Virus record (IMG/VR): IMGVR_UViG_3300001525_000092
Coordinates: 84,149-148,148 of that record
Length of the DNA stretch: 64,000 bases
Reading direction: 5' to 3' (one strand)
Source: a virus
Taxonomy: Duplodnaviria; Caudoviricetes
Shown here: positions 1 through 64,000 of the stretch, in pieces
How the letters are laid out: each line of letters begins with the position of its first letter
Numbering within the stretch: position 1 is the stretch's first letter
Translations under genes and position numbers: made by a program
Notes under the pieces: model-generated
The model's input: only the letters and a program-made list of their open reading frames with translations
Told to the model about the DNA's origin: nothing
The model's database searches: none

Positions 1-171
1 AAGCTATTCAGCAATGTGATAGATGCTAGAGAGTTTGTTGAAGCTAAGACAGATGCAGACTTCATCAGACGAGAAGGACACTATTACATATTGTCATTGA
101 GAGAAGCAAGAGGAATCATTGCTAAAGCATTAGGAGTGAACAGTAAGTTGATACAGCTGGAAATACAGTGA
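1..171 (+). CDS. 3' end of hypothetical protein (paralog family with 168-884 and 933-1625)
   Basis: Frame 1 is open from the window edge to TGA 169-171 (KLFSNVIDAREF...LSLREARGIIAKALGVNSKLIQLEIQ); the C-terminal tag resembles the next two ORFs. Confidence 0.7.
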   Translation, partial: KLFSNVIDAREFVEAKTDADFIRREGHYYILSLREARGIIAKALGVNSKLIQLEIQ

Positions 172-884
172 TTATGATGGAAAGAGAAAAGTACAAGAAA
201 GACGCAGAAGGTGCTGTCTACCTCGATAAGCAATATTGGGATTGGAAAGAATGCCTACATTTCACAGACAAAGAATCTATTGACAAGCATGCATTGCCTA
301 TTTTGCATGTAGAGATGAGGTCTAACATGTACCCAGAATGGAAGTTTGATGATGAATACAAAGAAGATGCTATTTATGACATGAACAAGGTTGTCTTCCG
401 TGTGACTATCCATGAAGACAATGGAAAGATTGTTGACAACTTCATTGAGCCATGCATCATCTATGGAGATGACAGACCAAATTTTGATCAGTACTTTGTT
501 GATAGAGTAAGTTCTAAAGTATTAGAGAGAATCAAGAGCAACAAAGTGAGTTGGAAGCATCTTGCACTTTCTACTGACTCAGAAGATTCACTTACTATAA
601 TAGATAGAAAGAACTCTATAGAAAAGTATAGTGTTGCTAAGCCCATTTATTGTACAGATAGAAAATGGACATGGACAAAGATTTTCGGCAACTATGAGAT
701 GGCTAACTCTTATAGATACAACAAGTACATAGAATTGAAGAACAAGAAAGAAAGTGAAGAGTATGATAAGTTTCTTAAAGAAGCATCAGAAATTCTAGAA
801 GACAAGAAAGTCATCACATTGACAGAGATAGCAAAAGCATTCAATTGTGACAAAGATAAAATTATCTTGGATTTGTCAAGATAA
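168..884 (+). CDS. hypothetical phage protein (paralog family)
   Basis: 238-aa ORF; C-terminal TLTEIAKAFNCDKDKIIL tag; true start may be ATG 174/177. Confidence 0.75.
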   Translation: MIMMEREKYKKDAEGAVYLDKQYWDWKECLHFTDKESIDKHALPILHVEMRSNMYPEWKFDDEYKEDAIYDMNKVVFRVTIHEDNGKIVDNFIEPCIIYGDDRPNFDQYFVDRVSSKVLERIKSNKVSWKHLALSTDSEDSLTIIDRKNSIEKYSVAKPIYCTDRKWTWTKIFGNYEMANSYRYNKYIELKNKKESEEYDKFLKEASEILEDKKVITLTEIAKAFNCDKDKIILDLSR

Positions 885-932
885 TTTTGAAATTTATTTT
901 GTTTTGACTATCTTTAATCTGAACAAAACAAT

Positions 933-1625
933 ATGATGATTATGAATACAAACAAGATGAATGCTTTTGAGTTGAAGAATGTAGTGAACAAGATGATAGC
1001 AGACAATGCTATCACCAAGTTCAATATGATGAAGCTATTTGATACTGATGAAGACTTGATAGACAAGTTCTTGAAAGAAGAGAACATGTCTTTTATTGAC
1101 ATGAGTGAGCTTCACCTTAACTTTGCTGTCACTATCAGAAATGAGAACGGACGTCTCAAGAACTGTAAGATCATTCCTTGTTTCATTGTCTATATGGGCA
1201 ATCATCAGTTCAAGGCAGTTCCTGTTCCTGGAGAGCTAGCTTCTCGAAAGTATGATGCTAACTTTAATCTCAAGATCTTTGATGACATGTTTGCAACAAG
1301 ATATGGTAATTGTTGGTTTCACTTGTCAAAAGACAATGAGTTCAAGTTTGATGATGCTTCTACTTCTAACACAGTTTTCTTCTCATTATTAGAAGATGCA
1401 AAGAACTACTTGAACACTTATACTAAGTGGTTTCATACAAAGAAGAAAGAAGATGATGATAGAAAGAAAGATGGAATCTTCACAGTAGCAGAGATTGCAG
1501 AGAAGCTTGGAATACCAGTAGACAATCTGAAGATTGTTGATGATGCTGACACAGACCATATGTACTTCGATGGAGTCAATCGAGAGTTGTATGGAGAGCT
1601 CCCAGATTCAGATTACATCTATTAA
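933..1625 (+). CDS. hypothetical phage protein (paralog family)
   Basis: 230-aa ORF after promoter-like motif at 887; TVAEIAEKLGIPVDNLKIV tag. Confidence 0.75.
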   Translation: MMIMNTNKMNAFELKNVVNKMIADNAITKFNMMKLFDTDEDLIDKFLKEENMSFIDMSELHLNFAVTIRNENGRLKNCKIIPCFIVYMGNHQFKAVPVPGELASRKYDANFNLKIFDDMFATRYGNCWFHLSKDNEFKFDDASTSNTVFFSLLEDAKNYLNTYTKWFHTKKKEDDDRKKDGIFTVAEIAEKLGIPVDNLKIVDDADTDHMYFDGVNRELYGELPDSDYIY

Positions 1626-1650
1626 TCAACATATAACAAAAAGAAATATC

Positions 1651-2250
1651 ATGAACTTGACAGTAGCTATAACAGTGAAAGATAGCAATGGGAACTTGAT
1701 AGGACCAGGCAACGGATGTCCTATCTTGTATCTTCGTGGTTCTGATGATGCTAATGATGATGCATATACAGCATTGGTGACACCAGAGTTTTTTAGCTAT
1801 CTTTTCCAAAACAAATGCTTTGCTGATGTAGGCAACTATGTTGGCACCAGAATATATGTCTCTTATTATGCTACAGAAGATGAAGTGAAGTACATCAACA
1901 CACCATTGCAAGCAGCATGGACATTTGATTATCTTAGGGAAAATGCAAATAGATGTCCTGCACTTGCATGGGTACCTACTTATCACGCATTGAAGTACAT
2001 TTGGGATGCTAGCTTCGAAGGAACTGAGATTCCGCTCTCTTATGATGGTGACTTGTCAGAAGATTCAACTATGCAAGAGGTAATATCTTTGTATGACAAG
2101 GTAAAAGAGAAGTTCGGTACCAAGTTGACTAAGGAGACATTCATCCAGAGCATCAACTCCTGGTTGCAACGAAGAGAGATGTTTGACTTGTCAGAACACA
2201 ACATAGCATATATAGTAGAACAGTTAGAAATGATTTTAAAAGATAAATAA
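1651..2250 (+). CDS. hypothetical protein
   Basis: ORF 1534-2250; likely start is ATG 1651 (MNLTVAITVKDSNG), which avoids overlap with the upstream gene. Confidence 0.7.
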   Translation: MNLTVAITVKDSNGNLIGPGNGCPILYLRGSDDANDDAYTALVTPEFFSYLFQNKCFADVGNYVGTRIYVSYYATEDEVKYINTPLQAAWTFDYLRENANRCPALAWVPTYHALKYIWDASFEGTEIPLSYDGDLSEDSTMQEVISLYDKVKEKFGTKLTKETFIQSINSWLQRREMFDLSEHNIAYIVEQLEMILKDK

Positions 2251-2252
2251 CT

Positions 2253-2891
2253 ATGGTAGCTTACAAGAAACTTAACAAAGAAGAGCGTAGAATTGTTTGC
2301 CAGAAGATGGTCAACAAGTTATGGGAGAAGTCTGATGCATTGAAGCTTCTTCGAGATATAGACAAGAAGTATGAGAGTCTTATGAGGCGAAACATTCCTG
2401 ATGAAGTGACTGCTTTTGCTAAGAAGTATCCTAAGACAATCAAGACATCTAGCATTAATTTATATACAAGGAGCTTTCTTCCTAAAGAGAATGCTTGGTG
2501 CAATGAGTCATGTTTCAATTGGCCTTACATCAATGCGAACAATGTCATTCTAGGATTCTTTAAAGACAAAGAGATGAATGAATCTTTCTTCTATAATTAT
2601 GATAAATTGATTGAGTACATCAAAGAAGAAGATATGTCATTGTACAATAAGATTGCGGAAGAGCTGATTCCTAAGCTTCAAGAGATTGAGAAATTTGCAA
2701 AGTCACTTCGCTGTGCTCTCGACAAGATAATTACTGTCAACAAGCTCAAGATGGAGATTCCAGAAGCTTATGAGATCTATGCACAGAGATTTGGTGAGCC
2801 AGCAAAGACAGAAGCACCTTGCTCAGAGAAGAAGTCAGACTTCTGTGATACTGTAGAGAAGATTCGTATGCAATATAATAGCAAGAAATAA
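2253..2891 (+). CDS. hypothetical protein, Nmad5-like (nucleotide-modification-associated domain 5)
   Basis: Helical 212-aa ORF with LDKIITVNKLKMEIPEAY, resembling the T.kkL.e.wPEa end of that family (from memory). Confidence 0.45.
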   Translation: MVAYKKLNKEERRIVCQKMVNKLWEKSDALKLLRDIDKKYESLMRRNIPDEVTAFAKKYPKTIKTSSINLYTRSFLPKENAWCNESCFNWPYINANNVILGFFKDKEMNESFFYNYDKLIEYIKEEDMSLYNKIAEELIPKLQEIEKFAKSLRCALDKIITVNKLKMEIPEAYEIYAQRFGEPAKTEAPCSEKKSDFCDTVEKIRMQYNSKK

Positions 2892-2906
2892 TTGAATATA
2901 TAAAAG

Positions 2907-3512
2907 ATGAAGAAATATAACTTAGAGTTCTTGCATTGGAAGCTCAATGTAAGTCAATTGAAAGAAAAAGAAATCAACAAGATAATCTATGTGCTGGGAC
3001 AGTCACGGCATGTGAAGGACATCTCATTCTATTGCTATGGTGAGTGCACATTCAGTCCTGAAGATGAAGACACTCACTGGCATCCTATTGTTGAAGAGTT
3101 GCCTACATTCAATAGAAAGCATGCTAACATGGCTATCTTTGATGTGCATGTAGTGAATGGAAGTGGACAGTATGACAAGTTGTTCTTATATCATAGCAAC
3201 AATACGCGCATATCTAACTGGGGTTATGTCTTGTACAACACTAAGACTGGTGAGCAAAAGCACAAGTATTGCGTCTATGATGACATGTTTGACATAATTA
3301 TGCACATCAACAGAGAGTTGAATAAGATACAGCGACATGAAGACGGAAAGATGCATGATGAGCCTTATAAAGGAATCTACAAGAATGTGTTCATGCGACG
3401 CAATGGCACTCTAGCATTGAATGACAGATACAGAAAAGACTTTGAAGACTTGCCTATTGTATTTGTCTCAAAAGAAGTGTACAGGAACAACAAGTCTTTC
3501 ATTGAGTTGTAA
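2907..3512 (+). CDS. hypothetical protein
   Basis: 201-aa ORF in operon, genome-typical codon usage. Confidence 0.7.
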   Translation: MKKYNLEFLHWKLNVSQLKEKEINKIIYVLGQSRHVKDISFYCYGECTFSPEDEDTHWHPIVEELPTFNRKHANMAIFDVHVVNGSGQYDKLFLYHSNNTRISNWGYVLYNTKTGEQKHKYCVYDDMFDIIMHINRELNKIQRHEDGKMHDEPYKGIYKNVFMRRNGTLALNDRYRKDFEDLPIVFVSKEVYRNNKSFIEL

Positions 3513-3545
3513 TTTTTAACTAAATTCAATTTCAACGAATGTCAG

Positions 3546-4496
3546 ATGGCAGATGAATCATCAAATAGCATAATACATCAACAAGTGGGCGAAGTGCCCA
3601 TAAACACATCAGTCAAGCCAGAAGACTTGACACATGGTATACCAGTAGATGTCTTAGACCAAGGATATACTACCTATGGAATGGTACAGCAAGCAGCTAT
3701 CCATCTTATGGGTTCTGCTCCATTGAACGAGTTAGATGACAATGGAAACTTGAAGTCAGTTCCGGATGCTAAGGCAAAAGCAATAGCAGACAGATGTGTG
3801 AAGTATGCATACATGCTATTAGATTCACTTGCTTCTGGCAATCCTGGTTCTGGTAGCTCAGATGAAGATGAAGATGGATGTTGTTGCAAGATAGCTTATG
3901 AGAAGAAGCATGCATGGTTGTGTTACTCACACACTAACATAGAAGAATGCAACAAGTGCACATATCATTCAATATGTCCATGTGTGAGTGGGTCTGGTAG
4001 CTCTGGAGGTGGATCAGGGTCATCTGATCACTTAGACACTACTAAGTGTTGTTGCTATCAAGCAATAGAGCAAACTGGATCATGCTTGTGTTACTCATGT
4101 ACTAAACCGGAAGAATGTGAGAAATGTACTTACAAAGACATCTGTGATTGCAAGCCTGGCAATCCAAAGGAACGAATACTAGAAAGTCAACAAATAAAGA
4201 ATCTAGAGAATCAGATAAAGAACTCTGCCAAGCCTAGCACACCAATTCCTTCTATGCCAACATTGTCTAATCTAGATAGTGTCATAACAGATCCAGTGTT
4301 GAATCAGCAAGTCAATGACATACTAAGGAAGCAACACATCAAGAACTTGTCTGATGTAGTGTCTAGCCTTGGATTAGTACCTTCTCCTAAGCCTACACCT
4401 TCACAAGTCACAGATGAAGAACTCAGAAAAGAGCTTGAAGAGATCATGGGTCCTATAGACTTGCCTCCTATTGACATAGACCAACCAAAACATTAA
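3546..4496 (+). CDS. Cys-rich repeat protein
   Basis: 316 aa; two ~35-aa CCC...CY....EEC.KCTY..IC.C repeats separated by a GS linker; Pro-rich tail. Confidence 0.75.
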   Translation: MADESSNSIIHQQVGEVPINTSVKPEDLTHGIPVDVLDQGYTTYGMVQQAAIHLMGSAPLNELDDNGNLKSVPDAKAKAIADRCVKYAYMLLDSLASGNPGSGSSDEDEDGCCCKIAYEKKHAWLCYSHTNIEECNKCTYHSICPCVSGSGSSGGGSGSSDHLDTTKCCCYQAIEQTGSCLCYSCTKPEECEKCTYKDICDCKPGNPKERILESQQIKNLENQIKNSAKPSTPIPSMPTLSNLDSVITDPVLNQQVNDILRKQHIKNLSDVVSSLGLVPSPKPTPSQVTDEELRKELEEIMGPIDLPPIDIDQPKH

Positions 4497-4509
4497 ATAG
4501 AGCAAAGAC

Positions 4510-4851
4510 ATGAAAAGAATTTTTTCGCTTGCATTGATGATGTCAACTATATTCATCATGATTAGTTGCATCACACCTGATGTTCCTGTAGTTGTCACAA
4601 CAGGCACTCATGTTGAATATAGATCTATACCTCCTGTCATATATAGTCACCCATTGCCACCTCCTCACTTTGATAGATATCGCTATGTTTGTCCACTTCC
4701 AAAGAGAGACTTGTACAAGCCTGTATGGCTGCAGAGACCAAGTGTGAAGCCAAGACTCAAATCTGAATTTGGCAACATGAACAGAAAGCAAGTAGACAGA
4801 CCTAAGAATGTGCCTAATCCAAGAAACAAAAATTTTGGAAGAAATCGATGA
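4510..4851 (+). CDS. putative Pro-rich lipoprotein
   Basis: MKRIFSLALMMSTIFIMIS-C lipoprotein-type signal peptide. Confidence 0.6.
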   Translation: MKRIFSLALMMSTIFIMISCITPDVPVVVTTGTHVEYRSIPPVIYSHPLPPPHFDRYRYVCPLPKRDLYKPVWLQRPSVKPRLKSEFGNMNRKQVDRPKNVPNPRNKNFGRNR

Positions 4852-4940
4852 ACTTTTACTACAGAAATTTCTATTATTAAACTTGAATACTTAAGTATTC
4901 AATCATATTAAATAACAATTTAAATTTAAAGTAACGAAAA

Positions 4941-5102
4941 ATGAAAAAGTTAGTTTTGATGTTTGCTATGATTGTGGCAGTGTCTTTTGCTTCATGTGGC
5001 AATTCAACAAACTCTTCTGCATCTGCAAGTGATTCAGATACAGTAGTAGTTGACAGTGCAACTGACTCAGTTACAGTTGATAGTGCTACAGTAGCCAAGT
5101 AA
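4941..5102 (+). CDS. small Bacteroidota-type lipoprotein (53 aa, absent from ORF track)
   Basis: MKKLVLMFAMIVAVSFAS-CGNSTNSSASASDSDTVVVDSATDSVTVDSATVAK*; lipobox FASC; own upstream promoter-like motif and downstream terminator. Confidence 0.8.
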   Translation: MKKLVLMFAMIVAVSFASCGNSTNSSASASDSDTVVVDSATDSVTVDSATVAK

Positions 5103-5127
5103 TTGACTTGGATGAAACAAATCGTAG

Positions 5128-5160
5128 ATGCAGAATTCAGCAATGGATTCTGCATTTTTT
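5128..5160 (+). terminator. intrinsic terminator
   Basis: ATGCAGAAT...ATTCTGCAT stem followed by T-run. Confidence 0.7.
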
Positions 5161-5163
5161 GTT

Positions 5164-5191
5164 TTGAAATAATCTAAAATATTTCTATATT
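5164..5191 (+). promoter_or_regulatory. early-type promoter TTGAAA-N16-TATATT
   Basis: One of ~9 copies of the motif upstream of plus-strand units. Confidence 0.7.
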
Positions 5192-5226
5192 TATAAAGTA
5201 ATACATAAATTAATAGAAAGTAGATT

Positions 5227-6291
5227 ATGTCGAATATAAAATCAAAACTTACACTTGTTGTTGATGGAAACTGGTTGATGATGTCTCGTCTTAGCATTCT
5301 TAGAATGAGAATCAAAGATGAAGACACTCTTATCAAAGAGCTTAAGTTGATGATGATAAAGTCTATCAATAAGCTTATTCGTGACATTCCACAGATTGAC
5401 AATGTGATATTTGTTGCAGATGGTGGTTCTTGGAGAAACAAAGTAGAGATTCCAAGTTTCTTAAAGAAAGATCATATCACATACAAAGGAACAAGAGAGA
5501 AAGACAAAGAACTTGATTGGGACAAGATATTTGTTGGATATGATGACTTCATCAATGTACTTAGAGATACTGGTGTCTCTGTATATAGAGAAAGTGGAAT
5601 AGAAGGCGATGATTGGTGTAATTATTGGTCTAAGTTGCTGAACTCAAAGAACATCAATTGCTTGATATGGTCTGCTGACCGAGACTTGACACAACTAGTG
5701 AAGATAGATCCTAAGACTAAAGTGTTCACTGCAACTTGGAACAAGAACTATATGACAATTGAAAGCATTGATCATAGTTCAGACAATGACATGGACTTCT
5801 TCTTCAATAGCTATGACTCTAATGAGAATCAGAAGTTGTTAGAGACACTTTGCATGAAAGCTAAGCGTGTTGATGAGATACATCCTATGGATGTTGTAAT
5901 TGATAAGCTGATTCGTGGTGACATTGGAGACAACGTGATTCCTGTAGTGTACAAGAAAGGAAAGTCGTCAAACAAGTTGTTTAGAGTATCTCAGAAAGAG
6001 CTTGACTTTAATCTTGACATTACTCGTCTTGATGATGTCAATGCTTACTTTGAAGAACTTCTTGATAAGAAAGCATGGAAAGGAAAAGCTACAGCCAATG
6101 CAGATGAATGTGTAGAGCACTTCTTCTATAATGAGAGACTTGTATGGCTTGACGCTAGTCAGTATCCTGATGAGATATTAGAGAAGATGACAAAGTATCA
6201 GTTGAAGCCATGTTACAAAGACTTGTCATTAGCTGAGCAAAAGATACAAGCAGAGAAGAATGAAGTATTTGATGTTCTTGAAGAAATTTAA
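5227..6291 (+). CDS. rnh: 5'-3' exonuclease / T4 RNase H-like flap endonuclease
   Basis: PIN/FEN acidic motifs VDGN, FVAD, EGDD, SADRDL, GDIGDN. Confidence 0.85.
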   Translation: MSNIKSKLTLVVDGNWLMMSRLSILRMRIKDEDTLIKELKLMMIKSINKLIRDIPQIDNVIFVADGGSWRNKVEIPSFLKKDHITYKGTREKDKELDWDKIFVGYDDFINVLRDTGVSVYRESGIEGDDWCNYWSKLLNSKNINCLIWSADRDLTQLVKIDPKTKVFTATWNKNYMTIESIDHSSDNDMDFFFNSYDSNENQKLLETLCMKAKRVDEIHPMDVVIDKLIRGDIGDNVIPVVYKKGKSSNKLFRVSQKELDFNLDITRLDDVNAYFEELLDKKAWKGKATANADECVEHFFYNERLVWLDASQYPDEILEKMTKYQLKPCYKDLSLAEQKIQAEKNEVFDVLEEI

Positions 6292-6734
6292 TGAAATATT
6301 TTGAAATAAATGAGATTGGTTCTATATTTAATACGTTAATTAAATGTAGAACCAATTTAAGTATTATAAAGATTATGGTAGATCGTTTGAATCAAGAGTT
6401 AGAATTAGATGACTTAGTACTTATCTGTCATCCTAAGACATCAGTCCTCCTTCGTTGCATTGTGAAGAAGATCAATGCAAAGACAGTCACAGTACATGCT
6501 CTTCCAGAGTCAGAAAAAGAGAATGAGACTTCTCAATATTGCCAACATGACATGGTTGGTATTGGTGATCATAAATTTCATGGAAACTACTTCAGAATTA
6601 GTAAAGGTTTCAATAGACGTCCAGAAGAAGTAGTGAAGATTGGACATTATCGGACTATCCAAGACAACGGAAAAGACATCCATTACTCTAATGTTGAGAT
6701 TGGTGATGAAGAACTTTGGCCAACCGACTTGTAA
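6291..6734 (+). CDS. hypothetical protein, SH3/KOW-like
   Basis: DRLNQELELDDLVL...VKKINAKTVTV...RRPEEVVKI; similar to next ORF; start may be ATG 6375. Confidence 0.6.
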   Translation: MKYFEINEIGSIFNTLIKCRTNLSIIKIMVDRLNQELELDDLVLICHPKTSVLLRCIVKKINAKTVTVHALPESEKENETSQYCQHDMVGIGDHKFHGNYFRISKGFNRRPEEVVKIGHYRTIQDNGKDIHYSNVEIGDEELWPTDL

Positions 6735-6748
6735 AAATCAATTTAATC

Positions 6749-6994
6749 ATGCTAAAAAGAAATAAGATTCCTATGAAGAAAGACATCAGTGGTTTTGATG
6801 TGAAGAAAGGTTATGTTGTGTTGTTAGCTACTACTGATAGCAACAACCTTCTTCATGCTAAAATAATAAAAGAGACAACCGCTTCTCTTATGTGTGAGAT
6901 ATTTGATGCTCCAGATGGCTATAGATGGCTTAATGGTAAAGTAGTTCGTCGCAAGCCGGAGCAAGTGATAGTGATAAGCCCATTTGACAACTAA
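6749..6994 (+). CDS. hypothetical protein, SH3/KOW-like
   Basis: ORF 6716-6994, likely start ATG 6749 or 6772; DISGFDVKKGYVVL...RRKPEQVIVI. Confidence 0.6.
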   Translation: MLKRNKIPMKKDISGFDVKKGYVVLLATTDSNNLLHAKIIKETTASLMCEIFDAPDGYRWLNGKVVRRKPEQVIVISPFDN

Positions 6995-7012
6995 TTAAAA
7001 TCACAATAGACT

Positions 7013-7678
7013 ATGAAGATTATATATGATGAGATGTATCCTGAAGAGTTCTTCAGATATGGAGGTGTAGTTCTTGTTGGTAGCTGGAACTTCAAAGTAG
7101 AGACTTATGGTCATTGGAAACAGACTACTGCGGCTCATGCATGGAACTATGACTACATCAACAAGTATGGAGGCGATGCTTGGATTGGTGACATGCACTT
7201 CTCTTATGACAAAGAGAACAATGTCTTCAAGTACAAAGGATCTTTTCCTAAAGTAGAGACAAATGATCCGTATGGTGTTCCTAATGTTTGCTTCAGTCTA
7301 GTTGATGATCAAGATGCAAGATGGGAGAAATATGCTAAGCAACGCAAAGAACGTGGATTTGATGATTCAGAATTGTGGAATCTTGATTGCTCAATTGCTA
7401 AGTTCATCCTTCCTCGTCTTGAGAGATACCAAGAAATCAAGTGCGCACACCCTGCTAACTTGACAGAAGAAGAGTGGACAAGACGAGTTGCATTGATGAT
7501 ATCAGCATTCAAGACTTACTTGTATGACATTGACTTGACTAATGATGAGAAAGTCATCAAGAAATTCTGTAAGCAAGGCATCATCAAGAAGAATGTAGAT
7601 GATGCATTGAAACTCCATAAAGAATATCTTGAAGGAATGGAGTACTTTCATAAGTATTGGACTTGGTTAGGTGACTAA
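7013..7678 (+). CDS. conserved hypothetical phage protein
   Basis: RGFDDSELWNLD..IAKFILPRL...EGMEYFHKYW motif, typical of large phages. Confidence 0.7.
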   Translation: MKIIYDEMYPEEFFRYGGVVLVGSWNFKVETYGHWKQTTAAHAWNYDYINKYGGDAWIGDMHFSYDKENNVFKYKGSFPKVETNDPYGVPNVCFSLVDDQDARWEKYAKQRKERGFDDSELWNLDCSIAKFILPRLERYQEIKCAHPANLTEEEWTRRVALMISAFKTYLYDIDLTNDEKVIKKFCKQGIIKKNVDDALKLHKEYLEGMEYFHKYWTWLGD

Positions 7679-7682
7679 CCCA

Positions 7683-7782
7683 GATGCCGCCAGAAGTCGC
7701 TGGGCGCCGCTGGCGGCCGCGAAATGACTCAGACTATAAATTATATATCTGGACAAATTTTAAGGCCGCCAGCGTCAAATTT
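7683..7782 (+). repeat. dispersed GC-rich inverted-repeat element, copy A
   Basis: Near-identical to 32743, 52486 and (reverse) 61160; arms GCTGGCGGCC/GGCCGCCAGC around an AT-rich core. Confidence 0.95.
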
Positions 7783-7813
7783 AGCTTATTCATTAAACTT
7801 TATTAACATTAAT

Positions 7814-8899
7814 ATGAATTATGATGACATAATCATAAATATCATTTATTCTAAATCTAGACCTTCACAAAAATTCCTTAAGAACAAAATAAAATATTCT
7901 AATGTAGTAAATTATCTATTAAATAGATTTGATTATGTTGAAAATGTAAGAGAATCTTTAGATAGAATAAAATATCATATTGAATATAGACCTTGTTGTA
8001 AAAAATGTGGAAATATTGTGAAATACATTGGGTTGCGCAATGGATATCCTAAGTATAGAGATTTTTGTTCTTGCAAATGTTCAATGAATTCAGAACAAAC
8101 AAAAGAAAATCTAAGGAAATCCATACAAGATAAATATGGAGTAGATAATGTATTTCAAGATACTAAGATCAAAGAAAGAATAAAGAATACTTGGATAAAC
8201 AAATATGGTGTAGATAATCCTAGAAAATCAGAATCGATAATTGCTAAAATTAACAACACTTCAATTCGTAGATATGGCACATCATATCCTACGTCTAGTA
8301 CTATAGTTCAAGATAACATAAAAAAATCTATTTTAGCTAAATATGGGTGTAAGTATTATTTTCTAAATAATGAATTTAAAGAAAAATCAAAACTTACTTG
8401 TGTCTGTAAATATGGTGTAGACAATTACATGAAAAGTGAAAAAGCGCGGATATACATGCATGAAAAGATGTCTACAATTGAAGTACAACAAAAAAGAATA
8501 AATACTTGCATAAAACATAATACTTTCAATACTTCTAAAGTAGAAGAAGAACTTCACTCATATATAAAAGAAAAATTTCCTTCAGTAAAGAGACAATATA
8601 GAGACAAAGAAAGATATCCATACAACTGTGACTTCTATATACCTGAGTTCGATTTATTCTTGGAATTGCAAGGGAATTGGACACATGGAAAGCATGCATT
8701 TGATTCTACTTCTAAAGAAGATCAAGTCATATTAGAGGAATGGAAAGAGAAAAGCAAAGAACACCCTTACTATAGCAACGCAATAAAGACTTGGACTATA
8801 TATGATGTGAATAAAAGAAACAAAGCAAAAGAAAACAACTTAAATTTTAAAGAAGTTTGGTCTCTAGATGAAGGAAAAGCATTCATAAATAATTTATAA
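7814..8899 (+). CDS. putative homing endonuclease (CxxC, KYGVDN repeats, C-terminal PD-(D/E)xK/Vsr-like domain)
   Basis: Several KYGVDN-type repeats; YPYNCDFYI...LELQG.WTHG; very AT-rich versus flanks; start 7814 (7724 lies inside the repeat). Confidence 0.75.
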   Translation: MNYDDIIINIIYSKSRPSQKFLKNKIKYSNVVNYLLNRFDYVENVRESLDRIKYHIEYRPCCKKCGNIVKYIGLRNGYPKYRDFCSCKCSMNSEQTKENLRKSIQDKYGVDNVFQDTKIKERIKNTWINKYGVDNPRKSESIIAKINNTSIRRYGTSYPTSSTIVQDNIKKSILAKYGCKYYFLNNEFKEKSKLTCVCKYGVDNYMKSEKARIYMHEKMSTIEVQQKRINTCIKHNTFNTSKVEEELHSYIKEKFPSVKRQYRDKERYPYNCDFYIPEFDLFLELQGNWTHGKHAFDSTSKEDQVILEEWKEKSKEHPYYSNAIKTWTIYDVNKRNKAKENNLNFKEVWSLDEGKAFINNL

Positions 8900-8903
8900 T
8901 AAA

Positions 8904-8931
8904 GAAAGTCCATTCAATTGAATGGACTTTC
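8904..8931. terminator. perfect 28-bp palindrome between convergent genes (bidirectional terminator)
   Basis: GAAAGTCCATTCAA|TTGAATGGACTTTC. Confidence 0.7.
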
Positions 8932-8954
8932 ACTATGTTAAATATTCACTTATA

Positions 8955-9221
8955 TTAGATAAAGAGTATCTCATTGAAATAGTCATTGTCAAGATGTTCT
9001 TGAACATATGCTTTTGCGTCCAATAGCGATTGACTCTCATTGATGCATCCATCAGATGCTTGCAATGTGATGTCATTGTTTTCTGTAAGTTCAAGATCAA
9101 CATTGAAGTGCTCTTTCAAGAATGAGCTACACTTTATGATTTCACAATCATAGTTCACTACTTTCTTCACGAACTCTTTGCATTCTTTAGTCTCAAATAT
9201 CTTGTCATCTGTAAATTCCAT
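8955..9221 (-). CDS. hypothetical protein
   Basis: 88-aa acidic ORF in the minus-strand block. Confidence 0.65.
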   Translation of the reverse strand: MEFTDDKIFETKECKEFVKKVVNYDCEIIKCSSFLKEHFNVDLELTENNDITLQASDGCINESQSLLDAKAYVQEHLDNDYFNEILFI

Positions 9222-9253
9222 TTTTAGTAATTGAACATTAATTTATCTTTGCT

Positions 9254-10039
9254 TTATACACCAAATGAAGTGTCTGTGTTAGTACCATCTTCAGGCTTGT
9301 TTATTGTTGGTTCCTCTGGCTCCTTTAGCTTAGGACCATTCTCATCTTCTGTCAAGTAAGTGCGAAGATATGACATAATCTTCTCCGGAGTGAAATAATA
9401 CTTATATAGGTAAAATACGATGTCATCGATATGTACACCAAACAAGTCAATTATCATCTGCAATTGTGTTGTTGGGAAATCTTTGCTATCTTCGGTAATC
9501 TTAGCTTCACAGTTGATAGTAGGTGTAGGAGTCACTTTGCTAAACACATCTGTGATCATGTCTAGATGAGCTTTTTCTGTCTTAGCAGCAACAATGTCTG
9601 GATTGATAGGCGGAACAGGACAAGGAGGCTTAGGACCTGGCTTGCATCCACAATCTGGCTTAGGAGGCATAGATGGCATAGGTGGTACACTAAAACCTGG
9701 ATCTATCTCATTGCTTGGAATATCTGATGGACGTGAAGGTGGAGTTGGTCCTGGATTGTAGTCAGGAATTGTAGGTGTTCCTGGCTTCATGATGTTTCCG
9801 TTTCTGTCATAAGTTTCTTCTGACATCTGGTAGAACTCATTGCTGAACTCATTCATGTCAATCATTCTTCCATCAGATAGCATCACAGACATTCCATTGT
9901 CACTAATGACACAGTCTCTTACTCTTACAGTCTCGCCTGTCTTCTTGCTTATCCATTCACCTTTGATCTCCGGACCACCCATAGGAAACTCAGAACCAAA
10001 TGCAGGAGGATAGTTGCCAGGCATGTTAAAATTGTTCAT
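9254..10039 (-). CDS. hypothetical protein with Pro-rich linker
   Basis: 261-aa ORF. Confidence 0.75.
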   Translation of the reverse strand: MNNFNMPGNYPPAFGSEFPMGGPEIKGEWISKKTGETVRVRDCVISDNGMSVMLSDGRMIDMNEFSNEFYQMSEETYDRNGNIMKPGTPTIPDYNPGPTPPSRPSDIPSNEIDPGFSVPPMPSMPPKPDCGCKPGPKPPCPVPPINPDIVAAKTEKAHLDMITDVFSKVTPTPTINCEAKITEDSKDFPTTQLQMIIDLFGVHIDDIVFYLYKYYFTPEKIMSYLRTYLTEDENGPKLKEPEEPTINKPEDGTNTDTSFGV

Positions 10040-10123
10040 ACGATTAAATTTATGTTAACATATATTTCTGTCATTGACTAATATAGAAATCTACGCGTAT
10101 TGATTTCATCAGTCAATGATATT

Positions 10124-10642
10124 TTATTTGCATTCTTCTTCAATAATCTTCTTTTCTTCTTCTGTTCCACTTACATAGCTTAGCATCTTTGTTATGATGT
10201 AGTCATCTAGCTCAGAAGAAGTGAAGTATAGCAAGTGTCTGTTCTTAGTAAGCTCAATGAACTCCCTTGCAGAACTCATCATAGACTTGTCTTTATGTAT
10301 AGCATTAGAATCTATCCACACAATAGGAACATCTTTGATCTTCTTCTGTGACATGTTGTTGTACAACTCATAAGTCAAGCAAATTATGTCAGAAGCCTCA
10401 TATTCATCTTTAGTATATCCTATGCTTACTTCTTTGTCTATAGTCTTCACACACAATATAGCATTGTTCTTGTATGCTAAGTATAGGTTGTCATTGTCTA
10501 TGTAAGGTTGATTATCTTCTTTATTAAGATATGTACTGAACATCTTAGCAACTCTTATTGTGTCATCTATAGACTTTAGCCTATTGACTAAGTGTCTCAC
10601 TTTGTCATCATCTATGCTAACTATGAATATCTTGCTAGTCAT
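10124..10642 (-). CDS. hypothetical protein, possibly degenerate guanylate-kinase-like fold
   Basis: N-terminal KIFIV strand but no intact P-loop; size and pattern resemble NMP kinases. Confidence 0.4.
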   Translation of the reverse strand: MTSKIFIVSIDDDKVRHLVNRLKSIDDTIRVAKMFSTYLNKEDNQPYIDNDNLYLAYKNNAILCVKTIDKEVSIGYTKDEYEASDIICLTYELYNNMSQKKIKDVPIVWIDSNAIHKDKSMMSSAREFIELTKNRHLLYFTSSELDDYIITKMLSYVSGTEEEKKIIEEECK

Positions 10643-10685
10643 CTAATTATATAAAAGATTTTTCATTGAACTTGATTAAAAATAA

Positions 10686-10713
10686 AATTGACATGACTAT
10701 AGTCATGCCAATT
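10686..10713. terminator. near-perfect loopless palindrome / terminator
   Basis: AATTGACATGACTA|TAGTCATGCCAATT, downstream of the 10740-11546 gene. Confidence 0.6.
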
Positions 10714-10739
10714 CAATGATACTAGGTAATTCTAGATAT

Positions 10740-11546
10740 TTATACATGATACTTGCTATCTTCTTTCCATTTCACATAATATATTTGGTTATTATTACCG
10801 GAAAAAGTATTGCCATTAATTCTTCCATCACTTAATGTAGTCTCTATTGATAAGTTTCCTGCTTCATTCACTTTATTGGCTATATATTCGTATTTAAAGT
10901 ACCATTCAGTTAAACCAGTTAAATCTATATTAGTGTAAATTTTTAAATCATCATAATTAATGTTTAAATATTCATTACATTCTTTAAAGAACTCATCGGT
11001 ATGGCTCAAATAATAATCATTTTTATGCTTTATCTTAGAAGTATTGAGCATAGGCATGTAACTATCTACAAAAGGTAGTTCTATATTGAATTTTTCATTT
11101 TCTTTGACATATCTTTCTTTTCTATTTACATAATTATCTGGTGTTACTCTAATCTTAAATCCTGGATTTGTCTTATCAAACAATGTATTTGTCACATATT
11201 CATATTCTTCATATTTATTGCCTACTTTCCAAGATTCTGTTATATATAGAGGATTGTCTTTTATAGTCATAGTTGCTAATGAAGTATCAGGGAGTGTATT
11301 ATTGTTCACATAATATTTTACTATTTCTTCCGCGTCAATTATGATTATATAGTCATCAATATATGGGAATTTTTGTGTATTAGTTATTGATAAATAATCT
11401 TTTGTTAGCCCTATTTTTATACTAGGTATATTGCTTGGTGTAAGTTTTTTAATTGAATACTTATGAATCTGAGAACTATCAAATGCACCGAGTAAGTACG
11501 TGTTATTTAAATTCAATGTTAATGTGCCATCTGTTTGATAATACAA
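10740..11546 (-). CDS. hypothetical protein, AT-rich (likely recently acquired)
   Basis: 268-aa ORF, TTG start, composition differs from flanks. Confidence 0.65.
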   Translation of the reverse strand: MYYQTDGTLTLNLNNTYLLGAFDSSQIHKYSIKKLTPSNIPSIKIGLTKDYLSITNTQKFPYIDDYIIIIDAEEIVKYYVNNNTLPDTSLATMTIKDNPLYITESWKVGNKYEEYEYVTNTLFDKTNPGFKIRVTPDNYVNRKERYVKENEKFNIELPFVDSYMPMLNTSKIKHKNDYYLSHTDEFFKECNEYLNINYDDLKIYTNIDLTGLTEWYFKYEYIANKVNEAGNLSIETTLSDGRINGNTFSGNNNQIYYVKWKEDSKYHV

Positions 11547-11571
11547 TTTATAGTTTGATAGAGTTTTGTTA

Positions 11572-14500
11572 TTATTTTTTTTTCCTTGTTAGGTCGATTG
11601 TCTTCCGTGTGTTTCTATAAGGATTATTGTTGTCATCTGTATTTGGTTGTATTACCCATGTCTCTGTATATTTTGTGTTTGATGTAGCAATCTCACTTCT
11701 TACTTTCACTGTATGATCACATACATATCCATTAGGATATGTCTTGTCTGACTTATCAACTTCAGTAATTGTGCTTGCTATGTTGTCAAAGTACATAGTC
11801 TGTTCTTTTCCTGTCTCTTTGTTCTTGATAGTATAGTCGACTGAATTAGAATCTACATAGTTACCATTCAAGTAAGTAATCTTGTAACAGTATACCTTGA
11901 TGTTCTTCTGGGAAGTGTCACCATAGTTGAATGTAATGCTAGATGAACTAGACATCTTCACTCCATCTATATATACATCAAACACATAGTTAGTAGTAGT
12001 CTTGCTAGCATATCTTATGTCTATGTCGATGGACTTCTTCAAGTTCTTGTATGTGATAGTCACAGTACCATTCACTATGTTAGAAGAGTTGTTCTTAGAC
12101 ACTTCTTTGTTCAACTTATATGTGTTGCTAGACTTAGTATAGTTAGTAGATATAGAGTTGTCTGACATAGTCACAGCATAGTCATTAGAAGATTTCCATT
12201 CTGCTTTCTCTAGCAATTTCTTAGTAGCAGCATCATCTTCAACCCATACGGCAACACCATTATCATTAAGTTGTGCTTTCCATTGCTGATCTACTTCTTT
12301 GTAGCTTGCATTGATGATGAATGACAAGTACTTGTCATCTGTGACATTGCCGTCTTTCTTAAGTATCACTTCATCTTCTCCATAAGCAGCATATCCATAT
12401 ATAGAAGAGCAAGATGTCTCTAGCTTGTAATCGTATACCTTTTCTGTTGGCTTTGGATAGCCTGGCTCTGGATTTGGTGTAGGATCTGGATCGACTGGAT
12501 CAGGCTTGACTGGATTGTCAGTATTGTCTATCTTGACTAATCTCTCATTCCAGAACTCAGGAACACTATGAGATGTCATCACTTCTCTTATGTTGATGTG
12601 ACGTATAGTAGCATCATAATATGCTATGTCAGTTTTCCATTCATAGTAACTGAATGCACAAGGCATAGTAGCTTCATTGAAGTTGGTGATCAATGGAACA
12701 TATGTCTGTCCTCCTATTGTCACTTCTGTAGGATCCTGTGTGATGTATGCATATGTGAATGACAAGTCAGAGTAAGTGATGTTGTCTTCATTCAAGTATG
12801 TTATCTTGCTTGGATTAACAGAAGACACCTTCATTCTCAAGTCAGTGTTGAGCTTGCCGTACTCTTCTATATATGATAGAATATAAGAGCTTATCACATT
12901 CTGTCCAATAGGAACTTCTTTTGCTATATATGACTTAGCTTCATCAAGAGTAGAGTCGATCCACTTGTACTCTCCTGTAGAAGGATAGTATGTCAGTTTC
13001 TTTGAGACGCCATCTTCCGTCTTTGTGATGAATGCATCAAACTCTTCATCTGTACTGAAGTCATCTTTTGTCTTGTATATAGTAGTTGGCCAGTATGACA
13101 TGACTGTGTATCTCTCATAGTCATTGCTGTCTTCTACTTTTCTGTATCTCACATGAGTGTAAGTGTACACATTCTCATTAGCATAAGTGAAGGCATCAGT
13201 GTCTAAGTTTCCAATCACAAATCCGTAAGCAGGAGTGAAGAATCCTTGTACTTTAGACTTGGAGCACTTGTCTATCATAGGACAGTCTTTTGCGCTACAT
13301 AAGTCACAACCATCGCATGACCAGTACTCAGTGTAAGAAGATGCATACATGTAAGCAGAGACATAAGTGTATGTCTTAGTCTCTATAGGTGCTTGATAGC
13401 TCAACACATCAACATAGCTTACTTCTATCGGGTTGCCTAGCACAAGTCTTGTTGTTCTTTCTTCATCATATGCATTTCCTAGGTGACCTTCTGCTAAAGT
13501 GTTCTCTTTGTCGGTCAAGTCTGTACTAAGCTCAAGATACCAAGAATGATCATTGAGAACATCAGTAGCATTCTTGAAGTTCAATACATAAGCAGTTCCT
13601 GTCTTCTGTACTCTTATAGGATTCCCATAGTCATCTTTGTCAGTAGTGTCTTCCATGATAGGAACATTCTTGCCATCTTCTATAGTGTACAATGGAATAT
13701 TCTTAGAAAGCTCACATATATAAGAAAGTCCATAGCTATTCCACTCATCTATAGTAGGATGTATTCTTGATAGAGTATTTGCTACATAGTCTTCTGACAC
13801 TCCTTGCCAGATGTTGCCTGTGTTGTAATAGTAAGACATTGCTTGCCATGTTCCTGGATAGTTCTCATTCAGATTGGCAAGCACATTGTACATTGCTAAG
13901 TAACTGTCTATATTCTCTTTTCTTCTTGTAGTAAGCAATGTAGCATCACCATGCCATACAGTGTCTTTGTCGTTAGATATGTTGTTCTGTGTCAAGAATA
14001 CAGATGCATTCAAGTAAGACACATTCCTTGACTCATTCTGTACATAATATCTTGTTTGCTTCTTCTTTCTCAACTTGAACTTCACATTGCTGAGCAATGC
14101 ACTAGTTCCAGAAGGAATCTTTCCACTTTCTAGTTCTTCTCTTTCTTCTAATATTCCTATAGGATATATAGTAGTAGTATAAGTGTTGTAGTTGTCTATA
14201 GCATATGTAGTCCATGATGGTCTAGAAGTGATTATCTCACCTTTCACACTAGTATACCCATTCAGTTCTATAGTGTCAAAGTCTATCTGCATCTTGTCCA
14301 TCTTAGTGAGATGGTGTATGCTGTCTTTGTCCACCATAGATGTAGTACCTAGATTGATGTTTGTCTCACTAGTACCAATGTGGAGTACATTCTTGTTCTC
14401 TTGATCATATGCAGATCCTATGTATGCATTGTATATGACACCATAAGAAAGTGCAGGATTGAACTGTACTTTGTCTGCTACTAATATGTTAGAGCGATTC

Positions 14501-17500
14501 CAGAAGCTAGCATTTCTGACAGTGACTTCTTTCAAGTCAACCATAGGATACTGATTTCCTACATACCCGTTAGGATTGTACTCACTATTAGGAATGTACT
14601 CTTTAGGGAAGTTAGTCATAGATATGACTTTAGGAATGATGCCATAAGTAGTATAATGCTCTAAGTTACCTTTTATCAGACCAACTTTAGGAAAAGACTT
14701 AGTAGTGTCATCTTCTGCATAGTAAGTACCATAGTAGCTATATGGTTCTATGTAAGTAGTAGTGTATGAATCGATTGTGAATCTTCTAGTATTGGTGCCA
14801 TTCAAGACATAAGACACATGACCATCATCATGTCCTATGTTGTCATCAAACTCAATAGCTAAGTTCATTGAGTTGAAGTACTGCTCATCTCCTTCATAAG
14901 ACATTCCAATTCCTTTAGTCACATCAATGCCCAAAGTAGGATTATAATAGTCCGCATTGTGATTCAATATGACAGGGTATACCAATGAAGAATTGTAAGA
15001 GATGGTGTTGTTCTTCAATAGTTGCAACACAGGATCAAACAACAATTGAGTATGCTCATAGTCATCTGGACTGAATGAGTACTTAGCATAGTACTTTATG
15101 TATTGCTCTAGATTGCAGATATAGTTGAAGTCAAGAGCTACTTCATTGTTGTACTTTGGATTCTTTATATAGTCAAAAGCATAGTATGTTGAGTTAGTAG
15201 AATAATCTGTCTTCTCTTCGCAAGTCCAGAATGATGTGACAGTTCCTACTCCTCCTATGATGTCTTGTATAGTACCTGATCTTCTAGCATATCTATATAT
15301 GTATGAGTAGGTGCTATCATTTCCTATAGACCAGTCTTCATACTTTCCATAAGAATATTGCCTGTTGTTGTATGCATTCCAAATTTCTTCTTCTGTTCCT
15401 ATTACTAGCTCACTGTCTTTATGGATGCTACTACCACTATAATATGCATATTGTATATAAGTAGAATCTTTCTCTAGCTCAGTAGAAGAAATGTTCATGA
15501 TGATAGCGTCTTTGAAGTAAGTGAAAGTCTCAGTTTCTCTTATAGACTTCAGATACTCATCAGAAGGTACCCATGCTTCTATAGAGAATGTGTTGTGTGC
15601 ACCTACATTAGCATTAGTGTCTATGTAGTTAGAACTGAATGTTTTCTTCTCAAAGTCAGAAGAACTCAAGCTCTTTATGACATCTAGTCCAATGCCTGAC
15701 AACACATTCTTATATGGATTGAACTCATGCAAGTCAGTAGAAGCTACTATCATCAAGCTAGACTGATCAGCTACAATTCCTTTAGCATAGTTATTAGTTG
15801 CTAGTCCATTGATCACCCAGTATCCATTAGAGTTGATGTAAGGCATTATGAATGACTCTTTCCAGTCTATAGAAAGAATGATAGTGTCATCTAAAGAACT
15901 ATAGTTGACATTCATGTCATACAACACTGTTCTTTCTATCTCTGAGTTAGCATATATGTACTGATTAGGTTCTGTTCCGTCCAGATGAACTAACTTCTTC
16001 AAGAAAGATACATTGTCCGTGACATTGCTTATAGTGTCTTTTCCTAGTTCATTGATGTACTCATACTGCACTGGAATAGATCCAGTCATGTTATATATCA
16101 ATGACTCATCATTAGAGTTGCAGTTGTACTTGAACTCGTAGTTAGTAGGGAAGTACATCACATACAAGTTAGTCTCATCAGGAACAGAAGACATAGAAAG
16201 AGAAGAGCGCCATGCTTTATATGTCAGCTCACTTACTATTCTTTCTTTTATCTTTATGTTAGAATCCGACTTGTACATCACTTGATTGTAGATTTCTAGC
16301 AATCTAGGATATAGCTGCTTAGTGTCTGAGACAAAGTACTCTAGCTTACCATTGGTATGTTCCAATGTGTCACCTACTATGATGTCAATGTCTGCATCTA
16401 TGTTCTGATTTCCGTCTGCGTCTGGTGCCATCTGTCCTGTTCCGTCACTAGAGAAAGATGATGATGCACTCATCTTTTTCCATTTGTCAGAGATGAAGTC
16501 AGAAGGAATGCTCCAGTTAGCATTGTCTGGAGTGTCATAGTCAACAGGAACACTATAGCACTTAGAAACTATTCCTGCTATCTGATTGATTCCATTTCCG
16601 TCAATGATGTCACTCATCACATTAGATATGACTGATGAAGGAGAGTTGATGTTAGAAGAATCAGCATACTTTGCTATCAGCTCATCTATTCTTGATTCTT
16701 CTAATAAGTCTCTTGCATCACCTAATCCTATGTAATACTCATTGTTGGCACCTTCTCCAAGATTCTCTTTTACTTTGTATACATCAAGAACCCATTCATG
16801 ATTTCTAAGACTATCATCAACTTTGTCATAGTTCTTATGTAGATGAATCAATGCAAGCTTCTCATGTGCATATCTAGAACTTGGACCATTCTCGTCAGGA
16901 TCATCTGATTGCATCAAGTTCTCTTCATTGACTATGAATATTCTGAATCCTTCTATGAACTCGCCACTATCAGAAACCTCTTCACACACATACTCATTGT
17001 CATACTCTCCATACACTCCACTCTCATGATGTCCAACAACTTTATATATGAATGAGTTGTCTGTCTTGAAGAATGTTGCACTCTCTTTGTGCCAATAGTC
17101 AACATTGTTTATTCTGTCTACATCTGACAGCATGATGGAATCTTCATCAAAACCATCTTCTAGTCCTCTTATAGAATGATCTATGTTGTCCACAACAAAC
17201 TTTGTGTTTGCTTCTTCTGATGAGAGTTCTTTGAGAGATCCATCATCTTGTAGCAACTTAAGATATCCTCCTACTCTATTCTCAGTAGGGTACAGAACTA
17301 CTTGGACTAACAAGTCATTCTCATTGAAGTCACCTGTATAGTTAGGAAACAAGTCTTGGATAGAAAAAGAACTGAATCCAATAGAGTCACCTTTAGCAGC
17401 ATTGCGCTGACCAAGATTAGCTAATGATTGCTTCAAGTAAGCATCTGTATAACTAGTCAGATAGTTTTTCTTGCTTATCCCATTTTGGAATGCATTGACA

Positions 17501-17514
17501 TTAATTATTGGCAT
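11572..17514 (-). CDS. giant virion structural protein (tail/baseplate-associated)
   Basis: 1980 aa, rich in Y/S/T/N/D; PDPVDPDPTPNPEP linker before C-terminal beta-rich, Ig-like repeats. Confidence 0.65.
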   Translation of the reverse strand: MPIINVNAFQNGISKKNYLTSYTDAYLKQSLANLGQRNAAKGDSIGFSSFSIQDLFPNYTGDFNENDLLVQVVLYPTENRVGGYLKLLQDDGSLKELSSEEANTKFVVDNIDHSIRGLEDGFDEDSIMLSDVDRINNVDYWHKESATFFKTDNSFIYKVVGHHESGVYGEYDNEYVCEEVSDSGEFIEGFRIFIVNEENLMQSDDPDENGPSSRYAHEKLALIHLHKNYDKVDDSLRNHEWVLDVYKVKENLGEGANNEYYIGLGDARDLLEESRIDELIAKYADSSNINSPSSVISNVMSDIIDGNGINQIAGIVSKCYSVPVDYDTPDNANWSIPSDFISDKWKKMSASSSFSSDGTGQMAPDADGNQNIDADIDIIVGDTLEHTNGKLEYFVSDTKQLYPRLLEIYNQVMYKSDSNIKIKERIVSELTYKAWRSSLSMSSVPDETNLYVMYFPTNYEFKYNCNSNDESLIYNMTGSIPVQYEYINELGKDTISNVTDNVSFLKKLVHLDGTEPNQYIYANSEIERTVLYDMNVNYSSLDDTIILSIDWKESFIMPYINSNGYWVINGLATNNYAKGIVADQSSLMIVASTDLHEFNPYKNVLSGIGLDVIKSLSSSDFEKKTFSSNYIDTNANVGAHNTFSIEAWVPSDEYLKSIRETETFTYFKDAIIMNISSTELEKDSTYIQYAYYSGSSIHKDSELVIGTEEEIWNAYNNRQYSYGKYEDWSIGNDSTYSYIYRYARRSGTIQDIIGGVGTVTSFWTCEEKTDYSTNSTYYAFDYIKNPKYNNEVALDFNYICNLEQYIKYYAKYSFSPDDYEHTQLLFDPVLQLLKNNTISYNSSLVYPVILNHNADYYNPTLGIDVTKGIGMSYEGDEQYFNSMNLAIEFDDNIGHDDGHVSYVLNGTNTRRFTIDSYTTTYIEPYSYYGTYYAEDDTTKSFPKVGLIKGNLEHYTTYGIIPKVISMTNFPKEYIPNSEYNPNGYVGNQYPMVDLKEVTVRNASFWNRSNILVADKVQFNPALSYGVIYNAYIGSAYDQENKNVLHIGTSETNINLGTTSMVDKDSIHHLTKMDKMQIDFDTIELNGYTSVKGEIITSRPSWTTYAIDNYNTYTTTIYPIGILEEREELESGKIPSGTSALLSNVKFKLRKKKQTRYYVQNESRNVSYLNASVFLTQNNISNDKDTVWHGDATLLTTRRKENIDSYLAMYNVLANLNENYPGTWQAMSYYYNTGNIWQGVSEDYVANTLSRIHPTIDEWNSYGLSYICELSKNIPLYTIEDGKNVPIMEDTTDKDDYGNPIRVQKTGTAYVLNFKNATDVLNDHSWYLELSTDLTDKENTLAEGHLGNAYDEERTTRLVLGNPIEVSYVDVLSYQAPIETKTYTYVSAYMYASSYTEYWSCDGCDLCSAKDCPMIDKCSKSKVQGFFTPAYGFVIGNLDTDAFTYANENVYTYTHVRYRKVEDSNDYERYTVMSYWPTTIYKTKDDFSTDEEFDAFITKTEDGVSKKLTYYPSTGEYKWIDSTLDEAKSYIAKEVPIGQNVISSYILSYIEEYGKLNTDLRMKVSSVNPSKITYLNEDNITYSDLSFTYAYITQDPTEVTIGGQTYVPLITNFNEATMPCAFSYYEWKTDIAYYDATIRHINIREVMTSHSVPEFWNERLVKIDNTDNPVKPDPVDPDPTPNPEPGYPKPTEKVYDYKLETSCSSIYGYAAYGEDEVILKKDGNVTDDKYLSFIINASYKEVDQQWKAQLNDNGVAVWVEDDAATKKLLEKAEWKSSNDYAVTMSDNSISTNYTKSSNTYKLNKEVSKNNSSNIVNGTVTITYKNLKKSIDIDIRYASKTTTNYVFDVYIDGVKMSSSSSITFNYGDTSQKNIKVYCYKITYLNGNYVDSNSVDYTIKNKETGKEQTMYFDNIASTITEVDKSDKTYPNGYVCDHTVKVRSEIATSNTKYTETWVIQPNTDDNNNPYRNTRKTIDLTRKKK

Positions 17515-17515
17515 G

Positions 17516-20500
17516 TTATCTCAAATCAAATATGTACTTCAGTCTCCATAGTTTCTTTTCCTTAGACATGTTGAGCTTGATAGGAACAGTATCATAAGAG
17601 ACATCATAGTAATTATATAAAAATAGGTACTCATCATCATTCAATTCACTCATCTTGATTAGTTTCTTGAATATATCTACTGTCACACTTTCTTCTTCTA
17701 GTTCTTTCATTCTATCATAGTCTACATAAGAACTATGTATATATGAAAGTTGAGTAGGAAGAAGAACAAACTTATTTTGATTGAAGTTCTTGTACTCTAA
17801 TGAAGTGAAGGAATCATATATAAGATGACCATCCAATTCAATCACTTTCTTCTTGTCATACTTCTCTTCATATATGTTGATAGGAACATATATGTCTACA
17901 TATCCTGTTCTGTTATATATTGGTGAGTCACTTATAGAGTTGAGTGTTCCTTTTCTTATCAAGACATCATCTGTCTCTTTGTACTTTAGATTCCACTGAT
18001 TAGATATAGAAGAAACAGGCAATAGAATAGGAACAATGTCTCCGAAGTATCTTGTTAGCTTGTACTTGAACAAAGCATCATCATGTCTGATGACAGATAT
18101 TTCTGTTGACTTGTCATTCATGTCATTGCTTGCTTTAGTAGATGTATATAGCGTATCTAGATTGAATGTATAAGGAATTACTCTAGCATCTATGCTTACT
18201 AAAGACTTGAATATGTCTCTATTTAGCATAGGCATCAATTCTCTGAGTATTTTCTTGAAGTACAATGGATCTTTCTCAATGTCTGTTCCATTCACATACT
18301 TGAACATCTTTATTATTCTCTCAAAGTTCTTGTTGCTTAGTGCATATAAGTCAAATGATCCTATTGTGTTGTCAAGAGCTAAGTCTATCATGTAATATCC
18401 ATATACTTTTCCATCCACTAGCTTTGTGCTCAACAATGTGTTCTTCAATCCAAGATAGTTGTCATCTTGTCTCAATGAAGTCTTCTTGACATTCATGCTA
18501 GAGTACAAGAAGTCATTGAGAACTTTTCCAGTAGCTACTTCAAATCTAGACTTAATCCATTTTCTCTCATCATCTGGTTCTACTAAAGCAGACAATGAAG
18601 ATAATTCTTCATCCGTCAGTTCTATCATTGTGTTAGAATCATACTGTGTGTGTCGCAAGTACTTTGTTGTGACATTGTTGTTGTCATCTACCACTTGCAC
18701 TTCTTTGAATCCTTCTTCTTTATATATAGCATATAGTTCTGTATCAGAAAGTTCTTGCTCATATATCTTGTCAAACAACGGAACTAAGCAATTCTCATTC
18801 TCTTCTATAATGATGTCATGCATGTCATCAATCTCTGGATTGATGTATCTTGACTTTATTCCTTTATAGTGATCTCTTTCCCAGTTAGACTGTGTCTGGA
18901 CTTCATACAAGTACAAGTCTTTGTATGACTTAGTGTTTCCGTAGTCTTCTAAGTCAATAAGCTTTCCTGGTCCATATATCTGATCATTGAGCTTGAAGCA
19001 TTCTATGTCAAAGCACAACTCAACATATCTCACTCCATCATCGAACTCTATCTTCCAAACATCATAAGTCTCATCATAGTTCTCATCTTTCATAGATACA
19101 TAGTCAATGATCTCAAAGAACTCTTTGAATGACTTAGGATATTCTGTAGCAGATATAGGTGTATAGCAATCCTTGACAGACACCTTGCCGTCATCTAACA
19201 CTAAGTTCTTTTCTCTTATATAAACCATAGATGCCCATCTCTTTGCTAAGTCACTAGGCTTCTTTCTCTTCTGGTTGCAACACAATTCTGTGTACCACCA
19301 ATACAGATGCTGCTTGTTCAAGAACTGCGCTTTGAACTTTCTAGTATGTCTAAGAAGATCAAGACAATCTATTTCGTTGTCATTCTTGTACTTCTCTAGC
19401 ACAGCTTGCATGTTGTACTGATCTATCCATACAACATTAGTCACTTTTTCTTTCTCACTTTCTCTTATAATATATTCTTCATCTATATAGTTGTTCTTCT
19501 TGAATGTGTCTGTAGCATATATAGTCTTTCCATTGAACATGACAGGATAGAATCCAAAAGTATCTTGAGCAGAAAGATATGACTTCAGTGCAGATGTCAC
19601 TTTATCATGAAGTGTATGCGCAGTGTATGTGATTTGCCATTCTTTAGTATTAGAATGTCTCATCTTCTTGTAGTCATACTTTCCATTAGTGTTGTTGAAG
19701 TAAGTGGCAAGAGAAGAATCAATGTCTGTAGTGATATATTCTTGTATGTGATAGTTCTTCAAGAAATAACTATTTAAGTTATATATAGAGCAGTAATAAG
19801 AAAGAGAAGTAGAGTTGATAGGATTAGGTATCATGACATAGCTAAGCTCAGGATAGTAAATGTTAGCTTTTCCTGCATTCACTATTCCTGTCTTGTCGCT
19901 GCTAGAGCATCCTAACAACTCATATATAGGATCATAGTACTTCTTAGAATCATACACATCTTCTATCACTCTATAGAAAGCTTGAGTTCCTTCTATAGAT
20001 CCTGTCCAGTTTATTTCACCATATAGTCCTTCCCAATCAGGCCTCTCTCCATATCCACACACATAAGTCATAGGCTGGCCAGACGAAGAGAGAGCATAAG
20101 TCGTCTCTGCATTGTCATAGTCAGGAGTGCCATCATTCTTAAGCAAGTATGTTTGCTTCATCAATACATAAGTGTTGGCAGTGTAAGCATAGTTCTTTGG
20201 AATGTTCATGTACCCATAAGAGTCGCATGCTATTCCTGGTATGTGGAAGTCTATGATTTCATTTCCTTGTATGATGTAGCTAGAAGAAATCTTTTCTTTT
20301 CCTTCTTCATCTAATGACATCAATGGACATATTTGCTTGTATATAGAAGCAGATTCTAGAACAATGTCAGGATATGACAACTCTATTCCTTTCTCTTCAC
20401 ACCAACTAGATATAGTCGAGTACTTCATCTGTCTTCTTATGTTGTCTATGTAAGCAGACACTTTCTTCTCATCATAGTACTTGTTTATGTCAGACAAGCT

Positions 20501-22351
20501 TATTCCTATCTCAGAAGGATTGACATATCTAGCATAAGGGTCAGGCAAGTAAGCATAAGAATATCCATCATGCTCGCTATCATGATAAGTTGAGACATAG
20601 TAAGAAGAATCAAGATATCCTTTCTTGAATAGCATTCCTGCACACACATAAGAATTAGAGATAGAGTTCTCTTCATTAGCATACATCCAAGCATTATTTG
20701 CTGAAGAGAGATGAAGAACATCAGACAATAATTTTGTGTTGAAGAATGAGTTTCTGTTCCCGTACACACTAGAAGATGTGAGTATGGTCTGGACAGGAAA
20801 CACTAGCTTGTCACTTTCTTTAGCAGATATAGTCTCTATCATAGGATTCACTATGATTGCAAACTTGTCTATCTTGTCAGTGATCATGCTGAAGTCATAT
20901 AGGATTCCTTTGTAGTAGCAGTTGTTGTTAGAAAGACTTTCCCATTCTACTTCATCTACCCAGCCTTCTTTTGTCTTCATCACACTGAACCAATAGAACT
21001 GATAAGATTCTATAGATTCTTTATACAGTGATGGAATGTACTTATGAGGAGTATCTGTGTATCTAGTAGAAGCATTGTCACCAATAGGAACTACCATAGA
21101 GTAGTTGAACTCATCACCTTCTTGCTCTTCTACTAGAGCAGGCATAGACTGCACCATCTTAGGATACTGTCCATACAATATGTTGCTTCCTTGATTTCTA
21201 TTGAATGCAAAAGATGTGTTGATCACATAAGGATGATAGTCTGAAGAAGATGAAAGTTTCCATCTACTGTACATCTTAGTAAGCTTGTTAGAGAATTGGT
21301 AGTCTATGATGCTTGCTTCATTCATAGAAGGAAAGCAGTCACTCATCAAGTTAGTCACGCTACCAGACTTCCATACGAGATCTCCTGTCTCTGAATCCAT
21401 CTTGAGAACATCTTCAGCATACTCATCATAGTCAGATACAAAGTCATGCATCTTCAGGCTGTTGCCATTGAGCATGTACTTTCCTGTTATGTAGACATTG
21501 CATCTAGCAAATTGCTTCTTCTCTTTAGAAGAAAGAACATCATCTATGTTGAATCTGAATGCTAATGGAATGACTTGCTTCATAGCAACATTGTTCATCT
21601 TGTATGTTCTTGCTATAGTAGCATCTACATTGTTGTTAGTGTACTGCTTAATGAATATGTCAGATATAGTAGTGTCTGATGCTATGCAAGTTCCTCCATT
21701 CATCAAGTCAATCCCATATAATGTGATAGACTTAGAATTGCTAGAGAGCAATGCAACTTTACTGTCTACTTTCTTCATGTACTTCTTAAGATAAGCAGAC
21801 AAGTAATTGTACTTAGCAGAAGGCAATGTTTCTTCTTCTCTTACTTTCACAACTATGTCTTTATATATAGAAGAGTTAGCATTCTGTAGAAGTATAGAAA
21901 TAGTGAATGAATCAGGAAGATGATTGATGTCATCAACATACATAGGAGCAAAGAACTCATACTGATATCCTGTCTTCTTGTAGCTTATTCTCTTGCATCC
22001 ATATTCTACATCAATGTTTCTAGGTTCTTTAGGATTAGATCTATCTAGCTTGCAAATCTCTTTCTTATTGAAGTCATAACCATTCTCATAGAACACATCT
22101 TTGTTGTATAAGTAGAACTTTTGCAAGTCATAGTCATAAGAGCTTCCTAGCAAGTTGCAAGTGACTACTTTTCTTGATAGAGATGTGCTAGCACTATCTA
22201 TCACTGCACCTCTCACTCTACTCTCATATACATATATAGTAGTGTTGTCTTGATTAGTATGTTGTCCTTTGTAGTCATAGCTTGTCAAGTTGCATGCAAT
22301 CTTGACATTGCCTGAATAAGAAGGAATGATTCTTAGCAATGGCTTGATCAT
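17516..22351 (-). CDS. giant hypothetical protein, probably virion structural
   Basis: 1611-aa uninterrupted ORF coupled to the 1980-aa gene; late-type motif upstream. Confidence 0.65.
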   Translation of the reverse strand: MIKPLLRIIPSYSGNVKIACNLTSYDYKGQHTNQDNTTIYVYESRVRGAVIDSASTSLSRKVVTCNLLGSSYDYDLQKFYLYNKDVFYENGYDFNKKEICKLDRSNPKEPRNIDVEYGCKRISYKKTGYQYEFFAPMYVDDINHLPDSFTISILLQNANSSIYKDIVVKVREEETLPSAKYNYLSAYLKKYMKKVDSKVALLSSNSKSITLYGIDLMNGGTCIASDTTISDIFIKQYTNNNVDATIARTYKMNNVAMKQVIPLAFRFNIDDVLSSKEKKQFARCNVYITGKYMLNGNSLKMHDFVSDYDEYAEDVLKMDSETGDLVWKSGSVTNLMSDCFPSMNEASIIDYQFSNKLTKMYSRWKLSSSSDYHPYVINTSFAFNRNQGSNILYGQYPKMVQSMPALVEEQEGDEFNYSMVVPIGDNASTRYTDTPHKYIPSLYKESIESYQFYWFSVMKTKEGWVDEVEWESLSNNNCYYKGILYDFSMITDKIDKFAIIVNPMIETISAKESDKLVFPVQTILTSSSVYGNRNSFFNTKLLSDVLHLSSANNAWMYANEENSISNSYVCAGMLFKKGYLDSSYYVSTYHDSEHDGYSYAYLPDPYARYVNPSEIGISLSDINKYYDEKKVSAYIDNIRRQMKYSTISSWCEEKGIELSYPDIVLESASIYKQICPLMSLDEEGKEKISSSYIIQGNEIIDFHIPGIACDSYGYMNIPKNYAYTANTYVLMKQTYLLKNDGTPDYDNAETTYALSSSGQPMTYVCGYGERPDWEGLYGEINWTGSIEGTQAFYRVIEDVYDSKKYYDPIYELLGCSSSDKTGIVNAGKANIYYPELSYVMIPNPINSTSLSYYCSIYNLNSYFLKNYHIQEYITTDIDSSLATYFNNTNGKYDYKKMRHSNTKEWQITYTAHTLHDKVTSALKSYLSAQDTFGFYPVMFNGKTIYATDTFKKNNYIDEEYIIRESEKEKVTNVVWIDQYNMQAVLEKYKNDNEIDCLDLLRHTRKFKAQFLNKQHLYWWYTELCCNQKRKKPSDLAKRWASMVYIREKNLVLDDGKVSVKDCYTPISATEYPKSFKEFFEIIDYVSMKDENYDETYDVWKIEFDDGVRYVELCFDIECFKLNDQIYGPGKLIDLEDYGNTKSYKDLYLYEVQTQSNWERDHYKGIKSRYINPEIDDMHDIIIEENENCLVPLFDKIYEQELSDTELYAIYKEEGFKEVQVVDDNNNVTTKYLRHTQYDSNTMIELTDEELSSLSALVEPDDERKWIKSRFEVATGKVLNDFLYSSMNVKKTSLRQDDNYLGLKNTLLSTKLVDGKVYGYYMIDLALDNTIGSFDLYALSNKNFERIIKMFKYVNGTDIEKDPLYFKKILRELMPMLNRDIFKSLVSIDARVIPYTFNLDTLYTSTKASNDMNDKSTEISVIRHDDALFKYKLTRYFGDIVPILLPVSSISNQWNLKYKETDDVLIRKGTLNSISDSPIYNRTGYVDIYVPINIYEEKYDKKKVIELDGHLIYDSFTSLEYKNFNQNKFVLLPTQLSYIHSSYVDYDRMKELEEESVTVDIFKKLIKMSELNDDEYLFLYNYYDVSYDTVPIKLNMSKEKKLWRLKYIFDLR

Positions 22352-22370
22352 TAGATTCTATGTATGATTC

Positions 22371-22385
22371 ATTTAGTTAAAAATT
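22371..22385 (-). promoter_or_regulatory. putative late promoter AATTTTTAACTAAAT
   Basis: Identical 15-mer at 3511-3525 (+); core ATTTTTA recurs before structural genes. Confidence 0.5.
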
Positions 22386-22487
22386 GCTTAGATGTTATGT
22401 TAACTATTTTTAACATTAAATGAATAACCTATCATAGATTATCTATGTTATTCTTATATAGAAAGCATAAAAATAAAGAACTTTACA

Positions 22488-22586
22488 ATGAAGTCACTCA
22501 ACTTACATAGCAGTCTATCAATGATGAAACGACCTTTTGGTTGCTTCTCATCTTGGTGTGGTTCTATGTTTGGAAGACATTCATAA
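22488..22586 (+). CDS. 32-aa small ORF upstream of the tRNA array
   Basis: MKSLNLHSSLSMMKRPFGCFSSWCGSMFGRHS*; A-rich start context. Confidence 0.4.
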   Translation: MKSLNLHSSLSMMKRPFGCFSSWCGSMFGRHS

Positions 22587-22679
22587 TGAAGTTCATGATT
22601 AAGAGTTGATTCTAGTCATGAATATATGATGGAACAATTCTTAGTAAACATTTCTTTTATATATAAAGATTAGATAGTT

Positions 22680-22725
22680 GAGAAGAAGTTCCAAATATGC
22701 ATAAGGAATTTTTTCTCATTTTTTT
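22680..22725 (+). terminator. intrinsic terminator
   Basis: GAGAAGAAGTTCC...GGAATTTTTTCTC plus T-run. Confidence 0.6.
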
Positions 22726-22735
22726 GTTATAATCT

Positions 22736-22763
22736 TTGAAAAAATCCTGGTAATTACTATATT
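22736..22763 (+). promoter_or_regulatory. promoter TTGAAA-N16-TATATT driving the tRNA array
   Basis: Matches the repeated motif; about 40 nt upstream of tRNA-Phe. Confidence 0.7.
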
Positions 22764-22805
22764 ATAAATGTCAATCAAATAATATTCAATATTTAATTGA
22801 TAAAC

Positions 22806-22878
22806 GGATTGATAGCTTAGATGGTCTGAGCGCTGGACTGAAAATCCAGAGGTCGTGGATCGTTACCACGTCAATCCA
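22806..22878 (+). tRNA. tRNA-Phe(GAA)
   Basis: GGATTGA/TCAATCC acceptor; CTGGA-CTGAAAA-TCCAG; atypical T-loop ATCGTTA. Confidence 0.9.
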
Positions 22879-22917
22879 CTAAGAAAATTGTTCTTTGAAA
22901 TAATGAATACAATGAAT

Positions 22918-22991
22918 GTTCTGTTAACTCAGTTGGATAGAGTACGATACTTTTAATATCGGAGTCATGAGTTCAAGTCTCATACAGAACA
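22918..22991 (+). tRNA. tRNA-Lys(TTT)
   Basis: GTTCTGT/ACAGAAC; CGATA-CTTTTAA-TATCG. Confidence 0.93.
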
Positions 22992-22997
22992 CAACAA

Positions 22998-23285
22998 GAT
23001 TGTCAAGAGATCTCTTCCGAAAATGCAAAGGAATGAGAATCTCAGCATCATTGAAATGTCTTATCAGATATATCGGACAATGATTAATCTGGTTGCTAGA
23101 AAGAACTTGGACAGTTCAAATATAGTTGTTAACTCAAATGCTCACGAGCTCTAGCTGGATATAATCAATGATGAATGATGACATTGAGAAGACATGCATG
23201 AAGTCCGATGCATAGACATGGTCAATATGATGTTTGATCTTCTTCTCATAGGTCATTGTTCTTGGATTGAAAGCGAACAAGAACT
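22998..23285 (+). ncRNA. putative structured ncRNA 1 in tRNA array
   Basis: Nested helices seen by eye (see findings); no ORF. Confidence 0.5.
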
Positions 23286-23306
23286 AAAACAACAAATCGC
23301 TTGCAT

Positions 23307-23391
23307 GGAAGTTTGGCAGAGTGGACTATTGCACTGGTCTTGAAAACCAGAGGTCAGAGATGATCCATAGGTTCGAATCCTATAGCTTCCG
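23307..23391 (+). tRNA. tRNA-Ser(TGA)
   Basis: GGAAGTT/AGCTTCC; CTGGT-CTTGAAA-ACCAG; long variable arm. Confidence 0.93.
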
Positions 23392-23397
23392 CTACTT

Positions 23398-23469
23398 GGG
23401 TGATTGTCAGAGTGGTTTATGTCTGGGTCTGCAAAACCCAGTAGGTTGGTCCGATTCCAACATCACCCT
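23398..23469 (+). tRNA. tRNA-Cys(GCA)
   Basis: GGGTGAT/ATCACCC; TGGGT-CTGCAAA-ACCCA; U73; T-loop TCCGATT. Confidence 0.9.
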
Positions 23470-23475
23470 CAGAAT

Positions 23476-23708
23476 AGATTGCAATAGACAAAGTTGTTGC
23501 CTTAGATGGCTTGTCAAGAGACTGATAAGTTCTGGTTGAAGTGATACGAGATGTCATACTAAAACTCCAAAATCCGGAAAGTTAAGTCCAGTCCTCAGTT
23601 GCATATTAAAAGAATCAATGCTGCAGTAAATTGATTCTATATAAAGTTGCAAGTTGTCTATGAATGCAGATGGTAAAGGTTCATAGAAACTCTCGTCTAC
23701 TGCAATCT
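23476..23708 (+). ncRNA. putative structured ncRNA 2 (~233 nt, closed by a 14-bp stem)
   Basis: AGATTGCAATAGAC pairs with GTCTACTGCAATCT (one mismatch); internal hairpins. Confidence 0.6.
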
Positions 23709-23744
23709 TACAATGGTTACTTATATTGATGGTGACCATGCAAT

Positions 23745-23818
23745 GGTTACTTAGCTCAGTTGGTTAGAGCGCAACATTCATAAAGTTGAGGTCCAAGGTT
23801 CGAATCCTTGAGTGACTA
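23745..23818 (+). tRNA. tRNA-Met(CAT), elongator-like
   Basis: GGTTACT/AGTGACT; CAACA-TTCATAA-AGTTG with an A:A mismatch at the base of the loop. Confidence 0.8.
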
Positions 23819-23828
23819 CAAGTTAATT

Positions 23829-23906
23829 GCATCGGTGGTGTAACTGGAGGTGCACATCTGACTTCCAATCAGAAGGCTTACGCGAGTTCGAATCTCGTCC
23901 GATGCT
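23829..23906 (+). tRNA. tRNA-Gly(TCC)
   Basis: GCATCGG/CCGATGC; TCTGA-CTTCCAA-TCAGA. Confidence 0.92.
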
Positions 23907-23914
23907 CATTTTTC

Positions 23915-23988
23915 GGGGTTATAACTCAGTTGCATAGAGTAAGAAACTTCTAATTTCTAAGTCGTAGGTTGGAATCCTACTAACCCCG
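23915..23988 (+). tRNA. tRNA-Arg(TCT)
   Basis: GGGGTTA/TAACCCC; AGAAA-CTTCTAA-TTTCT; D-loop GC and T-loop TTGGAAT. Confidence 0.9.
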
Positions 23989-24031
23989 CTAGTGCACTTG
24001 GTTTATTTTTAATTAAATAAATTAGGTTTGA

Positions 24032-24961
24032 ATGTATTATAGATGTAAATTTTGTAATAAAGAATTTGATAATAAAAGATCAAAAGGACAACATGAATCA
24101 TTTTGTGATTTAAACCCAAACAAAAGATATTCATGGAATAAAGGAAAAAGTGCAAAGACTGATGATAGAATATTAAAATCAAAAGAAACATTTATAAGAA
24201 GGTATAAAAATGGAGAAATAAAATTTAATCCACACATATGGACACAAGAAGAAAAAAATAATCTTTCTAAAAAACGAAAAGAATGGCTAATGAAAAATCC
24301 TGATAAGCATCCTTGGAGAAATATGAAGCATAATCGTAGTGAGCCTTGTGAAGTTTTAAAAGATTTTCTTAGAAAAAATAGCATTCAATTTATAGAAGAA
24401 TATAATCCAAAAATACAAGATCATAATTATTCTTTAGATATTGCATTTCCTGATATAAAATTTGCAATAGAGGTAAATGGTAATCAACATTATAATAATG
24501 ATGGATCATTAAATGAAAGTTCATTATATAGACATAAATTATTAGAAGCTAATGGATGGAAAATATTAGAATTGCATTATACAAAATGTTATAATTTTGA
24601 CATATCAATATTGGATAAATACGATAACATAGAAGATTTTTATGATAAAGATTACGTAGGAAAATATTTTTCAAGAAAAGAAGAAAGAAAAAGAAAAATA
24701 GAAGAAGAAAGAAAACAAATAATAGAAAATAAAAAAAGAAGAAAATTTCAGAAAGAAGAAGAATTCATTGAAAGAAAAAAAATATTATTAGATTTGTTAA
24801 ATAATTCAAATATTGACTTTAATAAATTCGGATGGGTAAATAAGGCACATCAATATCTATCTAACAAAAATGTTTGGTTTCATTCAAATATGAATAGACA
24901 AATAAAAAAATATATACCTGAATATATTAATTCTTTTTTCTGGAGACACATAAGGACATAA
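24032..24961 (+). CDS. putative homing endonuclease (C2H2-like Zn finger + DUF559/Vsr-like PD-(D/E)xK domain)
   Basis: CKFC..H..FC; YSLDIAFPDIKFAIEVNGNQHY...R...LEANGWKIL; AT-rich; inside tRNA array. Confidence 0.75.
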   Translation: MYYRCKFCNKEFDNKRSKGQHESFCDLNPNKRYSWNKGKSAKTDDRILKSKETFIRRYKNGEIKFNPHIWTQEEKNNLSKKRKEWLMKNPDKHPWRNMKHNRSEPCEVLKDFLRKNSIQFIEEYNPKIQDHNYSLDIAFPDIKFAIEVNGNQHYNNDGSLNESSLYRHKLLEANGWKILELHYTKCYNFDISILDKYDNIEDFYDKDYVGKYFSRKEERKRKIEEERKQIIENKKRRKFQKEEEFIERKKILLDLLNNSNIDFNKFGWVNKAHQYLSNKNVWFHSNMNRQIKKYIPEYINSFFWRHIRT

Positions 24962-25025
24962 TAAAGGAGAGAACTAGCTTATCGAGGAAAAACCCATGAG
25001 CAAAGTCAACCTCCTTGTAGTTGAA

Positions 25026-25101
25026 TAGAGTAGTATATCAATAGGCTAGATTTCTGCATTTGGGATGCAGAGGTTGTCGGTTCGAGTCCGGTCTACTCTA
25101 C
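25026..25101 (+). tRNA. tRNA-Pro(TGG)
   Basis: TAGAGTAG/CTACTCTA; CTGCA-TTTGGGA-TGCAG. Confidence 0.88.
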
Positions 25102-25109
25102 AAATAATT

Positions 25110-25181
25110 GCTCCTGTCGATTAATGGTTAGGTTCTCAGTCTCCAAAACTGATGGTGGTGGTTCGATTCCATCCGGGAGTG
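25110..25181 (+). tRNA. tRNA-Trp(CCA)
   Basis: GCTCCTG/CGGGAGT; TCAGT-CTCCAAA-ACTGA. Confidence 0.9.
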
Positions 25182-25208
25182 CTATGTCAAATATTTAAGC
25201 ATTGAGAT

Positions 25209-25544
25209 ATATATATCATTGAAGATGGCAAGAGAGTTCATTCTTACACTACAGAAGATGGTATCAAGAAGACTTACATACTGCCTAACTTCAGAAAGCC
25301 AAAGACATGGAAAGAGATGAAGAAAGAAGATCCGTGGGCTAAGTATTTGAAGAATAGCTCAACTTCTCATTCTTGGGTATCAGACCAGTTAGATGACAAG
25401 CATGCTATCAAGTTGCAACGTGTCACCAACAAGAAAGTCATCAATGAAGGAATCCAAGAATACATTGATGCTTTTGATGAGAGCTTTGAATGTTGGTTTG
25501 ATGAGACTTTGAATGAATGGAGATCTCTTTATGAGGTAGCATAA
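25209..25544 (+). CDS. hypothetical protein inside tRNA array (start uncertain)
   Basis: The 25317 ORF frame stays open back to TGA 25203, giving a coding-like ~110-aa frame without an upstream ATG. Confidence 0.5.
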   Translation: MYIIEDGKRVHSYTTEDGIKKTYILPNFRKPKTWKEMKKEDPWAKYLKNSSTSHSWVSDQLDDKHAIKLQRVTNKKVINEGIQEYIDAFDESFECWFDETLNEWRSLYEVA

Positions 25545-25553
25545 GATATACAT

Positions 25554-25625
25554 GGTGGATATCGTTCAATGGTAGGACAGAAGATTGTGGTTCTTCTAAT
25601 GAGAGTTCGATTCTCTCTATTCACC
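25554..25625 (+). tRNA. tRNA-His(GTG)
   Basis: G-1 plus GTGGATA/TATTCAC-C; GAAGA-TTGTGGT-TCTTC. Confidence 0.92.
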
Positions 25626-25639
25626 CAATAAAATAAATT

Positions 25640-25724
25640 GGAGAGTTGCCAGAATGGTTAATGGAGCAGTTTGCTAAACTGTAGTCGAGAAATCGGCTTC
25701 TAGGTTCGAGTCCTAGATTCTCCG
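25640..25724 (+). tRNA. tRNA-Ser(GCT)
   Basis: GGAGAGT/ATTCTCC; GCAGT-TTGCTAA-ACTGT; long variable arm. Confidence 0.93.
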
Positions 25725-25739
25725 CTTGAATTTTTATTA

Positions 25740-25822
25740 CGGACTGTGGTGTAATGGCAGCCACGCCAGACTTAGGATCTGGTGTCAGAGATGACGTGTG
25801 GGTTCGAATCCCACCAGTCCGA
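25740..25822 (+). tRNA. tRNA-Leu(TAG)
   Basis: CGGACTG/CAGTCCG; CCAGA-CTTAGGA-TCTGG; long variable arm. Confidence 0.93.
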
Positions 25823-25823
25823 C

Positions 25824-25991
25824 GAAGCACAATCATGTAAATCAACAGGTTAGACCTATAGATACATGAAAGTAAACATGAAGGAAGCTGACTGAACAAC
25901 TTCATCGGTTGAATTAAAATGTATTAATAATAGGACGAGGTAAGACTGCAAACCTTAATTGATATTGCGCGCCATGCATTGTTGCTTCCCA
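25824..25991 (+). ncRNA. putative structured ncRNA 3 (~168 nt, ends in CCA)
   Basis: GAAGCA-CAAT pairs with ATTG-T-TGCTTC, then CCA; internal hairpins; fills the Leu-Leu spacer exactly. Confidence 0.6.
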
Positions 25992-25992
25992 T

Positions 25993-26078
25993 GCCTCGAT
26001 GGCGGAATTGGTAGACGCATTGGACTTAAAATCCAATGTCCAGAAATGGACGTGCAGGTTCGATCCCTGTTCGAGGTA
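25993..26078 (+). tRNA. tRNA-Leu(TAA)
   Basis: GCCTCGA/TCGAGGT; TTGGA-CTTAAAA-TCCAA. Confidence 0.94.
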
Positions 26079-26124
26079 CTTTTTAACATAGATTTTATTT
26101 TTAACTATCTTAAACTTAAAAAAA

Positions 26125-26796
26125 ATGAAATCATTATCACAATACATAACTGAATCTATTGACAAGTCAAAGATTGTCACTAGTTGCAAAGCATACAATG
26201 ATCTTTCTAAGATGCTCAAGTCATTAGGAATGGTATCAAGTGAAGAAGGATCAGAAAATACTTCTTATGAAGACATCATCTCAGCAATAAAGAAGACTAT
26301 TGGTGAAGGTCCTTATTATGTGGTATCAGACAGAAATCCAAAGTCTGCATTCAGTGAGATTGCAAGCAAAGCAGACATCAAGTCAGGTACTGGAACAGAC
26401 AATGGATTCATTGACTTAGTTTCTATCAACAAAGAATACAATGATAGTGATGAAAAGAAGAATGATCCTACCTTTGCGTTCAATGCATGGAAACTTAAGA
26501 TTAAGAATGCAATGTACCAGAACAAAGTCTTGAAGAATGGCAAAGGTCTCACACAAGAGTTAGATGCTAAAGTGAAGCAGATGAAGATGTTGTTTGACTT
26601 AGATCCTATAAAGCTAAGTGCAGTTGCAAGGCACGGAAGAACATCGATAAAGTCTACTTACTTCAAAGTAAGACCTGCTATATTCATTGTCAATGATACT
26701 GTAGTTCCCGGAATAGAGTTTGTAAGTGATACATACACAAGCACTAGAGACGAGAACATCTATGTGTTCTCAGATGAGAAGTTGAAAGACATCTAA
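26125..26796 (+). CDS. putative internal head/ejected protein (MKSLSQYITES N-terminus), paralog 1
   Basis: N-terminus resembles the T4 capsid-targeting sequence; shares GxGPYYVV, DPIKL and VFSx motifs with the next ORF. Confidence 0.6.
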   Translation: MKSLSQYITESIDKSKIVTSCKAYNDLSKMLKSLGMVSSEEGSENTSYEDIISAIKKTIGEGPYYVVSDRNPKSAFSEIASKADIKSGTGTDNGFIDLVSINKEYNDSDEKKNDPTFAFNAWKLKIKNAMYQNKVLKNGKGLTQELDAKVKQMKMLFDLDPIKLSAVARHGRTSIKSTYFKVRPAIFIVNDTVVPGIEFVSDTYTSTRDENIYVFSDEKLKDI

Positions 26797-26830
26797 AATA
26801 TTATTAATCAATTAATATATTATTCAATAA

Positions 26831-27493
26831 ATGAAGTCATTGACACAATACATAGCAGAGTCGTTAGATTCTAGTATCATCAGAGACAAAGCATTCAAGT
26901 TCACTGCATTGTCAAAAGTACTTGACAGAATGAGTGTTCCGACTACTAGATCAGTGAGAGCACAAGCTCAAGAATCCATCAAGAAGTTCTTAGGAAAAGG
27001 TCCATACTATGTAGTTAGATCTGACATGAAGTTCACCAAAGATGTCTTCAAAGAAATTGTTGACAAAGCTGCGGTTGGATCTCATGGCATAGTTGATGTG
27101 ATTGACATCAATAAGCTTTACAAAGATCAGATGGACGAATATGGAAATGCTAGTCCTGAAGTGAGAAAGATGAGAATCAAGAAAGCACTAGAAGTCAACA
27201 AGACACTCAAAGAGAAAGGACTTACTAATGACTTAGATACTCTCCTTAAGAGAATGGAAGACTTAGTGAAAGAAGATCCTATCAAGCTAGATCATTCATA
27301 TACTTTAGGCAACTCTAAAGGAGACTTAGAGAGAAATGTCAACTTCTTCCCTGGAGCATGCATCATTGATGACAAGCTTGTTCCGGTGCTCCAAGCATAC
27401 AATGAGTCAATGTATGCTAAAGACAAGACATTTGTGCTAGTGTTCAGTGAAAGCACACTGAAGAATGGCATCAATGACACTACAGACAAATAA
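26831..27493 (+). CDS. putative internal head/ejected protein (MKSLTQYIAES N-terminus), paralog 2
   Basis: Tandem paralog of 26125-26796. Confidence 0.6.
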   Translation: MKSLTQYIAESLDSSIIRDKAFKFTALSKVLDRMSVPTTRSVRAQAQESIKKFLGKGPYYVVRSDMKFTKDVFKEIVDKAAVGSHGIVDVIDINKLYKDQMDEYGNASPEVRKMRIKKALEVNKTLKEKGLTNDLDTLLKRMEDLVKEDPIKLDHSYTLGNSKGDLERNVNFFPGACIIDDKLVPVLQAYNESMYAKDKTFVLVFSESTLKNGINDTTDK

Positions 27494-27580
27494 AAGACAA
27501 AGTATTTAATACTTTTTAATAGAAATAGTTGTCTATCTAGACTATATTGATATTATAATTAAATGAATAAGTAAATAACA

Positions 27581-27694
27581 ATGAGAACAAATCAACATAC
27601 ATATTATCAAGATACTATTATAGAACAGGCCATTAATTATGATAGCTTGCTCAAGTCTTGTTGTATATGTGATGAGATTGAATTTATCAATTAG
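27581..27694 (+). CDS. 37-aa small ORF upstream of the second tRNA block
   Basis: MRTNQHTYYQDTIIEQAINYDSLLKSCCICDEIEFIN*; followed by hairpin 27734-27765. Confidence 0.4.
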   Translation: MRTNQHTYYQDTIIEQAINYDSLLKSCCICDEIEFIN

Positions 27695-27780
27695 CCTCCA
27701 CTGTTTTAAAACGACAACATAAACCTCAAGACAAGAGCAATGCAATTCATTTGTGTTGCTCTTTGTTGATTCAACATAAT

Positions 27781-27854
27781 AGGTGATTATATCAGTTGGT
27801 TAGATAGCTTGCCTGATAAGCAAGAGGTCGCAAGTTCAAGTCTTGCATCACCTA
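27781..27854 (+). tRNA. tRNA-Ile(GAT)
   Basis: AGGTGAT/ATCACCT; CTTGC-CTGATAA-GCAAG. Confidence 0.93.
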
Positions 27855-27949
27855 CAAAAAAAATGAAAAAGTTCTTTGAAATGATGAAATAATTCCTAGA
27901 TATTCTATATTAATAATGTACGTAACAAAACAATAAAAATTTAATTATT

Positions 27950-28153
27950 ATGAATATGAATAGATTAAAGAACAACATTAAGATACTTGATATATTGAGA
28001 CAACTTGCTCATGAGTTTCCTAATATGAGATTTCATCAGTTGCTTATGGCAGTGAATGCTACTATTGATGAAGATCAGTTCTATGAAGAATCAAGTGTTA
28101 CTTTAAATAGAATTAGAAAATTCCTTAAGAATAAGCAAGAGATGTTCAATTAA
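27950..28153 (+). CDS. small hypothetical phage protein
   Basis: FPNMRFHQLL...DQFYEES motif; promoter motif at 27884-27911. Confidence 0.65.
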   Translation: MNMNRLKNNIKILDILRQLAHEFPNMRFHQLLMAVNATIDEDQFYEESSVTLNRIRKFLKNKQEMFN

Positions 28154-28168
28154 TGTAAGTATATAAAC

Positions 28169-28242
28169 GGTGCGTTTGACAAGTGGTTAAGTCGCCAGCT
28201 TTTCACGCTGGTATTTCATCAGTTCGAATCTGATACGCACTA
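28169..28242 (+). tRNA. tRNA-Glu(TTC)
   Basis: GGTGCGT/ACGCACT; CCAGC-TTTTCAC-GCTGG. Confidence 0.92.
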
Positions 28243-28251
28243 CTTTATATT

Positions 28252-28291
28252 GGGTAGATAGGTAAGTGGTTAAAACGGCTTGACTGTAAAT
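28252..28291 (+). pseudogene. 5' half of tRNA-Tyr(GTA), broken just after the anticodon loop
   Basis: GGGTAGA TAGGTAAGTGGTTAAAACGG CTTGA CTGTAAA, then unrelated sequence; I found no TCAAG...T-arm...TCTACCC 3' half in the array. Confidence 0.75.
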
Positions 28292-28521
28292 AATTTAATT
28301 GTTGTATGTTCAAATCATCATAGAATGATACATGTAAATAATGTTATTCAATAGATTATTTACAAAATTTATCTATTGAGAACACATTTAACAATTGGAA
28401 AGACTATTATCATTTAGAACGATAGAATGGGTCAAAGGAACAAATGATAATCATGACGAAACAGATGCAAGAAATTGCATAGGAGATTGATGTGTGGCTA
28501 GTCAACCTTAAGACTTATCTA
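28255..28521 (+). ncRNA. putative structured ncRNA 4 fused to the tRNA-Tyr half
   Basis: TAGATAGGT/ACTTATCTA closing stem; several long internal hairpins. Confidence 0.5.
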
Positions 28522-28595
28522 GGTGCATTAGTTCAGTTGGTTAGAGCGCTACCCTGTCACGGTAGAAGTCATCGGTTCGAATCCGATATGTACCG
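28522..28595 (+). tRNA. tRNA-Asp(GTC)
   Basis: GGTGCAT/ATGTACC; CTACC-CTGTCAC-GGTAG. Confidence 0.93.
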
Positions 28596-28605
28596 CAAAA
28601 GAAAT

Positions 28606-28676
28606 TGGACTATAGTATAATGGCAGTACAGAAGATTTTGGTTCTTCTAGTCGGAGTTCGAATCTCCGTGGTCCAA
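28606..28676 (+). tRNA. tRNA-Gln(TTG)
   Basis: TGGACTA/TGGTCCA; GAAGA-TTTTGGT-TCTTC. Confidence 0.92.
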
Positions 28677-28683
28677 CAAACAT

Positions 28684-28756
28684 TGAGATATGGTGTAATG
28701 TGGTAACATCCAAGTCTCTGGAACTTGTGTTCTTCGTTCGAATCCAGATATCTCAA
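28684..28756 (+). tRNA. tRNA-Gln(CTG), distorted T-stem
   Basis: TGAGATA/TATCTCA; CAAGT-CTCTGGA-ACTTG; T-stem TCTTCG/CCAGA is mismatched. Confidence 0.75.
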
Positions 28757-28775
28757 CAAAAAAATGAAAAGTTCT

Positions 28776-28804
28776 TTGAAATTTTTAATATAACTTTCTA
28801 TATT
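28776..28804 (+). promoter_or_regulatory. promoter TTGAAA-N17-TATATT
   Basis: Repeated motif inside the tRNA array. Confidence 0.7.
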
Positions 28805-28833
28805 ATAAAAGTAAATACATAAAAATGTATATC

Positions 28834-28907
28834 GGGCTTGTAGCTCAGTCGGTTAGAGCAGCACACTCATAATGTGACGGTCTCGGGTTCAAATCCTGAC
28901 TGGCCCA
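28834..28907 (+). tRNA. tRNA(CAT), probably Ile2 (lysidine type)
   Basis: GGGCTTG TAGCTCAG body is Ile-like; CACA-CTCATAA-TGTG. Confidence 0.85.
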
Positions 28908-28922
28908 CTTTAATTTTTAATT

Positions 28923-29753
28923 ATGCCTAATCAATATACAAAATCATCAAATGGATTATTAGAATATAAAAAATACCATTATTTCTATAAAATAACTAAT
29001 CGTTTAAATGGTAAATATTATTATGGAATACATTCAACTGATAATTTAAATGATAGATATAAAGGTTCTGGTATAAGATTACATGAAGCATATAAAAAAT
29101 ATGGCATTAATAATTTTAAGAAAGAAATATTAAAATTTTTTAAAACTAGAAAAGAGGCTTCAAAATATGAAAATAAAATAGTTACAGAAGATGAAGTTAA
29201 TTCTGATAAATGTTATAATTTAACTGTAGGAGGTGATAAAGGTATATCCAATGCTTTTAAAGGAAAACATCATACAGAAAAGACAAAACAAATTGTATCT
29301 AAAAAATTAACAATACCTGATGATAAGTTGATTCTTAAAAGGAGAATGATGCATAAAGATGGTATTAAAAAATCTGTTAAAATAGAAGATATTCAAACAT
29401 ATAAAGAAAATGGATGGATTTTAGGAGGATCAAATTCTTCTTATATTCATACTAAGGAAGAATATTTAGATATATTAAAAGAAAGAAAAAGAAAACGAAT
29501 TGAAAAGGAAAATATATTAAAAGGAAATAGAATAAAAGAAAAGAAAAGAATTCATTCAATATTATTAAATATTGCAAAAGATGATAACATAAAATTAAAT
29601 AAATTTGGATGGAATAAAATTATTATTAAATTATTAAAAGAACAAAATATTATTATTAATTCTAATATAAGAAGATTTATAACAAATAATTGTCCTGAAT
29701 TCTTTAATTATAAAGAAGTTTATAATAAAACATATATCGCGGATGTGGTGTAA
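28923..29753 (+). CDS. GIY-YIG (Seg-like) homing endonuclease with NUMOD3
   Basis: YFYKITNRLNGKYYYGIH...YKGSG..L..A.KKYG..NFKKEIL...YNL..GG; FKGKHHTEKTK; stop codon lies inside the next tRNA. Confidence 0.85.
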   Translation: MPNQYTKSSNGLLEYKKYHYFYKITNRLNGKYYYGIHSTDNLNDRYKGSGIRLHEAYKKYGINNFKKEILKFFKTRKEASKYENKIVTEDEVNSDKCYNLTVGGDKGISNAFKGKHHTEKTKQIVSKKLTIPDDKLILKRRMMHKDGIKKSVKIEDIQTYKENGWILGGSNSSYIHTKEEYLDILKERKRKRIEKENILKGNRIKEKKRIHSILLNIAKDDNIKLNKFGWNKIIIKLLKEQNIIINSNIRRFITNNCPEFFNYKEVYNKTYIADVV

Positions 29754-29808
29754 AGGTAGCATACGAGGCTCATAACCTCGAAGAGCCGTTCGAGTCGGAC
29801 ATCCGCAA
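29738..29808 (+). tRNA. tRNA-Met(CAT), initiator-like
   Basis: CGCGGATG/CATCCGCA with a C:A top mismatch; CGAGG-CTCATAA-CCTCG; short T-stem. Confidence 0.8.
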
Positions 29809-29818
29809 CAAAATAAAT

Positions 29819-29892
29819 TGGAACTTAGCTCAGTTGGTTAGAGCAATTGACTGTTAATCAATAGGTCATCGGTTCGAATCCGATAGTTCCAG
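29819..29892 (+). tRNA. tRNA-Asn(GTT)
   Basis: TGGAACT/AGTTCCA; ATTGA-CTGTTAA-TCAAT. Confidence 0.94.
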
Positions 29893-29996
29893 CAAACGGC
29901 AACGATTATTTAGAGGCGGCCTAACTTAAGGCTACTCAATTGGATATGGTCAAGCTAATCACTTGAGATGGTCAAGCATCGCCAAACTCTTGACAT

Positions 29997-30070
29997 GGGC
30001 TGATAGTTCAGTTGGTTAGAACATTTGCTTTGCAAGCAAGAGGTCCTGAGTTCGATTCTCAGTCGGTCCA
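29997..30070 (+). tRNA. tRNA-Ala(TGC)
   Basis: GGGCTGA/TCGGTCC with G3:U70; loop TTTGCAA. Confidence 0.94.
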
Positions 30071-30080
30071 CAACACAATT

Positions 30081-30152
30081 GCTCCGATAGCACAGTGGTA
30101 GTGCAGCTCACTTGTAATGAGCAGGTCGTTGGTTCGAATCCGACTCGGAGCT
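30081..30152 (+). tRNA. tRNA-Thr(TGT)
   Basis: GCTCCGA/TCGGAGC; GCTCA-CTTGTAA-TGAGC. Confidence 0.94.
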
Positions 30153-30168
30153 CTCCTCTGCTGATTTT

Positions 30169-30206
30169 GGGCAAGCTTGATTGTGAAATTGAGCTTGCCC
30201 TTTTTC
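30169..30206 (+). terminator. intrinsic terminator ending the tRNA array
   Basis: GGGCAAGCTTGA...TTGAGCTTGCCC-TTTTT. Confidence 0.8.
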
Positions 30207-30238
30207 TATATTGTTTCATAATCAACTAACATAAAAAC

Positions 30239-30859
30239 ATGAAATACAACTACATATATAAGCTTACAATGATAGATGATGGAAAAGTCGTCTATGGTGT
30301 GCACGAGACAGATCACATGGATGATGGATATCCAGAGAGAAAGTTGAGCAAAGCGTTCAAAGAGATAGTTGCTATGTTCAGCACTATAGAAGAATGCAAT
30401 AGTTTCTATGACTATTGCAACAACAAAGGATTGTTTGATGGTAGCATGCAACTAGACAAGCTTCTTTCTTCTTACAATAAGTCTATCAATATAGAAAAGA
30501 AAGAAGAAAAGAAAGAGAAAGTAGCAAAGACAAGAGTGCCTAAGCCAAAGAAAGTCTCATTAAGATATGTGAATGATCCTGAGTATGTAGAAAAGATAAG
30601 ACAAGCCATAGAAAATGGAATTGACTTGTCAAAGCACGGATGGACCAAGAACATGATAGAGAAAACAGGAATCAACAAAGGAACTATCCATAGACTAATG
30701 AAGACACACTTTCCTGACATCTATGCTAATGCTTATCATCATGTAGAGAAGTTCAAGCAAGTATGGATTATCAAAGATGGCATTCCTAAGAGAATATCAG
30801 AAGGAAATTTAGCTACTTATGAGAAAGATGGATGGAAACTGAAGAAAGCACAATCATAG
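30239..30859 (+). CDS. degenerate GIY-YIG/Seg-like protein
   Basis: YIYKLTMIDDGKVVYGVHETDHMDDGY with a shortened catalytic domain; SKHGW module; genome-typical codon usage. Confidence 0.6.
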   Translation: MKYNYIYKLTMIDDGKVVYGVHETDHMDDGYPERKLSKAFKEIVAMFSTIEECNSFYDYCNNKGLFDGSMQLDKLLSSYNKSINIEKKEEKKEKVAKTRVPKPKKVSLRYVNDPEYVEKIRQAIENGIDLSKHGWTKNMIEKTGINKGTIHRLMKTHFPDIYANAYHHVEKFKQVWIIKDGIPKRISEGNLATYEKDGWKLKKAQS

Positions 30860-30870
30860 ATTGTGCTTTC
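30844..30870. terminator. bidirectional terminator
   Basis: GAAAGCACAATC-ATA-GATTGTGCTTTC at a convergent junction. Confidence 0.65.
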
Positions 30871-30873
30871 TCT

Positions 30874-31704
30874 TTATCTATGAATGTAGAACTGTACCCA
30901 TTTGTCTTTCTCTTTCTTCACTTCATCTATCAAGTCTATAGCCTCATCTACAGCATTGTTGATTGCTTTTGACAACTCTGGTGTCTTCAAGCTCTTGTAA
31001 GGATCATCATCATAGCTAGCAGATCCAACTTTTCCAATGTATAGTTGCCAGTCTTTGTCGTCATCTTTTCTGCCTATCAAGAAGTCTATCTCTATTCCTT
31101 CTTTCTTGTCACGATAGACATACTCTATCTTCAAGTACTTCTCTCCTTGCTTCAAGTCGGTCACTTGCTTGTCTGGAGCAGTGTATATCTTGAACTGGAT
31201 GTCTGCTCTCTGCTTTGCTTTAGCATCATCTTTAGCACCTTGCTGTCCTAGAGCATTAGAACTTTCTTTGTCATCTCCATTGTCTTCATTATCACCTTGA
31301 GTAGCTGCATCATCCATTCCTTCTTCATCTTCTACCACATACTTGATCTTCTCTTTCCATGTGTTGCCTTCAACCATAGGTATCAACTGTATCTTGTTGA
31401 CTGCTTCACAATATAGACTTGGATTGTCCAAGATGTCTTCTATGCTTCCAAGCGACTTCACTTCATCTATATATGAATTCTTATCTATAGTAAGTAGTAT
31501 AGTAGAATCAGGATTGACATAGCATTCTATAGTCATAGAAGGAGCATCATCATCTGACAAGTACTTCAAGTACTTTCCTTCTGTCATCTTTCCTTCATAT
31601 ATAGTAGTTCCAAACTTCTTTATAGAACAGTCATGCTCTGTCATGTACTTCCATATAGATGGTGCATTGTCATGTGCTTCTCTCAATGAGACAAAGTTGT
31701 TCAT
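30874..31704 (-). CDS. acidic hypothetical protein, probable head/virion component
   Basis: 276 aa; repeated xLxE/YxxE-like motifs; late-type motif upstream. Confidence 0.6.
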   Translation of the reverse strand: MNNFVSLREAHDNAPSIWKYMTEHDCSIKKFGTTIYEGKMTEGKYLKYLSDDDAPSMTIECYVNPDSTILLTIDKNSYIDEVKSLGSIEDILDNPSLYCEAVNKIQLIPMVEGNTWKEKIKYVVEDEEGMDDAATQGDNEDNGDDKESSNALGQQGAKDDAKAKQRADIQFKIYTAPDKQVTDLKQGEKYLKIEYVYRDKKEGIEIDFLIGRKDDDKDWQLYIGKVGSASYDDDPYKSLKTPELSKAINNAVDEAIDLIDEVKKEKDKWVQFYIHR

Positions 31705-31895
31705 TTATTGATGAATTGAATCATTTATTTAAAAATAAAATTGATCTTAGTCAAAAAATGATACCAGATTTCAAACTTTCTTGTTATTTTTAATACTATC
31801 TTTAATAAATTGTTCTATTTATTAAATGAACATGAATGATTCATGACCATCAAGAATGAATTTAAATGTAACAAACATATATATGACATGAAACT

Positions 31896-31994
31896 ATGAA
31901 GTTACTGAAAAAAATAGGAAACATCTACTTGAGAGTGATTGCACTTTCATTAGACTATCCTTATGAACAAATGAATTTTATCAACAAAACATGA
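31896..31994 (+). CDS. small peptide 1 (32 aa)
   Basis: MKLLKKIGNIYLRVIALSLDYPYEQMNFINKT*; ATGA-coupled to the next ORF. Confidence 0.55.
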   Translation: MKLLKKIGNIYLRVIALSLDYPYEQMNFINKT

Positions 31995-32080
31995 AGAAGT
32001 TACTTAAGAGATTTTGGCATTCTTACAAAGAAGCCATGGAGTTGTATGGTGAGGCTATTCTCATCTCAAAAACAGTTTAG
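31991..32080 (+). CDS. small peptide 2 (29 aa)
   Basis: MKKLLKRFWHSYKEAMELYGEAILISKTV*. Confidence 0.6.
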   Translation: MKKLLKRFWHSYKEAMELYGEAILISKTV

Positions 32081-32092
32081 TCAAATTAACAA

Positions 32093-32206
32093 ATGAAAGT
32101 CATGAAGAAGTTTATCAATGCCATCAAGAGAAACATGAAGGTATCTGCAGAGCGTGGACTCATGAACTGCACTGGATCTATACCTTTGTGGGCAACAAGT
32201 TACTAA
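32093..32206 (+). CDS. small peptide 3 (37 aa)
   Basis: MKVMKKFINAIKRNMKVSAERGLMNCTGSIPLWATSY*; followed by hairpin 32226-32248. Confidence 0.6.
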   Translation: MKVMKKFINAIKRNMKVSAERGLMNCTGSIPLWATSY

Positions 32207-32319
32207 GACATTCTAGATCCAAATGCCAATGGAGAAAGGCTCCATTGGTTGATGTGAAGGTGACCATCACTTTCACATTTGTGGGATTTTTAATAAAGAC
32301 AATGACTAACTAACTAAAC

Positions 32320-32742
32320 ATGAACTTCAATGACATGGCTATATACATAAAGAAAGGAATCAAAGGAAACTTCTTCACTAAGCTAGTGCAACAAAATAGT
32401 GGATATAGTAGCAAGAGCTTCTTTCTTGTGATAGTGACTATAATAGGAACATTGCTTCTTGCTGTCCCTATATTTGTTCTAGGAATAGAAGCTTGGTTCA
32501 ACCACACTATAGCTACTGACTTGAATGGTGTAGCAGCATACATAGCAGCGGTAGCAGCTGTCTTCACTTCTGTAGGTCTCACCAAAGTGTGGTCTGAGAA
32601 GTATGAGCACCGATTGCCTGGCCCAGATGGAAAGATTGGCACTGATGATGACATCATAGTGAATGTCACAGATGAAGAATATGACAAGATATTAGCAATG
32701 ATGAAAGAGAAAGAAAATGCTAATGATACAAGTTTCTCTTAA
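32320..32742 (+). CDS. two-TM membrane protein, holin-like
   Basis: Two hydrophobic helices, charged C-terminus, GPDGKIGTDDD loop. Confidence 0.55.
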   Translation: MNFNDMAIYIKKGIKGNFFTKLVQQNSGYSSKSFFLVIVTIIGTLLLAVPIFVLGIEAWFNHTIATDLNGVAAYIAAVAAVFTSVGLTKVWSEKYEHRLPGPDGKIGTDDDIIVNVTDEEYDKILAMMKEKENANDTSFS

Positions 32743-32842
32743 GATGCCGCCAGGAGTCGCTGGGCGCCGCTGGCGGCCGCGAAATGGCTTAGACTATAAA
32801 TTATATTAGGGCAACATTTTCAAGGCCGCCAGCGTCAAATTT
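32743..32842 (+). repeat. dispersed GC-rich inverted-repeat element, copy B
   Basis: Starts at the base after the TAA of 32320-32742. Confidence 0.95.
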
Positions 32843-32875
32843 CACATTTGTTAACATTTCATCATATCAATTATA

Positions 32876-35035
32876 TCAAGAGAATCTCTTGAATCTAGAT
32901 TCCATCATCTGGTGTGGTGTCAGCGGCATGTCATAGAGTGATCCTTCATCATTGCTGTATTGAGATGGCATAGTACTCATACTACTCAACATATTGTTCA
33001 TACTGCTTACATTATATATGTTGTTGTCATATATAGAAGAAGTAGAAGAAGTAGAAGGCATGCTTCTGTTCATGAATGGATTTGCATTGTTGATAGGAGA
33101 AGGTACAGTTGAACTTGGAACTCTCACTGTCTCTGACACAGACTTCTTCTCTATCACATTGCCTAATGCATCTCTTAGCAGCTTGAGCATCTCTATCTTC
33201 TTCTCATCTTTCTCTGCATCTTCTATCTCTTGCCATCTTCCTGTTGCTCTCATCTCTATTTCCCATTCTTCTATGAAGTCTTTGTACTTAGTGGTGTTCT
33301 TCAACAATGGCAACTGGACAAAAGTCATTATCAAGTCATCATGTCCATATGCAGCAGCATAGCTTCCATTTCCATTCTTATCTTCAAAGTTCTCTAATTC
33401 TGACACTGTTAGCAAGTCAGTCAAGATCACATCAAACTTCTCTATCATCATCTTAAGGAGTGCACAAGCAGATATCTTAGTGGCATGACTAAGCCTTATC
33501 CCTGGTATTGTGCTACTGTTCTTGAATCCATTCAAGTTAGCAATAGAGTCTTCTTGGCTTCCTTTCTTGTATCTTGCTAAGCAACTCAAGTCAAATTCTC
33601 TGGCAGGATTCACTTGCCATCTCCATGCTGCTTCTGGCATGTACTCTTCTTCATTCAAGTTCTTCAGATAATTGTAGAACAATGCACCGTATGTGTTCCA
33701 CTCAACAGACACTAGTGTCTTGAATGGATTGAAGAACTGACCAAACAGTACCCAGAACTCTAGTGCAGCTTGCTCAAGATCTACTGTGTTACAATGCCAG
33801 TATCCTACTTGCTCAAACTTCTCTTTTCCTACTACTTCTATTATGTTGAATGTAGTGAAGTCATTTCCTCCACCTTCGGCTAAGTCAACTAATATGATGA
33901 ACCAACCTTCTTTTAGATGATGCAACTCATATCCTTTCTTGAATCTAAGGTCATTCTTATGCAGACTGAAGTACCAACTGTCATCCTCAGGTACATCAAA
34001 CAGATAAGTCAAGTCTCTGATCTTTCCTAAAGTCTCTCTTGAGACAAGACACTTGTCTGATGCAGAGAATTGTGTTCCGTATTGATAGTAGAATGCTTCT
34101 TCTGATCCTAGCACACCTACCATCTCCGCTTTCCATTTCTCATCTCTCTTCTTCCAACACTTATTGTCTTTGTCCCACTGAGGCACTTGCCACCAGTCTA
34201 TGGTCATAGGAGCATACATTGACTTTCCAGTCTCAGCAGCATGCCATAGCTTATAGAACAAGTTGAATCCATTCTGCGTTGACATGATGCATATCTGGGC
34301 TGAAGTATCTGCTGACACTACAGGTATGATGTTGTTGTAGAATAGCTCAACATCATTAGGAGGACACCATGCAAACTCATCAAGTATCAAGAAGTTTATA
34401 GTCTTACCAAGACCTGCTGTAGGAGAGAATGGCTCTGTTGCAATAGTTGAGTTGTTGTCAAATGATATCTCGGACTGATTCCACTTGTACACACCTAGTT
34501 TCAAGTGATAAGGCAAGTACAAGAACATGTCTTTTATCTTCTTGAGCAAGTCTCTTCCTGCAGGACCTGACTTTGAAAGTATTAGGCCTGAGCGGTCATT
34601 CTTGAAGAGTATAGACCAAAGACAGAAGATAGCAGTTGTGACAGACTTTCCTGCCTGGCGGCATGCTCTAAGTATTGAGAATCGATTCTTCTGACAATGC
34701 TTGATATATTCTTCTTGGTAGTCACGAAGCACTGCTGCTTGGAGACCGTCAGGATTCATGATGTAACACTTAGATGCAAAGTATATAGGATCTTCCATGC
34801 AGTGCAAGTAGTCTTCTATCTCTTCTTCACTTCTCGCAAAGACTAGATTGGGCTTGATGAGCATAGTGTTCTTTCCTATGAAAGGATTGGCCTTCAGTGG
34901 CAATCCTTTCTTCATAGCTTCTACTGCTTTGTTTAAGGTGATAGTAGTCCAGACTATAGCTTCTGCTTCTTTTCCGCCTCTCTCATACTTTATAGGATCA
35001 AAGCTCTCATATATGTCTGTGTTGTCTTTCTTCAT
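32876..35035 (-). CDS. terL: terminase large subunit (T4 gp17-like)
   Basis: DPIYF, RDYQ, Walker A RQAGKS, Walker B LILDEFAW, nuclease DLAEGGGND and HDDLIM. Confidence 0.95.
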   Translation of the reverse strand: MKKDNTDIYESFDPIKYERGGKEAEAIVWTTITLNKAVEAMKKGLPLKANPFIGKNTMLIKPNLVFARSEEEIEDYLHCMEDPIYFASKCYIMNPDGLQAAVLRDYQEEYIKHCQKNRFSILRACRQAGKSVTTAIFCLWSILFKNDRSGLILSKSGPAGRDLLKKIKDMFLYLPYHLKLGVYKWNQSEISFDNNSTIATEPFSPTAGLGKTINFLILDEFAWCPPNDVELFYNNIIPVVSADTSAQICIMSTQNGFNLFYKLWHAAETGKSMYAPMTIDWWQVPQWDKDNKCWKKRDEKWKAEMVGVLGSEEAFYYQYGTQFSASDKCLVSRETLGKIRDLTYLFDVPEDDSWYFSLHKNDLRFKKGYELHHLKEGWFIILVDLAEGGGNDFTTFNIIEVVGKEKFEQVGYWHCNTVDLEQAALEFWVLFGQFFNPFKTLVSVEWNTYGALFYNYLKNLNEEEYMPEAAWRWQVNPAREFDLSCLARYKKGSQEDSIANLNGFKNSSTIPGIRLSHATKISACALLKMMIEKFDVILTDLLTVSELENFEDKNGNGSYAAAYGHDDLIMTFVQLPLLKNTTKYKDFIEEWEIEMRATGRWQEIEDAEKDEKKIEMLKLLRDALGNVIEKKSVSETVRVPSSTVPSPINNANPFMNRSMPSTSSTSSIYDNNIYNVSSMNNMLSSMSTMPSQYSNDEGSLYDMPLTPHQMMESRFKRFS

Positions 35036-35041
35036 AATTCA

Positions 35042-35968
35042 TTACAATGGTGATATTCCTAGCAAGCCAGCAAGCTTGAACTTTGCTTTCTGTATCTGTG
35101 TGGCAGCAGCTTGCTTCACTTTAGCTGTGTTCTTGTTTGTCATGTTGTTCAACTTGTCTATCTTCTTGTCTAATGCTTTTATAGTCGGCTTGACAGTCTG
35201 CTTAGCAATTCCTTTTGCTATTCCGTCTAAGAACTTGTTTCTGTTGTCCATTATAGTCTCTGCTTGATCATCAATAAAATCATAAGCTAAGTTCTTGTAC
35301 TCATTCTCTAACTTGTTTATCTGTCCACCTATCCATTGTGGTCCTTGCATAGCATACTTGCACACATCATTGACATAGTTGTTCATGTAAGAAGTGTACT
35401 TGTTGATGTATGTTGTTGCTAGACCAACATAAGTGTTCACATACTTAAGTATCTTCTGTGGACCATTCACTTTCTCTTTGAGCGCATTGATGTTAGACTC
35501 TGTCTCTTTGTCTATCAAGAACTTCTTAGGAATGTCTGCAAGTGCTTGCTTCAGTTCTTGTCCTGCCCAATATGTCACCCTAGATGTGAAGTATGATGTG
35601 ACAGTGCTTGCTATCTCTGATGTCTTCTTGGAAAGCAATCCAAGAGAGTAGCTAGTCACTTCAGCTATAGCTTCTTGCGCCATGTCAGATATCTGAGTGA
35701 CATCTCCTGCTAGTGACATTCCTGTTCCTATCACATTTCCAAATGTTGATCCTAGTCCTGCGCCTACAGAGCTAACTGTCAGCATAGCTCCATTCTCTAG
35801 CTCTCCTATCACATCAGCTGCCTGCTTCTGGATATTGTCTGCTATGTCATATATAGTGCCTCCTGCTACTTCAAGTCCATTGGCAGCAAATGCAGATGTG
35901 ATCTGGCCAGTCAAGAAATTCTGTCCGGCATCTATTGCTTTAGTCTTTATGCTACTGCTTAGTGACAT
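35042..35968 (-). CDS. hypothetical helical virion-module protein
   Basis: 308-aa Ala/Gly/Lys-rich ORF between the gp5-like gene and terL. Confidence 0.65.
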   Translation of the reverse strand: MSLSSSIKTKAIDAGQNFLTGQITSAFAANGLEVAGGTIYDIADNIQKQAADVIGELENGAMLTVSSVGAGLGSTFGNVIGTGMSLAGDVTQISDMAQEAIAEVTSYSLGLLSKKTSEIASTVTSYFTSRVTYWAGQELKQALADIPKKFLIDKETESNINALKEKVNGPQKILKYVNTYVGLATTYINKYTSYMNNYVNDVCKYAMQGPQWIGGQINKLENEYKNLAYDFIDDQAETIMDNRNKFLDGIAKGIAKQTVKPTIKALDKKIDKLNNMTNKNTAKVKQAAATQIQKAKFKLAGLLGISPL

Positions 35969-35986
35969 TCTATCTCATATATATCA

Positions 35987-36673
35987 TTATTGCACTACAA
36001 AGGACTTTGATGCTACTATAGCAGGTGTCAAGTCATTCAAGTCTTTCACTGCAGCATTCAAGTCTTCTGCTAGATGCACTGTTGTCCATGATCCTGCTGC
36101 TTTCAGTGCTAAGTTTCCTAGATTCTTCTTGAGCGAGTTCAGTACATCTACTAGCTTGTCTCCTAGTATCATTGGATGGTTGTCTCCTGTCTCTGTACCT
36201 ACAAACGCTTGGCCTCCTTTCATAGACATCTGCATCCCATTAGAGTTGTTGAGAACATCTCCGGATGGTGTCATCTGTGATGATGCTGATGTTGACACTC
36301 TAGTCATGAATCCTTCATCTCTGTTGTAGTACATCTGGTGTCCTACACCTTCTCCTGACCTTGACACTAGCACATCATAGTCATCATTCTGTATAGTAGC
36401 TGTAGTGTTCATGTTCAAGTCAGGCTTAGGAATGTACCAGTACCCATACTCATTCTTGGTGTCATTCAGCACCCATATCTTCTGTCCTTCTTGTGGCTTG
36501 GACACTCTCTGATATCCAGAAGAAGAGAAAGGCCATACCCAGAACATGTCATTGATGTTCATGCTAGTGTTGTCAAACAATCCAGGAGCAACTGCCTTCA
36601 CTCTTCCTAGATGCTTAGGATCATTAGCATCTACTACTACTCCCTGATATATCTCAAAGTTGCTTAGCTTCAT
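35987..36673 (-). CDS. baseplate hub/spike protein (gp5/VgrG OB-fold)
   Basis: GVVVDANDPKHLGRVK...W.WP...P.EG..IWV. Confidence 0.85.
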   Translation of the reverse strand: MKLSNFEIYQGVVVDANDPKHLGRVKAVAPGLFDNTSMNINDMFWVWPFSSSGYQRVSKPQEGQKIWVLNDTKNEYGYWYIPKPDLNMNTTATIQNDDYDVLVSRSGEGVGHQMYYNRDEGFMTRVSTSASSQMTPSGDVLNNSNGMQMSMKGGQAFVGTETGDNHPMILGDKLVDVLNSLKKNLGNLALKAAGSWTTVHLAEDLNAAVKDLNDLTPAIVASKSFVVQ

Positions 36674-36686
36674 CTCATGTCATTAG

Positions 36687-38507
36687 TTACATTTCTCCTG
36701 ATGACTCTCCTGATGTGTTGTCTGGTTGCACATCACCCATCATCTCATTGTCTCCTCCTTCATCTCCTCCATCTGATTCCATTCCAGTTTCATCTCCTGA
36801 TCCTTCATCTCCTTGATCTTCCATTCCTCCATTCATCTCTTCATCATCTGGATTCTCTTCTTCTGCTTCTTCGTTCTCTTTGTCTTCTAACTTGCACTTC
36901 TCATTCCATTCTAAGTCTGCTTCCGACATCTTCAGATATCTTAGTATCAAGAACTTGTCACTGAAGTATCGCTTCTCATTTCCTTCTGCATCAGTAGTCA
37001 TGAACGCATCTCTGATGGTCTGGATGTACTCCATTCTCTTAGTGTCAACTTCAATGTCCATCATCTCATTGAACTGATTGTAAGAGTTGTACTTGAATCC
37101 TATGGCATCAAGAATGCGCTTGTCATTCTTCATCTCAGGAATAGAGAGCACTAGCTGTATCTGCAATGGCTTGATTATGATAGTAGCAAAAGCATTCTGA
37201 AGTCTAGTGACAAATCTACCAAAGTTTATCTCATCTCTCAATGTCTGTGTTGGATCTGATCCAAACCAAGTAGATGCAGCTTCTTTGTCAAATCTGTTCT
37301 CTGGTATCTTAGACATCTTGTATAGCTTAGACAAGTGATACTTTAGTTGCTCACTGTCATTGAGAGATGGTCCTTGGTCTGTGATAGTCTCTATCTCAGG
37401 CTTTCCATTCTCATTCTCTGGCATCCAATATTCTTTGTTGAATGGAAGATTTGCTTTTCCATTCACTTGCAGCTCGCCTGTCTCAGTATTGAAGCTTATG
37501 TCTTCTCTGTATCGGTTCATCGCAGAGTTCAGTGTCTGCATTCCCTTTGCTCTGTTCATTCCATTGACAGGTATAGTGAACATAGTCTTGAAGCTAGCTT
37601 GTGTGACTGTCCATATCACTTGTGCTTGCTCTATGATTCTGTATATGTTGAATGGACGTATCAGGCGCTCAAGATAAGACTGTCTCTCTGACACTCCACT
37701 GTCTTCATACTTAACATATATGACTTGTGAGTCCAGAAGCTTGCGCTCTTGTCCAATCACTCCTTTGAACTGTGTCCAAGAAAGCACACCATCTTCTACT
37801 GATCTAGTGAGTGTGGCAGGATCTATGTCTACAATGCCAGTTATCATGTGTGGATTCTCTAGATTGTCATAGATTATCTCAAATGCTATGACACCATCTA
37901 TCAGCCATCTCTTGAACTGATCCCAGGCATGATGCTTCCAGTCTAGAAGCATGTATATCTTGTAGAATGAGGTGTCTATGGAGTTCTGTATTGCTTTAGA
38001 TGATTCTTCATTGAGTGTCTGCAGAACGGCATTGTCAATGTACGGCTCTCCAACATAAATATCTTGGTCATCATAAACTATGCATTCATTCGACATGATG
38101 TCGAGAATGTCTTCGAGCTCTGGTTGCATTGCAAGCGTTCTCAGTGTGTCACGCTTCTGCTCAAGTGTCTTCTCTCTGAATGGCTTGTCTTCTTCTGGCT
38201 TCTTCTTCCAGTTGTCCATCAGTCCATTGTAGAGAGATCCATTGAGCATCATCTTCTCACTGTCAGACTGAAGAAGCTTGTCAGCAGGAACAGCAACCAT
38301 GTTCTTCTCTACTTTTCCTGTCCAGTCCATTCCATAGTGACTTAGCTTGTAGAATATCTTTGACAGCTTAGATGATGTTCCTCCTCTAGTAGTAGTTCCA
38401 GTAGTGCTTATTCCATTTATAGTAGTGTTGAAGTTCTGAGAAGACTGCATTGCCTCATACAACGATTGCTGTCCTTCTAGAACGTCTGTCAAGTTTCCAA
38501 ATATCAT
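36687..38507 (-). CDS. portal protein (T4 gp20-like)
   Basis: PELEDILDIMSNECIVYD, FKRWLIDG, SYLERLIRPFN, KEYWMP, KIPENRF, RDEINFGRFVTRLQ; acidic tail. Confidence 0.92.
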   Translation of the reverse strand: MIFGNLTDVLEGQQSLYEAMQSSQNFNTTINGISTTGTTTRGGTSSKLSKIFYKLSHYGMDWTGKVEKNMVAVPADKLLQSDSEKMMLNGSLYNGLMDNWKKKPEEDKPFREKTLEQKRDTLRTLAMQPELEDILDIMSNECIVYDDQDIYVGEPYIDNAVLQTLNEESSKAIQNSIDTSFYKIYMLLDWKHHAWDQFKRWLIDGVIAFEIIYDNLENPHMITGIVDIDPATLTRSVEDGVLSWTQFKGVIGQERKLLDSQVIYVKYEDSGVSERQSYLERLIRPFNIYRIIEQAQVIWTVTQASFKTMFTIPVNGMNRAKGMQTLNSAMNRYREDISFNTETGELQVNGKANLPFNKEYWMPENENGKPEIETITDQGPSLNDSEQLKYHLSKLYKMSKIPENRFDKEAASTWFGSDPTQTLRDEINFGRFVTRLQNAFATIIIKPLQIQLVLSIPEMKNDKRILDAIGFKYNSYNQFNEMMDIEVDTKRMEYIQTIRDAFMTTDAEGNEKRYFSDKFLILRYLKMSEADLEWNEKCKLEDKENEEAEEENPDDEEMNGGMEDQGDEGSGDETGMESDGGDEGGDNEMMGDVQPDNTSGESSGEM

Positions 38508-38616
38508 AGATATTGATATAGTACTATTTAGTTGTATATGTAAAAATAGGAAATCTTAATTTGAAATTTCTTAGAAGATGTCTATATATTTTGCGTGACA
38601 AAATGTTATAAAAAGT

Positions 38617-38644
38617 TTGAAATTTAATTCAACTTTTCTATATT
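38617..38644 (+). promoter_or_regulatory. promoter TTGAAA-N16-TATATT
   Basis: Repeated motif upstream of the AAA ATPase. Confidence 0.7.
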
Positions 38645-38664
38645 ATATCCGAACTTAAAAAGAA

Positions 38665-39873
38665 ATGACAATGAGAAATCCAAGAATGTACTTCACTATT
38701 GAGTCAGGAATCTTCTATCCTTATCGTGGACAGAATTCTGTCTTAGATGCAAGATATAGAGGAAACACAAAGATAGTAGAAGAGACACTCTCTACTTATT
38801 CTAAAAAGATTAAGTCTTATATAGAGAGAAACAAGAACAAGAATGTAGTGTACTGCACTTCAGACTATTCTTTTGACAACAAGACATTTGTATTTAGCTT
38901 TGATAGAGTTCCATCAATATCATCAGACAAAGATCTAGAGACATTGTTCGGTGTCAAGTCTAAGTTTGATGCTACTAAGAAATATTGTTTTCCTTCTACT
39001 TCTTCTACTTCTTCTAATATAAGTGAAAGCAATGAAGAAGAAAAGAACATGTTGTTCATAGACACTCTTCCTGAGTGTCCTGACATCAATGATACTGGAT
39101 TCTATGTAGAAGACAAGAATTGGAAGTACTTAGTGAGAAACATCAAGCGAAAGAAGCCAACTTTGTTGATTGGTCCTACTGGAACTGGCAAGACTGAGCT
39201 TATCTTGATGGCTTGCAAAGAACTTGGAGTGAACTGTGAAGTGCATGACATGGGAGCTATGCAAGATCCACTTACTGACTTGCTTGGATGTCATCGAATC
39301 AAGAATGGAAACTCTACTTTTGACTATGCTAAGTTTGTAGATGATGTACAGAAACCTGGAGTCATTCTTCTTGATGAGCTTTCTCGTGCTCCATTGATGA
39401 CTAACAACATCTTGTTTCCTTGTCTTGACAATAGACGAGAGTTGCCATTGGCAATTGCAGATTCAGAAGGACCTCGATCAGTCAAAGTCCATCCAGATTG
39501 TGTCTTCATTGCAACTGCTAACATTGGATCTGAATATAGTGGCACTCAAGAGATCGATGCAGCTCTCATGAACAGATTCTTGCCTCTCAAAGTAGACTAC
39601 ATGCCTAGACAGAATGAGATAGAAGTATTAGAGAAGAGATGTAACATATCAGAAGATGATGCTGTCACTATTGTCAAGTTTGCTAATGCAATGAGACAAG
39701 GAAACAAAGAAGGAAACATTGCTTATCCAGTGTCAACTCGAGAGAACATCGCAATTGGAGAGATGCTAGCAGATGGATTTGACTTGATTGATGCAGTGAC
39801 ATTTGTCATATGCAACAAGTTCAATGATGAAGATCTGAAACCTGTCAAGCAATTGATGATGACAATGAACTAA
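38665..39873 (+). CDS. MoxR-family AAA+ ATPase (CbbQ/NirQ/CobS-like)
   Basis: GPTGTGKT, VILLDELSRA, FIATANIG.EY.GT, DAALMNRF, STR sensor II. Confidence 0.9.
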   Translation: MTMRNPRMYFTIESGIFYPYRGQNSVLDARYRGNTKIVEETLSTYSKKIKSYIERNKNKNVVYCTSDYSFDNKTFVFSFDRVPSISSDKDLETLFGVKSKFDATKKYCFPSTSSTSSNISESNEEEKNMLFIDTLPECPDINDTGFYVEDKNWKYLVRNIKRKKPTLLIGPTGTGKTELILMACKELGVNCEVHDMGAMQDPLTDLLGCHRIKNGNSTFDYAKFVDDVQKPGVILLDELSRAPLMTNNILFPCLDNRRELPLAIADSEGPRSVKVHPDCVFIATANIGSEYSGTQEIDAALMNRFLPLKVDYMPRQNEIEVLEKRCNISEDDAVTIVKFANAMRQGNKEGNIAYPVSTRENIAIGEMLADGFDLIDAVTFVICNKFNDEDLKPVKQLMMTMN

Positions 39874-39971
39874 TTGTAAAATAAATTATATATGCGAAAA
39901 CTATCAAAATCTCTTATATAAGCAAGATTAATTAACTTCGTAGTAATAAATGTAATAATTTTTTATATAAC

Positions 39972-40208
39972 ATGGAAAGAATATTGTATATAGTTAGAGG
40001 ATTCTTGGTATGCTTGCTGTTTCACAATATAGAATATTGGGACAGCAATCCTAATAGAGATGTTGGACCAATGTTCTGGAGAAGATACATGGCAGGAGAC
40101 ATTCATACTTGGTATGGTAGAGTAATTCATACTTATGAAATGAAGAAATTCTCTTATGAATATGTTGGGAGATGGTTTGTAGATAGTAGAAGTGAACTTT
40201 ATGAATAA
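39972..40208 (+). CDS. small hypothetical protein
   Basis: 78-aa ORF in operon. Confidence 0.5.
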   Translation: MERILYIVRGFLVCLLFHNIEYWDSNPNRDVGPMFWRRYMAGDIHTWYGRVIHTYEMKKFSYEYVGRWFVDSRSELYE

Positions 40209-40219
40209 AGAAAAAGAAT

Positions 40220-40621
40220 ATGAGAGTGTACAATGCATTGCATAGCAGAGCAAGAGAGAACAACATGAAGATTGACAATGACTTCTTGCTCATTAAGCAA
40301 ATAACTAACATCTATAATTATCATGTAAAGAAAGACAAGGACACCAAACAAGAATACATAGATGATGCTCAGACAAATGACTTGCTCATAAGAAAGTCAG
40401 ACATATGCAAGATAGAAGCTACTTTTCCAGTGAAGATACAAATGAAAGATGATAGAGTATATGAGTGCTTGCAATCATTCTCTATGATATACAATCAATT
40501 GTTCAGAGATTGTAGCACACGTCCATACACTCCTTATGGTGAGTATCTAGGCAACAAAGAGGAAAAAGAAACTAAATCAGAAAACTTAGAAAACAACAAT
40601 ATAGATGAAGACTTCTTATAA
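40220..40621 (+). CDS. hypothetical protein
   Basis: 133-aa ORF. Confidence 0.65.
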   Translation: MRVYNALHSRARENNMKIDNDFLLIKQITNIYNYHVKKDKDTKQEYIDDAQTNDLLIRKSDICKIEATFPVKIQMKDDRVYECLQSFSMIYNQLFRDCSTRPYTPYGEYLGNKEEKETKSENLENNNIDEDFL

Positions 40622-41213
40622 GATCAACTTAATCAAGATGTATGTCTCTACTGTACTGAAAGAATATTCTAGATTATATAGAGAAGAAGGAATCAGCTCA
40701 GTAGTCAAGAACTGCATCAGCAACATCATCAATAGTTACAAGCACATTCCTTATAGCTATGCACATAGTAGATGCTATGTCAAAGTAGAGAATCATCTAG
40801 GGTATGGGTTTCATCATTGGCATGACTGGGACAAGATCATCATGTTTGCTTTAGTTCCGTGGCTAAGTCCTGATTGCATCAATACCATCCATGTTCTGAT
40901 GCAGAAGCATCATCCTATCTATTGGACTAAAGATGAGAACACAGGAAACTGGATCAAGAAGTACAAGGATGCTTATTCTGAAGTTGATTGGGAGCAAGCA
41001 ATAGTAGACTGGGAATGTGCTAGGTTCACTAAGCCGGACAAGCCTCTTGATGCTTATGACACTTATTGCAAGTACTACAAAGGAATAAGCTATGACTTTG
41101 ACAAGAAGATTCTGTCTATGCTAGATGCATTGAACTTGATACATTGGACTGATAGGTCTGATACAGACTTAGTTTGTAAGACAGACATCATGAAAGACTT
41201 TGTTTGGAAATAA
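40605..41213 (+). CDS. HD-like (DUF5662-like) metal-binding phage protein
   Basis: H..., HDWDK, H...KHHP, EQAIVDWECARFTKPDKP. Confidence 0.55.
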   Translation: MKTSYKINLIKMYVSTVLKEYSRLYREEGISSVVKNCISNIINSYKHIPYSYAHSRCYVKVENHLGYGFHHWHDWDKIIMFALVPWLSPDCINTIHVLMQKHHPIYWTKDENTGNWIKKYKDAYSEVDWEQAIVDWECARFTKPDKPLDAYDTYCKYYKGISYDFDKKILSMLDALNLIHWTDRSDTDLVCKTDIMKDFVWK

Positions 41214-41278
41214 TGTTGAACATGTTCAATGGAAAGACTATGTTCAATATGATTGAACAATTATAAAAGAATGAACAA

Positions 41279-42820
41279 ATGATTATAGACAGAAGCTGGA
41301 ACAAGAAGAACAAGACATTTTATATATCTTACTTAGACAAGAATGGAAACAGAGCATTCTACACTAAGCAAATGAACTACTGGAAGACTTATGAGAACAA
41401 TCCTAATGGAAAGTTCAGGACATGGGAAGACAAGCCTTGTGAGCAAGTCTTCAAAGATGCTAACAAGTATAGTCCTAATGAGTTTGATCAATTAGAGTTC
41501 ATATACAACTTACCGGAAGACATCAAGAAGGAAATTCAAGCGATGCGATTCCCGAGGGTTTATTTTAGTGACATAGAAACTACTATTGGTGAAGAATTCC
41601 CTGATCCCGAGAAAGCAGAGCAAAAGATACAGTTGATAAGCTTAGTAGGTCCTGACTTGTCTGTCATGGTGCTTGGAATCAAGCCATTGTCAGAAGAGCA
41701 ACAAGAAATTCTCAGACAGAGATATCTGAAGTACATAGATGATTGTGAGTTTGCTAGAGAGTTGGTGAAGTCAAAGAAATGGAATCCTAAAGTGTACTAT
41801 CATAGCTTTGATACAGAAGAAGCTATGCTAGAGCATTGGTACACTAGAATCATGCCTAAGATTGGATGTCTTGCTGGATGGAACTACTATCGATTTGACT
41901 GGCAGTACATGTGGAATAGAATTAACAATCTGTTTGGCAAGTTCAAAGCACAGCAACTGATGAAAGCAGCTAGTCCTATTGGAGAGATGGACAAGATATC
42001 ATGGTCAGAGATGGATGGAACTAAGTATAGTGTGCCTAGTCCAAAGCATTGCATGATATGGGACTACATGGAGCTTATCAAGAAGTATGAGTTCAGTCTG
42101 AGACCTTATGAGAGCTACTCATTAGATTGGGTAGGTAGTCATAGTGTGAATGCACACAAAGTGAAGTACAAAGGAACAATGAAGGAATGCTATGAAAATG
42201 ACTATCCATTGTTTGTGTATTACAATGCAGTTGACTCTTGCTTGAATGCATTGATTCATTATCGATTCAAGTGCATCGAAAGTCCATGTGCATCTGGCGC
42301 AGTGACAAATGTTCCTGCATTGAAGTCAATGGGTCAAGTAGCACTCACAACAGCAAACTTGTTCTATGAGTTCTACAATGACAACAAGCATGTAGTGTAT
42401 GACTACAATGGAATTGACAGAACAAAGGTTCCTTATGAAGGTGCATTCTGTGGTGCAGTTCCAGGAAGACATGAGTATTGTGTGTGTGATGACTTTGCTT
42501 CACTTTATCCATCACAGATCATCACTTGCAACTTAAGTCCAGAATCTATTGTCAAGAACTTAGTTGGTCCAGATAGTCTTGGAAGATACACAGAGATTCC
42601 ATGGACTGAAGCAGACTTAGAGAAGTTCAGGAAAGATCCTAACTACTTTGTCTCTGTCATGGGCACTGTATACAAGAATGACAAGCAATATGCATTTCCT
42701 AGACTCCAAGCAAGACAGAAGAGACTTCGAAATGAATATAAATACATAGGATGGAAAATTGATGCAGAATTGCTTTCTGAGATAGATCGATTGATAAAAG
42801 AAAAAGAAAATGCTGCATAG
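41279..42820 (+). CDS. polB: family B DNA polymerase, N-terminal half (3'-5' exonuclease + motif A); split gene
   Basis: ExoI DIET, ExoII GWN..RFDW.Y, ExoIII YNAVD, YEGA, motif A DFASLYPS; lacks motif B (KxxxNSxYG) and motif C (DTDS). Confidence 0.9.
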   Translation: MIIDRSWNKKNKTFYISYLDKNGNRAFYTKQMNYWKTYENNPNGKFRTWEDKPCEQVFKDANKYSPNEFDQLEFIYNLPEDIKKEIQAMRFPRVYFSDIETTIGEEFPDPEKAEQKIQLISLVGPDLSVMVLGIKPLSEEQQEILRQRYLKYIDDCEFARELVKSKKWNPKVYYHSFDTEEAMLEHWYTRIMPKIGCLAGWNYYRFDWQYMWNRINNLFGKFKAQQLMKAASPIGEMDKISWSEMDGTKYSVPSPKHCMIWDYMELIKKYEFSLRPYESYSLDWVGSHSVNAHKVKYKGTMKECYENDYPLFVYYNAVDSCLNALIHYRFKCIESPCASGAVTNVPALKSMGQVALTTANLFYEFYNDNKHVVYDYNGIDRTKVPYEGAFCGAVPGRHEYCVCDDFASLYPSQIITCNLSPESIVKNLVGPDSLGRYTEIPWTEADLEKFRKDPNYFVSVMGTVYKNDKQYAFPRLQARQKRLRNEYKYIGWKIDAELLSEIDRLIKEKENAA

Positions 42821-42827
42821 ATAGATG

Positions 42828-42858
42828 AATGGATTGACAATTGTCAATCCATTTTTTA
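42828..42858 (+). terminator. perfect 26-bp palindrome plus T-run
   Basis: AATGGATTGACAA|TTGTCAATCCATT-TTTT. Confidence 0.75.
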
Positions 42859-42950
42859 AAAAAGTTCATCATTAAAATGAAATTTTCATTTTTATTTCTA
42901 TATTATAGATGTCAATAAAATAATTATTCATCTTATAAAACAACAAGACA

Positions 42951-43301
42951 ATGGCAAGAGCATCATATAAAGTAAAGAACATTTCATTAGTAGACAACAA
43001 CATCAATAACACTGGTTATGAGCAATATGAAGTTATTGTTGAGTGGACTAACAAACTTAATGAAGTTCGCGAAGTGAGAGACATTGTTATTGTCAATCCT
43101 CACTCTACTATATATGGCAAGTATCCTAAGCCATTGTTCATCAAGTACCCTTCTAGACACTCATTCTTTGTCAACAAAGTGAACTTCCATTCTTTAGGTG
43201 ATGATGTTGACAGAGCAATCAAGAAAAATGTTGCTAAAGCTCTTCTCAAGTTCATGTACCCTGGTACAGAAGGAAGACAGTATGTAGCAGAAATTTTCTA
43301 A
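42951..43301 (+). CDS. hypothetical protein
   Basis: 116-aa ORF after promoter motif 42877-42904. Confidence 0.65.
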   Translation: MARASYKVKNISLVDNNINNTGYEQYEVIVEWTNKLNEVREVRDIVIVNPHSTIYGKYPKPLFIKYPSRHSFFVNKVNFHSLGDDVDRAIKKNVAKALLKFMYPGTEGRQYVAEIF

Positions 43302-43323
43302 TTACTAGCATACAGACAATAAT

Positions 43324-43644
43324 ATGAAAAGATATGGCAGAAGTCTGAAGAACTTTCTTTACTTAGGAAAGAAACCGGATACTCTTCTCGGAAAGAGAGT
43401 ATATCAGATTACTTATGTGGTCAATGGACATGATGAACTAGAAAAGTTAGTTCATTGTGTTGTTGAGATTGTAGATGGTGCATTGAATGGAAAAGATTGC
43501 CCTATCATCCTTTCTCATAAGTTTAGTCAAGAAAAGGAAGATGGATCTATATCGGATATGAATTCATTTGACAAGAAAGAAGTCACTTATGTAGATAACA
43601 CTATAAAGAGAATGTTCATTAAAGAAAAGATTAATTTTGATTAG
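43324..43644 (+). CDS. hypothetical protein
   Basis: 106-aa ORF in operon. Confidence 0.6.
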   Translation: MKRYGRSLKNFLYLGKKPDTLLGKRVYQITYVVNGHDELEKLVHCVVEIVDGALNGKDCPIILSHKFSQEKEDGSISDMNSFDKKEVTYVDNTIKRMFIKEKINFD

Positions 43645-43646
43645 AT

Positions 43647-43931
43647 ATGGAGTACAGGACTCAGTTGCAGACATTGCTAGAAAAGACTTACAAGAACAAG
43701 AGACTTTGCATCACTAAATATGAGGCTATGAGCGATAGTAGAGGAATAGGAATAGGATGGGGTGATGTGAAGCATGTAGGTAGATGCATATCAGTCAAAG
43801 TTGATGGCATCATGACCAAGAACACTAACTGTGAAGCATACAAGATTAGTGTGAAGATCATTCACAATGACTTAGCGCAGTCTAAAGAATGGCTGGTGTT
43901 GAATGACAGTGAAGTTGAAATTATTGATTAG
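43647..43931 (+). CDS. hypothetical protein
   Basis: 94-aa ORF in operon. Confidence 0.6.
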   Translation: MEYRTQLQTLLEKTYKNKRLCITKYEAMSDSRGIGIGWGDVKHVGRCISVKVDGIMTKNTNCEAYKISVKIIHNDLAQSKEWLVLNDSEVEIID

Positions 43932-43949
43932 AATTACTATTCATTGAAC

Positions 43950-45836
43950 ATGACAAAGACAATAGAACAAAAATACAAAGAACTTACAGAACGTGAGCAT
44001 ATTTTACAGAGACCTGGCATGTGGGTAGGCTCTATCAAGCCAGAACTTTCTACTCAGTTCATATTTGACTATAAAGAGAATGTGATGGTACAGAAAGAAG
44101 TAGAGTATGTTCCTGCTATGCTTAAGCTTGTAGATGAGATCATCAGCAACTCTTGTGATGAGTATAGACGCAAAGACAATCTTGGTCTTACTAAGCTTGA
44201 AGTTACTATAAATGATGATAACAACACTATAATTGTACATGACAATGGAGGAATTCCTGTAGTGAAGCACAAAGAAGCAGGAGTGATGTTGCCACAGTTC
44301 ATATTTGGAAGACTGAGAACTTCTTCTAATTACAATGATGATGAAGACAGAGCTGGAGTAGGAACGAATGGTGTAGGTTCTGCACTCACTTCAGTATTCT
44401 CGACTTACTTTGCAGTTCGCACATCTGATGGAAAGAAAGAATGGAGAGGTGCATGGAAGAACAACATGAAGACTTTCTTTGGAGAAGAAGTGAACAAGAG
44501 CACTAAGAAAGATCATGGCACTACTACTACATTCAAGCTTGACTTGTCTAGATTTGAAGGTGTGTCTGAGCTTACAAGAGAGTTCAAAGACATTGTGTTG
44601 ACACGTTGCATCAATGCTGCCGCTGCCAATCCAGGACTTGAAGTTGCATATAAAGATGATGAAGTGTCTAGCACATACAAGTTCACTGACTTCAAAGACT
44701 ACATTGAGCTATATAGAAACTACTTGACATTGAAAGATTGCATTGAATGCTCATTTGACAACAATAGAGTATATGTGTATCCTGACGGCGTCATCAATGT
44801 AGGATTTGTCAATGGTGCTATATGTAGCAAAGGTACTCATGTCAAAGCATTGCATCAGTTCATCAATGCTACTATATCTGAGTTCTTGAGGAAGAAAGAC
44901 AAGATAGATGTTCTTCCAAGACAAGTTGATGGAAACTATAGCATGTTCTGCGATGTGACAGTTTCTAATCCATCATATTCTTCACAGACTAAAGAAGAAC
45001 TTACTACACCAGTAGAGAAGTTCTATAAAGACGAGAACAAGAAGTTTGAAGTAAGTCAGAAGTTCTTAGATCAAGTAATCAAGTCAGACATTGTCAACAA
45101 TGTGAGAGATTGGTACAAGAAGAAGTGTGAAGCAGAAGATCAGCGCACTCTCAGAAAGCTCAACAAAGAAGCGAGCAAAGGTCTTCGTCGCTCAGACAAG
45201 TATGTCACTTGTTCTTCTAAGAAGAAGACTAACAAGCAACTATGGATATATGAAGGTGACTCTGCTGCTAGAGGTCTGCGAATTGGGAGAGATCCGGAGA
45301 CACAAGCCGGATATGTCATGAGAGGTGTGCCACCAAACTCACTAGACATGTCACCATTGCAGATAATGAAGAATGATGTCTTCAATGACATCATCACTAT
45401 ATTAGGTCTCAAGTTTGGAGATGACTTTGATGTAAAAGACTTGAAGTTTGACAAGATAGTGATATCAACAGATGCTGATGTTGATGGTGACAAGATTGCA
45501 GCTTTGCTGTTGCTTCTCTTCTCAAGATGGCCTATCTTGTTTGAGAAAGGCATAGTTTGCAGAAGCATCACACCTATCATCATTGCTAAGAAAGGAAAAG
45601 ACACTAAGAAGTACTATAGCCAAGAAGAGTTTGAGAAAGATGCAAGAAAGCTCAAAGGCTACATGATCAAGTATGTCAAAGGCCTTTCTGGCCTTGATGC
45701 TAGCGAGACAAAAGAGTCAATGAGAAACCCAATATTCATGCACTTCAAGCTTGATGACTTGTCTAAGTCTATGTTCAAGAAGTGGTTTGGAAAGAACTCT
45801 GATGAGAGAAAGAACATGATGGGAGACTTAGTATAA
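43950..45836 (+). CDS. DNA topoisomerase II large subunit (T4 gp39+60 / GyrB-like)
   Basis: EHILQRPGMWVGS, EIISNSCDE, DNGGIP, TSSNY, GTNGVG, YEGDSA, DADVDG, YVKGL; ATG 43950. Confidence 0.95.
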   Translation: MTKTIEQKYKELTEREHILQRPGMWVGSIKPELSTQFIFDYKENVMVQKEVEYVPAMLKLVDEIISNSCDEYRRKDNLGLTKLEVTINDDNNTIIVHDNGGIPVVKHKEAGVMLPQFIFGRLRTSSNYNDDEDRAGVGTNGVGSALTSVFSTYFAVRTSDGKKEWRGAWKNNMKTFFGEEVNKSTKKDHGTTTTFKLDLSRFEGVSELTREFKDIVLTRCINAAAANPGLEVAYKDDEVSSTYKFTDFKDYIELYRNYLTLKDCIECSFDNNRVYVYPDGVINVGFVNGAICSKGTHVKALHQFINATISEFLRKKDKIDVLPRQVDGNYSMFCDVTVSNPSYSSQTKEELTTPVEKFYKDENKKFEVSQKFLDQVIKSDIVNNVRDWYKKKCEAEDQRTLRKLNKEASKGLRRSDKYVTCSSKKKTNKQLWIYEGDSAARGLRIGRDPETQAGYVMRGVPPNSLDMSPLQIMKNDVFNDIITILGLKFGDDFDVKDLKFDKIVISTDADVDGDKIAALLLLLFSRWPILFEKGIVCRSITPIIIAKKGKDTKKYYSQEEFEKDARKLKGYMIKYVKGLSGLDASETKESMRNPIFMHFKLDDLSKSMFKKWFGKNSDERKNMMGDLV

Positions 45837-45849
45837 CATAATAAGAATT

Positions 45850-47256
45850 ATGCCGAAGAAAGTAGAAAATAAAGTAATTGTCAAGAAAGACATACAGAAG
45901 TCAGTCACTGATTTTCTTAATATTGAATACTTGAATTATTCATTGGCCACGGTCGGAGATCGCGCCATACCTTCTATATGTGATGGATTCAAGCCTGGTG
46001 CAAGAAAGATAGTGCATGCAATGTTTGAAGGATCATTGAAGAATGGATCAACATCTAAGTTGCTTGCGCTTGTTGGTGACACGATGAAGATATCTTTGTA
46101 TGCACATGGAGATGCTTCTTTGACTGGAAGTGTCTGCACATTAGCTAAAGACTTCTATAATTTTTACAATCCATTAGAAATTGAAGGACAAGGCGGATAT
46201 CTACGCAGTCCAGAAGCTGGTGCACCTCGATACCTTTATATTAGAAAGTCAAAGTGGGCAGACTTAGTGTACAAGACAGACTATGACTTATTGAAGTATG
46301 TGTTTGAAGAAGGTGACTATGTTGAGCCTGAGCATTACCTTCCTATAGTTCCAACTGTTCTCTCGAACTTAACACTAGGTATTGCCAATGGATATTCGTT
46401 CCATACTAATGCATGGAATCCTATAGACATCATTGATTGCTGTCTAGAGAAGCTAAAGTCAAAGAAAGCTATTGACAAGTTCAAGACTGTTGTCAGGCCA
46501 TACTTGCGTGACATACCGCAAGACAACTGGAAATGCGAGTCAGGACAATGGTTCTGCTATGGTGAGTGGAAGACTAATCAGTCAAAGGACATCATGACTA
46601 TCACTAATCTTCCGTCAGACACTACTTATGTTGAGTTTGAGAAGCTACTGAACAAGCTTTGTGACAAGCAAGAGATCAAAGACTACAAAGACTTGTCAGA
46701 AGATGGCAATGTCCATTATGAGATAACCTTCTTCAAAGGACAGCTTGCTAAAGAGATCAAGTCAGACAGATCAGGAAAGAGACTTGCTAACAAGTTCAAG
46801 CTCATCAAGAAGTTGCCTGATGACTTGCTCTGGCTTCTTGATGAGAATGGAAAGCTCAAGTTCTTCAAAGACAGATATGATGTAATCAACTACTTTGTGA
46901 ACTGGAGACTTTCTATATATACAGAACGAAAGAAGAAGTTAGTGAAGTTGCTAGAAGAGAAGTACAAGAGCAACTCTGACTTAGTCAAGTTCATAGAGTT
47001 AGTATGCAAAGGAAAGCTCAAGTTGCGCAACAGAAGCAAGAAGGACATCAAGGCAGACATGGATGTTGCAAAGCTTCCATTCAACTTGATATCCACTCCT
47101 ATGTCTAAAGTGACCATAGAAGAGAGAGATGAGCTTCTGAAGCAGAATGAAGAGATCAAGAAGCAGCTTGAGTACATCAAGAACACAACAGAGAAGCAGA
47201 TGTACATAAATGACTTGACCGAGTTGAGAAAGAACTTAGTCAATGACTTCAAGTAA
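45850..47256 (+). CDS. DNA topoisomerase II medium subunit (T4 gp52 / GyrA-like)
   Basis: RAIPSICDGFKPGARKI, YAHGDASL, catalytic APRY, EP.HYLPIVP. Confidence 0.95.
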   Translation: MPKKVENKVIVKKDIQKSVTDFLNIEYLNYSLATVGDRAIPSICDGFKPGARKIVHAMFEGSLKNGSTSKLLALVGDTMKISLYAHGDASLTGSVCTLAKDFYNFYNPLEIEGQGGYLRSPEAGAPRYLYIRKSKWADLVYKTDYDLLKYVFEEGDYVEPEHYLPIVPTVLSNLTLGIANGYSFHTNAWNPIDIIDCCLEKLKSKKAIDKFKTVVRPYLRDIPQDNWKCESGQWFCYGEWKTNQSKDIMTITNLPSDTTYVEFEKLLNKLCDKQEIKDYKDLSEDGNVHYEITFFKGQLAKEIKSDRSGKRLANKFKLIKKLPDDLLWLLDENGKLKFFKDRYDVINYFVNWRLSIYTERKKKLVKLLEEKYKSNSDLVKFIELVCKGKLKLRNRSKKDIKADMDVAKLPFNLISTPMSKVTIEERDELLKQNEEIKKQLEYIKNTTEKQMYINDLTELRKNLVNDFK

Positions 47257-47267
47257 TGCATACAATT

Positions 47268-47365
47268 CCGCTGGATGGCCTTTAGGCGCCGCTGGCGGCC
47301 ATGAAATAGCCTGTCTTAATAATTATGTTAGGATGAGATTTTCATGGCCGCCAGCGGCGCCTAAA
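47268..47365 (+). repeat. dispersed GC-rich inverted-repeat element, divergent copy C
   Basis: Perfect 26-bp IR: TTTAGGCGCCGCTGGCGGCCATGAAA (47281-47306) and 47340-47365. Confidence 0.9.
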
Positions 47366-47423
47366 ACTTTATGATTAAATAGAGTTTTTCTTTGAAATTT
47401 TTATAGTTTGTTCTATATTATAT

Positions 47424-47702
47424 TTGAACAAAATAATAATGATTATGACTGGAAATATTACTTTTATGGTTTATAAGAATGGTAGAAAATATTCAAACAT
47501 CAAGTTCTCTTCAGAAGAAGAAGTTCTGAAGTTCATGGACTTCAACTTGCCAGGAGATTACTCTTTTGAAGATTACTATGACATCTTTGAGTATCCTTAT
47601 GGTTTCTTTAGAAAGAGATACAAGATCAAAGACACTAAAGAAGGTCTTGTATTTACTAGAGTTATGCCTATCAAAGAACCAAGAAAGCGTCATTTCGATT
47701 AA
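47424..47702 (+). CDS. hypothetical protein
   Basis: 92-aa ORF after promoter motif 47392-47419; start may be ATG 47439/47445. Confidence 0.55.
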   Translation: MNKIIMIMTGNITFMVYKNGRKYSNIKFSSEEEVLKFMDFNLPGDYSFEDYYDIFEYPYGFFRKRYKIKDTKEGLVFTRVMPIKEPRKRHFD

Positions 47703-47719
47703 ATTAAATTTCAAATAAC

Positions 47720-48652
47720 ATGAAGAATAAGTCTATATTGACACCTATCAAATGGACTGGATGCAAGAGAACACAAGCAGATAGAATCATAGCGCAGATG
47801 CCTGAAGACATCACATCTTATTGTGAGCTTTTCCTTGGCTCTGGTGCTGTGATGCTTCGCCTATTGAATGACTATCCAGAGAAGATCAAGAATTGCAAGC
47901 ATGTCATAGCATCAGACACTAATGCGGACTTGATTGCTATGTGGAAACTGATCAAAGACAACCCGAGTAAGTTGATTGACTTCTATTGTAAAGAATGGAA
48001 AGAACGTAACACATATCTTGGAAAGTTGCAACCTGACAACAATGAAGGTGAGATGGTAAACCATCGCAATGCTCATTACTATGCACTTCGTGACAAGTAC
48101 AATGTTCATTATATGAAAGGAACAGAAGAAGGTGGCATGGAACTGATGACATTGCTTGCATTCAACTTCAATGGGCTAGTACGTTATGGAAAGAATGGAT
48201 TCAATGCTGCTTGCATGCCTGTAGTTCCGGGCATGCATCCAGATTCAAAGAAAGAGATCATAATGAATTGTCATGAGCTTGTCAATAAATATGATGTGAA
48301 GTTTGAGAATGCTTCTTATGATAGTCTTTACATTCCTATGGGTTGCACCATATACTTGGATCCTCCATATAAGATGTTCTTGAATGAGAAAGGAAAAGAC
48401 GGTGTCTACAATGCAGGAGACTTCAATCTTGATAAGTTCTATGATTGGTGCAATGAGACATCAAAGAATTGCAATGTGTTAATTAGCTTTGATGGCGGCA
48501 CTGCCGGAGATGAAGGATTTCCTGAAGACAAGAATTGGACTAAGATTGTCAATGACACTGGTACTAGTAAGTTCAGACGTCAGATGTCTAGGACAAGAGA
48601 GCCTAACAAGTCATTGAAAACTAAAGAAAGTCTTTATGTCAAGTTGTTATAA
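47720..48652 (+). CDS. dam: DNA adenine methyltransferase (D12/Dam family)
   Basis: PIKWTGCK, ELFLGSGAV, SDTN.DLI, FNGLVRY, YLDPPY. Confidence 0.9.
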   Translation: MKNKSILTPIKWTGCKRTQADRIIAQMPEDITSYCELFLGSGAVMLRLLNDYPEKIKNCKHVIASDTNADLIAMWKLIKDNPSKLIDFYCKEWKERNTYLGKLQPDNNEGEMVNHRNAHYYALRDKYNVHYMKGTEEGGMELMTLLAFNFNGLVRYGKNGFNAACMPVVPGMHPDSKKEIIMNCHELVNKYDVKFENASYDSLYIPMGCTIYLDPPYKMFLNEKGKDGVYNAGDFNLDKFYDWCNETSKNCNVLISFDGGTAGDEGFPEDKNWTKIVNDTGTSKFRRQMSRTREPNKSLKTKESLYVKLL

Positions 48653-48986
48653 AGTGATGCAAGTTGTTGATGGGCGCTTAGAATGGCGCTTCAACAAGAA
48701 AGGATATGACACATACAAGAAAGCAGAAGATGTTCTGTTAGCTTGGTGTCCAGATGATGACTGGAGACTTGAGCAATATGCTATAGTGTACTTCAAAGAC
48801 TATGGAGAAAGACCTAGATACTATAATAGAAAGACATACATTGTTGGATTGTACTTCTTGAGAGATTGCATCTGGCAATGCATCTTCAATCAAAGAAATT
48901 TGTTAGGTCCAGTGACAGACAAGTTAGAAATTACAAAAGAGACATTAGAAAATGAGTGTAAGCAAGATAGGAATTCCATTCACTAA
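48636..48986 (+). CDS. hypothetical protein
   Basis: 116-aa ORF overlapping the end of dam. Confidence 0.55.
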   Translation: MSSCYKVMQVVDGRLEWRFNKKGYDTYKKAEDVLLAWCPDDDWRLEQYAIVYFKDYGERPRYYNRKTYIVGLYFLRDCIWQCIFNQRNLLGPVTDKLEITKETLENECKQDRNSIH

Positions 48987-49356
48987 GCAAGCTAAAGACA
49001 CAGGTTTGTTCTTTGCTTCTGACTATGTGGTGAATGGCTTGTCAGAAGAAGTTCATAGAGTGAACTACAAAGGAAAGTTGATTTATGATAGTCCTAAGAA
49101 GCTAGGTAAGCAGATTGAATATCTTGGATTGAGTGACTATCTATATAATCATCAAGATGATGCTAAAGTATACTTGCATGTTGAGTGCTTGATGGGTCTT
49201 CGTGGCTACGATGGATTCAGAGCATGTCAGCTTTATGTACAAGCTAAGTGGATGGATCTAGATACTAAGCACTATCATGTGACATCAAGCAGCATGTCAC
49301 AAGGTGAGTATTGTGAGTTCATCAAGTTGTTTAGTTGTACTTGTCTAGAATACTAA
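48952..49356 (+). CDS. hypothetical protein
   Basis: 134-aa ORF. Confidence 0.6.
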   Translation: MSVSKIGIPFTKQAKDTGLFFASDYVVNGLSEEVHRVNYKGKLIYDSPKKLGKQIEYLGLSDYLYNHQDDAKVYLHVECLMGLRGYDGFRACQLYVQAKWMDLDTKHYHVTSSSMSQGEYCEFIKLFSCTCLEY

Positions 49357-49372
49357 CATAGCTATAATAATC

Positions 49373-49897
49373 ATGACACTAGAAAGAAAGTTAGAGTATG
49401 ATGTAGTCTATCTGAAGATGGCTTGTGAGTTGCGCCCATTGTCATTTGCTATCCGTAGCAAAGTAGGATGCCTCATAGTTTCAGATGATGATCAGATCAT
49501 TGCACAAGGTTACAATGGCATGCCAAAAGGCTTTCCAAATGCTTGTGAGCATCAAGTATGGAATGAAACAACTCAGAAGTATGATTTGAAGACAAATGAT
49601 GAAGTACTTCATGCAGAATCTAATGCTATTGCAAAGTGTGCTAAGTGGGAAGCATCGTGTCAAGGAGCTACTGCTTATGTCACACTAAGTCCGTGCTTGC
49701 AATGCTCTAAGTTGTTAGTTCAGTCAGGAATCAAGAGAGTAGTCTTCTTAGATGAGTATCGAGACATGACTCCATTAGAGTTCTTGATCAAAGGTGGTGT
49801 GACAGTACAGAAGCTAGATTTGTTGCACAAGTCATTAGATGAGTACTTCATTGACAACGAGAGTGGATTACTGAGTTCATATAGAAAATACAACTAA
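49373..49897 (+). CDS. dCMP deaminase
   Basis: KVGC, GYNGMP, HAESNAI, SPCLQCSK. Confidence 0.93.
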   Translation: MTLERKLEYDVVYLKMACELRPLSFAIRSKVGCLIVSDDDQIIAQGYNGMPKGFPNACEHQVWNETTQKYDLKTNDEVLHAESNAIAKCAKWEASCQGATAYVTLSPCLQCSKLLVQSGIKRVVFLDEYRDMTPLEFLIKGGVTVQKLDLLHKSLDEYFIDNESGLLSSYRKYN

Positions 49898-49902
49898 AGC
49901 TT

Positions 49903-50565
49903 ATGTTCAACAAAGAAAAAGAAATCAATAAATCAGAGTTGTTCACTTGTCCATGGAATCAAGACAATGGATATGTGATAGACTATACGTTTGCAACACG
50001 ATTGTTCTCATTTCTGTTGAGAAACTATCAGTCAATGGCTTCTGCGCATCCTATGGACGAAGAGGAGTTTGAGTATTTGATTAGGTCTGCTGCTACCTTG
50101 AAGAAGTGGCAAATGAGTGTTCCGACAAAGCTGAACAATCAGTATTTCTCTAATCTAAAAGGACAGAAGATAGAAGCACACAAGATCAAGTACTTGAATG
50201 CCATTGGGTGTCCTAATGTGATAGATGTAGAGAAGTACATCAATCAAGAAGTTGAAGACAAAGACAAGTCTTGCTCATTGAGAGATGGAATATGGATAGC
50301 AGTCAATCCTGATGGAAAGTACAGAGCATTCATTGGATGTCCACACAGAAAGAAAGAGAAAGAGATGGTGACAGACTATGACAATGAAGAAGAAGACTAT
50401 CATGGGCATTTCTTTCATCCAGAGAAGTGGTCAGGCAACTATGTAGAATATTGGCAAGGATACTATAAAATCGACTATGACACTGGAACCATAGTAAATT
50501 CTTTAGACTTGCCTGCTAAGTTTCAAGGAATGACTTGGGAAGATAATCCAAAGCTATTGTTATGA
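49903..50565 (+). CDS. hypothetical protein
   Basis: 220 aa; WIAVNPDG...MTWEDNP C-terminal domain pattern, recalled from Bacteroidota phages. Confidence 0.65.
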   Translation: MFNKEKEINKSELFTCPWNQDNGYVIDYTFATRLFSFLLRNYQSMASAHPMDEEEFEYLIRSAATLKKWQMSVPTKLNNQYFSNLKGQKIEAHKIKYLNAIGCPNVIDVEKYINQEVEDKDKSCSLRDGIWIAVNPDGKYRAFIGCPHRKKEKEMVTDYDNEEEDYHGHFFHPEKWSGNYVEYWQGYYKIDYDTGTIVNSLDLPAKFQGMTWEDNPKLLL

Positions 50566-50630
50566 AAATAGTTTGAAATATAAATAGATTGTTCTATATT
50601 TAGTACGTAAATTCTAAATGTAGAACAATT

Positions 50631-52478
50631 ATGGCATATATACTTAAGCATCCTACTTGGTTCTCGGAGAGACCAAGATGCAAGACAAACAACTTTGGCA
50701 TCATTCCATCTTCTAAGTTCTTGTATAAAGAGAATGAGATTGAAGCATACAAGAATAGCTCATCATTGATGTCACAAGCATTGATGATTGTGTCAAATCA
50801 AGTGACAGAGAAGTCTGCATCACTCATATGCAAGAAGAACTCTGATTCTAGTTATACTAATGGCAAGAGAATTGTCATTGGAATGAATCCAATCAAGCAA
50901 CATGATGACTTGTTTGATGGCATGGACATTGAGATTGGATTAGCATGTCATGAGTCATGTCACTGTGCTTACACTGACTTCAATGACTATTCTATGATGA
51001 AGTGCAACTATCCTATAGCTCACTGGCTTCATAACTTATATGAAGATGAGTGCATAGAAGAGATGCTAGGAAAGAGATATCCACAATGGATGCACTTCTT
51101 AGATGCTATCATCAGTCATTACTTCACTTCTAAGAAGTTCATCTCAGAGACTAAGAAGCTATATGACACAGATGACAATATTGGAATAGCTCAGTTCATG
51201 ATATTGTTCATGGTCAGAAAGTCAGAGTTCTCTAATAGATTTCCATCTGAATGGATGGATCAGTTTGGTCCTATGCTTGACGAGATATATGAGAAAGTGA
51301 TAGTGAATCTAGAGAAAGCAAAAGACAACTGTCAGTACACTCCTACTTCACTCACTTCTAAGTCAGCATTAGATACTATAGAGATTATCAAGAAGTATGT
51401 CACTCTTGATGACTTAGTTTCTAAGCTGAAGAAACCAAGTCTTGGAATGATAGGAAATAGTTCTTCAGAAGGAAATCCTAATCAAGACAAGAACTGTGGC
51501 GAGAATGGACTGTTCAGTCCAAACACTAGAAAAGACAGAAAGAAGTCAAGCGATGCTATTGACAATAGATATGAGAATGCAAAGAAAGAAGCAAATAAAG
51601 AAGAATCTAGCAAAGATGGACAGTCTAGTCCTGTCAACAAAGCAGAGTTCAATACTGCATCGAAAGAGATAGGAGCAGCCAAGCCAACTCAATCAGACAT
51701 TGCAAAGTACAACAGAGCAGCTAGTCAAGTAAGAGAAGAAATTTCTATTGCTAAGAGAATAATCATTCCTAATGACAAGAAAATTGAATTAGAAGATGAT
51801 AAGTTCCATCGAAATGGCCAGCTCATCAACTCTCATCTTGTCCAGGCAATCCAAGGAGTGAACTGTGTCTATCAAAGAAAAGTGCAGAAAGTCAAAGATT
51901 CTACCAATCCAAAATATGCTTTTGTCATAGCAATAGATGAATCTGGATCAATGGGATATGGAACTACATTGTGTCCTAGCATCATAGCTAGCTATCTTTC
52001 TATCATATTCTATGAGGCAATGAAAGACTTTCCTGGCATAGACATCTTCATATATGGACATGGAGACAATGTAGTCAAGTATGTGAGTCCTAAAGACAAG
52101 AACCCAGGAAGACTTGCTTGTCGTCAAGTTCAACTAAGTCAGAATGAAGCTATCTCTTATGACACTATATTGAGAGATGTAAGATTGCAGACCAACAAGC
52201 AGATATTCTTCTTGAACATCACTGATAGCATGTACTTAGAGGATGACAAGAAGATAATCAGTGTGATTGATAAGTGGAAGCTTGAGAATGTATTGTTTGG
52301 ACTTCTATCCATCAAGACAGAAATACAACATAGTCAATATTCTTATGTAGTCAAGCTCAATGAGTACTTATATGGCGACAGATACATAGAAGTAAATGAG
52401 ACAGAGAATGGAATGAAAGAAGCACTTAAGAAATTTGCTACTATCATAAGAAAGAACTATGACAAGTTCAAGAGATAG
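50631..52478 (+). CDS. vWA-domain protein with N-terminal HExxH (CobT-like MoxR partner)
   Basis: CHESCH..YTD, HN.YEDE.IE, MIDAS DESGSM, ITD; own promoter at 50573-50600. Confidence 0.85.
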   Translation: MAYILKHPTWFSERPRCKTNNFGIIPSSKFLYKENEIEAYKNSSSLMSQALMIVSNQVTEKSASLICKKNSDSSYTNGKRIVIGMNPIKQHDDLFDGMDIEIGLACHESCHCAYTDFNDYSMMKCNYPIAHWLHNLYEDECIEEMLGKRYPQWMHFLDAIISHYFTSKKFISETKKLYDTDDNIGIAQFMILFMVRKSEFSNRFPSEWMDQFGPMLDEIYEKVIVNLEKAKDNCQYTPTSLTSKSALDTIEIIKKYVTLDDLVSKLKKPSLGMIGNSSSEGNPNQDKNCGENGLFSPNTRKDRKKSSDAIDNRYENAKKEANKEESSKDGQSSPVNKAEFNTASKEIGAAKPTQSDIAKYNRAASQVREEISIAKRIIIPNDKKIELEDDKFHRNGQLINSHLVQAIQGVNCVYQRKVQKVKDSTNPKYAFVIAIDESGSMGYGTTLCPSIIASYLSIIFYEAMKDFPGIDIFIYGHGDNVVKYVSPKDKNPGRLACRQVQLSQNEAISYDTILRDVRLQTNKQIFFLNITDSMYLEDDKKIISVIDKWKLENVLFGLLSIKTEIQHSQYSYVVKLNEYLYGDRYIEVNETENGMKEALKKFATIIRKNYDKFKR

Positions 52479-52485
52479 TCATAGA

Positions 52486-52584
52486 ATGCCGCCAGGAGTC
52501 GCTGGGCGCCGCTGGCGGCCGCGAAATGACTCAGACTATAAATTATATATCCGAACAAATTTTAAGGCCGCCAGCGTCAAATTT
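52486..52584 (+). repeat. dispersed GC-rich inverted-repeat element, copy D
   Basis: Near-identical to copy A; 7 nt after the vWA gene stop. Confidence 0.95.
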
Positions 52585-52656
52585 AACATTTGTTAATAGA
52601 TATCATTTTTAATTGATTCTATGACTTATTTTTATCTATAAATTGATTATAAAGAG

Positions 52657-53922
52657 ATGAATAGTTTCTTAGACAACTTTCAACCTACTATAGTGCAGTT
52701 CTCAGATGATCCTTGTGTTCCATTGTCTTGTAGAGGCAGATACATGCTTTGCATCAACATAACAGGAATCAAGTGGTTTGAAGAGAACTTTCTGAAGCTA
52801 GAGATAGGAGGACTGATAGAAGGTGAAGCGCTTGGTCCTAGTCTTCTGATGCTAGAAGATAGTGGGGCTAACAAGCTTGATGTCCCTAGAGTGTATGTTC
52901 CTATCAATGAAGACTTAGTGAAGTCAGATGCATTGCTAGGAAAGTTCTTGATATCTGGTCTTACTGACAACTTAGTGTATGCTGAAGGAATAGAGTACTT
53001 CAGACCAGGTCAAGACTATTATGTGAATGAGACATTGTATAAGTGGATAGTTCGCAAAGAAGATCATCAAGGAAATCTTGTAGCACCCATAGATGAAGAG
53101 AATGATGACATAGTGCTGCCTGACTATCTAGTGTATGATGACAAGACGGAGACTTGTTCTTTGTCTGATGCATTTAATGAGTTGACTGATGAAGAGAAGA
53201 AGACAAAGAACTTCAAGTACTTCTTGAACAAGAACAAGATGATAGGAATGAAGTTCAGTGATGATGAGCTTGAGAACTTAGCATCAACATTCTTCAAGTA
53301 TGTTCTAGAGTACACTATGATAGAAGACAGCGCAAGAACTATATATCCTAACAATGGATATGATGCTGTCATGAAGTACTTTGCTAACTTCAAGTCGGAT
53401 GCTGCTACTGTCTTGTTGCAAACAATATTCAATCAAGACATTGTTGATGACAATGCTAATGACAATGTCACATACAAATGCAACTCTTGCTCAAACACTA
53501 TCACTTCTATGAGCGGATCTTCAACTATAGAAGAGAAGAGTTGCTATGAGAAGTACAAAGATGCAATGGACATCTGGCTATCAAGTATGTTGGCTTCTAT
53601 TGACTATTACAATGATTGGTTCATGATAAGAGAATGTGATTCAAAGTATGCTAACTATGACTTGATAGACATTCTCATAGACTTATTGAAGTCAGCTATA
53701 GGATACAATCATTATCCTATGAGTGAGAAGTCTAAGAAAAAGTATGGGTGCTCATGTCCTAGCCTAGATTCATCTTATGATGATGAGAGTGATTGCAACA
53801 AGAACATACTGATGAACTACATCAAAGTTCTAGAATGGACAAAGAAGTGTGAGCTGAAGCAGAACACTAACAAGATAAGAGTATATGGAAAAGAGTTTGC
53901 TACACTTCTTTCTAAATACTAA
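52657..53922 (+). CDS. hypothetical protein (late class)
   Basis: 421-aa acidic ORF with CNSC/CSCP; TATTTTTA upstream. Confidence 0.7.
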   Translation: MNSFLDNFQPTIVQFSDDPCVPLSCRGRYMLCINITGIKWFEENFLKLEIGGLIEGEALGPSLLMLEDSGANKLDVPRVYVPINEDLVKSDALLGKFLISGLTDNLVYAEGIEYFRPGQDYYVNETLYKWIVRKEDHQGNLVAPIDEENDDIVLPDYLVYDDKTETCSLSDAFNELTDEEKKTKNFKYFLNKNKMIGMKFSDDELENLASTFFKYVLEYTMIEDSARTIYPNNGYDAVMKYFANFKSDAATVLLQTIFNQDIVDDNANDNVTYKCNSCSNTITSMSGSSTIEEKSCYEKYKDAMDIWLSSMLASIDYYNDWFMIRECDSKYANYDLIDILIDLLKSAIGYNHYPMSEKSKKKYGCSCPSLDSSYDDESDCNKNILMNYIKVLEWTKKCELKQNTNKIRVYGKEFATLLSKY

Positions 53923-53952
53923 TAAGAACATAACATAACAGTAATACAAAAT

Positions 53953-54315
53953 ATGAAAAGTTTAAGTGAGACGTTGAATGAAGCATTGCAAGTGAATGAA
54001 TCGAGTGACAAGTACTTGAGATTCACTTTTGGTGACTTAGGACATGCAGATGAGACAATCAAGTCAATAGAAGACTTAGGATCAAAGAATGACATCTACA
54101 CAGAGAAAATTGATGGAGGCATCAAGATAAAAGTAAATGACTCTAACAGAGACAAAGCTGAATTTATTCAAGATGTTTTGCAGCAATATGTACAGAAGAT
54201 GCAAGATGATGAGAAAGCTGATCAAGACAAAGTGAAAGCACTAGCAGATCAGCTCAACAAGCTTTCTGACTTCATAGATGATGAAGATGATGAAGACAAT
54301 GATGAAGGAGAATAA
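53953..54315 (+). CDS. acidic protein with MKSLSETLNEA N-terminus (putative head-internal protein)
   Basis: N-terminus like those of 26125 and 26831. Confidence 0.6.
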   Translation: MKSLSETLNEALQVNESSDKYLRFTFGDLGHADETIKSIEDLGSKNDIYTEKIDGGIKIKVNDSNRDKAEFIQDVLQQYVQKMQDDEKADQDKVKALADQLNKLSDFIDDEDDEDNDEGE

Positions 54316-54339
54316 ATCCTTTTTCATTGACTTGACATG

Positions 54340-54369
54340 AAAATGGCAGAACTTAAGTTCTGCCATTTT
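54340..54369. terminator. perfect 30-bp palindrome between convergent genes
   Basis: AAAATGGCAGAACTT|AAGTTCTGCCATTTT. Confidence 0.75.
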
Positions 54370-54375
54370 TTGTTA

Positions 54376-55485
54376 TCAATTCTGGTGTATGAATATGTAG
54401 TCATCTAAGTTCTTTCCATTCTTCTTAGCATAATCTATGAACGAATTGTATTCAGATATAGTTCCACTCCAGATGTAAGTAGGAACATTGTCATAAGCTC
54501 TGTACATGTACTTTCTAGAGTTGAGCTCATTTATTTGCTTCTGTAAGTTGTAAGCCATAGAGTTAGGATTCTTAGGATCTGTCTGTCTCTCTAGCTCTTG
54601 GACTCTTTCTTCTAGTGCTATGTATGATGAGAGCAATGATTGCCAAGACACTACATAAGGAGTGAAATAAGAATTTTTAGTGTTCACTATATTGCTTAGA
54701 TCTTTGTCTTTAGCATAGTCATAGTGCAATCCATCATTGTCTAGAGTAGTCTTGTCTTTGTCGGTGTAGTCATAGCTGAATGTACCCCAGTACAAGTTCT
54801 TAGCACCAGTGATAGAAGTGCTTGTCACATAGCTATATGCTATAGTCACTTTGCTAGATATTGGGTTCACATCATCATCACCATATTCCTTTATAGTGTC
54901 TAATATAGGTGTGTAAGTGACATTCATGCGTTCTATCACTTTGCTAGAGTTGTTCAATAAGTTGACATAAGATGAATTGAATGTCAGTGCTCTTGTGTTG
55001 TATAGTGTGTGGCTACCATCTTTGTTGTCAGAATAGTCAAGAGACAAGTCTGGGTCCTTCAAGTCAAAGAAGTTAGTGTCTATGTCAGTGAATGGTGGAG
55101 TAAGTCTTATCAAGTTGCCAAGATGATCAGTGACTAACAAGTCATACTTTCCGTTGTCTATGTATTCTATAAGTGATGAATAAGAAGTAGTAGTAGATCC
55201 AATGTTGACATCTGTTCCTTCTTCATATACATCATTGTCATTAGTGTCTATGAATTGTGATGTTGTTGTAGTAGTCACTATGTTGTAAGTAGAAGTTGAC
55301 TGCGGAGCACATACTATGAATGAGTTCTTTATGTTAGTTCCGAGTCCATTGTAAGTAGTGCCACCATTCTCATAAGTTGATGCCCACTCATTGAATCTAG
55401 ACAATTCATCGAATGATGCATCTGATATCATCACTCCAAACTCTTGTCCTTGGTTGTATGTCAAGTTGCCTAAGAATGCTTTCAT
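54376..55485 (-). CDS. tail fibre-associated protein
   Basis: Coiled coil, then a YIWSGTISEYN...YIFIH C-terminal motif shared with 61280-62092. Confidence 0.6.
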   Translation of the reverse strand: MKAFLGNLTYNQGQEFGVMISDASFDELSRFNEWASTYENGGTTYNGLGTNIKNSFIVCAPQSTSTYNIVTTTTTSQFIDTNDNDVYEEGTDVNIGSTTTSYSSLIEYIDNGKYDLLVTDHLGNLIRLTPPFTDIDTNFFDLKDPDLSLDYSDNKDGSHTLYNTRALTFNSSYVNLLNNSSKVIERMNVTYTPILDTIKEYGDDDVNPISSKVTIAYSYVTSTSITGAKNLYWGTFSYDYTDKDKTTLDNDGLHYDYAKDKDLSNIVNTKNSYFTPYVVSWQSLLSSYIALEERVQELERQTDPKNPNSMAYNLQKQINELNSRKYMYRAYDNVPTYIWSGTISEYNSFIDYAKKNGKNLDDYIFIHQN

Positions 55486-55491
55486 TTCTTG

Positions 55492-56271
55492 TTATTTGAT
55501 GTTATATCTTTCTTGATCTGATGCAGGAGAAGCATCTAAGTCTTTGTATATGTTGATGTGCTCATTGTAAGATCCAATGACTTGATCATTCCTCATCTCT
55601 GTCAACTCATCTATCTGTGGATATGTGGTAGTGATCTTCAGTGAGAACTCTACTGTCTTCTGATTAGTGTCAGAGCTAGTCATGTCAATCTTGTTGATTT
55701 CTATAGACTGTTCTGTTGGCCAGTCTATAGAGCACTCTATCACATTTCCTAAGTATGTTATGTTGTAGTACTTGTTGAACACTAGCTTAGAAAGCACTTC
55801 TTCTATGAGTATCATCGACTCATTGTAGTTAGACAGAACATACTTGCATTTCAGCGATATCTCTAACGGAAGTCTTCTCACCTCTGCATTCATGCCTGTC
55901 AAGTCAGTGCCTATTCTTCTCTCATAAGTTCCTCTGACATAAGGTTGTGTCAGCTCTTCTAGCGGAACAGACACACTATCCACTTCTACTATGCATCTAG
56001 GCATCGACATGTATAGGCTGTCTTCTCCTGTCACTTCTGTTGTGCTATAAGAATACCCATTAGACTCAACATACAAGTAAGAAGAACCAGTGTTGAATAT
56101 GAAGTGCTTGATAGGCTTTCCATACATCACTACATTTCTAGACAAGAATGACAGTGCTCCTTTGACTACAATAGACAAGAATCTGTCATCTTCATCGGCT
56201 AGTCCATCAAATGACTCTCTCATCCATGGTCTTATCCATTTGTCTGTCTTCTTGTTTACTAAGCTCTGCAT
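55492..56271 (-). CDS. tail terminator / sheath stabiliser (T4 gp15-like)
   Basis: MPRC.V..., RRLPLEISL...NESMILIEEVLSKL, FSLKITTTYP pattern. Confidence 0.55.
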   Translation of the reverse strand: MQSLVNKKTDKWIRPWMRESFDGLADEDDRFLSIVVKGALSFLSRNVVMYGKPIKHFIFNTGSSYLYVESNGYSYSTTEVTGEDSLYMSMPRCIVEVDSVSVPLEELTQPYVRGTYERRIGTDLTGMNAEVRRLPLEISLKCKYVLSNYNESMILIEEVLSKLVFNKYYNITYLGNVIECSIDWPTEQSIEINKIDMTSSDTNQKTVEFSLKITTTYPQIDELTEMRNDQVIGSYNEHINIYKDLDASPASDQERYNIK

Positions 56272-56343
56272 CTAGATTATGATGAAATTTATAAGTAAAA
56301 ATACCTATATTTCATACAATACTTTTATTACATATCACATAAC

Positions 56344-56709
56344 ATGACATATAAGATACTAGACTTAACTAAAGGAGAAGAATCACTTCCTTTGTTGATG
56401 GAATACATGTCTAAGAAGGAAGGAGATGGAAAGTATGTTCCTATGAGCACATTCATAAGCAACTTGAAGTTCGCAACTATATTTGCTGCTACACCAGACA
56501 GAGTGCTCCCATTCATATTAGATGATGACTTCTTTGTCTGTGCAACAAACGGATTAGACAAGACAATCATAGAAGAAACTATCAATTTCATGTCTAAGCA
56601 TCCTAATCTGAAAGGATTGAAGAAGCTTACTATGGAAGATGAGTTCACTGGAAAGTACTTGAGTGTGCCTAGACTATTAGTGAATGGGATATCTTATGTT
56701 GAGAACTAG
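56344..56709 (+). CDS. hypothetical protein
   Basis: 121-aa ORF inserted against the minus-strand block. Confidence 0.6.
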   Translation: MTYKILDLTKGEESLPLLMEYMSKKEGDGKYVPMSTFISNLKFATIFAATPDRVLPFILDDDFFVCATNGLDKTIIEETINFMSKHPNLKGLKKLTMEDEFTGKYLSVPRLLVNGISYVEN

Positions 56710-58391
56710 AACTTCCATCTGTCTATGAAAGACTTGCCCATCTTCTCATAAGTCTTGCCCGCTGCTCCAACAGTCTCTTTGAATGTGTTCTTGATAGTTC
56801 TTCCGAGATGCTCAGATTCTCCATATAAGTTCCCAAATGCAGTAGATCCATCTATCATTCTCATAGCAGATGACAAGTTAGCTTCAGATGCATCTACTAG
56901 TGCTTTGTATACTGTAGAGTTGTTGTTAGAGTAATAAGGGTGCTCATGCAAATATTTAAGTTGCTCTCTTCTAGTGTTGTCAGGCTCAGTAGCTTTGTTG
57001 TACTTCTTACCAGTAGCAATAACTTCTTCTAATTCATTTTCTCCTTCTAATGAAGGGTCCTTTGATTTTATTGAGTTTTTGATAGAACTAAACCAACTCT
57101 TTTGTTGTGATTGAGATGTGCCAGATGATCTATAGTCATGATGGTCTAGAATACCGCTAGATCCAAAGAACAATCCAGCAAACTCATTGCTAGTATGTTG
57201 GTAGCATCTCTCATAGTTTATCTTTATAGATGGCTTAGATGAGAAAGGCTTGTCATTGGTGAATGTTGAAGGAAGCATTCCGTTGAGTGACGCATAGTCA
57301 AACTCACAGTTCTTGAATGTGAATAGCTTGAATGACATTCTAGTAGAGAAGTCAGATCCATTCAGTGACTTGTACTTTGTAGTTCTTGACTTCAAGTCTA
57401 TAGATGATGTATGAAGGTATCTTATTGGTGCTTGGAACACAACAATGTCCATGTCAAACTTTCTTAAGTTCTCAGGAACAACTTCTACTTGATAGTTGTC
57501 ATCATATATAGCATTCTTGTACAAGTCCATCATAGTCATGAGCTTCATGTCTACCGCTTCTTCTAAGCATTCTATTGTGATGCTCTTTGGCTTAGTTAAG
57601 TTGTCAAAGTCAGTAGTCATAGCATTGTTAGCATCATGTATAGACGAGAAGAACCAAGGAGCATGAGAAGATATGTAAGACAATGTTCTTATGAACTTGA
57701 ACAACATCACTTTCTTGTCATAAAGTCTAAGACAATCATGATTGCCCGTCTTCTGATTCATGGAAAGATATCTCAATGCAGTGTTTTCTGTATAGTACCC
57801 AGCATCTTCAATACCAGTATCAGTTGTCACTTTTCCATCTCCTATCACACCTCCTAGCAACCCATAGTTAGTGTTGAACTTGAAGAAAATCTTGAAGTAA
57901 TACCATACAGGGTCATTTAGCAACGTAGAAGTTCCTTTTTGCCAGTCAACTCTCTCATTGATGAAGTCTTTGTAGCTCCAGTCTTGGATGTCAAGCAATG
58001 CTGCGCCTTTCTCGCCTAGCAATGACTCTCTACTAGAAAACGTCTTATATTTATCATAATTTCTTAGTTCCTGGGCCCTATTATTGTTTTCTTCATTAGA
58101 ATCTAGCTTACTGAATGCACCTTGATATTTAGTCTTGCTACCCTCATAATTTTTTAAATTTTGTTTAGAAATCTCATTAAATGCATCTAGTGTTTGCTGT
58201 GTGAATCCTGTGTCAATCTTCTTAGCAAGAGAATCTAATGTGGCACCTTCTGAGAAATTGATAGCATTAGTGCTTAGTCCGCTATCATTCAGAGATTCTG
58301 ACAATGTCTTCTTGTGAAGTCCGTAGTCAGTCTTCTCATCTACTAAAGTGCACCCATACTTGTTGTTGTATTCATTCAATATAACTGGCAT
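56706..58391 (-). CDS. baseplate/tail-tube-related structural protein
   Basis: ITIECLEEAVDMK...DLYKNAIYD...PENLRKFDMDIVV resembles tail-tube folds; position in module. Confidence 0.5.
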   Translation of the reverse strand: MPVILNEYNNKYGCTLVDEKTDYGLHKKTLSESLNDSGLSTNAINFSEGATLDSLAKKIDTGFTQQTLDAFNEISKQNLKNYEGSKTKYQGAFSKLDSNEENNNRAQELRNYDKYKTFSSRESLLGEKGAALLDIQDWSYKDFINERVDWQKGTSTLLNDPVWYYFKIFFKFNTNYGLLGGVIGDGKVTTDTGIEDAGYYTENTALRYLSMNQKTGNHDCLRLYDKKVMLFKFIRTLSYISSHAPWFFSSIHDANNAMTTDFDNLTKPKSITIECLEEAVDMKLMTMMDLYKNAIYDDNYQVEVVPENLRKFDMDIVVFQAPIRYLHTSSIDLKSRTTKYKSLNGSDFSTRMSFKLFTFKNCEFDYASLNGMLPSTFTNDKPFSSKPSIKINYERCYQHTSNEFAGLFFGSSGILDHHDYRSSGTSQSQQKSWFSSIKNSIKSKDPSLEGENELEEVIATGKKYNKATEPDNTRREQLKYLHEHPYYSNNNSTVYKALVDASEANLSSAMRMIDGSTAFGNLYGESEHLGRTIKNTFKETVGAAGKTYEKMGKSFIDRWKF

Positions 58392-58397
58392 ATCCTA

Positions 58398-58934
58398 TCA
58401 TCTATTATTGTTTATCTTATAAGTGAAAGTGTCTCTTATGCTCATCTCATCTACAGACATAGGAGTATAAGAAGAAACTTTAGACAAGTCAATGTCATGC
58501 TCAAGACCTAATAGCCTTGATCTCATTCTTGCTTTGCCTGTCACATAGTTCACAGACACAATCTCATCATCTTTGTTCACATATCCATTCACATTCAATG
58601 CATCATTGTCGGTGACATCTGATATGTAGTTCTTGTTCCAGTAGTCACTCATGTCTACTTTCCATTGCTTCATAGGATATGTCTTTGTCTTGAATGTGCA
58701 GACAGATGCTTCTTTGTAGTCATCTCTTCTGTGCTCGGATATGTCTACCATGTCTATAGACAACTTTTCTGTCCAGTCATAGTCATGTGATGACCATAGT
58801 CTTGTCAATGCATCTTCTAATAGCTTGGCATGTATAGCTTCTTCTTGCTCTGATGTGTACTGAGACATTGAAGACAATCCTGTCCCTGACATCAGTCTTG
58901 TATATCCTTTGTCATATTTGTATTCAGTGCTCAT
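58398..58934 (-). CDS. hypothetical virion-module protein
   Basis: 178-aa ORF. Confidence 0.6.
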   Translation of the reverse strand: MSTEYKYDKGYTRLMSGTGLSSMSQYTSEQEEAIHAKLLEDALTRLWSSHDYDWTEKLSIDMVDISEHRRDDYKEASVCTFKTKTYPMKQWKVDMSDYWNKNYISDVTDNDALNVNGYVNKDDEIVSVNYVTGKARMRSRLLGLEHDIDLSKVSSYTPMSVDEMSIRDTFTYKINNNR

Positions 58935-58955
58935 TGATATTGTTCTATTATTAGT

Positions 58956-60566
58956 TTATGTTGCTATCTTAGGATAAGAAGAAGTGTTCAAGAACTGCAG
59001 TGTCATGCCTTTTCGTATCAAGTACACTCTCTGTATGAACTTCTGATACTTCACATCATACTCAAATGACATGCCATCTATGTAATACATGCCACTGTCT
59101 CGAGGATTCAAGAATCCGTATCCATCTGCATCTATCTTGTTCTTCAAGTCTTTGTCTAAGGTAATGTTTGCTTTTGCGTCTGGCTTGTCTCCTGTCAAGC
59201 TATCAGCGTTAGCCACCATAGTTCTCTTGCTCTCATTGTCATACTCAAATATCAAGACATTGATGAGTGTTCCTCTCTGAAGCCCAAGATTAGGATTGTC
59301 AAGCTCTATCACTAGTCGCTTTGCTCTGAGTTTCTTAAGATAGTTGTCATGAATCTGTTGCTGCACTAATATAGGTGTGTTGCCGTCATCTTCATTTCCA
59401 AACTCTGATCCTACATCAATTCTCTTGTGATAGTTGTATTCTTTGTATTGCTCATATCCATCTACAGAGTTCTCTTGCATCCTTATGTCTACTTGCTCAC
59501 ATGAGTTGTTGTTTCCATCTTTCACTCCTATTGGATTAGTGAACATTGGAGAGACTATGGCACCACTGTCCTGTATCTTAGTGTTGTCTACTTCATACTT
59601 GTAGTTTGTGAATGTCATGTTAGAGAGAGCAGGCATCTGCTTGAAGTTAGTGAGTATTCTTGCTACCATCTTCGACTCATGATCTTCTCCTACTGCACTG
59701 TTTGTAGGATCTATTCCTAGTGTTGCAATGATTCCAAGCTCATTAGGCTTCACATTCTCTTTCATTATCCAAGGAAGATTCACTACAACAAGATATCTGT
59801 ACAAGTCAATCCAACAGTCAAACACACTATCTGCATCTTTTCCTCCATATGCGACATGCTTCTGGATTGCATCATAGTAGGACTCGTTGTGCAAGAATCT
59901 GAACTTGTCATCAGATATCTCTTTCACTTCTTTAGAAGCAGCTAGACCAAGTCCTAAGTCTGTCACTGCTGCCCAATGCAAGAACTCATAAGTAGTAGGA
60001 TGTGGATTAGGTCCTAGCTGACAATGCTCCGCAGGACATCCTACAGGAGGCTCATTGAACTGTATTTGCTTGCACATTGGCTTGTCTAGCTTCATCAGCT
60101 TGTATGTAGCATAGTAAGTGATCTCATAGCTTGTGTACTTCACTTCTCTGACATAGAAGTCTATAGACACCGGCTTGTATGCACCATCTACTTGTGGTGT
60201 CAGTACTATTGTCATGTCTGCATTCATGCCCGGAATGTCATTAGTAGCACCCTTGTTGTTGAACTGAGTCACCTTCACTATAGCAGAAGGAACAAATCCA
60301 TCATAGTCTATGTACAAGTACTTTATTCTTCTGAAGTCTATCACTAAGTTTCCTACTCTGACTATAGGAATAGCAACACCTTCCACTTTCTTTGTGTCTA
60401 TGTCACCGCTATTGACGCCTCTTATAGAATTAGTTATGTCGCTGAAGTTTATCTTTGCTACTGGACTTGGCTTTATAGTAGGATCATGTCTCACTATAGG
60501 ATCTGTCCTGTTGAGCAATGGCTTGCTAGCAAGCGCTTCATAGTCCCATCCACTCATATTCATCAT
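58956..60566 (-). CDS. putative baseplate hub protein
   Basis: 536 aa; C-terminal SGMYYIDGMSFEY...Q.VYLIR typical of gp27/gpD-like hubs; follows the gp53-like gene. Confidence 0.55.
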   Translation of the reverse strand: MMNMSGWDYEALASKPLLNRTDPIVRHDPTIKPSPVAKINFSDITNSIRGVNSGDIDTKKVEGVAIPIVRVGNLVIDFRRIKYLYIDYDGFVPSAIVKVTQFNNKGATNDIPGMNADMTIVLTPQVDGAYKPVSIDFYVREVKYTSYEITYYATYKLMKLDKPMCKQIQFNEPPVGCPAEHCQLGPNPHPTTYEFLHWAAVTDLGLGLAASKEVKEISDDKFRFLHNESYYDAIQKHVAYGGKDADSVFDCWIDLYRYLVVVNLPWIMKENVKPNELGIIATLGIDPTNSAVGEDHESKMVARILTNFKQMPALSNMTFTNYKYEVDNTKIQDSGAIVSPMFTNPIGVKDGNNNSCEQVDIRMQENSVDGYEQYKEYNYHKRIDVGSEFGNEDDGNTPILVQQQIHDNYLKKLRAKRLVIELDNPNLGLQRGTLINVLIFEYDNESKRTMVANADSLTGDKPDAKANITLDKDLKNKIDADGYGFLNPRDSGMYYIDGMSFEYDVKYQKFIQRVYLIRKGMTLQFLNTSSYPKIAT

Positions 60567-60574
60567 TCATGTTT

Positions 60575-61039
60575 TTAGTACAATACAAGAACATTGTCAT
60601 TAGTGATAGTGTAGTTGTGATCTGTTATAGTAGCCTCATTAGGACTTCTCTCTTCATCATAAGTCTTCTTGTTGTTAGTCTCTTTCTTCAATATAGGACT
60701 GTCATCTACTAAAGAGTCATCTACTTCACTTGTCTTGTTGTCTATCAGTTGATCTACTATAGACGGCACAGGACACACAAGTTCCATTCCTTCATTGAGG
60801 TCAAATGGATTGCTTATCCCATTCAGCTTGCAAAGCACATCAGCATATCTGTCATTTCCATAGATAGCAAGAGAAACTAAGTCAGGCCGCCCTATGTATT
60901 CATGCGTGACTGTCACTAAAGTGACATTCCCGTCTAAGTCAATGTCATTGTTGTATGTCTGCGACAACAAGTTCAGACATTCTACATTGTCTTTAGTAAT
61001 CTTTGTCTTGTGTGAAAGCAAACCATATTCTAGTCCCAT
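60575..61039 (-). CDS. baseplate wedge protein (T4 gp53/LysM-like)
   Basis: GRPDLVSLAIYG...DVLCKLNGISNPFDLNEGMEL.CP. Confidence 0.8.
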   Translation of the reverse strand: MGLEYGLLSHKTKITKDNVECLNLLSQTYNNDIDLDGNVTLVTVTHEYIGRPDLVSLAIYGNDRYADVLCKLNGISNPFDLNEGMELVCPVPSIVDQLIDNKTSEVDDSLVDDSPILKKETNNKKTYDEERSPNEATITDHNYTITNDNVLVLY

Positions 61040-61159
61040 TCTTTCTAATTATTGTTCTTCTATTTAATAATCGAAGAAAATAGAAGAAGTAAGAGAACTA
61101 AGAAGAATATGGATTTTAGACTTGTCTCTTGAACAGAGCCAAAGTGATGTGCGTTAATA

Positions 61160-61262
61160 AATGTTAAATAAGCCGCTGGCGGCCTTGAAATTTGTCCAGA
61201 TATATAATTTATAGTCTGAGGCATTTCGTGGGCGCCAGCGGCGCCCAGCGACTCCTGGCGCC
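61160..61262 (-). repeat. dispersed GC-rich inverted-repeat element, copy E
   Basis: Reverse complement of copy A/D, just after the stop of minus-strand gene 61280-62092. Confidence 0.95.
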
Positions 61263-61279
61263 CTCTTATGAGTATATTG

Positions 61280-62092
61280 TTAGTTAGTGATAATGAATGT
61301 TGTATCTGCGGGCTTGCTACCCAATGCATTGAACTGACTAAGAGTACCAGACCATAGATATGTGGATGTGTTGTTCTCTAATTGAGATCTCCATAAGCAA
61401 CGCTTCTCTAAGTTAGTGATTCTCTTTATCAACTTGTTGTACTGGTCAGCAGTGATGACACCACACTTAGATCCATTAGGATCATCTACTTGTCCCATTG
61501 TAGTACCGTCATTCAAGACTGGTATGTTGATAGAGCTATCAGGACCAGTATGGTGGCTATAAGAGAGAGTGACTGTGGATGCAGTGTTAGTATACTTCCA
61601 TCCTTGCGTCCAGGCAGTATATGTGAAGTTGCCGGCACCATCTATAGTGAGCTCAGACAAGTTGTCATACTGGTGATTATTGTTGTTGATGTACTGTGTC
61701 TGCGACTTTCCAGAAGGATCATTGAGTGACTTGATGTTAGTCTTAGACCAACCATTAGCATTTCTTCTCTGTGTCCAGTTCACTAGCATATACAAGCAAT
61801 TCTCATTCTCGACATACCATAGCTGTCCTAAAGCATCGGCGCCATTTCCTACTTGGTTAGCATAGCATTCTTGTGAGAGAATGAAGTCAGGTATGTTGTA
61901 CAGATTATCTAGGGTGTTCACAGTATGGTGTCCTGCTATCCAGTTCATGTTGGTGAGCGCTGTAGTTGTCTCATCTGATGGAACAAGCTTAGCATTTCTG
62001 TCCAAGAAAGTCTCTTTAGCTCCTATGTATGTTGAAGTGCCAGTACCGTTAGCGCCAGCCACACTTCCGTTTGTTGGTATTCTTCTTGCCAT
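61280..62092 (-). CDS. tail fibre-associated protein
   Basis: GVITADQYNKL and YLWSGTLSQFNAL..K.A.T.FII fibre motifs. Confidence 0.65.
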   Translation of the reverse strand: MARRIPTNGSVAGANGTGTSTYIGAKETFLDRNAKLVPSDETTTALTNMNWIAGHHTVNTLDNLYNIPDFILSQECYANQVGNGADALGQLWYVENENCLYMLVNWTQRRNANGWSKTNIKSLNDPSGKSQTQYINNNNHQYDNLSELTIDGAGNFTYTAWTQGWKYTNTASTVTLSYSHHTGPDSSINIPVLNDGTTMGQVDDPNGSKCGVITADQYNKLIKRITNLEKRCLWRSQLENNTSTYLWSGTLSQFNALGSKPADTTFIITN

Positions 62093-62106
62093 TTTATTGT
62101 TTCACT

Positions 62107-64000
62107 TTAAGATATTGTTATGCTCATGCTAGTAGTACCTACACCTGATCTATATATGTTGTATACCTGTGTGAGACCTGCACCATTAGTGTAGTTTGTT
62201 GAGCCTACTTTCAAGAATGATGATGTGATGATCTCTACTCCATTCTTCTTGATAGTGTTTATGTTGCCCCAGTCAGCAGGGTAAGCCATGACAAAGCAAG
62301 TAGTTCCTGTAGCAGTGTAGTTGATAGTCCATGATTTATTAACTATCTTTGCTGTAGCTAGTCCTGATATGACAGATATGTTCATGTTGTCTGCTTGTGC
62401 TTGTGTTGTCTGTCCATAGAACAGCAATCTATATACTGACCAACTCACATTGCAAGTTCTGTTGTCTTCACCTGATGCAGGAACTATAGATCCTAAGTGC
62501 CTAGATCCATTAGAGCTAGCTGCATAGTCATCAGGATATCCGGAGATTATCAGTCCACGCTTAGCAGCATATATCTTCTCATAGCAAATCTGTCCAGCAT
62601 TAGAAAGCACTCCAGATGTCCAAGTACTAGAGTTAGTGTTGACGGCAGGAAGTGTTGTTCCCCATGTTCCTTCACATCTCTCAGCATTCTTCTGGTTGCT
62701 CACTGTCCACTTCCATGTACCGGACCACTTTGGCTTGAATCCATACTCAACTTGCAAGTTAGTGATAGAGTTAGACTGATGCTTGATATTAGTGAGAGTA
62801 TATGTAGTAGTACCATTGTTCATGTATATAGTCCAAGTACCTGTAGATATCTGTATTCCTGCTATCTGCTTGTCACCTTCCCATATAGAGTCAAGTCTTG
62901 CTTTGTCTCTAGCTGACATGAGACCAGCCATGCCGACATTGTCATTCTCTAATGCTCCAGGTAGGGCTTGTGGAAGAGTAAACTGATATGTGTTAGTAGG
63001 CCATTCATTAGATTCTTTATTGAATGTCTGTGTAGTGAAGTGGAGAGTATAGCTGACTGGTGTATAAGTGAATGCATCTATTGACTTAGTGAAGTAAGTT
63101 CCAATGCCAAAAGTGTCAAACTTGTCATTCACTGTGTTGTACAGATAAGTGTAAGAGTTCCTGTACATGTTGTAAGTCACTACAGCAGACCAAGACTTGT
63201 CTTCTTTGTTGTTAGGATACTGTCCTGGATCATGATCATTAGCATATACATAAGTGTTGTTAGAGAAGTAAGCTACACCATTGTATCCTGTGCTAGTTCC
63301 TTGACTTATCCAGAATGCATTCTTTCTGTTGTTGTCTGCTACCCCAATACCGATGTTGAAGTATGATAGCTCATCATAGTTGTACTTGCCTACACTCACA
63401 TTAGTGTTCTTGGTTGTCTTGATTCCTTGTCCTAGACCTATAGAATAAGTTCCGGTGATGCTAGTGCTTGTCTTGTCACCAATGTATGCATGTGCCGTCT
63501 CTATGTAAGTAGATCTATCATGAAGTCTAGCATCATGTGTGTCATCTGTATAAGTTATGATGTGCCCAGTCTTCACATCTGCTATCTTGTCACCTGTTAT
63601 CTTTTCTGTTCTGCCGCCTTTGCTTACAGTTAGCAAGTCATGATCACCTATGGTTGTTGTTCTTGTTTCCTTTCCTACAAACAATGCAGTGCCATCTATA
63701 GTAGTGTTGATGTCACCGGTGACATGAGACAACTTATTGCCATTATGTATTGTTGTTGTGAATCCTTGTATTGCTAAAGTATAGTCACCATCTACATAAG
63801 TGTAAGAATTTCCTGTAGTGTAAGTTCCTATGCTTGCTTTGTTAGTCTCAGACACATATCCATCGGTGATCACCGTTCTAGTTCCGTGCACTGCATCTGT
63901 CTTGTTAGATGAAGTGTACTGGTATGTTGTTCCTGTAGTTGTTGTCTGGATAGATCCATTGTTGTTCTCAGTCACTTTTCCATCAGTGATGACAAGTCTA
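62107..64000 (-). CDS. tail fibre/spike protein, 5' end beyond the window
   Basis: Frame is open to the window edge; Thr/Gly beta-helix repeats, IGIGVADNNRKNAF, AGLMSARDKARLD. Confidence 0.75.
   Translation of the reverse strand, partial: RLVITDGKVTENNNGSIQTTTTGTTYQYTSSNKTDAVHGTRTVITDGYVSETNKASIGTYTTGNSYTYVDGDYTLAIQGFTTTIHNGNKLSHVTGDINTTIDGTALFVGKETRTTTIGDHDLLTVSKGGRTEKITGDKIADVKTGHIITYTDDTHDARLHDRSTYIETAHAYIGDKTSTSITGTYSIGLGQGIKTTKNTNVSVGKYNYDELSYFNIGIGVADNNRKNAFWISQGTSTGYNGVAYFSNNTYVYANDHDPGQYPNNKEDKSWSAVVTYNMYRNSYTYLYNTVNDKFDTFGIGTYFTKSIDAFTYTPVSYTLHFTTQTFNKESNEWPTNTYQFTLPQALPGALENDNVGMAGLMSARDKARLDSIWEGDKQIAGIQISTGTWTIYMNNGTTTYTLTNIKHQSNSITNLQVEYGFKPKWSGTWKWTVSNQKNAERCEGTWGTTLPAVNTNSSTWTSGVLSNAGQICYEKIYAAKRGLIISGYPDDYAASSNGSRHLGSIVPASGEDNRTCNVSWSVYRLLFYGQTTQAQADNMNISVISGLATAKIVNKSWTINYTATGTTCFVMAYPADWGNINTIKKNGVEIITSSFLKVGSTNYTNGAGLTQVYNIYRSGVGTTSMSITIS

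Follow-up and report, generated by a model that had tools for sequence, protein, structure and literature searches.

The repeated element in this phage DNA is an old, lineage-specific mosaic hairpin module of ~100–105 nt, belonging to a clade of ~290-kb T4-like gut phages. With a probability of roughly 0.5, we read it as a hairpin cassette at transcript ends, whose copies recombination keeps alike within a genome and at which modules are shuffled, much like the promoter-early stem-loops (PeSLs) of T4-type phages and bacterial BIMEs. The stretch analysed (the window, 64,000 nt) lies on a 148-kb contig, which together with three sister contigs makes up a probable ~287-kb genome. A T4-type large terminase, a phage-type topoisomerase II, and baseplate-like genes assign the phage to the T4-like myoviruses, with Tenacibaculum phage PTm1 as the best cultured match (30%).

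Five copies in the window, picked out in an earlier sequence-only reading, were recovered concordantly by repeat families and by alignment. A 10-nt arm motif has 10 matches there at ≤1 mismatch, two per copy, against 0.09 expected, placing the copies far beyond chance. Their description as a GC/CpG island was likewise accurate: the copies are 50–54% GC in a window of 36.6% GC, and account for 0.8% of its bases but 7.3% of its CpG (CpG observed/expected is 0.28 across the genome). All five start close behind a stop codon, as had been claimed, at gaps of 4, 0, 8, 7, and 15 nt. Copy A (7683–7782, plus strand), 4 nt past the stop of ORF 7013–7678, is built of a small 5′ hairpin followed by the main hairpin, with arms at 7708–7718 and 7764–7774 and an AT-rich palindromic core. 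Copy B (32743–32842, plus) begins right at the stop of ORF 32320–32742, in a junction convergent with the large terminase gene (32876–35035, minus strand); an accessory 18-nt AT-rich palindromic module (32837–32854, plus) abuts its 3′ end and recurs after copy D (52579–52596). Copy C (47265–47370, plus) lies 8 nt past the stop of the topoisomerase II gene (45850–47256) and has a main stem lengthened, as the earlier reading had seen, to 26 bp (−63 kcal/mol, z = −8.7). Just 3′ of it, a host-type promoter-like site (47392–47421, plus) gives the order hairpin, then promoter. Copy D (52486–52584, plus) is located 7 nt past the stop of ORF 50631–52478, and copy E (61160–61264, minus) 15 nt past that of a tail-fibre-like ORF (61280–62092, minus strand). 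Downstream of copy E, in inverted orientation, is an accessory small hairpin module with the loop TGAAC (61125–61140, plus), which is also present behind other copies and forms tandem repeats in relatives. In a comparison with Rfam, only tRNAs in the window reached the gathering threshold, and copy D had no match at E up to 5.

The count of five turned out to be too low for the genome as a whole. Using nhmmer, we found 12 copies on the 148-kb contig and eight on the three sister contigs, giving 20 over the probable genome. All of them, antisense copies included, abut the upstream stop (0–20 nt, median about 8 nt) and leave 50–130 nt free before the next start. The strict co-orientation with the preceding gene was a small-sample effect: same-strand gene junctions hold nine co-oriented and four antisense copies, the latter, three on the contig (at 16116, 54973, and 75728) and one on a sister contig, being antisense to both flanking genes. 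The same holds in G005, a complete relative (median 58% protein identity) that carries its own version of the module 16 times, where 3 of the 10 informative copies are antisense to transcription. It is position after the stop codon, not polarity, that is constant among copies. Convergent junctions are over-represented, hosting 6 of the 20 copies here and 5 of 16 in G005 versus about 8–12% of junctions, and one orthologous pair is located in a divergent gap beside a homing-endonuclease-like gene. Copies are dispersed beside core genes (topoisomerase II, terminase, tail genes), with no clustering in hyperplastic regions. In G005 they are spaced more evenly than randomly chosen junctions (CV 0.53 vs 0.94, P = 0.004), with a minimum gap of 5.9 kb (P = 0.002) and a mean of about 18 kb, and have no preferred orientation along the genome (10 plus, 6 minus).

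About 14 of the 20 sites are orthologous to G005 copies, among them copies A and B (G005 positions 221175 and 243668), and at the topoisomerase II junction of copy C relatives carry their own module version. The remaining six sites have no detected G005 copy, these junctions being uninformative at such divergence. The G005 version has the same architecture and similar inner sequence, with outer stem arms that are entirely different but still complementary. Near-identical copies within a genome, set against wholly different yet complementary arms between genomes, amount to concerted evolution. Gene-block exchange has also taken place exactly at the copies: 5 of 10 real synteny breakpoints relative to G005 fall on copies, copy D among them, compared with 15 of 192 colinear junctions (p = 0.001), and the partner flanks of the breakpoints in G005 also adjoin copies. 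In the more distant relative G011, long repeats occupy just three clustered regions and form no dispersed family. A search with the terminase alone as query returned no related loci, and an exact-protein look-up no matches. A pattern scan of IMG/VR yielded 36 loci, of which all outside one metagenome were chance matches in phages of 62–72% GC; among cultured phages, neither module version had a match.

The predicted hairpins span 30–40 bp with internal loops (−39 to −63 kcal/mol), the main hairpin looping out about 45 nt. A consensus fold by RNAalifold over the 36 aligned copies (MAFFT) missed the main stem, since the arms of the two lineages are out of register; we therefore measured arm complementarity directly. 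The two arms of a genome's own copies pair along 11 nt (median), those of cross-genome chimeras along 4 nt (maximum 6), with arm duplex energies of −28 and −18.5 kcal/mol for the own pairs versus −10 kcal/mol for the chimeras. The suggestion that the stem rather than the core is conserved was correct; the AT core varies among subtypes. For 27 of the 36 copies the predicted fold is more stable in the sense than in the antisense RNA (mean difference 3.0 kcal/mol, Wilcoxon p = 3e−4), and a canonical terminator is also present at 3 of 33 element junctions versus 52 of 180 others (Fisher p = 0.017); both statistics overstate independence because the copies share ancestry.

Among the roles listed in the earlier reading, a 3′-end RNA hairpin is the best supported, even though the co-orientation argument advanced for it fails genome-wide. 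As a transcript-end cassette, the module would form the 3′ end of the upstream transcript, where its long GC-clamped hairpin may stop or process that transcript, or shield it from 3′ exonucleases. It would stand in for the plain hairpin-plus-U terminators found at other places in the genome and, in more distant relatives, at the corresponding gene end. Dispersed copies would be homogenised by gene conversion through the high recombination activity of T4-like phages, with rare crossovers between copies shuffling modules. At the topoisomerase II gene end, a terminator scan found a plain hairpin plus T-run in 11 of 44 distinct distant relatives; the closer relative L100 (80% identity), missed by the scan, folds into a small GC hairpin and a 15-bp hairpin followed by a T-rich tail. 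A T-run stands right behind the 3′ arm in 4–6 of the 16 G005 copies. None of the five window copies has a U-tract, as already observed, and the hairpin encloses about 45 nt; in both respects the module departs from a classical intrinsic terminator, which counts against the transcript-end reading. The copy at contig position 31988 has canonical bidirectional terminators on both sides and is therefore unneeded for termination there. The antisense copies (4 of 13 informative) and the orthologous pair in a divergent gap were also counted against a transcript-end role. A generic promoter/terminator scan performed at chance level.

Possible, if on the unlikely side, is a DNA-level site in which three or four ~11-nt arm motifs per element are recognised by a co-evolving, sequence-specific, probably phage-encoded protein. 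Such an element would organise the chromosome or recombination, as a strong topoisomerase or gyrase site, a domain boundary or a synapsis site, like BIME/RIB elements of E. coli. A DNA-level protein-binding role is still considered because the arms are uniform and the spacing is even. Whatever the inner subtype, the arms are the same over all copies of one genome and are replaced wholesale between genomes, and the arm motif has no occurrence outside elements. A third arm copy at the 5′ end of the element is found in either orientation. The tolerance of either element orientation, the one copy insulated by terminators on each side, and the topoisomerase II encoded by the phage itself would also suit a DNA site. 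Selection against deletions between close repeats could, however, also yield the even G005 spacing, and both the tight stop-codon link and the sense-over-antisense fold asymmetry are not what a pure DNA site would predict. A candidate binding protein was not identified, and searches of both genomes gave no HU/IHF gene, tyrosine recombinase or Y1 transposase. The either-orientation 5′ arm, the uniform arms, and the even spacing in G005 are as compatible with a protein that recognises DNA as with a role in RNA. More doubtful is a reading in which the arms are the recognition sequence of a co-evolving phage factor and ~20 evenly spaced three-arm sites partition the jumbo-phage chromosome, serving topoisomerase action or condensation, or acting as programmed boundaries of recombination; a change of factor would re-specify the whole set of sites, which would account for wholesale arm replacement at conserved positions.

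Unlikely is a selfish or mobile non-coding element without function for the phage, whether a MITE, a REP-like sequence or a repeat that homing endonucleases have spread and homogenised by driving gene conversion. Dispersal as a family, inverted arms, and foreign composition (a CpG island in a CpG-poor genome) are what such an element would show, and the six sites without a detected G005 copy could be read in the same way. Homing-endonuclease-like paralogues directly flank three copies, with two of these insertions missing from G005, and a sister contig carries an IS607-type TnpA/TnpB pair; the statement that the window holds no transposase stands, yet a homing-endonuclease-like gene directly follows copy A. 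Against mobility, the occupation of about 14 of 20 orthologous sites in a genome at 58% median protein identity argues that there was no recent spread. Alignments of 5 and of 20 copies with flanks showed no target-site duplication, in agreement with the earlier reading, whose option of an ordinary MITE is contradicted by this and by the occupied sites in the relative: the element is not a recent MITE. The Y1 transposase required under its REP option is missing as well, the PF01797 profile (Y1, RAYT/IS200-type) being absent from all four contigs and from complete G005, with control genomes positive; the searches that found no mobility gene covered Y1 transposases and tyrosine recombinases. The IS607-type pair is confined to the sister contig, has no arm motif in it, and is absent from G005 despite the 16 copies there. 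Bacterial genomes and cultured phages are also without the element, and a host-derived repeat was rejected on zero exact matches in a set of one genome per bacterial or archaeal species.

Very unlikely is a two-state RNA attenuator coupled to translation, in which the 5′ arm pairs with the middle arm and blocks the main hairpin until a ribosome halted at the adjacent stop covers the 5′ arm and lets the main hairpin form. In most copies of this genome the 5′ arm is indeed an 8-nt perfect complement of the middle arm, and the element starts 0–15 nt past the stop, inside the ribosome footprint. However, copies C and 6315, like about half of those in G005, have a 5′ arm of reversed sense, and that sense differs among close relatives at one and the same site. 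The mechanism is impossible for antisense copies, and the main hairpin is preferred by minimum free energy in every case. Scarcely credible, and without support here, are a replication origin (by way of an R-loop or an unwinding core, as offered in the earlier reading) and a hot spot of Chi-like recombination for a host end-processing nuclease: an AT-rich core between GC clamps, an arm one base off E. coli Chi, and the coincidence of copies with rearrangement breakpoints are outweighed by a number of sites (about 20 per genome) that far exceeds what origins would call for, a core that varies among subtypes, the unbiased orientation in G005, and the completely different arm sequence of the sister lineage, owing to which the Chi resemblance looks, as had been suspected, coincidental.

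The motif TATAAATA occurs 18–50 nt upstream of starts, as T4 late promoters do, and looks like the late promoter of this phage. A late promoter in the loop of the module was discarded: the core differs from TATAAATA in its last base and is not conserved in the G005 subtypes. A micro-ORF starting at an ATG in the element was also rejected: copy E, one of the sister-contig copies, and every G005 copy lack the ATG, and the frame end differs between the two subtypes.

Hairpins that recur at the gene boundaries of phages are a familiar theme, seen in PeSLs and in the RNase III sites of T7. With about 14 conserved positions bearing uniform but wholly different complementary stems in two genomes at 58% protein identity, and with module exchanges mapping to the copies, the present module amounts to a clear natural experiment. 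It offers a direct handle on the rate at which dispersed cis-elements are homogenised in recombination-proficient phages, and, should the arms prove to be protein sites, they would represent a new kind of phage chromosome organisation.

The module resembles intrinsic terminators in its GC-rich stem behind a gene, in the plain terminators that distant relatives use at that gene end, and in the T-runs of some G005 copies; it differs in that the copies here lack a U-tract and carry an extra 5′ hairpin and accessory modules. The RNase III sites of T7 and T3 early genes (R0.3–R1.3) are intergenic in polycistronic messages and may leave a protective 3′ hairpin on the upstream message. They too form a family of similar long, bulged intergenic hairpins at positions conserved among related phages, whereas a third of the module copies are antisense and the GC-clamp arms are swapped wholesale between lineages; RNase III processing of the module would need the host enzyme, since no phage RNase III was found. 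In the REP/BIME repeats of enterobacteria, the RIB/RIP class has an IHF site between two inverted REPs and lies where transcription units end (3′), and proposed roles include protection of mRNA 3′ ends and binding of gyrase or IHF. The module shares with them GC-rich inverted arms around a differing central segment, an extragenic position right after stop codons, a mosaic build with other small motifs, and a sequence that is uniform and species-specific. It is unlike them in residing in a phage genome in only about 20 copies, in having no accompanying RAYT (Y1 transposase) or HU/IHF gene, and in having arms that are not themselves REP-like palindromes. PeSL cassettes of T4-type phages combine a short stem-loop with an early sigma-70-type promoter that is coupled directly to the ribosome-binding site and start of the following gene (Arbiol et al. 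2010, PMC2839356; Comeau et al. 2014, PMC4122927) and are clustered among the small early ORFs of hyperplastic regions (PMC2839356; PMC4122927). As with PeSLs, the host of the module is a T4-like myovirus, the repeated intergenic stem-loop at gene boundaries varies in sequence by phage lineage, copies mark gene-block exchange points between related genomes, and a host-type promoter stands behind some of them. Unlike in PeSLs, the promoter is not a constant part, the strict motif following 2 of 20 copies here and 1 of 16 in G005 (a looser match, judged by eye, follows about 6 of 20), and the module is about 100 nt long, a mosaic of two hairpins plus accessory modules. Its copies also recur at intervals of about 18 kb in the core genome, beside topoisomerase II, terminase, and tail genes, at sites conserved across deep divergence. 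The module also bears on how exchangeable modules are defined in the core of a jumbo-phage genome, beyond its accessory regions.

All five copies proposed by the sequence-only reading were recovered in the window (copies A–D at 7683-7782, 32743-32842, 47265-47370 and 52486-52584 on the plus strand, copy E at 61160-61264 on the minus strand), and a 10-nt arm motif matched ten times in the window at ≤1 mismatch, two matches per copy, against an expectation of 0.09. Similarity among the copies, assessed with a repeat finder and by alignment with flanks, spans ~100 nt and stops at the flanks. Every copy is predicted to fold into a small 5′ hairpin followed by a long GC-clamped hairpin enclosing an AT-rich palindromic core (predicted folding energies of the window copies, −39 to −63 kcal/mol), and the extended stem ascribed to copy C appears in its predicted fold as a 26-bp stem. 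The description of the element as a GC/CpG island was likewise borne out, with 50–54% GC in the copies versus 36.6% in the window; the copies make up 0.8% of bases, yet hold 7.3% of the window's CpG, and the CpG observed/expected ratio of the genome is 0.28. Strong CpG depletion is seen clade-wide (0.24–0.29 in the contig and the complete relative G005, 0.18 in G010 and 0.52 in G011, two further relatives).

A profile built from the five window copies detected 12 copies on the 148-kb IMG/VR contig, of which the window forms the right part, and a pattern scan of IMG/VR returned, besides what were chiefly chance matches in GC-rich phages, three contigs of the same composition from one metagenome, with 8 further copies. 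The window's contig and these sister contigs do not overlap and represent complementary parts of a complete relative, with no gene matched twice, and identical 49–75-nt termini are common to three pairs of contig ends; in all likelihood the four contigs belong to a single ~287-kb genome that carries 20 copies, and the claimed total of five stands for the window but not beyond it. Two of the three matching pairs of ends are arranged convergently, pointing to inverted repeats or to strain polymorphism where the assembly breaks. The genome belongs to a distant T4-like jumbo phage, with a T4-type terminase, a phage topoisomerase II (topo II) and 23 tRNAs, its best cultured match being only 30% identical. 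The 23 tRNA genes form a plus-strand cluster at 22806-30153 of the window, with several unannotated gaps between genes.

As claimed, window copies start just after a stop codon (0–15 nt past it), and the stop codon itself is often supplied by the conserved 5′ edge of the element. Antisense or not, every copy adjoins the upstream stop, with 50–130 nt remaining before the next start. The proposal that polarity always follows the gene did not hold: between same-strand genes, 9 copies are co-oriented and 4 antisense (7 and 3 in G005), and one orthologous pair is antisense in both genomes. Convergent junctions are over-represented, accounting for 6 of 20 copies in the present genome and 5 of 16 in G005.

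A mechanism acting at transcript ends is the best-supported interpretation, to which we assign a probability of roughly one half. Canonical terminators, dozens of which occur elsewhere in both genomes, were found at 3 of 33 element junctions versus 52 of 180 others (p = 0.017, the two genomes not being independent samples). At the end of the topo II gene, a terminator scan identified a plain hairpin with a T-run in 11 of 44 distinct distant relatives; a closer relative (L100, 80% identity), uncalled by the scan, is predicted to form a small GC hairpin and then a 15-bp hairpin with a T-rich tail behind it. A T-run ends several G005 copies. Sense RNA is predicted to fold more strongly than antisense in 27 of 36 copies, which share ancestry, and this is the G–U asymmetry expected under selection on RNA. 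Several features argue against a transcript-end role or point beyond it. Copies of the present genome carry no U-tract, antisense orientation is seen in a third of copies, canonical terminators flank one copy on both sides, and one orthologous pair of copies occupies a divergent gap. The 5′ end has a third copy of the arm, whose orientation varies (even at one site among close relatives), arms are absent outside elements in the present genome and G005, and G005 copies are spaced more evenly than junctions drawn at random (P = 0.004). The main rival to the transcript-end mechanism, in which the element serves as a protein site at the DNA level, appears unlikely to us. The four contigs and G005 encode no detectable Y1 transposase, RNase III, HU/IHF or tyrosine recombinase.

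The evolutionary description of the element is secure. Relatives with topo II 87–89% identical were found in IMG/VR and human-gut metagenomes, two of them complete (283–294 kb). BLAST with the present element found no copy in these relatives; at their post-topo II junction, however, lies an element that is built alike but has other arms, and such copies number at least 9–13 per relative (16 in the complete genome G005). At a median reciprocal-best-hit protein identity of 58% between the present genome and G005, ~14 of the 20 junctions have orthologous copies in G005; only one window copy lacks such a counterpart. Joint alignment showed the small 5′ hairpin, inner stem and centre to be recognisably homologous, and the 11-nt outer arms not to be. 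The two arms of a copy pair over 11 nt (median), cross-genome chimeras over 4 nt (maximum 6), and within the present genome arms from different copies pair as well as those of one copy. Given the orthologous junctions and this arm-pairing pattern, the family is old, fixed in position and evolving in concert within each genome; it is not a MITE that spread recently.

Downstream of topo II in relatives (L066-L072), the element is followed by 1–6 tandem repeats of a 39-nt unit forming a small hairpin (loop TGAAC), whose stem covaries between lineages. Both ends of the G005 record also carry arrays of this unit (2-150 and 294439-294470), so the record's 'direct terminal repeat' could be where such an array was broken. 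The distant relative G011 (L176-L185) lacks the dispersed element; its long degenerate repeats in three regions (122–123 kb, 144.7–146 kb and 191–193 kb) match one another in both orientations.

Colinearity with G005 is lost at 15 of 206 confident gene adjacencies, and 10 of these 15 remain as real breakpoints once single mobile genes and the contig-end wrap are omitted. Five of the 10 fall on a copy; among 192 colinear junctions, 15 do (p = 0.001). At all five, the partner flanks in G005 also adjoin copies; therefore, four elements exchanged flanks.

Directly after copy A lies a homing-endonuclease-like gene (7817-8899, plus strand; Pfam DUF7487, phrog_3339), absent from the orthologous G005 junction; the genome has ~7 such paralogues, 3 of which adjoin an element copy. 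An IS607-type pair at the left end of one sister contig (G003; L063:2-1608, minus strand) comprises a serine recombinase (Resolvase domain, 200 aa) and then a TnpB that carries OrfB_IS605 and Cas12f1-like TNB domains and is cut off by the contig end; the pair lacks the arm motif and is found in that sister contig only, not in G005. A host-type promoter-like motif (TTTGAAAT, ~19 nt, CTATATTA) occurs at 47392-47421, 50573-50600 and elsewhere in the window, and is strictly matched 21 times on the contig and 87 times in G005. In addition, TATAAATA lies 18–50 nt before starts (e.g. at 50579, and at 5188 and 10737 on the minus strand), a start distance like that of T4 late promoters.

The element has no match in Rfam, cultured phages or bacterial genomes. 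Its build resembles that of BIMEs and RIBs, but it lacks their transposase. The nearest described system is the promoter-early stem-loop (PeSL) cassettes of T4-type phages (PMC2839356, PMC4122927): although the element has neither the coupled promoter nor the clustering in hyperplastic regions that define PeSLs, it resembles them in host type, in its gene-boundary stem-loop and in its role in module exchange.

Follow-up and report, generated by a model that had tools for sequence, protein, structure and literature searches.

Introduction

In the tRNA array of an IMG/VR phage record, the genes for tRNA-Cys and tRNA-Met are separated by a stretch of DNA in which a sequence-only reading had seen a closed, multi-stem RNA, proposed to be undescribed and to be released by tRNA processing. 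Whether such an RNA forms a real family, how it folds, how it could be made and what it might do are the questions raised by this locus. The DNA studied here, called the window throughout (64,000 nucleotides), is part of a 148-kb phage record with an estimated completeness of 52%, which encodes a T4-like large terminase, portal, DNA polymerase and topoisomerase II. The array itself holds 23 tRNA genes, all on the + strand (22806-30153), as detected with ARAGORN and Rfam. The features of the element and of its neighbours are collected in Table 1.

Table 1. Positions of the RNA element, its predicted parts and its flanking genes (window coordinates, except for the last row)
Feature	Position	Strand	Remarks
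tRNA-Cys(GCA)	23398-23470	+	No encoded CCA; ARAGORN and Rfam; kept upstream neighbour
Whole inter-tRNA stretch, predicted excised RNA	23471-23744	+	Conserved core 23476-23708
P1 5' strand, closing stem	23476-23489	+	Pairs with 23695-23708; 13 of 14 pairs, one A-C mismatch
P2 region, variable hairpin	23490-23517	+	GCC/GGC 23499-501/23508-10 in the window
P3 5' strand GAGA, then P4 5' strand CUGA	23518-23525	+	Partners 23691-94 and 23595-98
P6-P5 arm	23532-23591	+	P6a, insert, P6b, internal loop, P5, apex L1
P6a CUGG/CCAG	23532-35/23588-91	+	
Lineage-specific insert in P6-P5 arm	23536-63	+	
P6b ACU/AGU	23564-66/23585-87	+	
Internal loop CCAA	23567-70	+	
CCA of internal loop	23567-23569	+	Proposed tertiary partner UGG 23671-73
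P5, short	23571-73/23581-83	+	
L1 word UCCGGA, centre CCGG	23573-23578	+	
P4 3' strand UCAG (23595-98) and PA-PB arm	23595-23652	+	
PA UUGCA/UGCAA	23599-603/23648-52	+	6 of 7 pairs change on both sides
PB	23611-19/23630-38	+	9-bp inverted repeat; 8 of 9 pairs change on both sides
L2 loop of PB	23620-29	+	
L2 word CUGCAG in 10-nt loop (G-CUGCAG-UAA)	23621-23626	+	
PC hairpin	23653-23690	+	GUU/AAC 23653-55/23688-90, bulged G, 8-bp inverted repeat 23657-64/23680-87
P3 3' strand UCUC	23691-23694	+	Abuts P1; closes four-way junction without unpaired linkers
P1 3' strand	23695-23708	+	8 of 10 aligned P1 pairs change on both sides
Window-specific 3' tail	23709-23744	+	Homologues without it
tRNA-Met(CAT)	23745-23819	+	Downstream neighbour; Arg, Val or Pro in relatives, so not conserved
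Type-C extra 5' hairpin loop	L041:8820-8832, L042:4631-4643, L045:8833-8845, L268:2861-2873, L274 about 1545-1557		

The element and its locus

The four inverted repeats on which the proposal of an RNA had been built are all present in the sequence. Three of them are P1, PB and PC of Table 1, and the fourth, CTTGTCA/TGATAAG (23510-29), has 7 bp including one G-U. The absence of a credible ORF was borne out as well: no ORF occurs on the + strand, and the minus-strand frame of 61 aa (61 codons) is interrupted in other lineages, L038 and L241 differing by a 2-nt indel.

The Rfam 15 set (4227 models) includes GOLLD, ROOL, manA, tmRNA, RNase P, 6S, SRP, pRNA, group I intron and YrlA. Applied to the window, it identified tRNAs and no other family at gathering scores, and even at E<=10 the element itself remained without a match; in four homologues no match over the element was obtained at E<=5. 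RNase P, tmRNA, SRP, 6S and Y RNA were considered and rejected, as neither their motifs nor Rfam matches were found; the first four had already been set aside by the sequence-only reading, tmRNA and 6S included. In GenBank phages, blastn gave no match for three family members, the window element among them, and a sequence look-up found no words shared outside the window's own genome. A search of sequencing runs gave no RNA run among the holders listed, only two small-share DNA rows. No published description of the family was found in the literature covered, to which the candidate list of a csRNA survey (PMC10690425) did not belong.

Other features of the locus were recorded alongside. Two adjacent giant genes coding for 1980 aa and 1611 aa lie on the - strand of the window (11572-22351), in an order kept clade-wide; neither protein has a PHROG match, and neither the 1611-aa family nor its ~2000-aa neighbours in relatives have a recorded Pfam match. 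According to ARAGORN, the window array (22806-30153) has no tRNA-Tyr and no tRNA-Val; tRNA-Tyr is present in the relatives L036, L039, L041, L042, L044 and L045, and tRNA-Val in L038 and L241. The spacer between tRNA-Lys and tRNA-Ser(UGA) (22993-23306) folds better than its shuffles (z = -2.9) and has no Rfam match at E<=10; almost its full length is conserved in L044, and blocks of it in L263 and L241. This spacer seems to represent another non-coding RNA family of the array, distinct from the present one. The 36-nt tail that lies between P1 and tRNA-Met is unique to the window copy; it includes a 13-nt direct repeat of the 5' end of tRNA-Met (23711-23 = 23741-53) and a 9-bp hairpin (23713-21/23731-39) resembling this tRNA's acceptor stem, and may have been left by the collapse of a duplicated tRNA or by a repair event. 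In the long tRNA-Arg/tRNA-Ser spacer of L038, a weak tRNA-like match (1767-1823, - strand; 23 bits, below threshold) may correspond to a degenerate tRNA.

Members and distribution of the family

Relatives were reached through the 1611-aa protein, encoded 1.1 kb upstream of the element, whose homologues are 29-54% identical. In the abundant L241-type phage, the cluster of this neighbouring protein counts 1431 member sequences. The contigs of these homologues share the gene order terminase, tRNA array, 1611-aa gene and ~2000-aa gene, and tRNA-Cys is followed in the relatives by a gap of 213-274 nt; these gaps align with each other, with conserved blocks and evident compensatory changes. Alignment of the 1611-aa family added six IMG/VR jumbo contigs and more metagenome contigs, two of them named human-gut, and two final look-ups added L268 and L274. 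Single-protein locus searches, using the 1611-aa protein or the terminase, gave no close relative in IMG/VR. Altogether, the RNA element was found in 23 contigs, as 19 distinct sequences; the length in the family is 213-275 nt. The carriers are ~290-kb phages with T4-like packaging genes, and some of the contigs bear the names of human-gut metagenome assemblies. Among the carriers, one 294-kb genome is complete, has terminal repeats and holds a single strong copy; the element is also single-copy in the 148-kb record.

In every copy but one, tRNA-Cys is the direct upstream neighbour, the element lying 0-6 nt past it in L036, L038, L040, L041, L042, L044, L045, L241-L254, L263, L268 and L274, and the tRNA that comes after it varies (Met, Arg(ACG), Arg(UCU), Val or Pro). 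Three family models, R1, R2 and R3, give matches in the inter-tRNA stretch of the window with 246, 86 and 126 bits, respectively, R2 having been trained on a lineage other than the window's. R2 also locates the remaining lineages exactly behind tRNA-Cys at 74-89 bits, with partial matches of 29-34 bits on L040 and L042, and R3, a model of the 3' domain with no type C in its training, detects L045 and L268. Pattern searches were abandoned: a hairpin-pattern scan of viral contigs (AGAATCAAT..ATTGATTCT) gave 34 matches, all by chance and with dissimilar flanks, and motif scans (CCAA/ACTCCAA..ATTAAA..AGATGRTAAA) gave at least 117 and 80 matches, all chance or coding and without a CM match.

A second paralogue, of type C, is present in L042 (4433-4700, - strand), a phage that also has a type-A copy behind tRNA-Cys. 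The type-C copy of L042 is not behind tRNA-Cys; it comes after a 69-aa ORF and before an unusual tRNA, for which an anticodon of 4 nt was called. Type-C members have an extra 5' hairpin with the invariant loop CAUUCUAGAUGUA, which contains a third palindrome, UCUAGA. A type-C paralogue was sought in the window and not found. Some related phages, namely L039, L257, L260 and L261, are without the element, and the RNA family is therefore dispensable. In the more distant L257, L260 and L261, another tRNA comes immediately after tRNA-Cys, and L039 has neither tRNA-Cys nor the element. An IS605 OrfB/TnpB-type gene (PF01385, PF07282) was observed in L039 (14870-16075), directly after its 1618-aa gene.

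Secondary structure

The single sequence of the window element folds marginally (z = -2.0), 7 of 200 shuffles folding equally well, and its covariation-based structure (-59.0) lies 8.5 kcal/mol above the unconstrained minimum (-67.5). It is the comparative signal that takes the predicted fold far beyond chance. MAFFT cannot align the 5' half across lineages, so the structure was drawn by hand on one lineage and R2 was built from it. In the model-fitted alignment, 97.1% of cells pair, vs 77% in shuffles and 34-46% with slid partners; both sides change in 39 of the 60 pairs, a count that leans towards the model as the alignment was fitted to R2, and none of 500 shuffles reaches any of the observed measures. 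Because of this leaning, RNAalifold on plain MAFFT alignments serves as an independent check. With four lineages it recovers P1, PA, PB and PC (18 of 46 pairs compensatory), and with ten 3' domains 20 of 27 pairs are compensatory; the PA-PB arm is supported independently on both alignments. In the pair table, 32 G-U cells would be A-C mismatches if read on the other strand, consistent with an RNA transcribed in the same direction as the tRNAs.

The comparison with Rfam and the homologue search with covariation that had been suggested as checks on an undescribed RNA have both come out in its favour, and the reading of the element as an RNA gene is supported. That the family is real, structured and uncatalogued is taken as close to certain. 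Most of the structure first described is confirmed: the closing stem and two of the three enclosed hairpins are real and show compensatory changes. The first hairpin (23510-29) is found in the window and L044 and not in other lineages, and clashes with the covarying P3 and P4. The conserved link to tRNA-Cys, the four-way junction, a tertiary contact and the self-complementary loops go beyond what had been noticed before.

On these comparative data, the predicted fold is composed of P1, a variable P2 and a linker-free four-way junction of P3, P4, PA and PC, the arms of which are the P6-P5, PB and PC hairpins. P2, between P1 and P3, varies in length and sequence by lineage. P3 is GAGA/UCUC in the window, UAGA/UCUA in L036 and GAGG/CCUC in L042, and P4 is CUGA/UCAG in the window and UUGA/UCAA in the L038 group. 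P6 also covaries, with GAGUAAACU/AGUUUACUC in L036, UGUAACU/AGUUACA in L045 and UCGAAU.ACU/AGUAUUCGA in L042. The PA-PB arm has conserved joiners, AUAUUAAA and UAUAUAAAGU (AUUAAA, AUAAA). In PC, 7 of 8 pairs change on both sides, and L036 has a CA/UG extension; the PC loop (23667-79) is the conserved CAGAUGGUAAAGG, of which GAUG..AAA is invariant in the alignments. Two other pairings were tried and rejected: GAGACUG with CAGUC.UC has no support in L036 or L038, and for an extension of PA by CAG/UUG in place of P4, L036 and L041 favour P4.

A contact is proposed between the PC loop (UGG) and the internal loop of the P6-P5 arm (CCA), suggested by the joint variation of the two sites. CCA in the internal loop after P6b accompanies UGG in the PC loop in 8 lineage groups, and UCA accompanies UGA in L040/L042a (type A) and, independently, in L268/L274 (type C). 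For the window and for L042a, the two sites were read by eye from the sequences.

Self-complementary loops

Both hairpin loops at the ends of the P6-P5 and PA-PB arms hold self-complementary words, which differ between lineages. The L1 centre, CCGG in the window, is CUAG, CGCG, ACGU, UCGA or CAUG elsewhere, all 7 types being palindromic, and the L1 words of other lineages are UCUAGA, UCGCGA, ACGCGU, GACGUC, GUCGAC or AGCAUGCU. Seven different self-complementary words are found in L2; besides CUGCAG of the window, they are GGUACC, GUCGAC, AUGGCCAU, UUGCAA, AUGCAU and GGCGCU (with G-U), or only GGCC. A Watson-Crick palindrome of at least 6 nt is present in 6 of 8 L2 loop types (P ~3e-4, and ~1e-5 for G+C-rich palindromes, against random loops of family composition). 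These P values are indicative only, since the choice of palindromes and of the L1 centre was made post hoc. Taken one at a time, the loops do not stand out from shuffles of the same composition (P 0.04-0.7). There are exceptions: the L2 of L041 is palindromic over 4 nt only, and that of L042a requires a G-U pair. In several lineages kissing would be geometrically tight, as L1 is a tetraloop there; in type C, L1 lies within a junction.

In each word, the innermost pair would join adjacent nucleotides, which is impossible within one chain, and homo-oligomer kissing loops are therefore indicated. The same argument was used in a cryo-EM study of OLE, ROOL and GOLLD, with GGCC changing to GAUC or AGCU; where one palindrome replaces another, in OLE L9.3 and GOLLD L21a, cryo-EM shows intermolecular pairs (PMC12286853). 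Copies of the RNA thus probably bind each other through L1 and L2. The two paralogues of L042 have different words at both loops, UCCGGA and GGCGCU in type A vs AGCAUGCU and AUGCAU in type C, a difference to be expected if self-pairing had to be exclusive to each paralogue.

Proposed biogenesis and mechanism

P1 starts 3-6 nt past tRNA-Cys; in most lineages, a few nt separate its end from the next tRNA. With such close packing between a CCA-less tRNA-Cys and the next tRNA, the tRNA-processing enzymes would be the natural release route. Terminator-like sites were sought in 22300-24100 and none was found; the idea that P1 with a U-tail acts as a terminator was rejected, the window having no U-tail and no terminator-like site. 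A promoter-like site occurs before tRNA-Phe, at chance frequency.

In the proposed mechanism, the element would be transcribed together with the tRNAs. Its 5' end would be produced by an RNase Z-type enzyme trimming the 3' end of the CCA-less tRNA-Cys, and its 3' end by RNase P cleavage at the 5' end of the next tRNA (tRNA-Met in the window), giving a molecule whose ends are locked in P1. At least two copies could then pair loop to loop, L1 with L1 and L2 with L2, into a homodimer or a larger symmetric assembly. As a guess, the role during infection might be that of an RNA-only assembly or scaffold.

Comparison with known RNAs

A likeness to the T4 RNAs C and D had been suggested; it holds for position and does not extend to sequence or structure. 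T4 species 2 and then species 1 RNAs directly follow a tRNA gene (annotation of X03016.1). Like the present element, the T4 stable RNAs species 1 and 2 (rnaC/rnaD) are small RNAs located right after a tRNA gene in a tRNA cluster and presumably released by processing; species 2 begins 2 nt after tRNA-Arg, and the window element, starting at 23471, 1 nt past tRNA-Cys. However, the T4 RNAs are two molecules of 120 and 137 nt, whereas a single closed RNA of ~240 nt is predicted here, and neither the tRNA-like T-arm GGTTCGAATCC of species 1 nor the encoded CCA of species 2 is present in it. On the T4 species 1/2 stretch (L047 4615-4877), R1, R2 and R3 gave no match at E<=1 to 10, and the only T4 match of the family models (8.7 bits, E 8.2) is elsewhere in the record.

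In the HIV-1 DIS, a self-complementary loop word forms a kissing homodimer, and L2 resembles it in format: purines flank a 6-nt self-complementary word, all within a 10-nt loop. No relation by descent is implied, and here two such putative elements would be combined in one multi-arm RNA. The phi29 pRNA is a phage RNA that oligomerises through two mutually complementary, non-palindromic loops and forms a ring on the portal. It shares with the present RNA a loop-loop oligomerisation, predicted only in the latter, but its loops are not palindromic and no pRNA match was found in the Rfam scans.

Closer parallels come from the recently described RNA assemblies. GOLLD and ROOL, large ornate RNAs of phages and prophages, often lie beside tRNA islands (PMC12286853). 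They form nanocages by symmetric kissing loops, as seen by cryo-EM (PMC12286853); the palindrome switches between homologues in GOLLD L21a and OLE L9.3 are the same signature as that of the candidate kissing loops L1 and L2. In contrast, GOLLD and ROOL have ~580 to >800 nt vs 213-275 nt here, where one four-way junction is predicted and no cmscan match was obtained. Cages and oligomers are possible for RNAs of <200 nt (bioRxiv 10.64898/2026.07.01.735769). Among these, manA is compact (<~200 nt), partly phage-borne and forms oligomers through kissing loops (bioRxiv 10.64898/2026.07.01.735769), so that small size does not preclude quaternary structure. However, its interfaces (L5-L7', L8-L9') join different loops that are not self-complementary, it sits in 5' UTRs and not between tRNAs, and there is no Rfam manA match here.

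Weighing of alternative explanations

The reading preferred here, a self-associating RNA released from a tRNA precursor, is given a probability of roughly 0.6. Its palindromic loops might instead be bound by a symmetric (dimeric) phage or host protein, the RNA acting as an RNP scaffold and not pairing with itself. Palindromes are also typical of the targets of dimeric nucleic-acid-binding proteins, and such a protein could equally select them; the conserved single-stranded blocks (AUUAAA, AUAAA, GAUGGUAAAG) could be protein contacts, and the array has several small conserved ORFs without assigned function. However, words as different as CUGCAG, GGUACC, GUCGAC and UUGCAA among lineages would oblige a sequence-specific protein to co-evolve each time, GGCGCU of L042a is self-complementary only as RNA, via G-U, and no co-occurring protein gene was found, which makes a protein-bound scaffold unlikely. 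Similarly improbable is a spacer acting in cis, which would guide or time the processing of tRNA-Cys and its neighbours, or shield the precursor from nucleases, and be functionless once released. Sixty covarying pairs, a tertiary contact and two kept palindromes far exceed the needs of a processing signal; the L042 type-C paralogue is not beside tRNA-Cys, and related phages have tRNA-Cys without the element. Such a spacer would nevertheless account for the tight fit between tRNAs, 3-6 nt past tRNA-Cys, a link that holds across lineages, and other spacers of the array are likewise structured and conserved.

An element acting as DNA, for instance in recombination or replication, as the target of a homing endonuclease or as a MITE-like mobile insert, is very improbable. 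It could be suggested by the 14-bp terminal inverted repeats, the palindromic hexamers, the homing-type genes (HNH, DUF559) in relatives' arrays and the rearrangement of arrays between phages; but a MITE-like insert would have many copies per genome with target-site duplications, and the 148-kb record has one copy and the complete 294-kb genome one strong copy. Moreover, the helices are kept through G-U pairs that are A-C on the other strand, the stems covary with free sequence, which is an RNA signature, and the site beside tRNA-Cys is fixed. A tRNA gene that has decayed, is permuted or is interrupted by an intron is hardly credible as an explanation, and so is homology to T4 species 1 and 2. 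Both flanking tRNAs are complete, no T-arm is present, and no tRNA or group I intron matches the window element at E<=10; for T4, the three family models find nothing on the species 1/2 stretch, and the T-arm GGTTCGAATCC of species 1 is absent from this RNA. These observations stand against the lack of tRNA-Tyr and tRNA-Val in the window's ARAGORN list, the resemblance of the PC loop to a D-loop (AGAUGGUA) and the fact that T4 species 2 and 1 together fill 263 nt right after a tRNA. A group I intron or permuted tRNA was also rejected because of the complete flanking tRNAs, the missing Intron_gpI match at E<=10 and the wrong order of elements: the word GAGACUGAUA near the 5' end resembles an R element, in the wrong order for a group I core. 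A CCA end at ACUCCA was rejected too, since this site is ACUUCA in L040, L042 and L268 and sits in P6b and the internal loop.

The self-associating RNA thus remains the preferred reading, and a more specific form of it can be proposed at even odds. In this form, a ~220-270-nt RNA of gut jumbo phages, made from a tRNA precursor by RNase Z and RNase P, would form a protein-free complex, either a symmetric homodimer or something larger, closed or filamentous. Its two self-complementary loops would be fixed in place by the four-way junction and the loop-loop contact, and the orthogonal words of paralogues would prevent cross-assembly.

Significance

Natural RNA-only assemblies have been recognised recently, with OLE, ROOL and GOLLD in 2025 (PMC12286853) and manA and others in a 2026 preprint (bioRxiv 10.64898/2026.07.01.735769). 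The present family adds a small, well-defined case from jumbo phages, with relatives assembled from human-gut metagenomes. Its comparative signature is unusually clear, as covariation supports the secondary structure, one tertiary pair and two candidate symmetric intermolecular contacts. Two paralogues with different loop words in one phage amount to a natural specificity experiment, and the small size of the RNA makes direct synthesis, mutational swaps and cryo-EM practicable. The fixed site behind tRNA-Cys leads to a concrete model of biogenesis, in which tRNA-processing enzymes would act as maturases of a non-tRNA RNA, a situation that has long stood unexplained for T4 RNAs C and D. If true, the RNA would represent a new class of quaternary structure among natural RNAs, one that is small and tractable.
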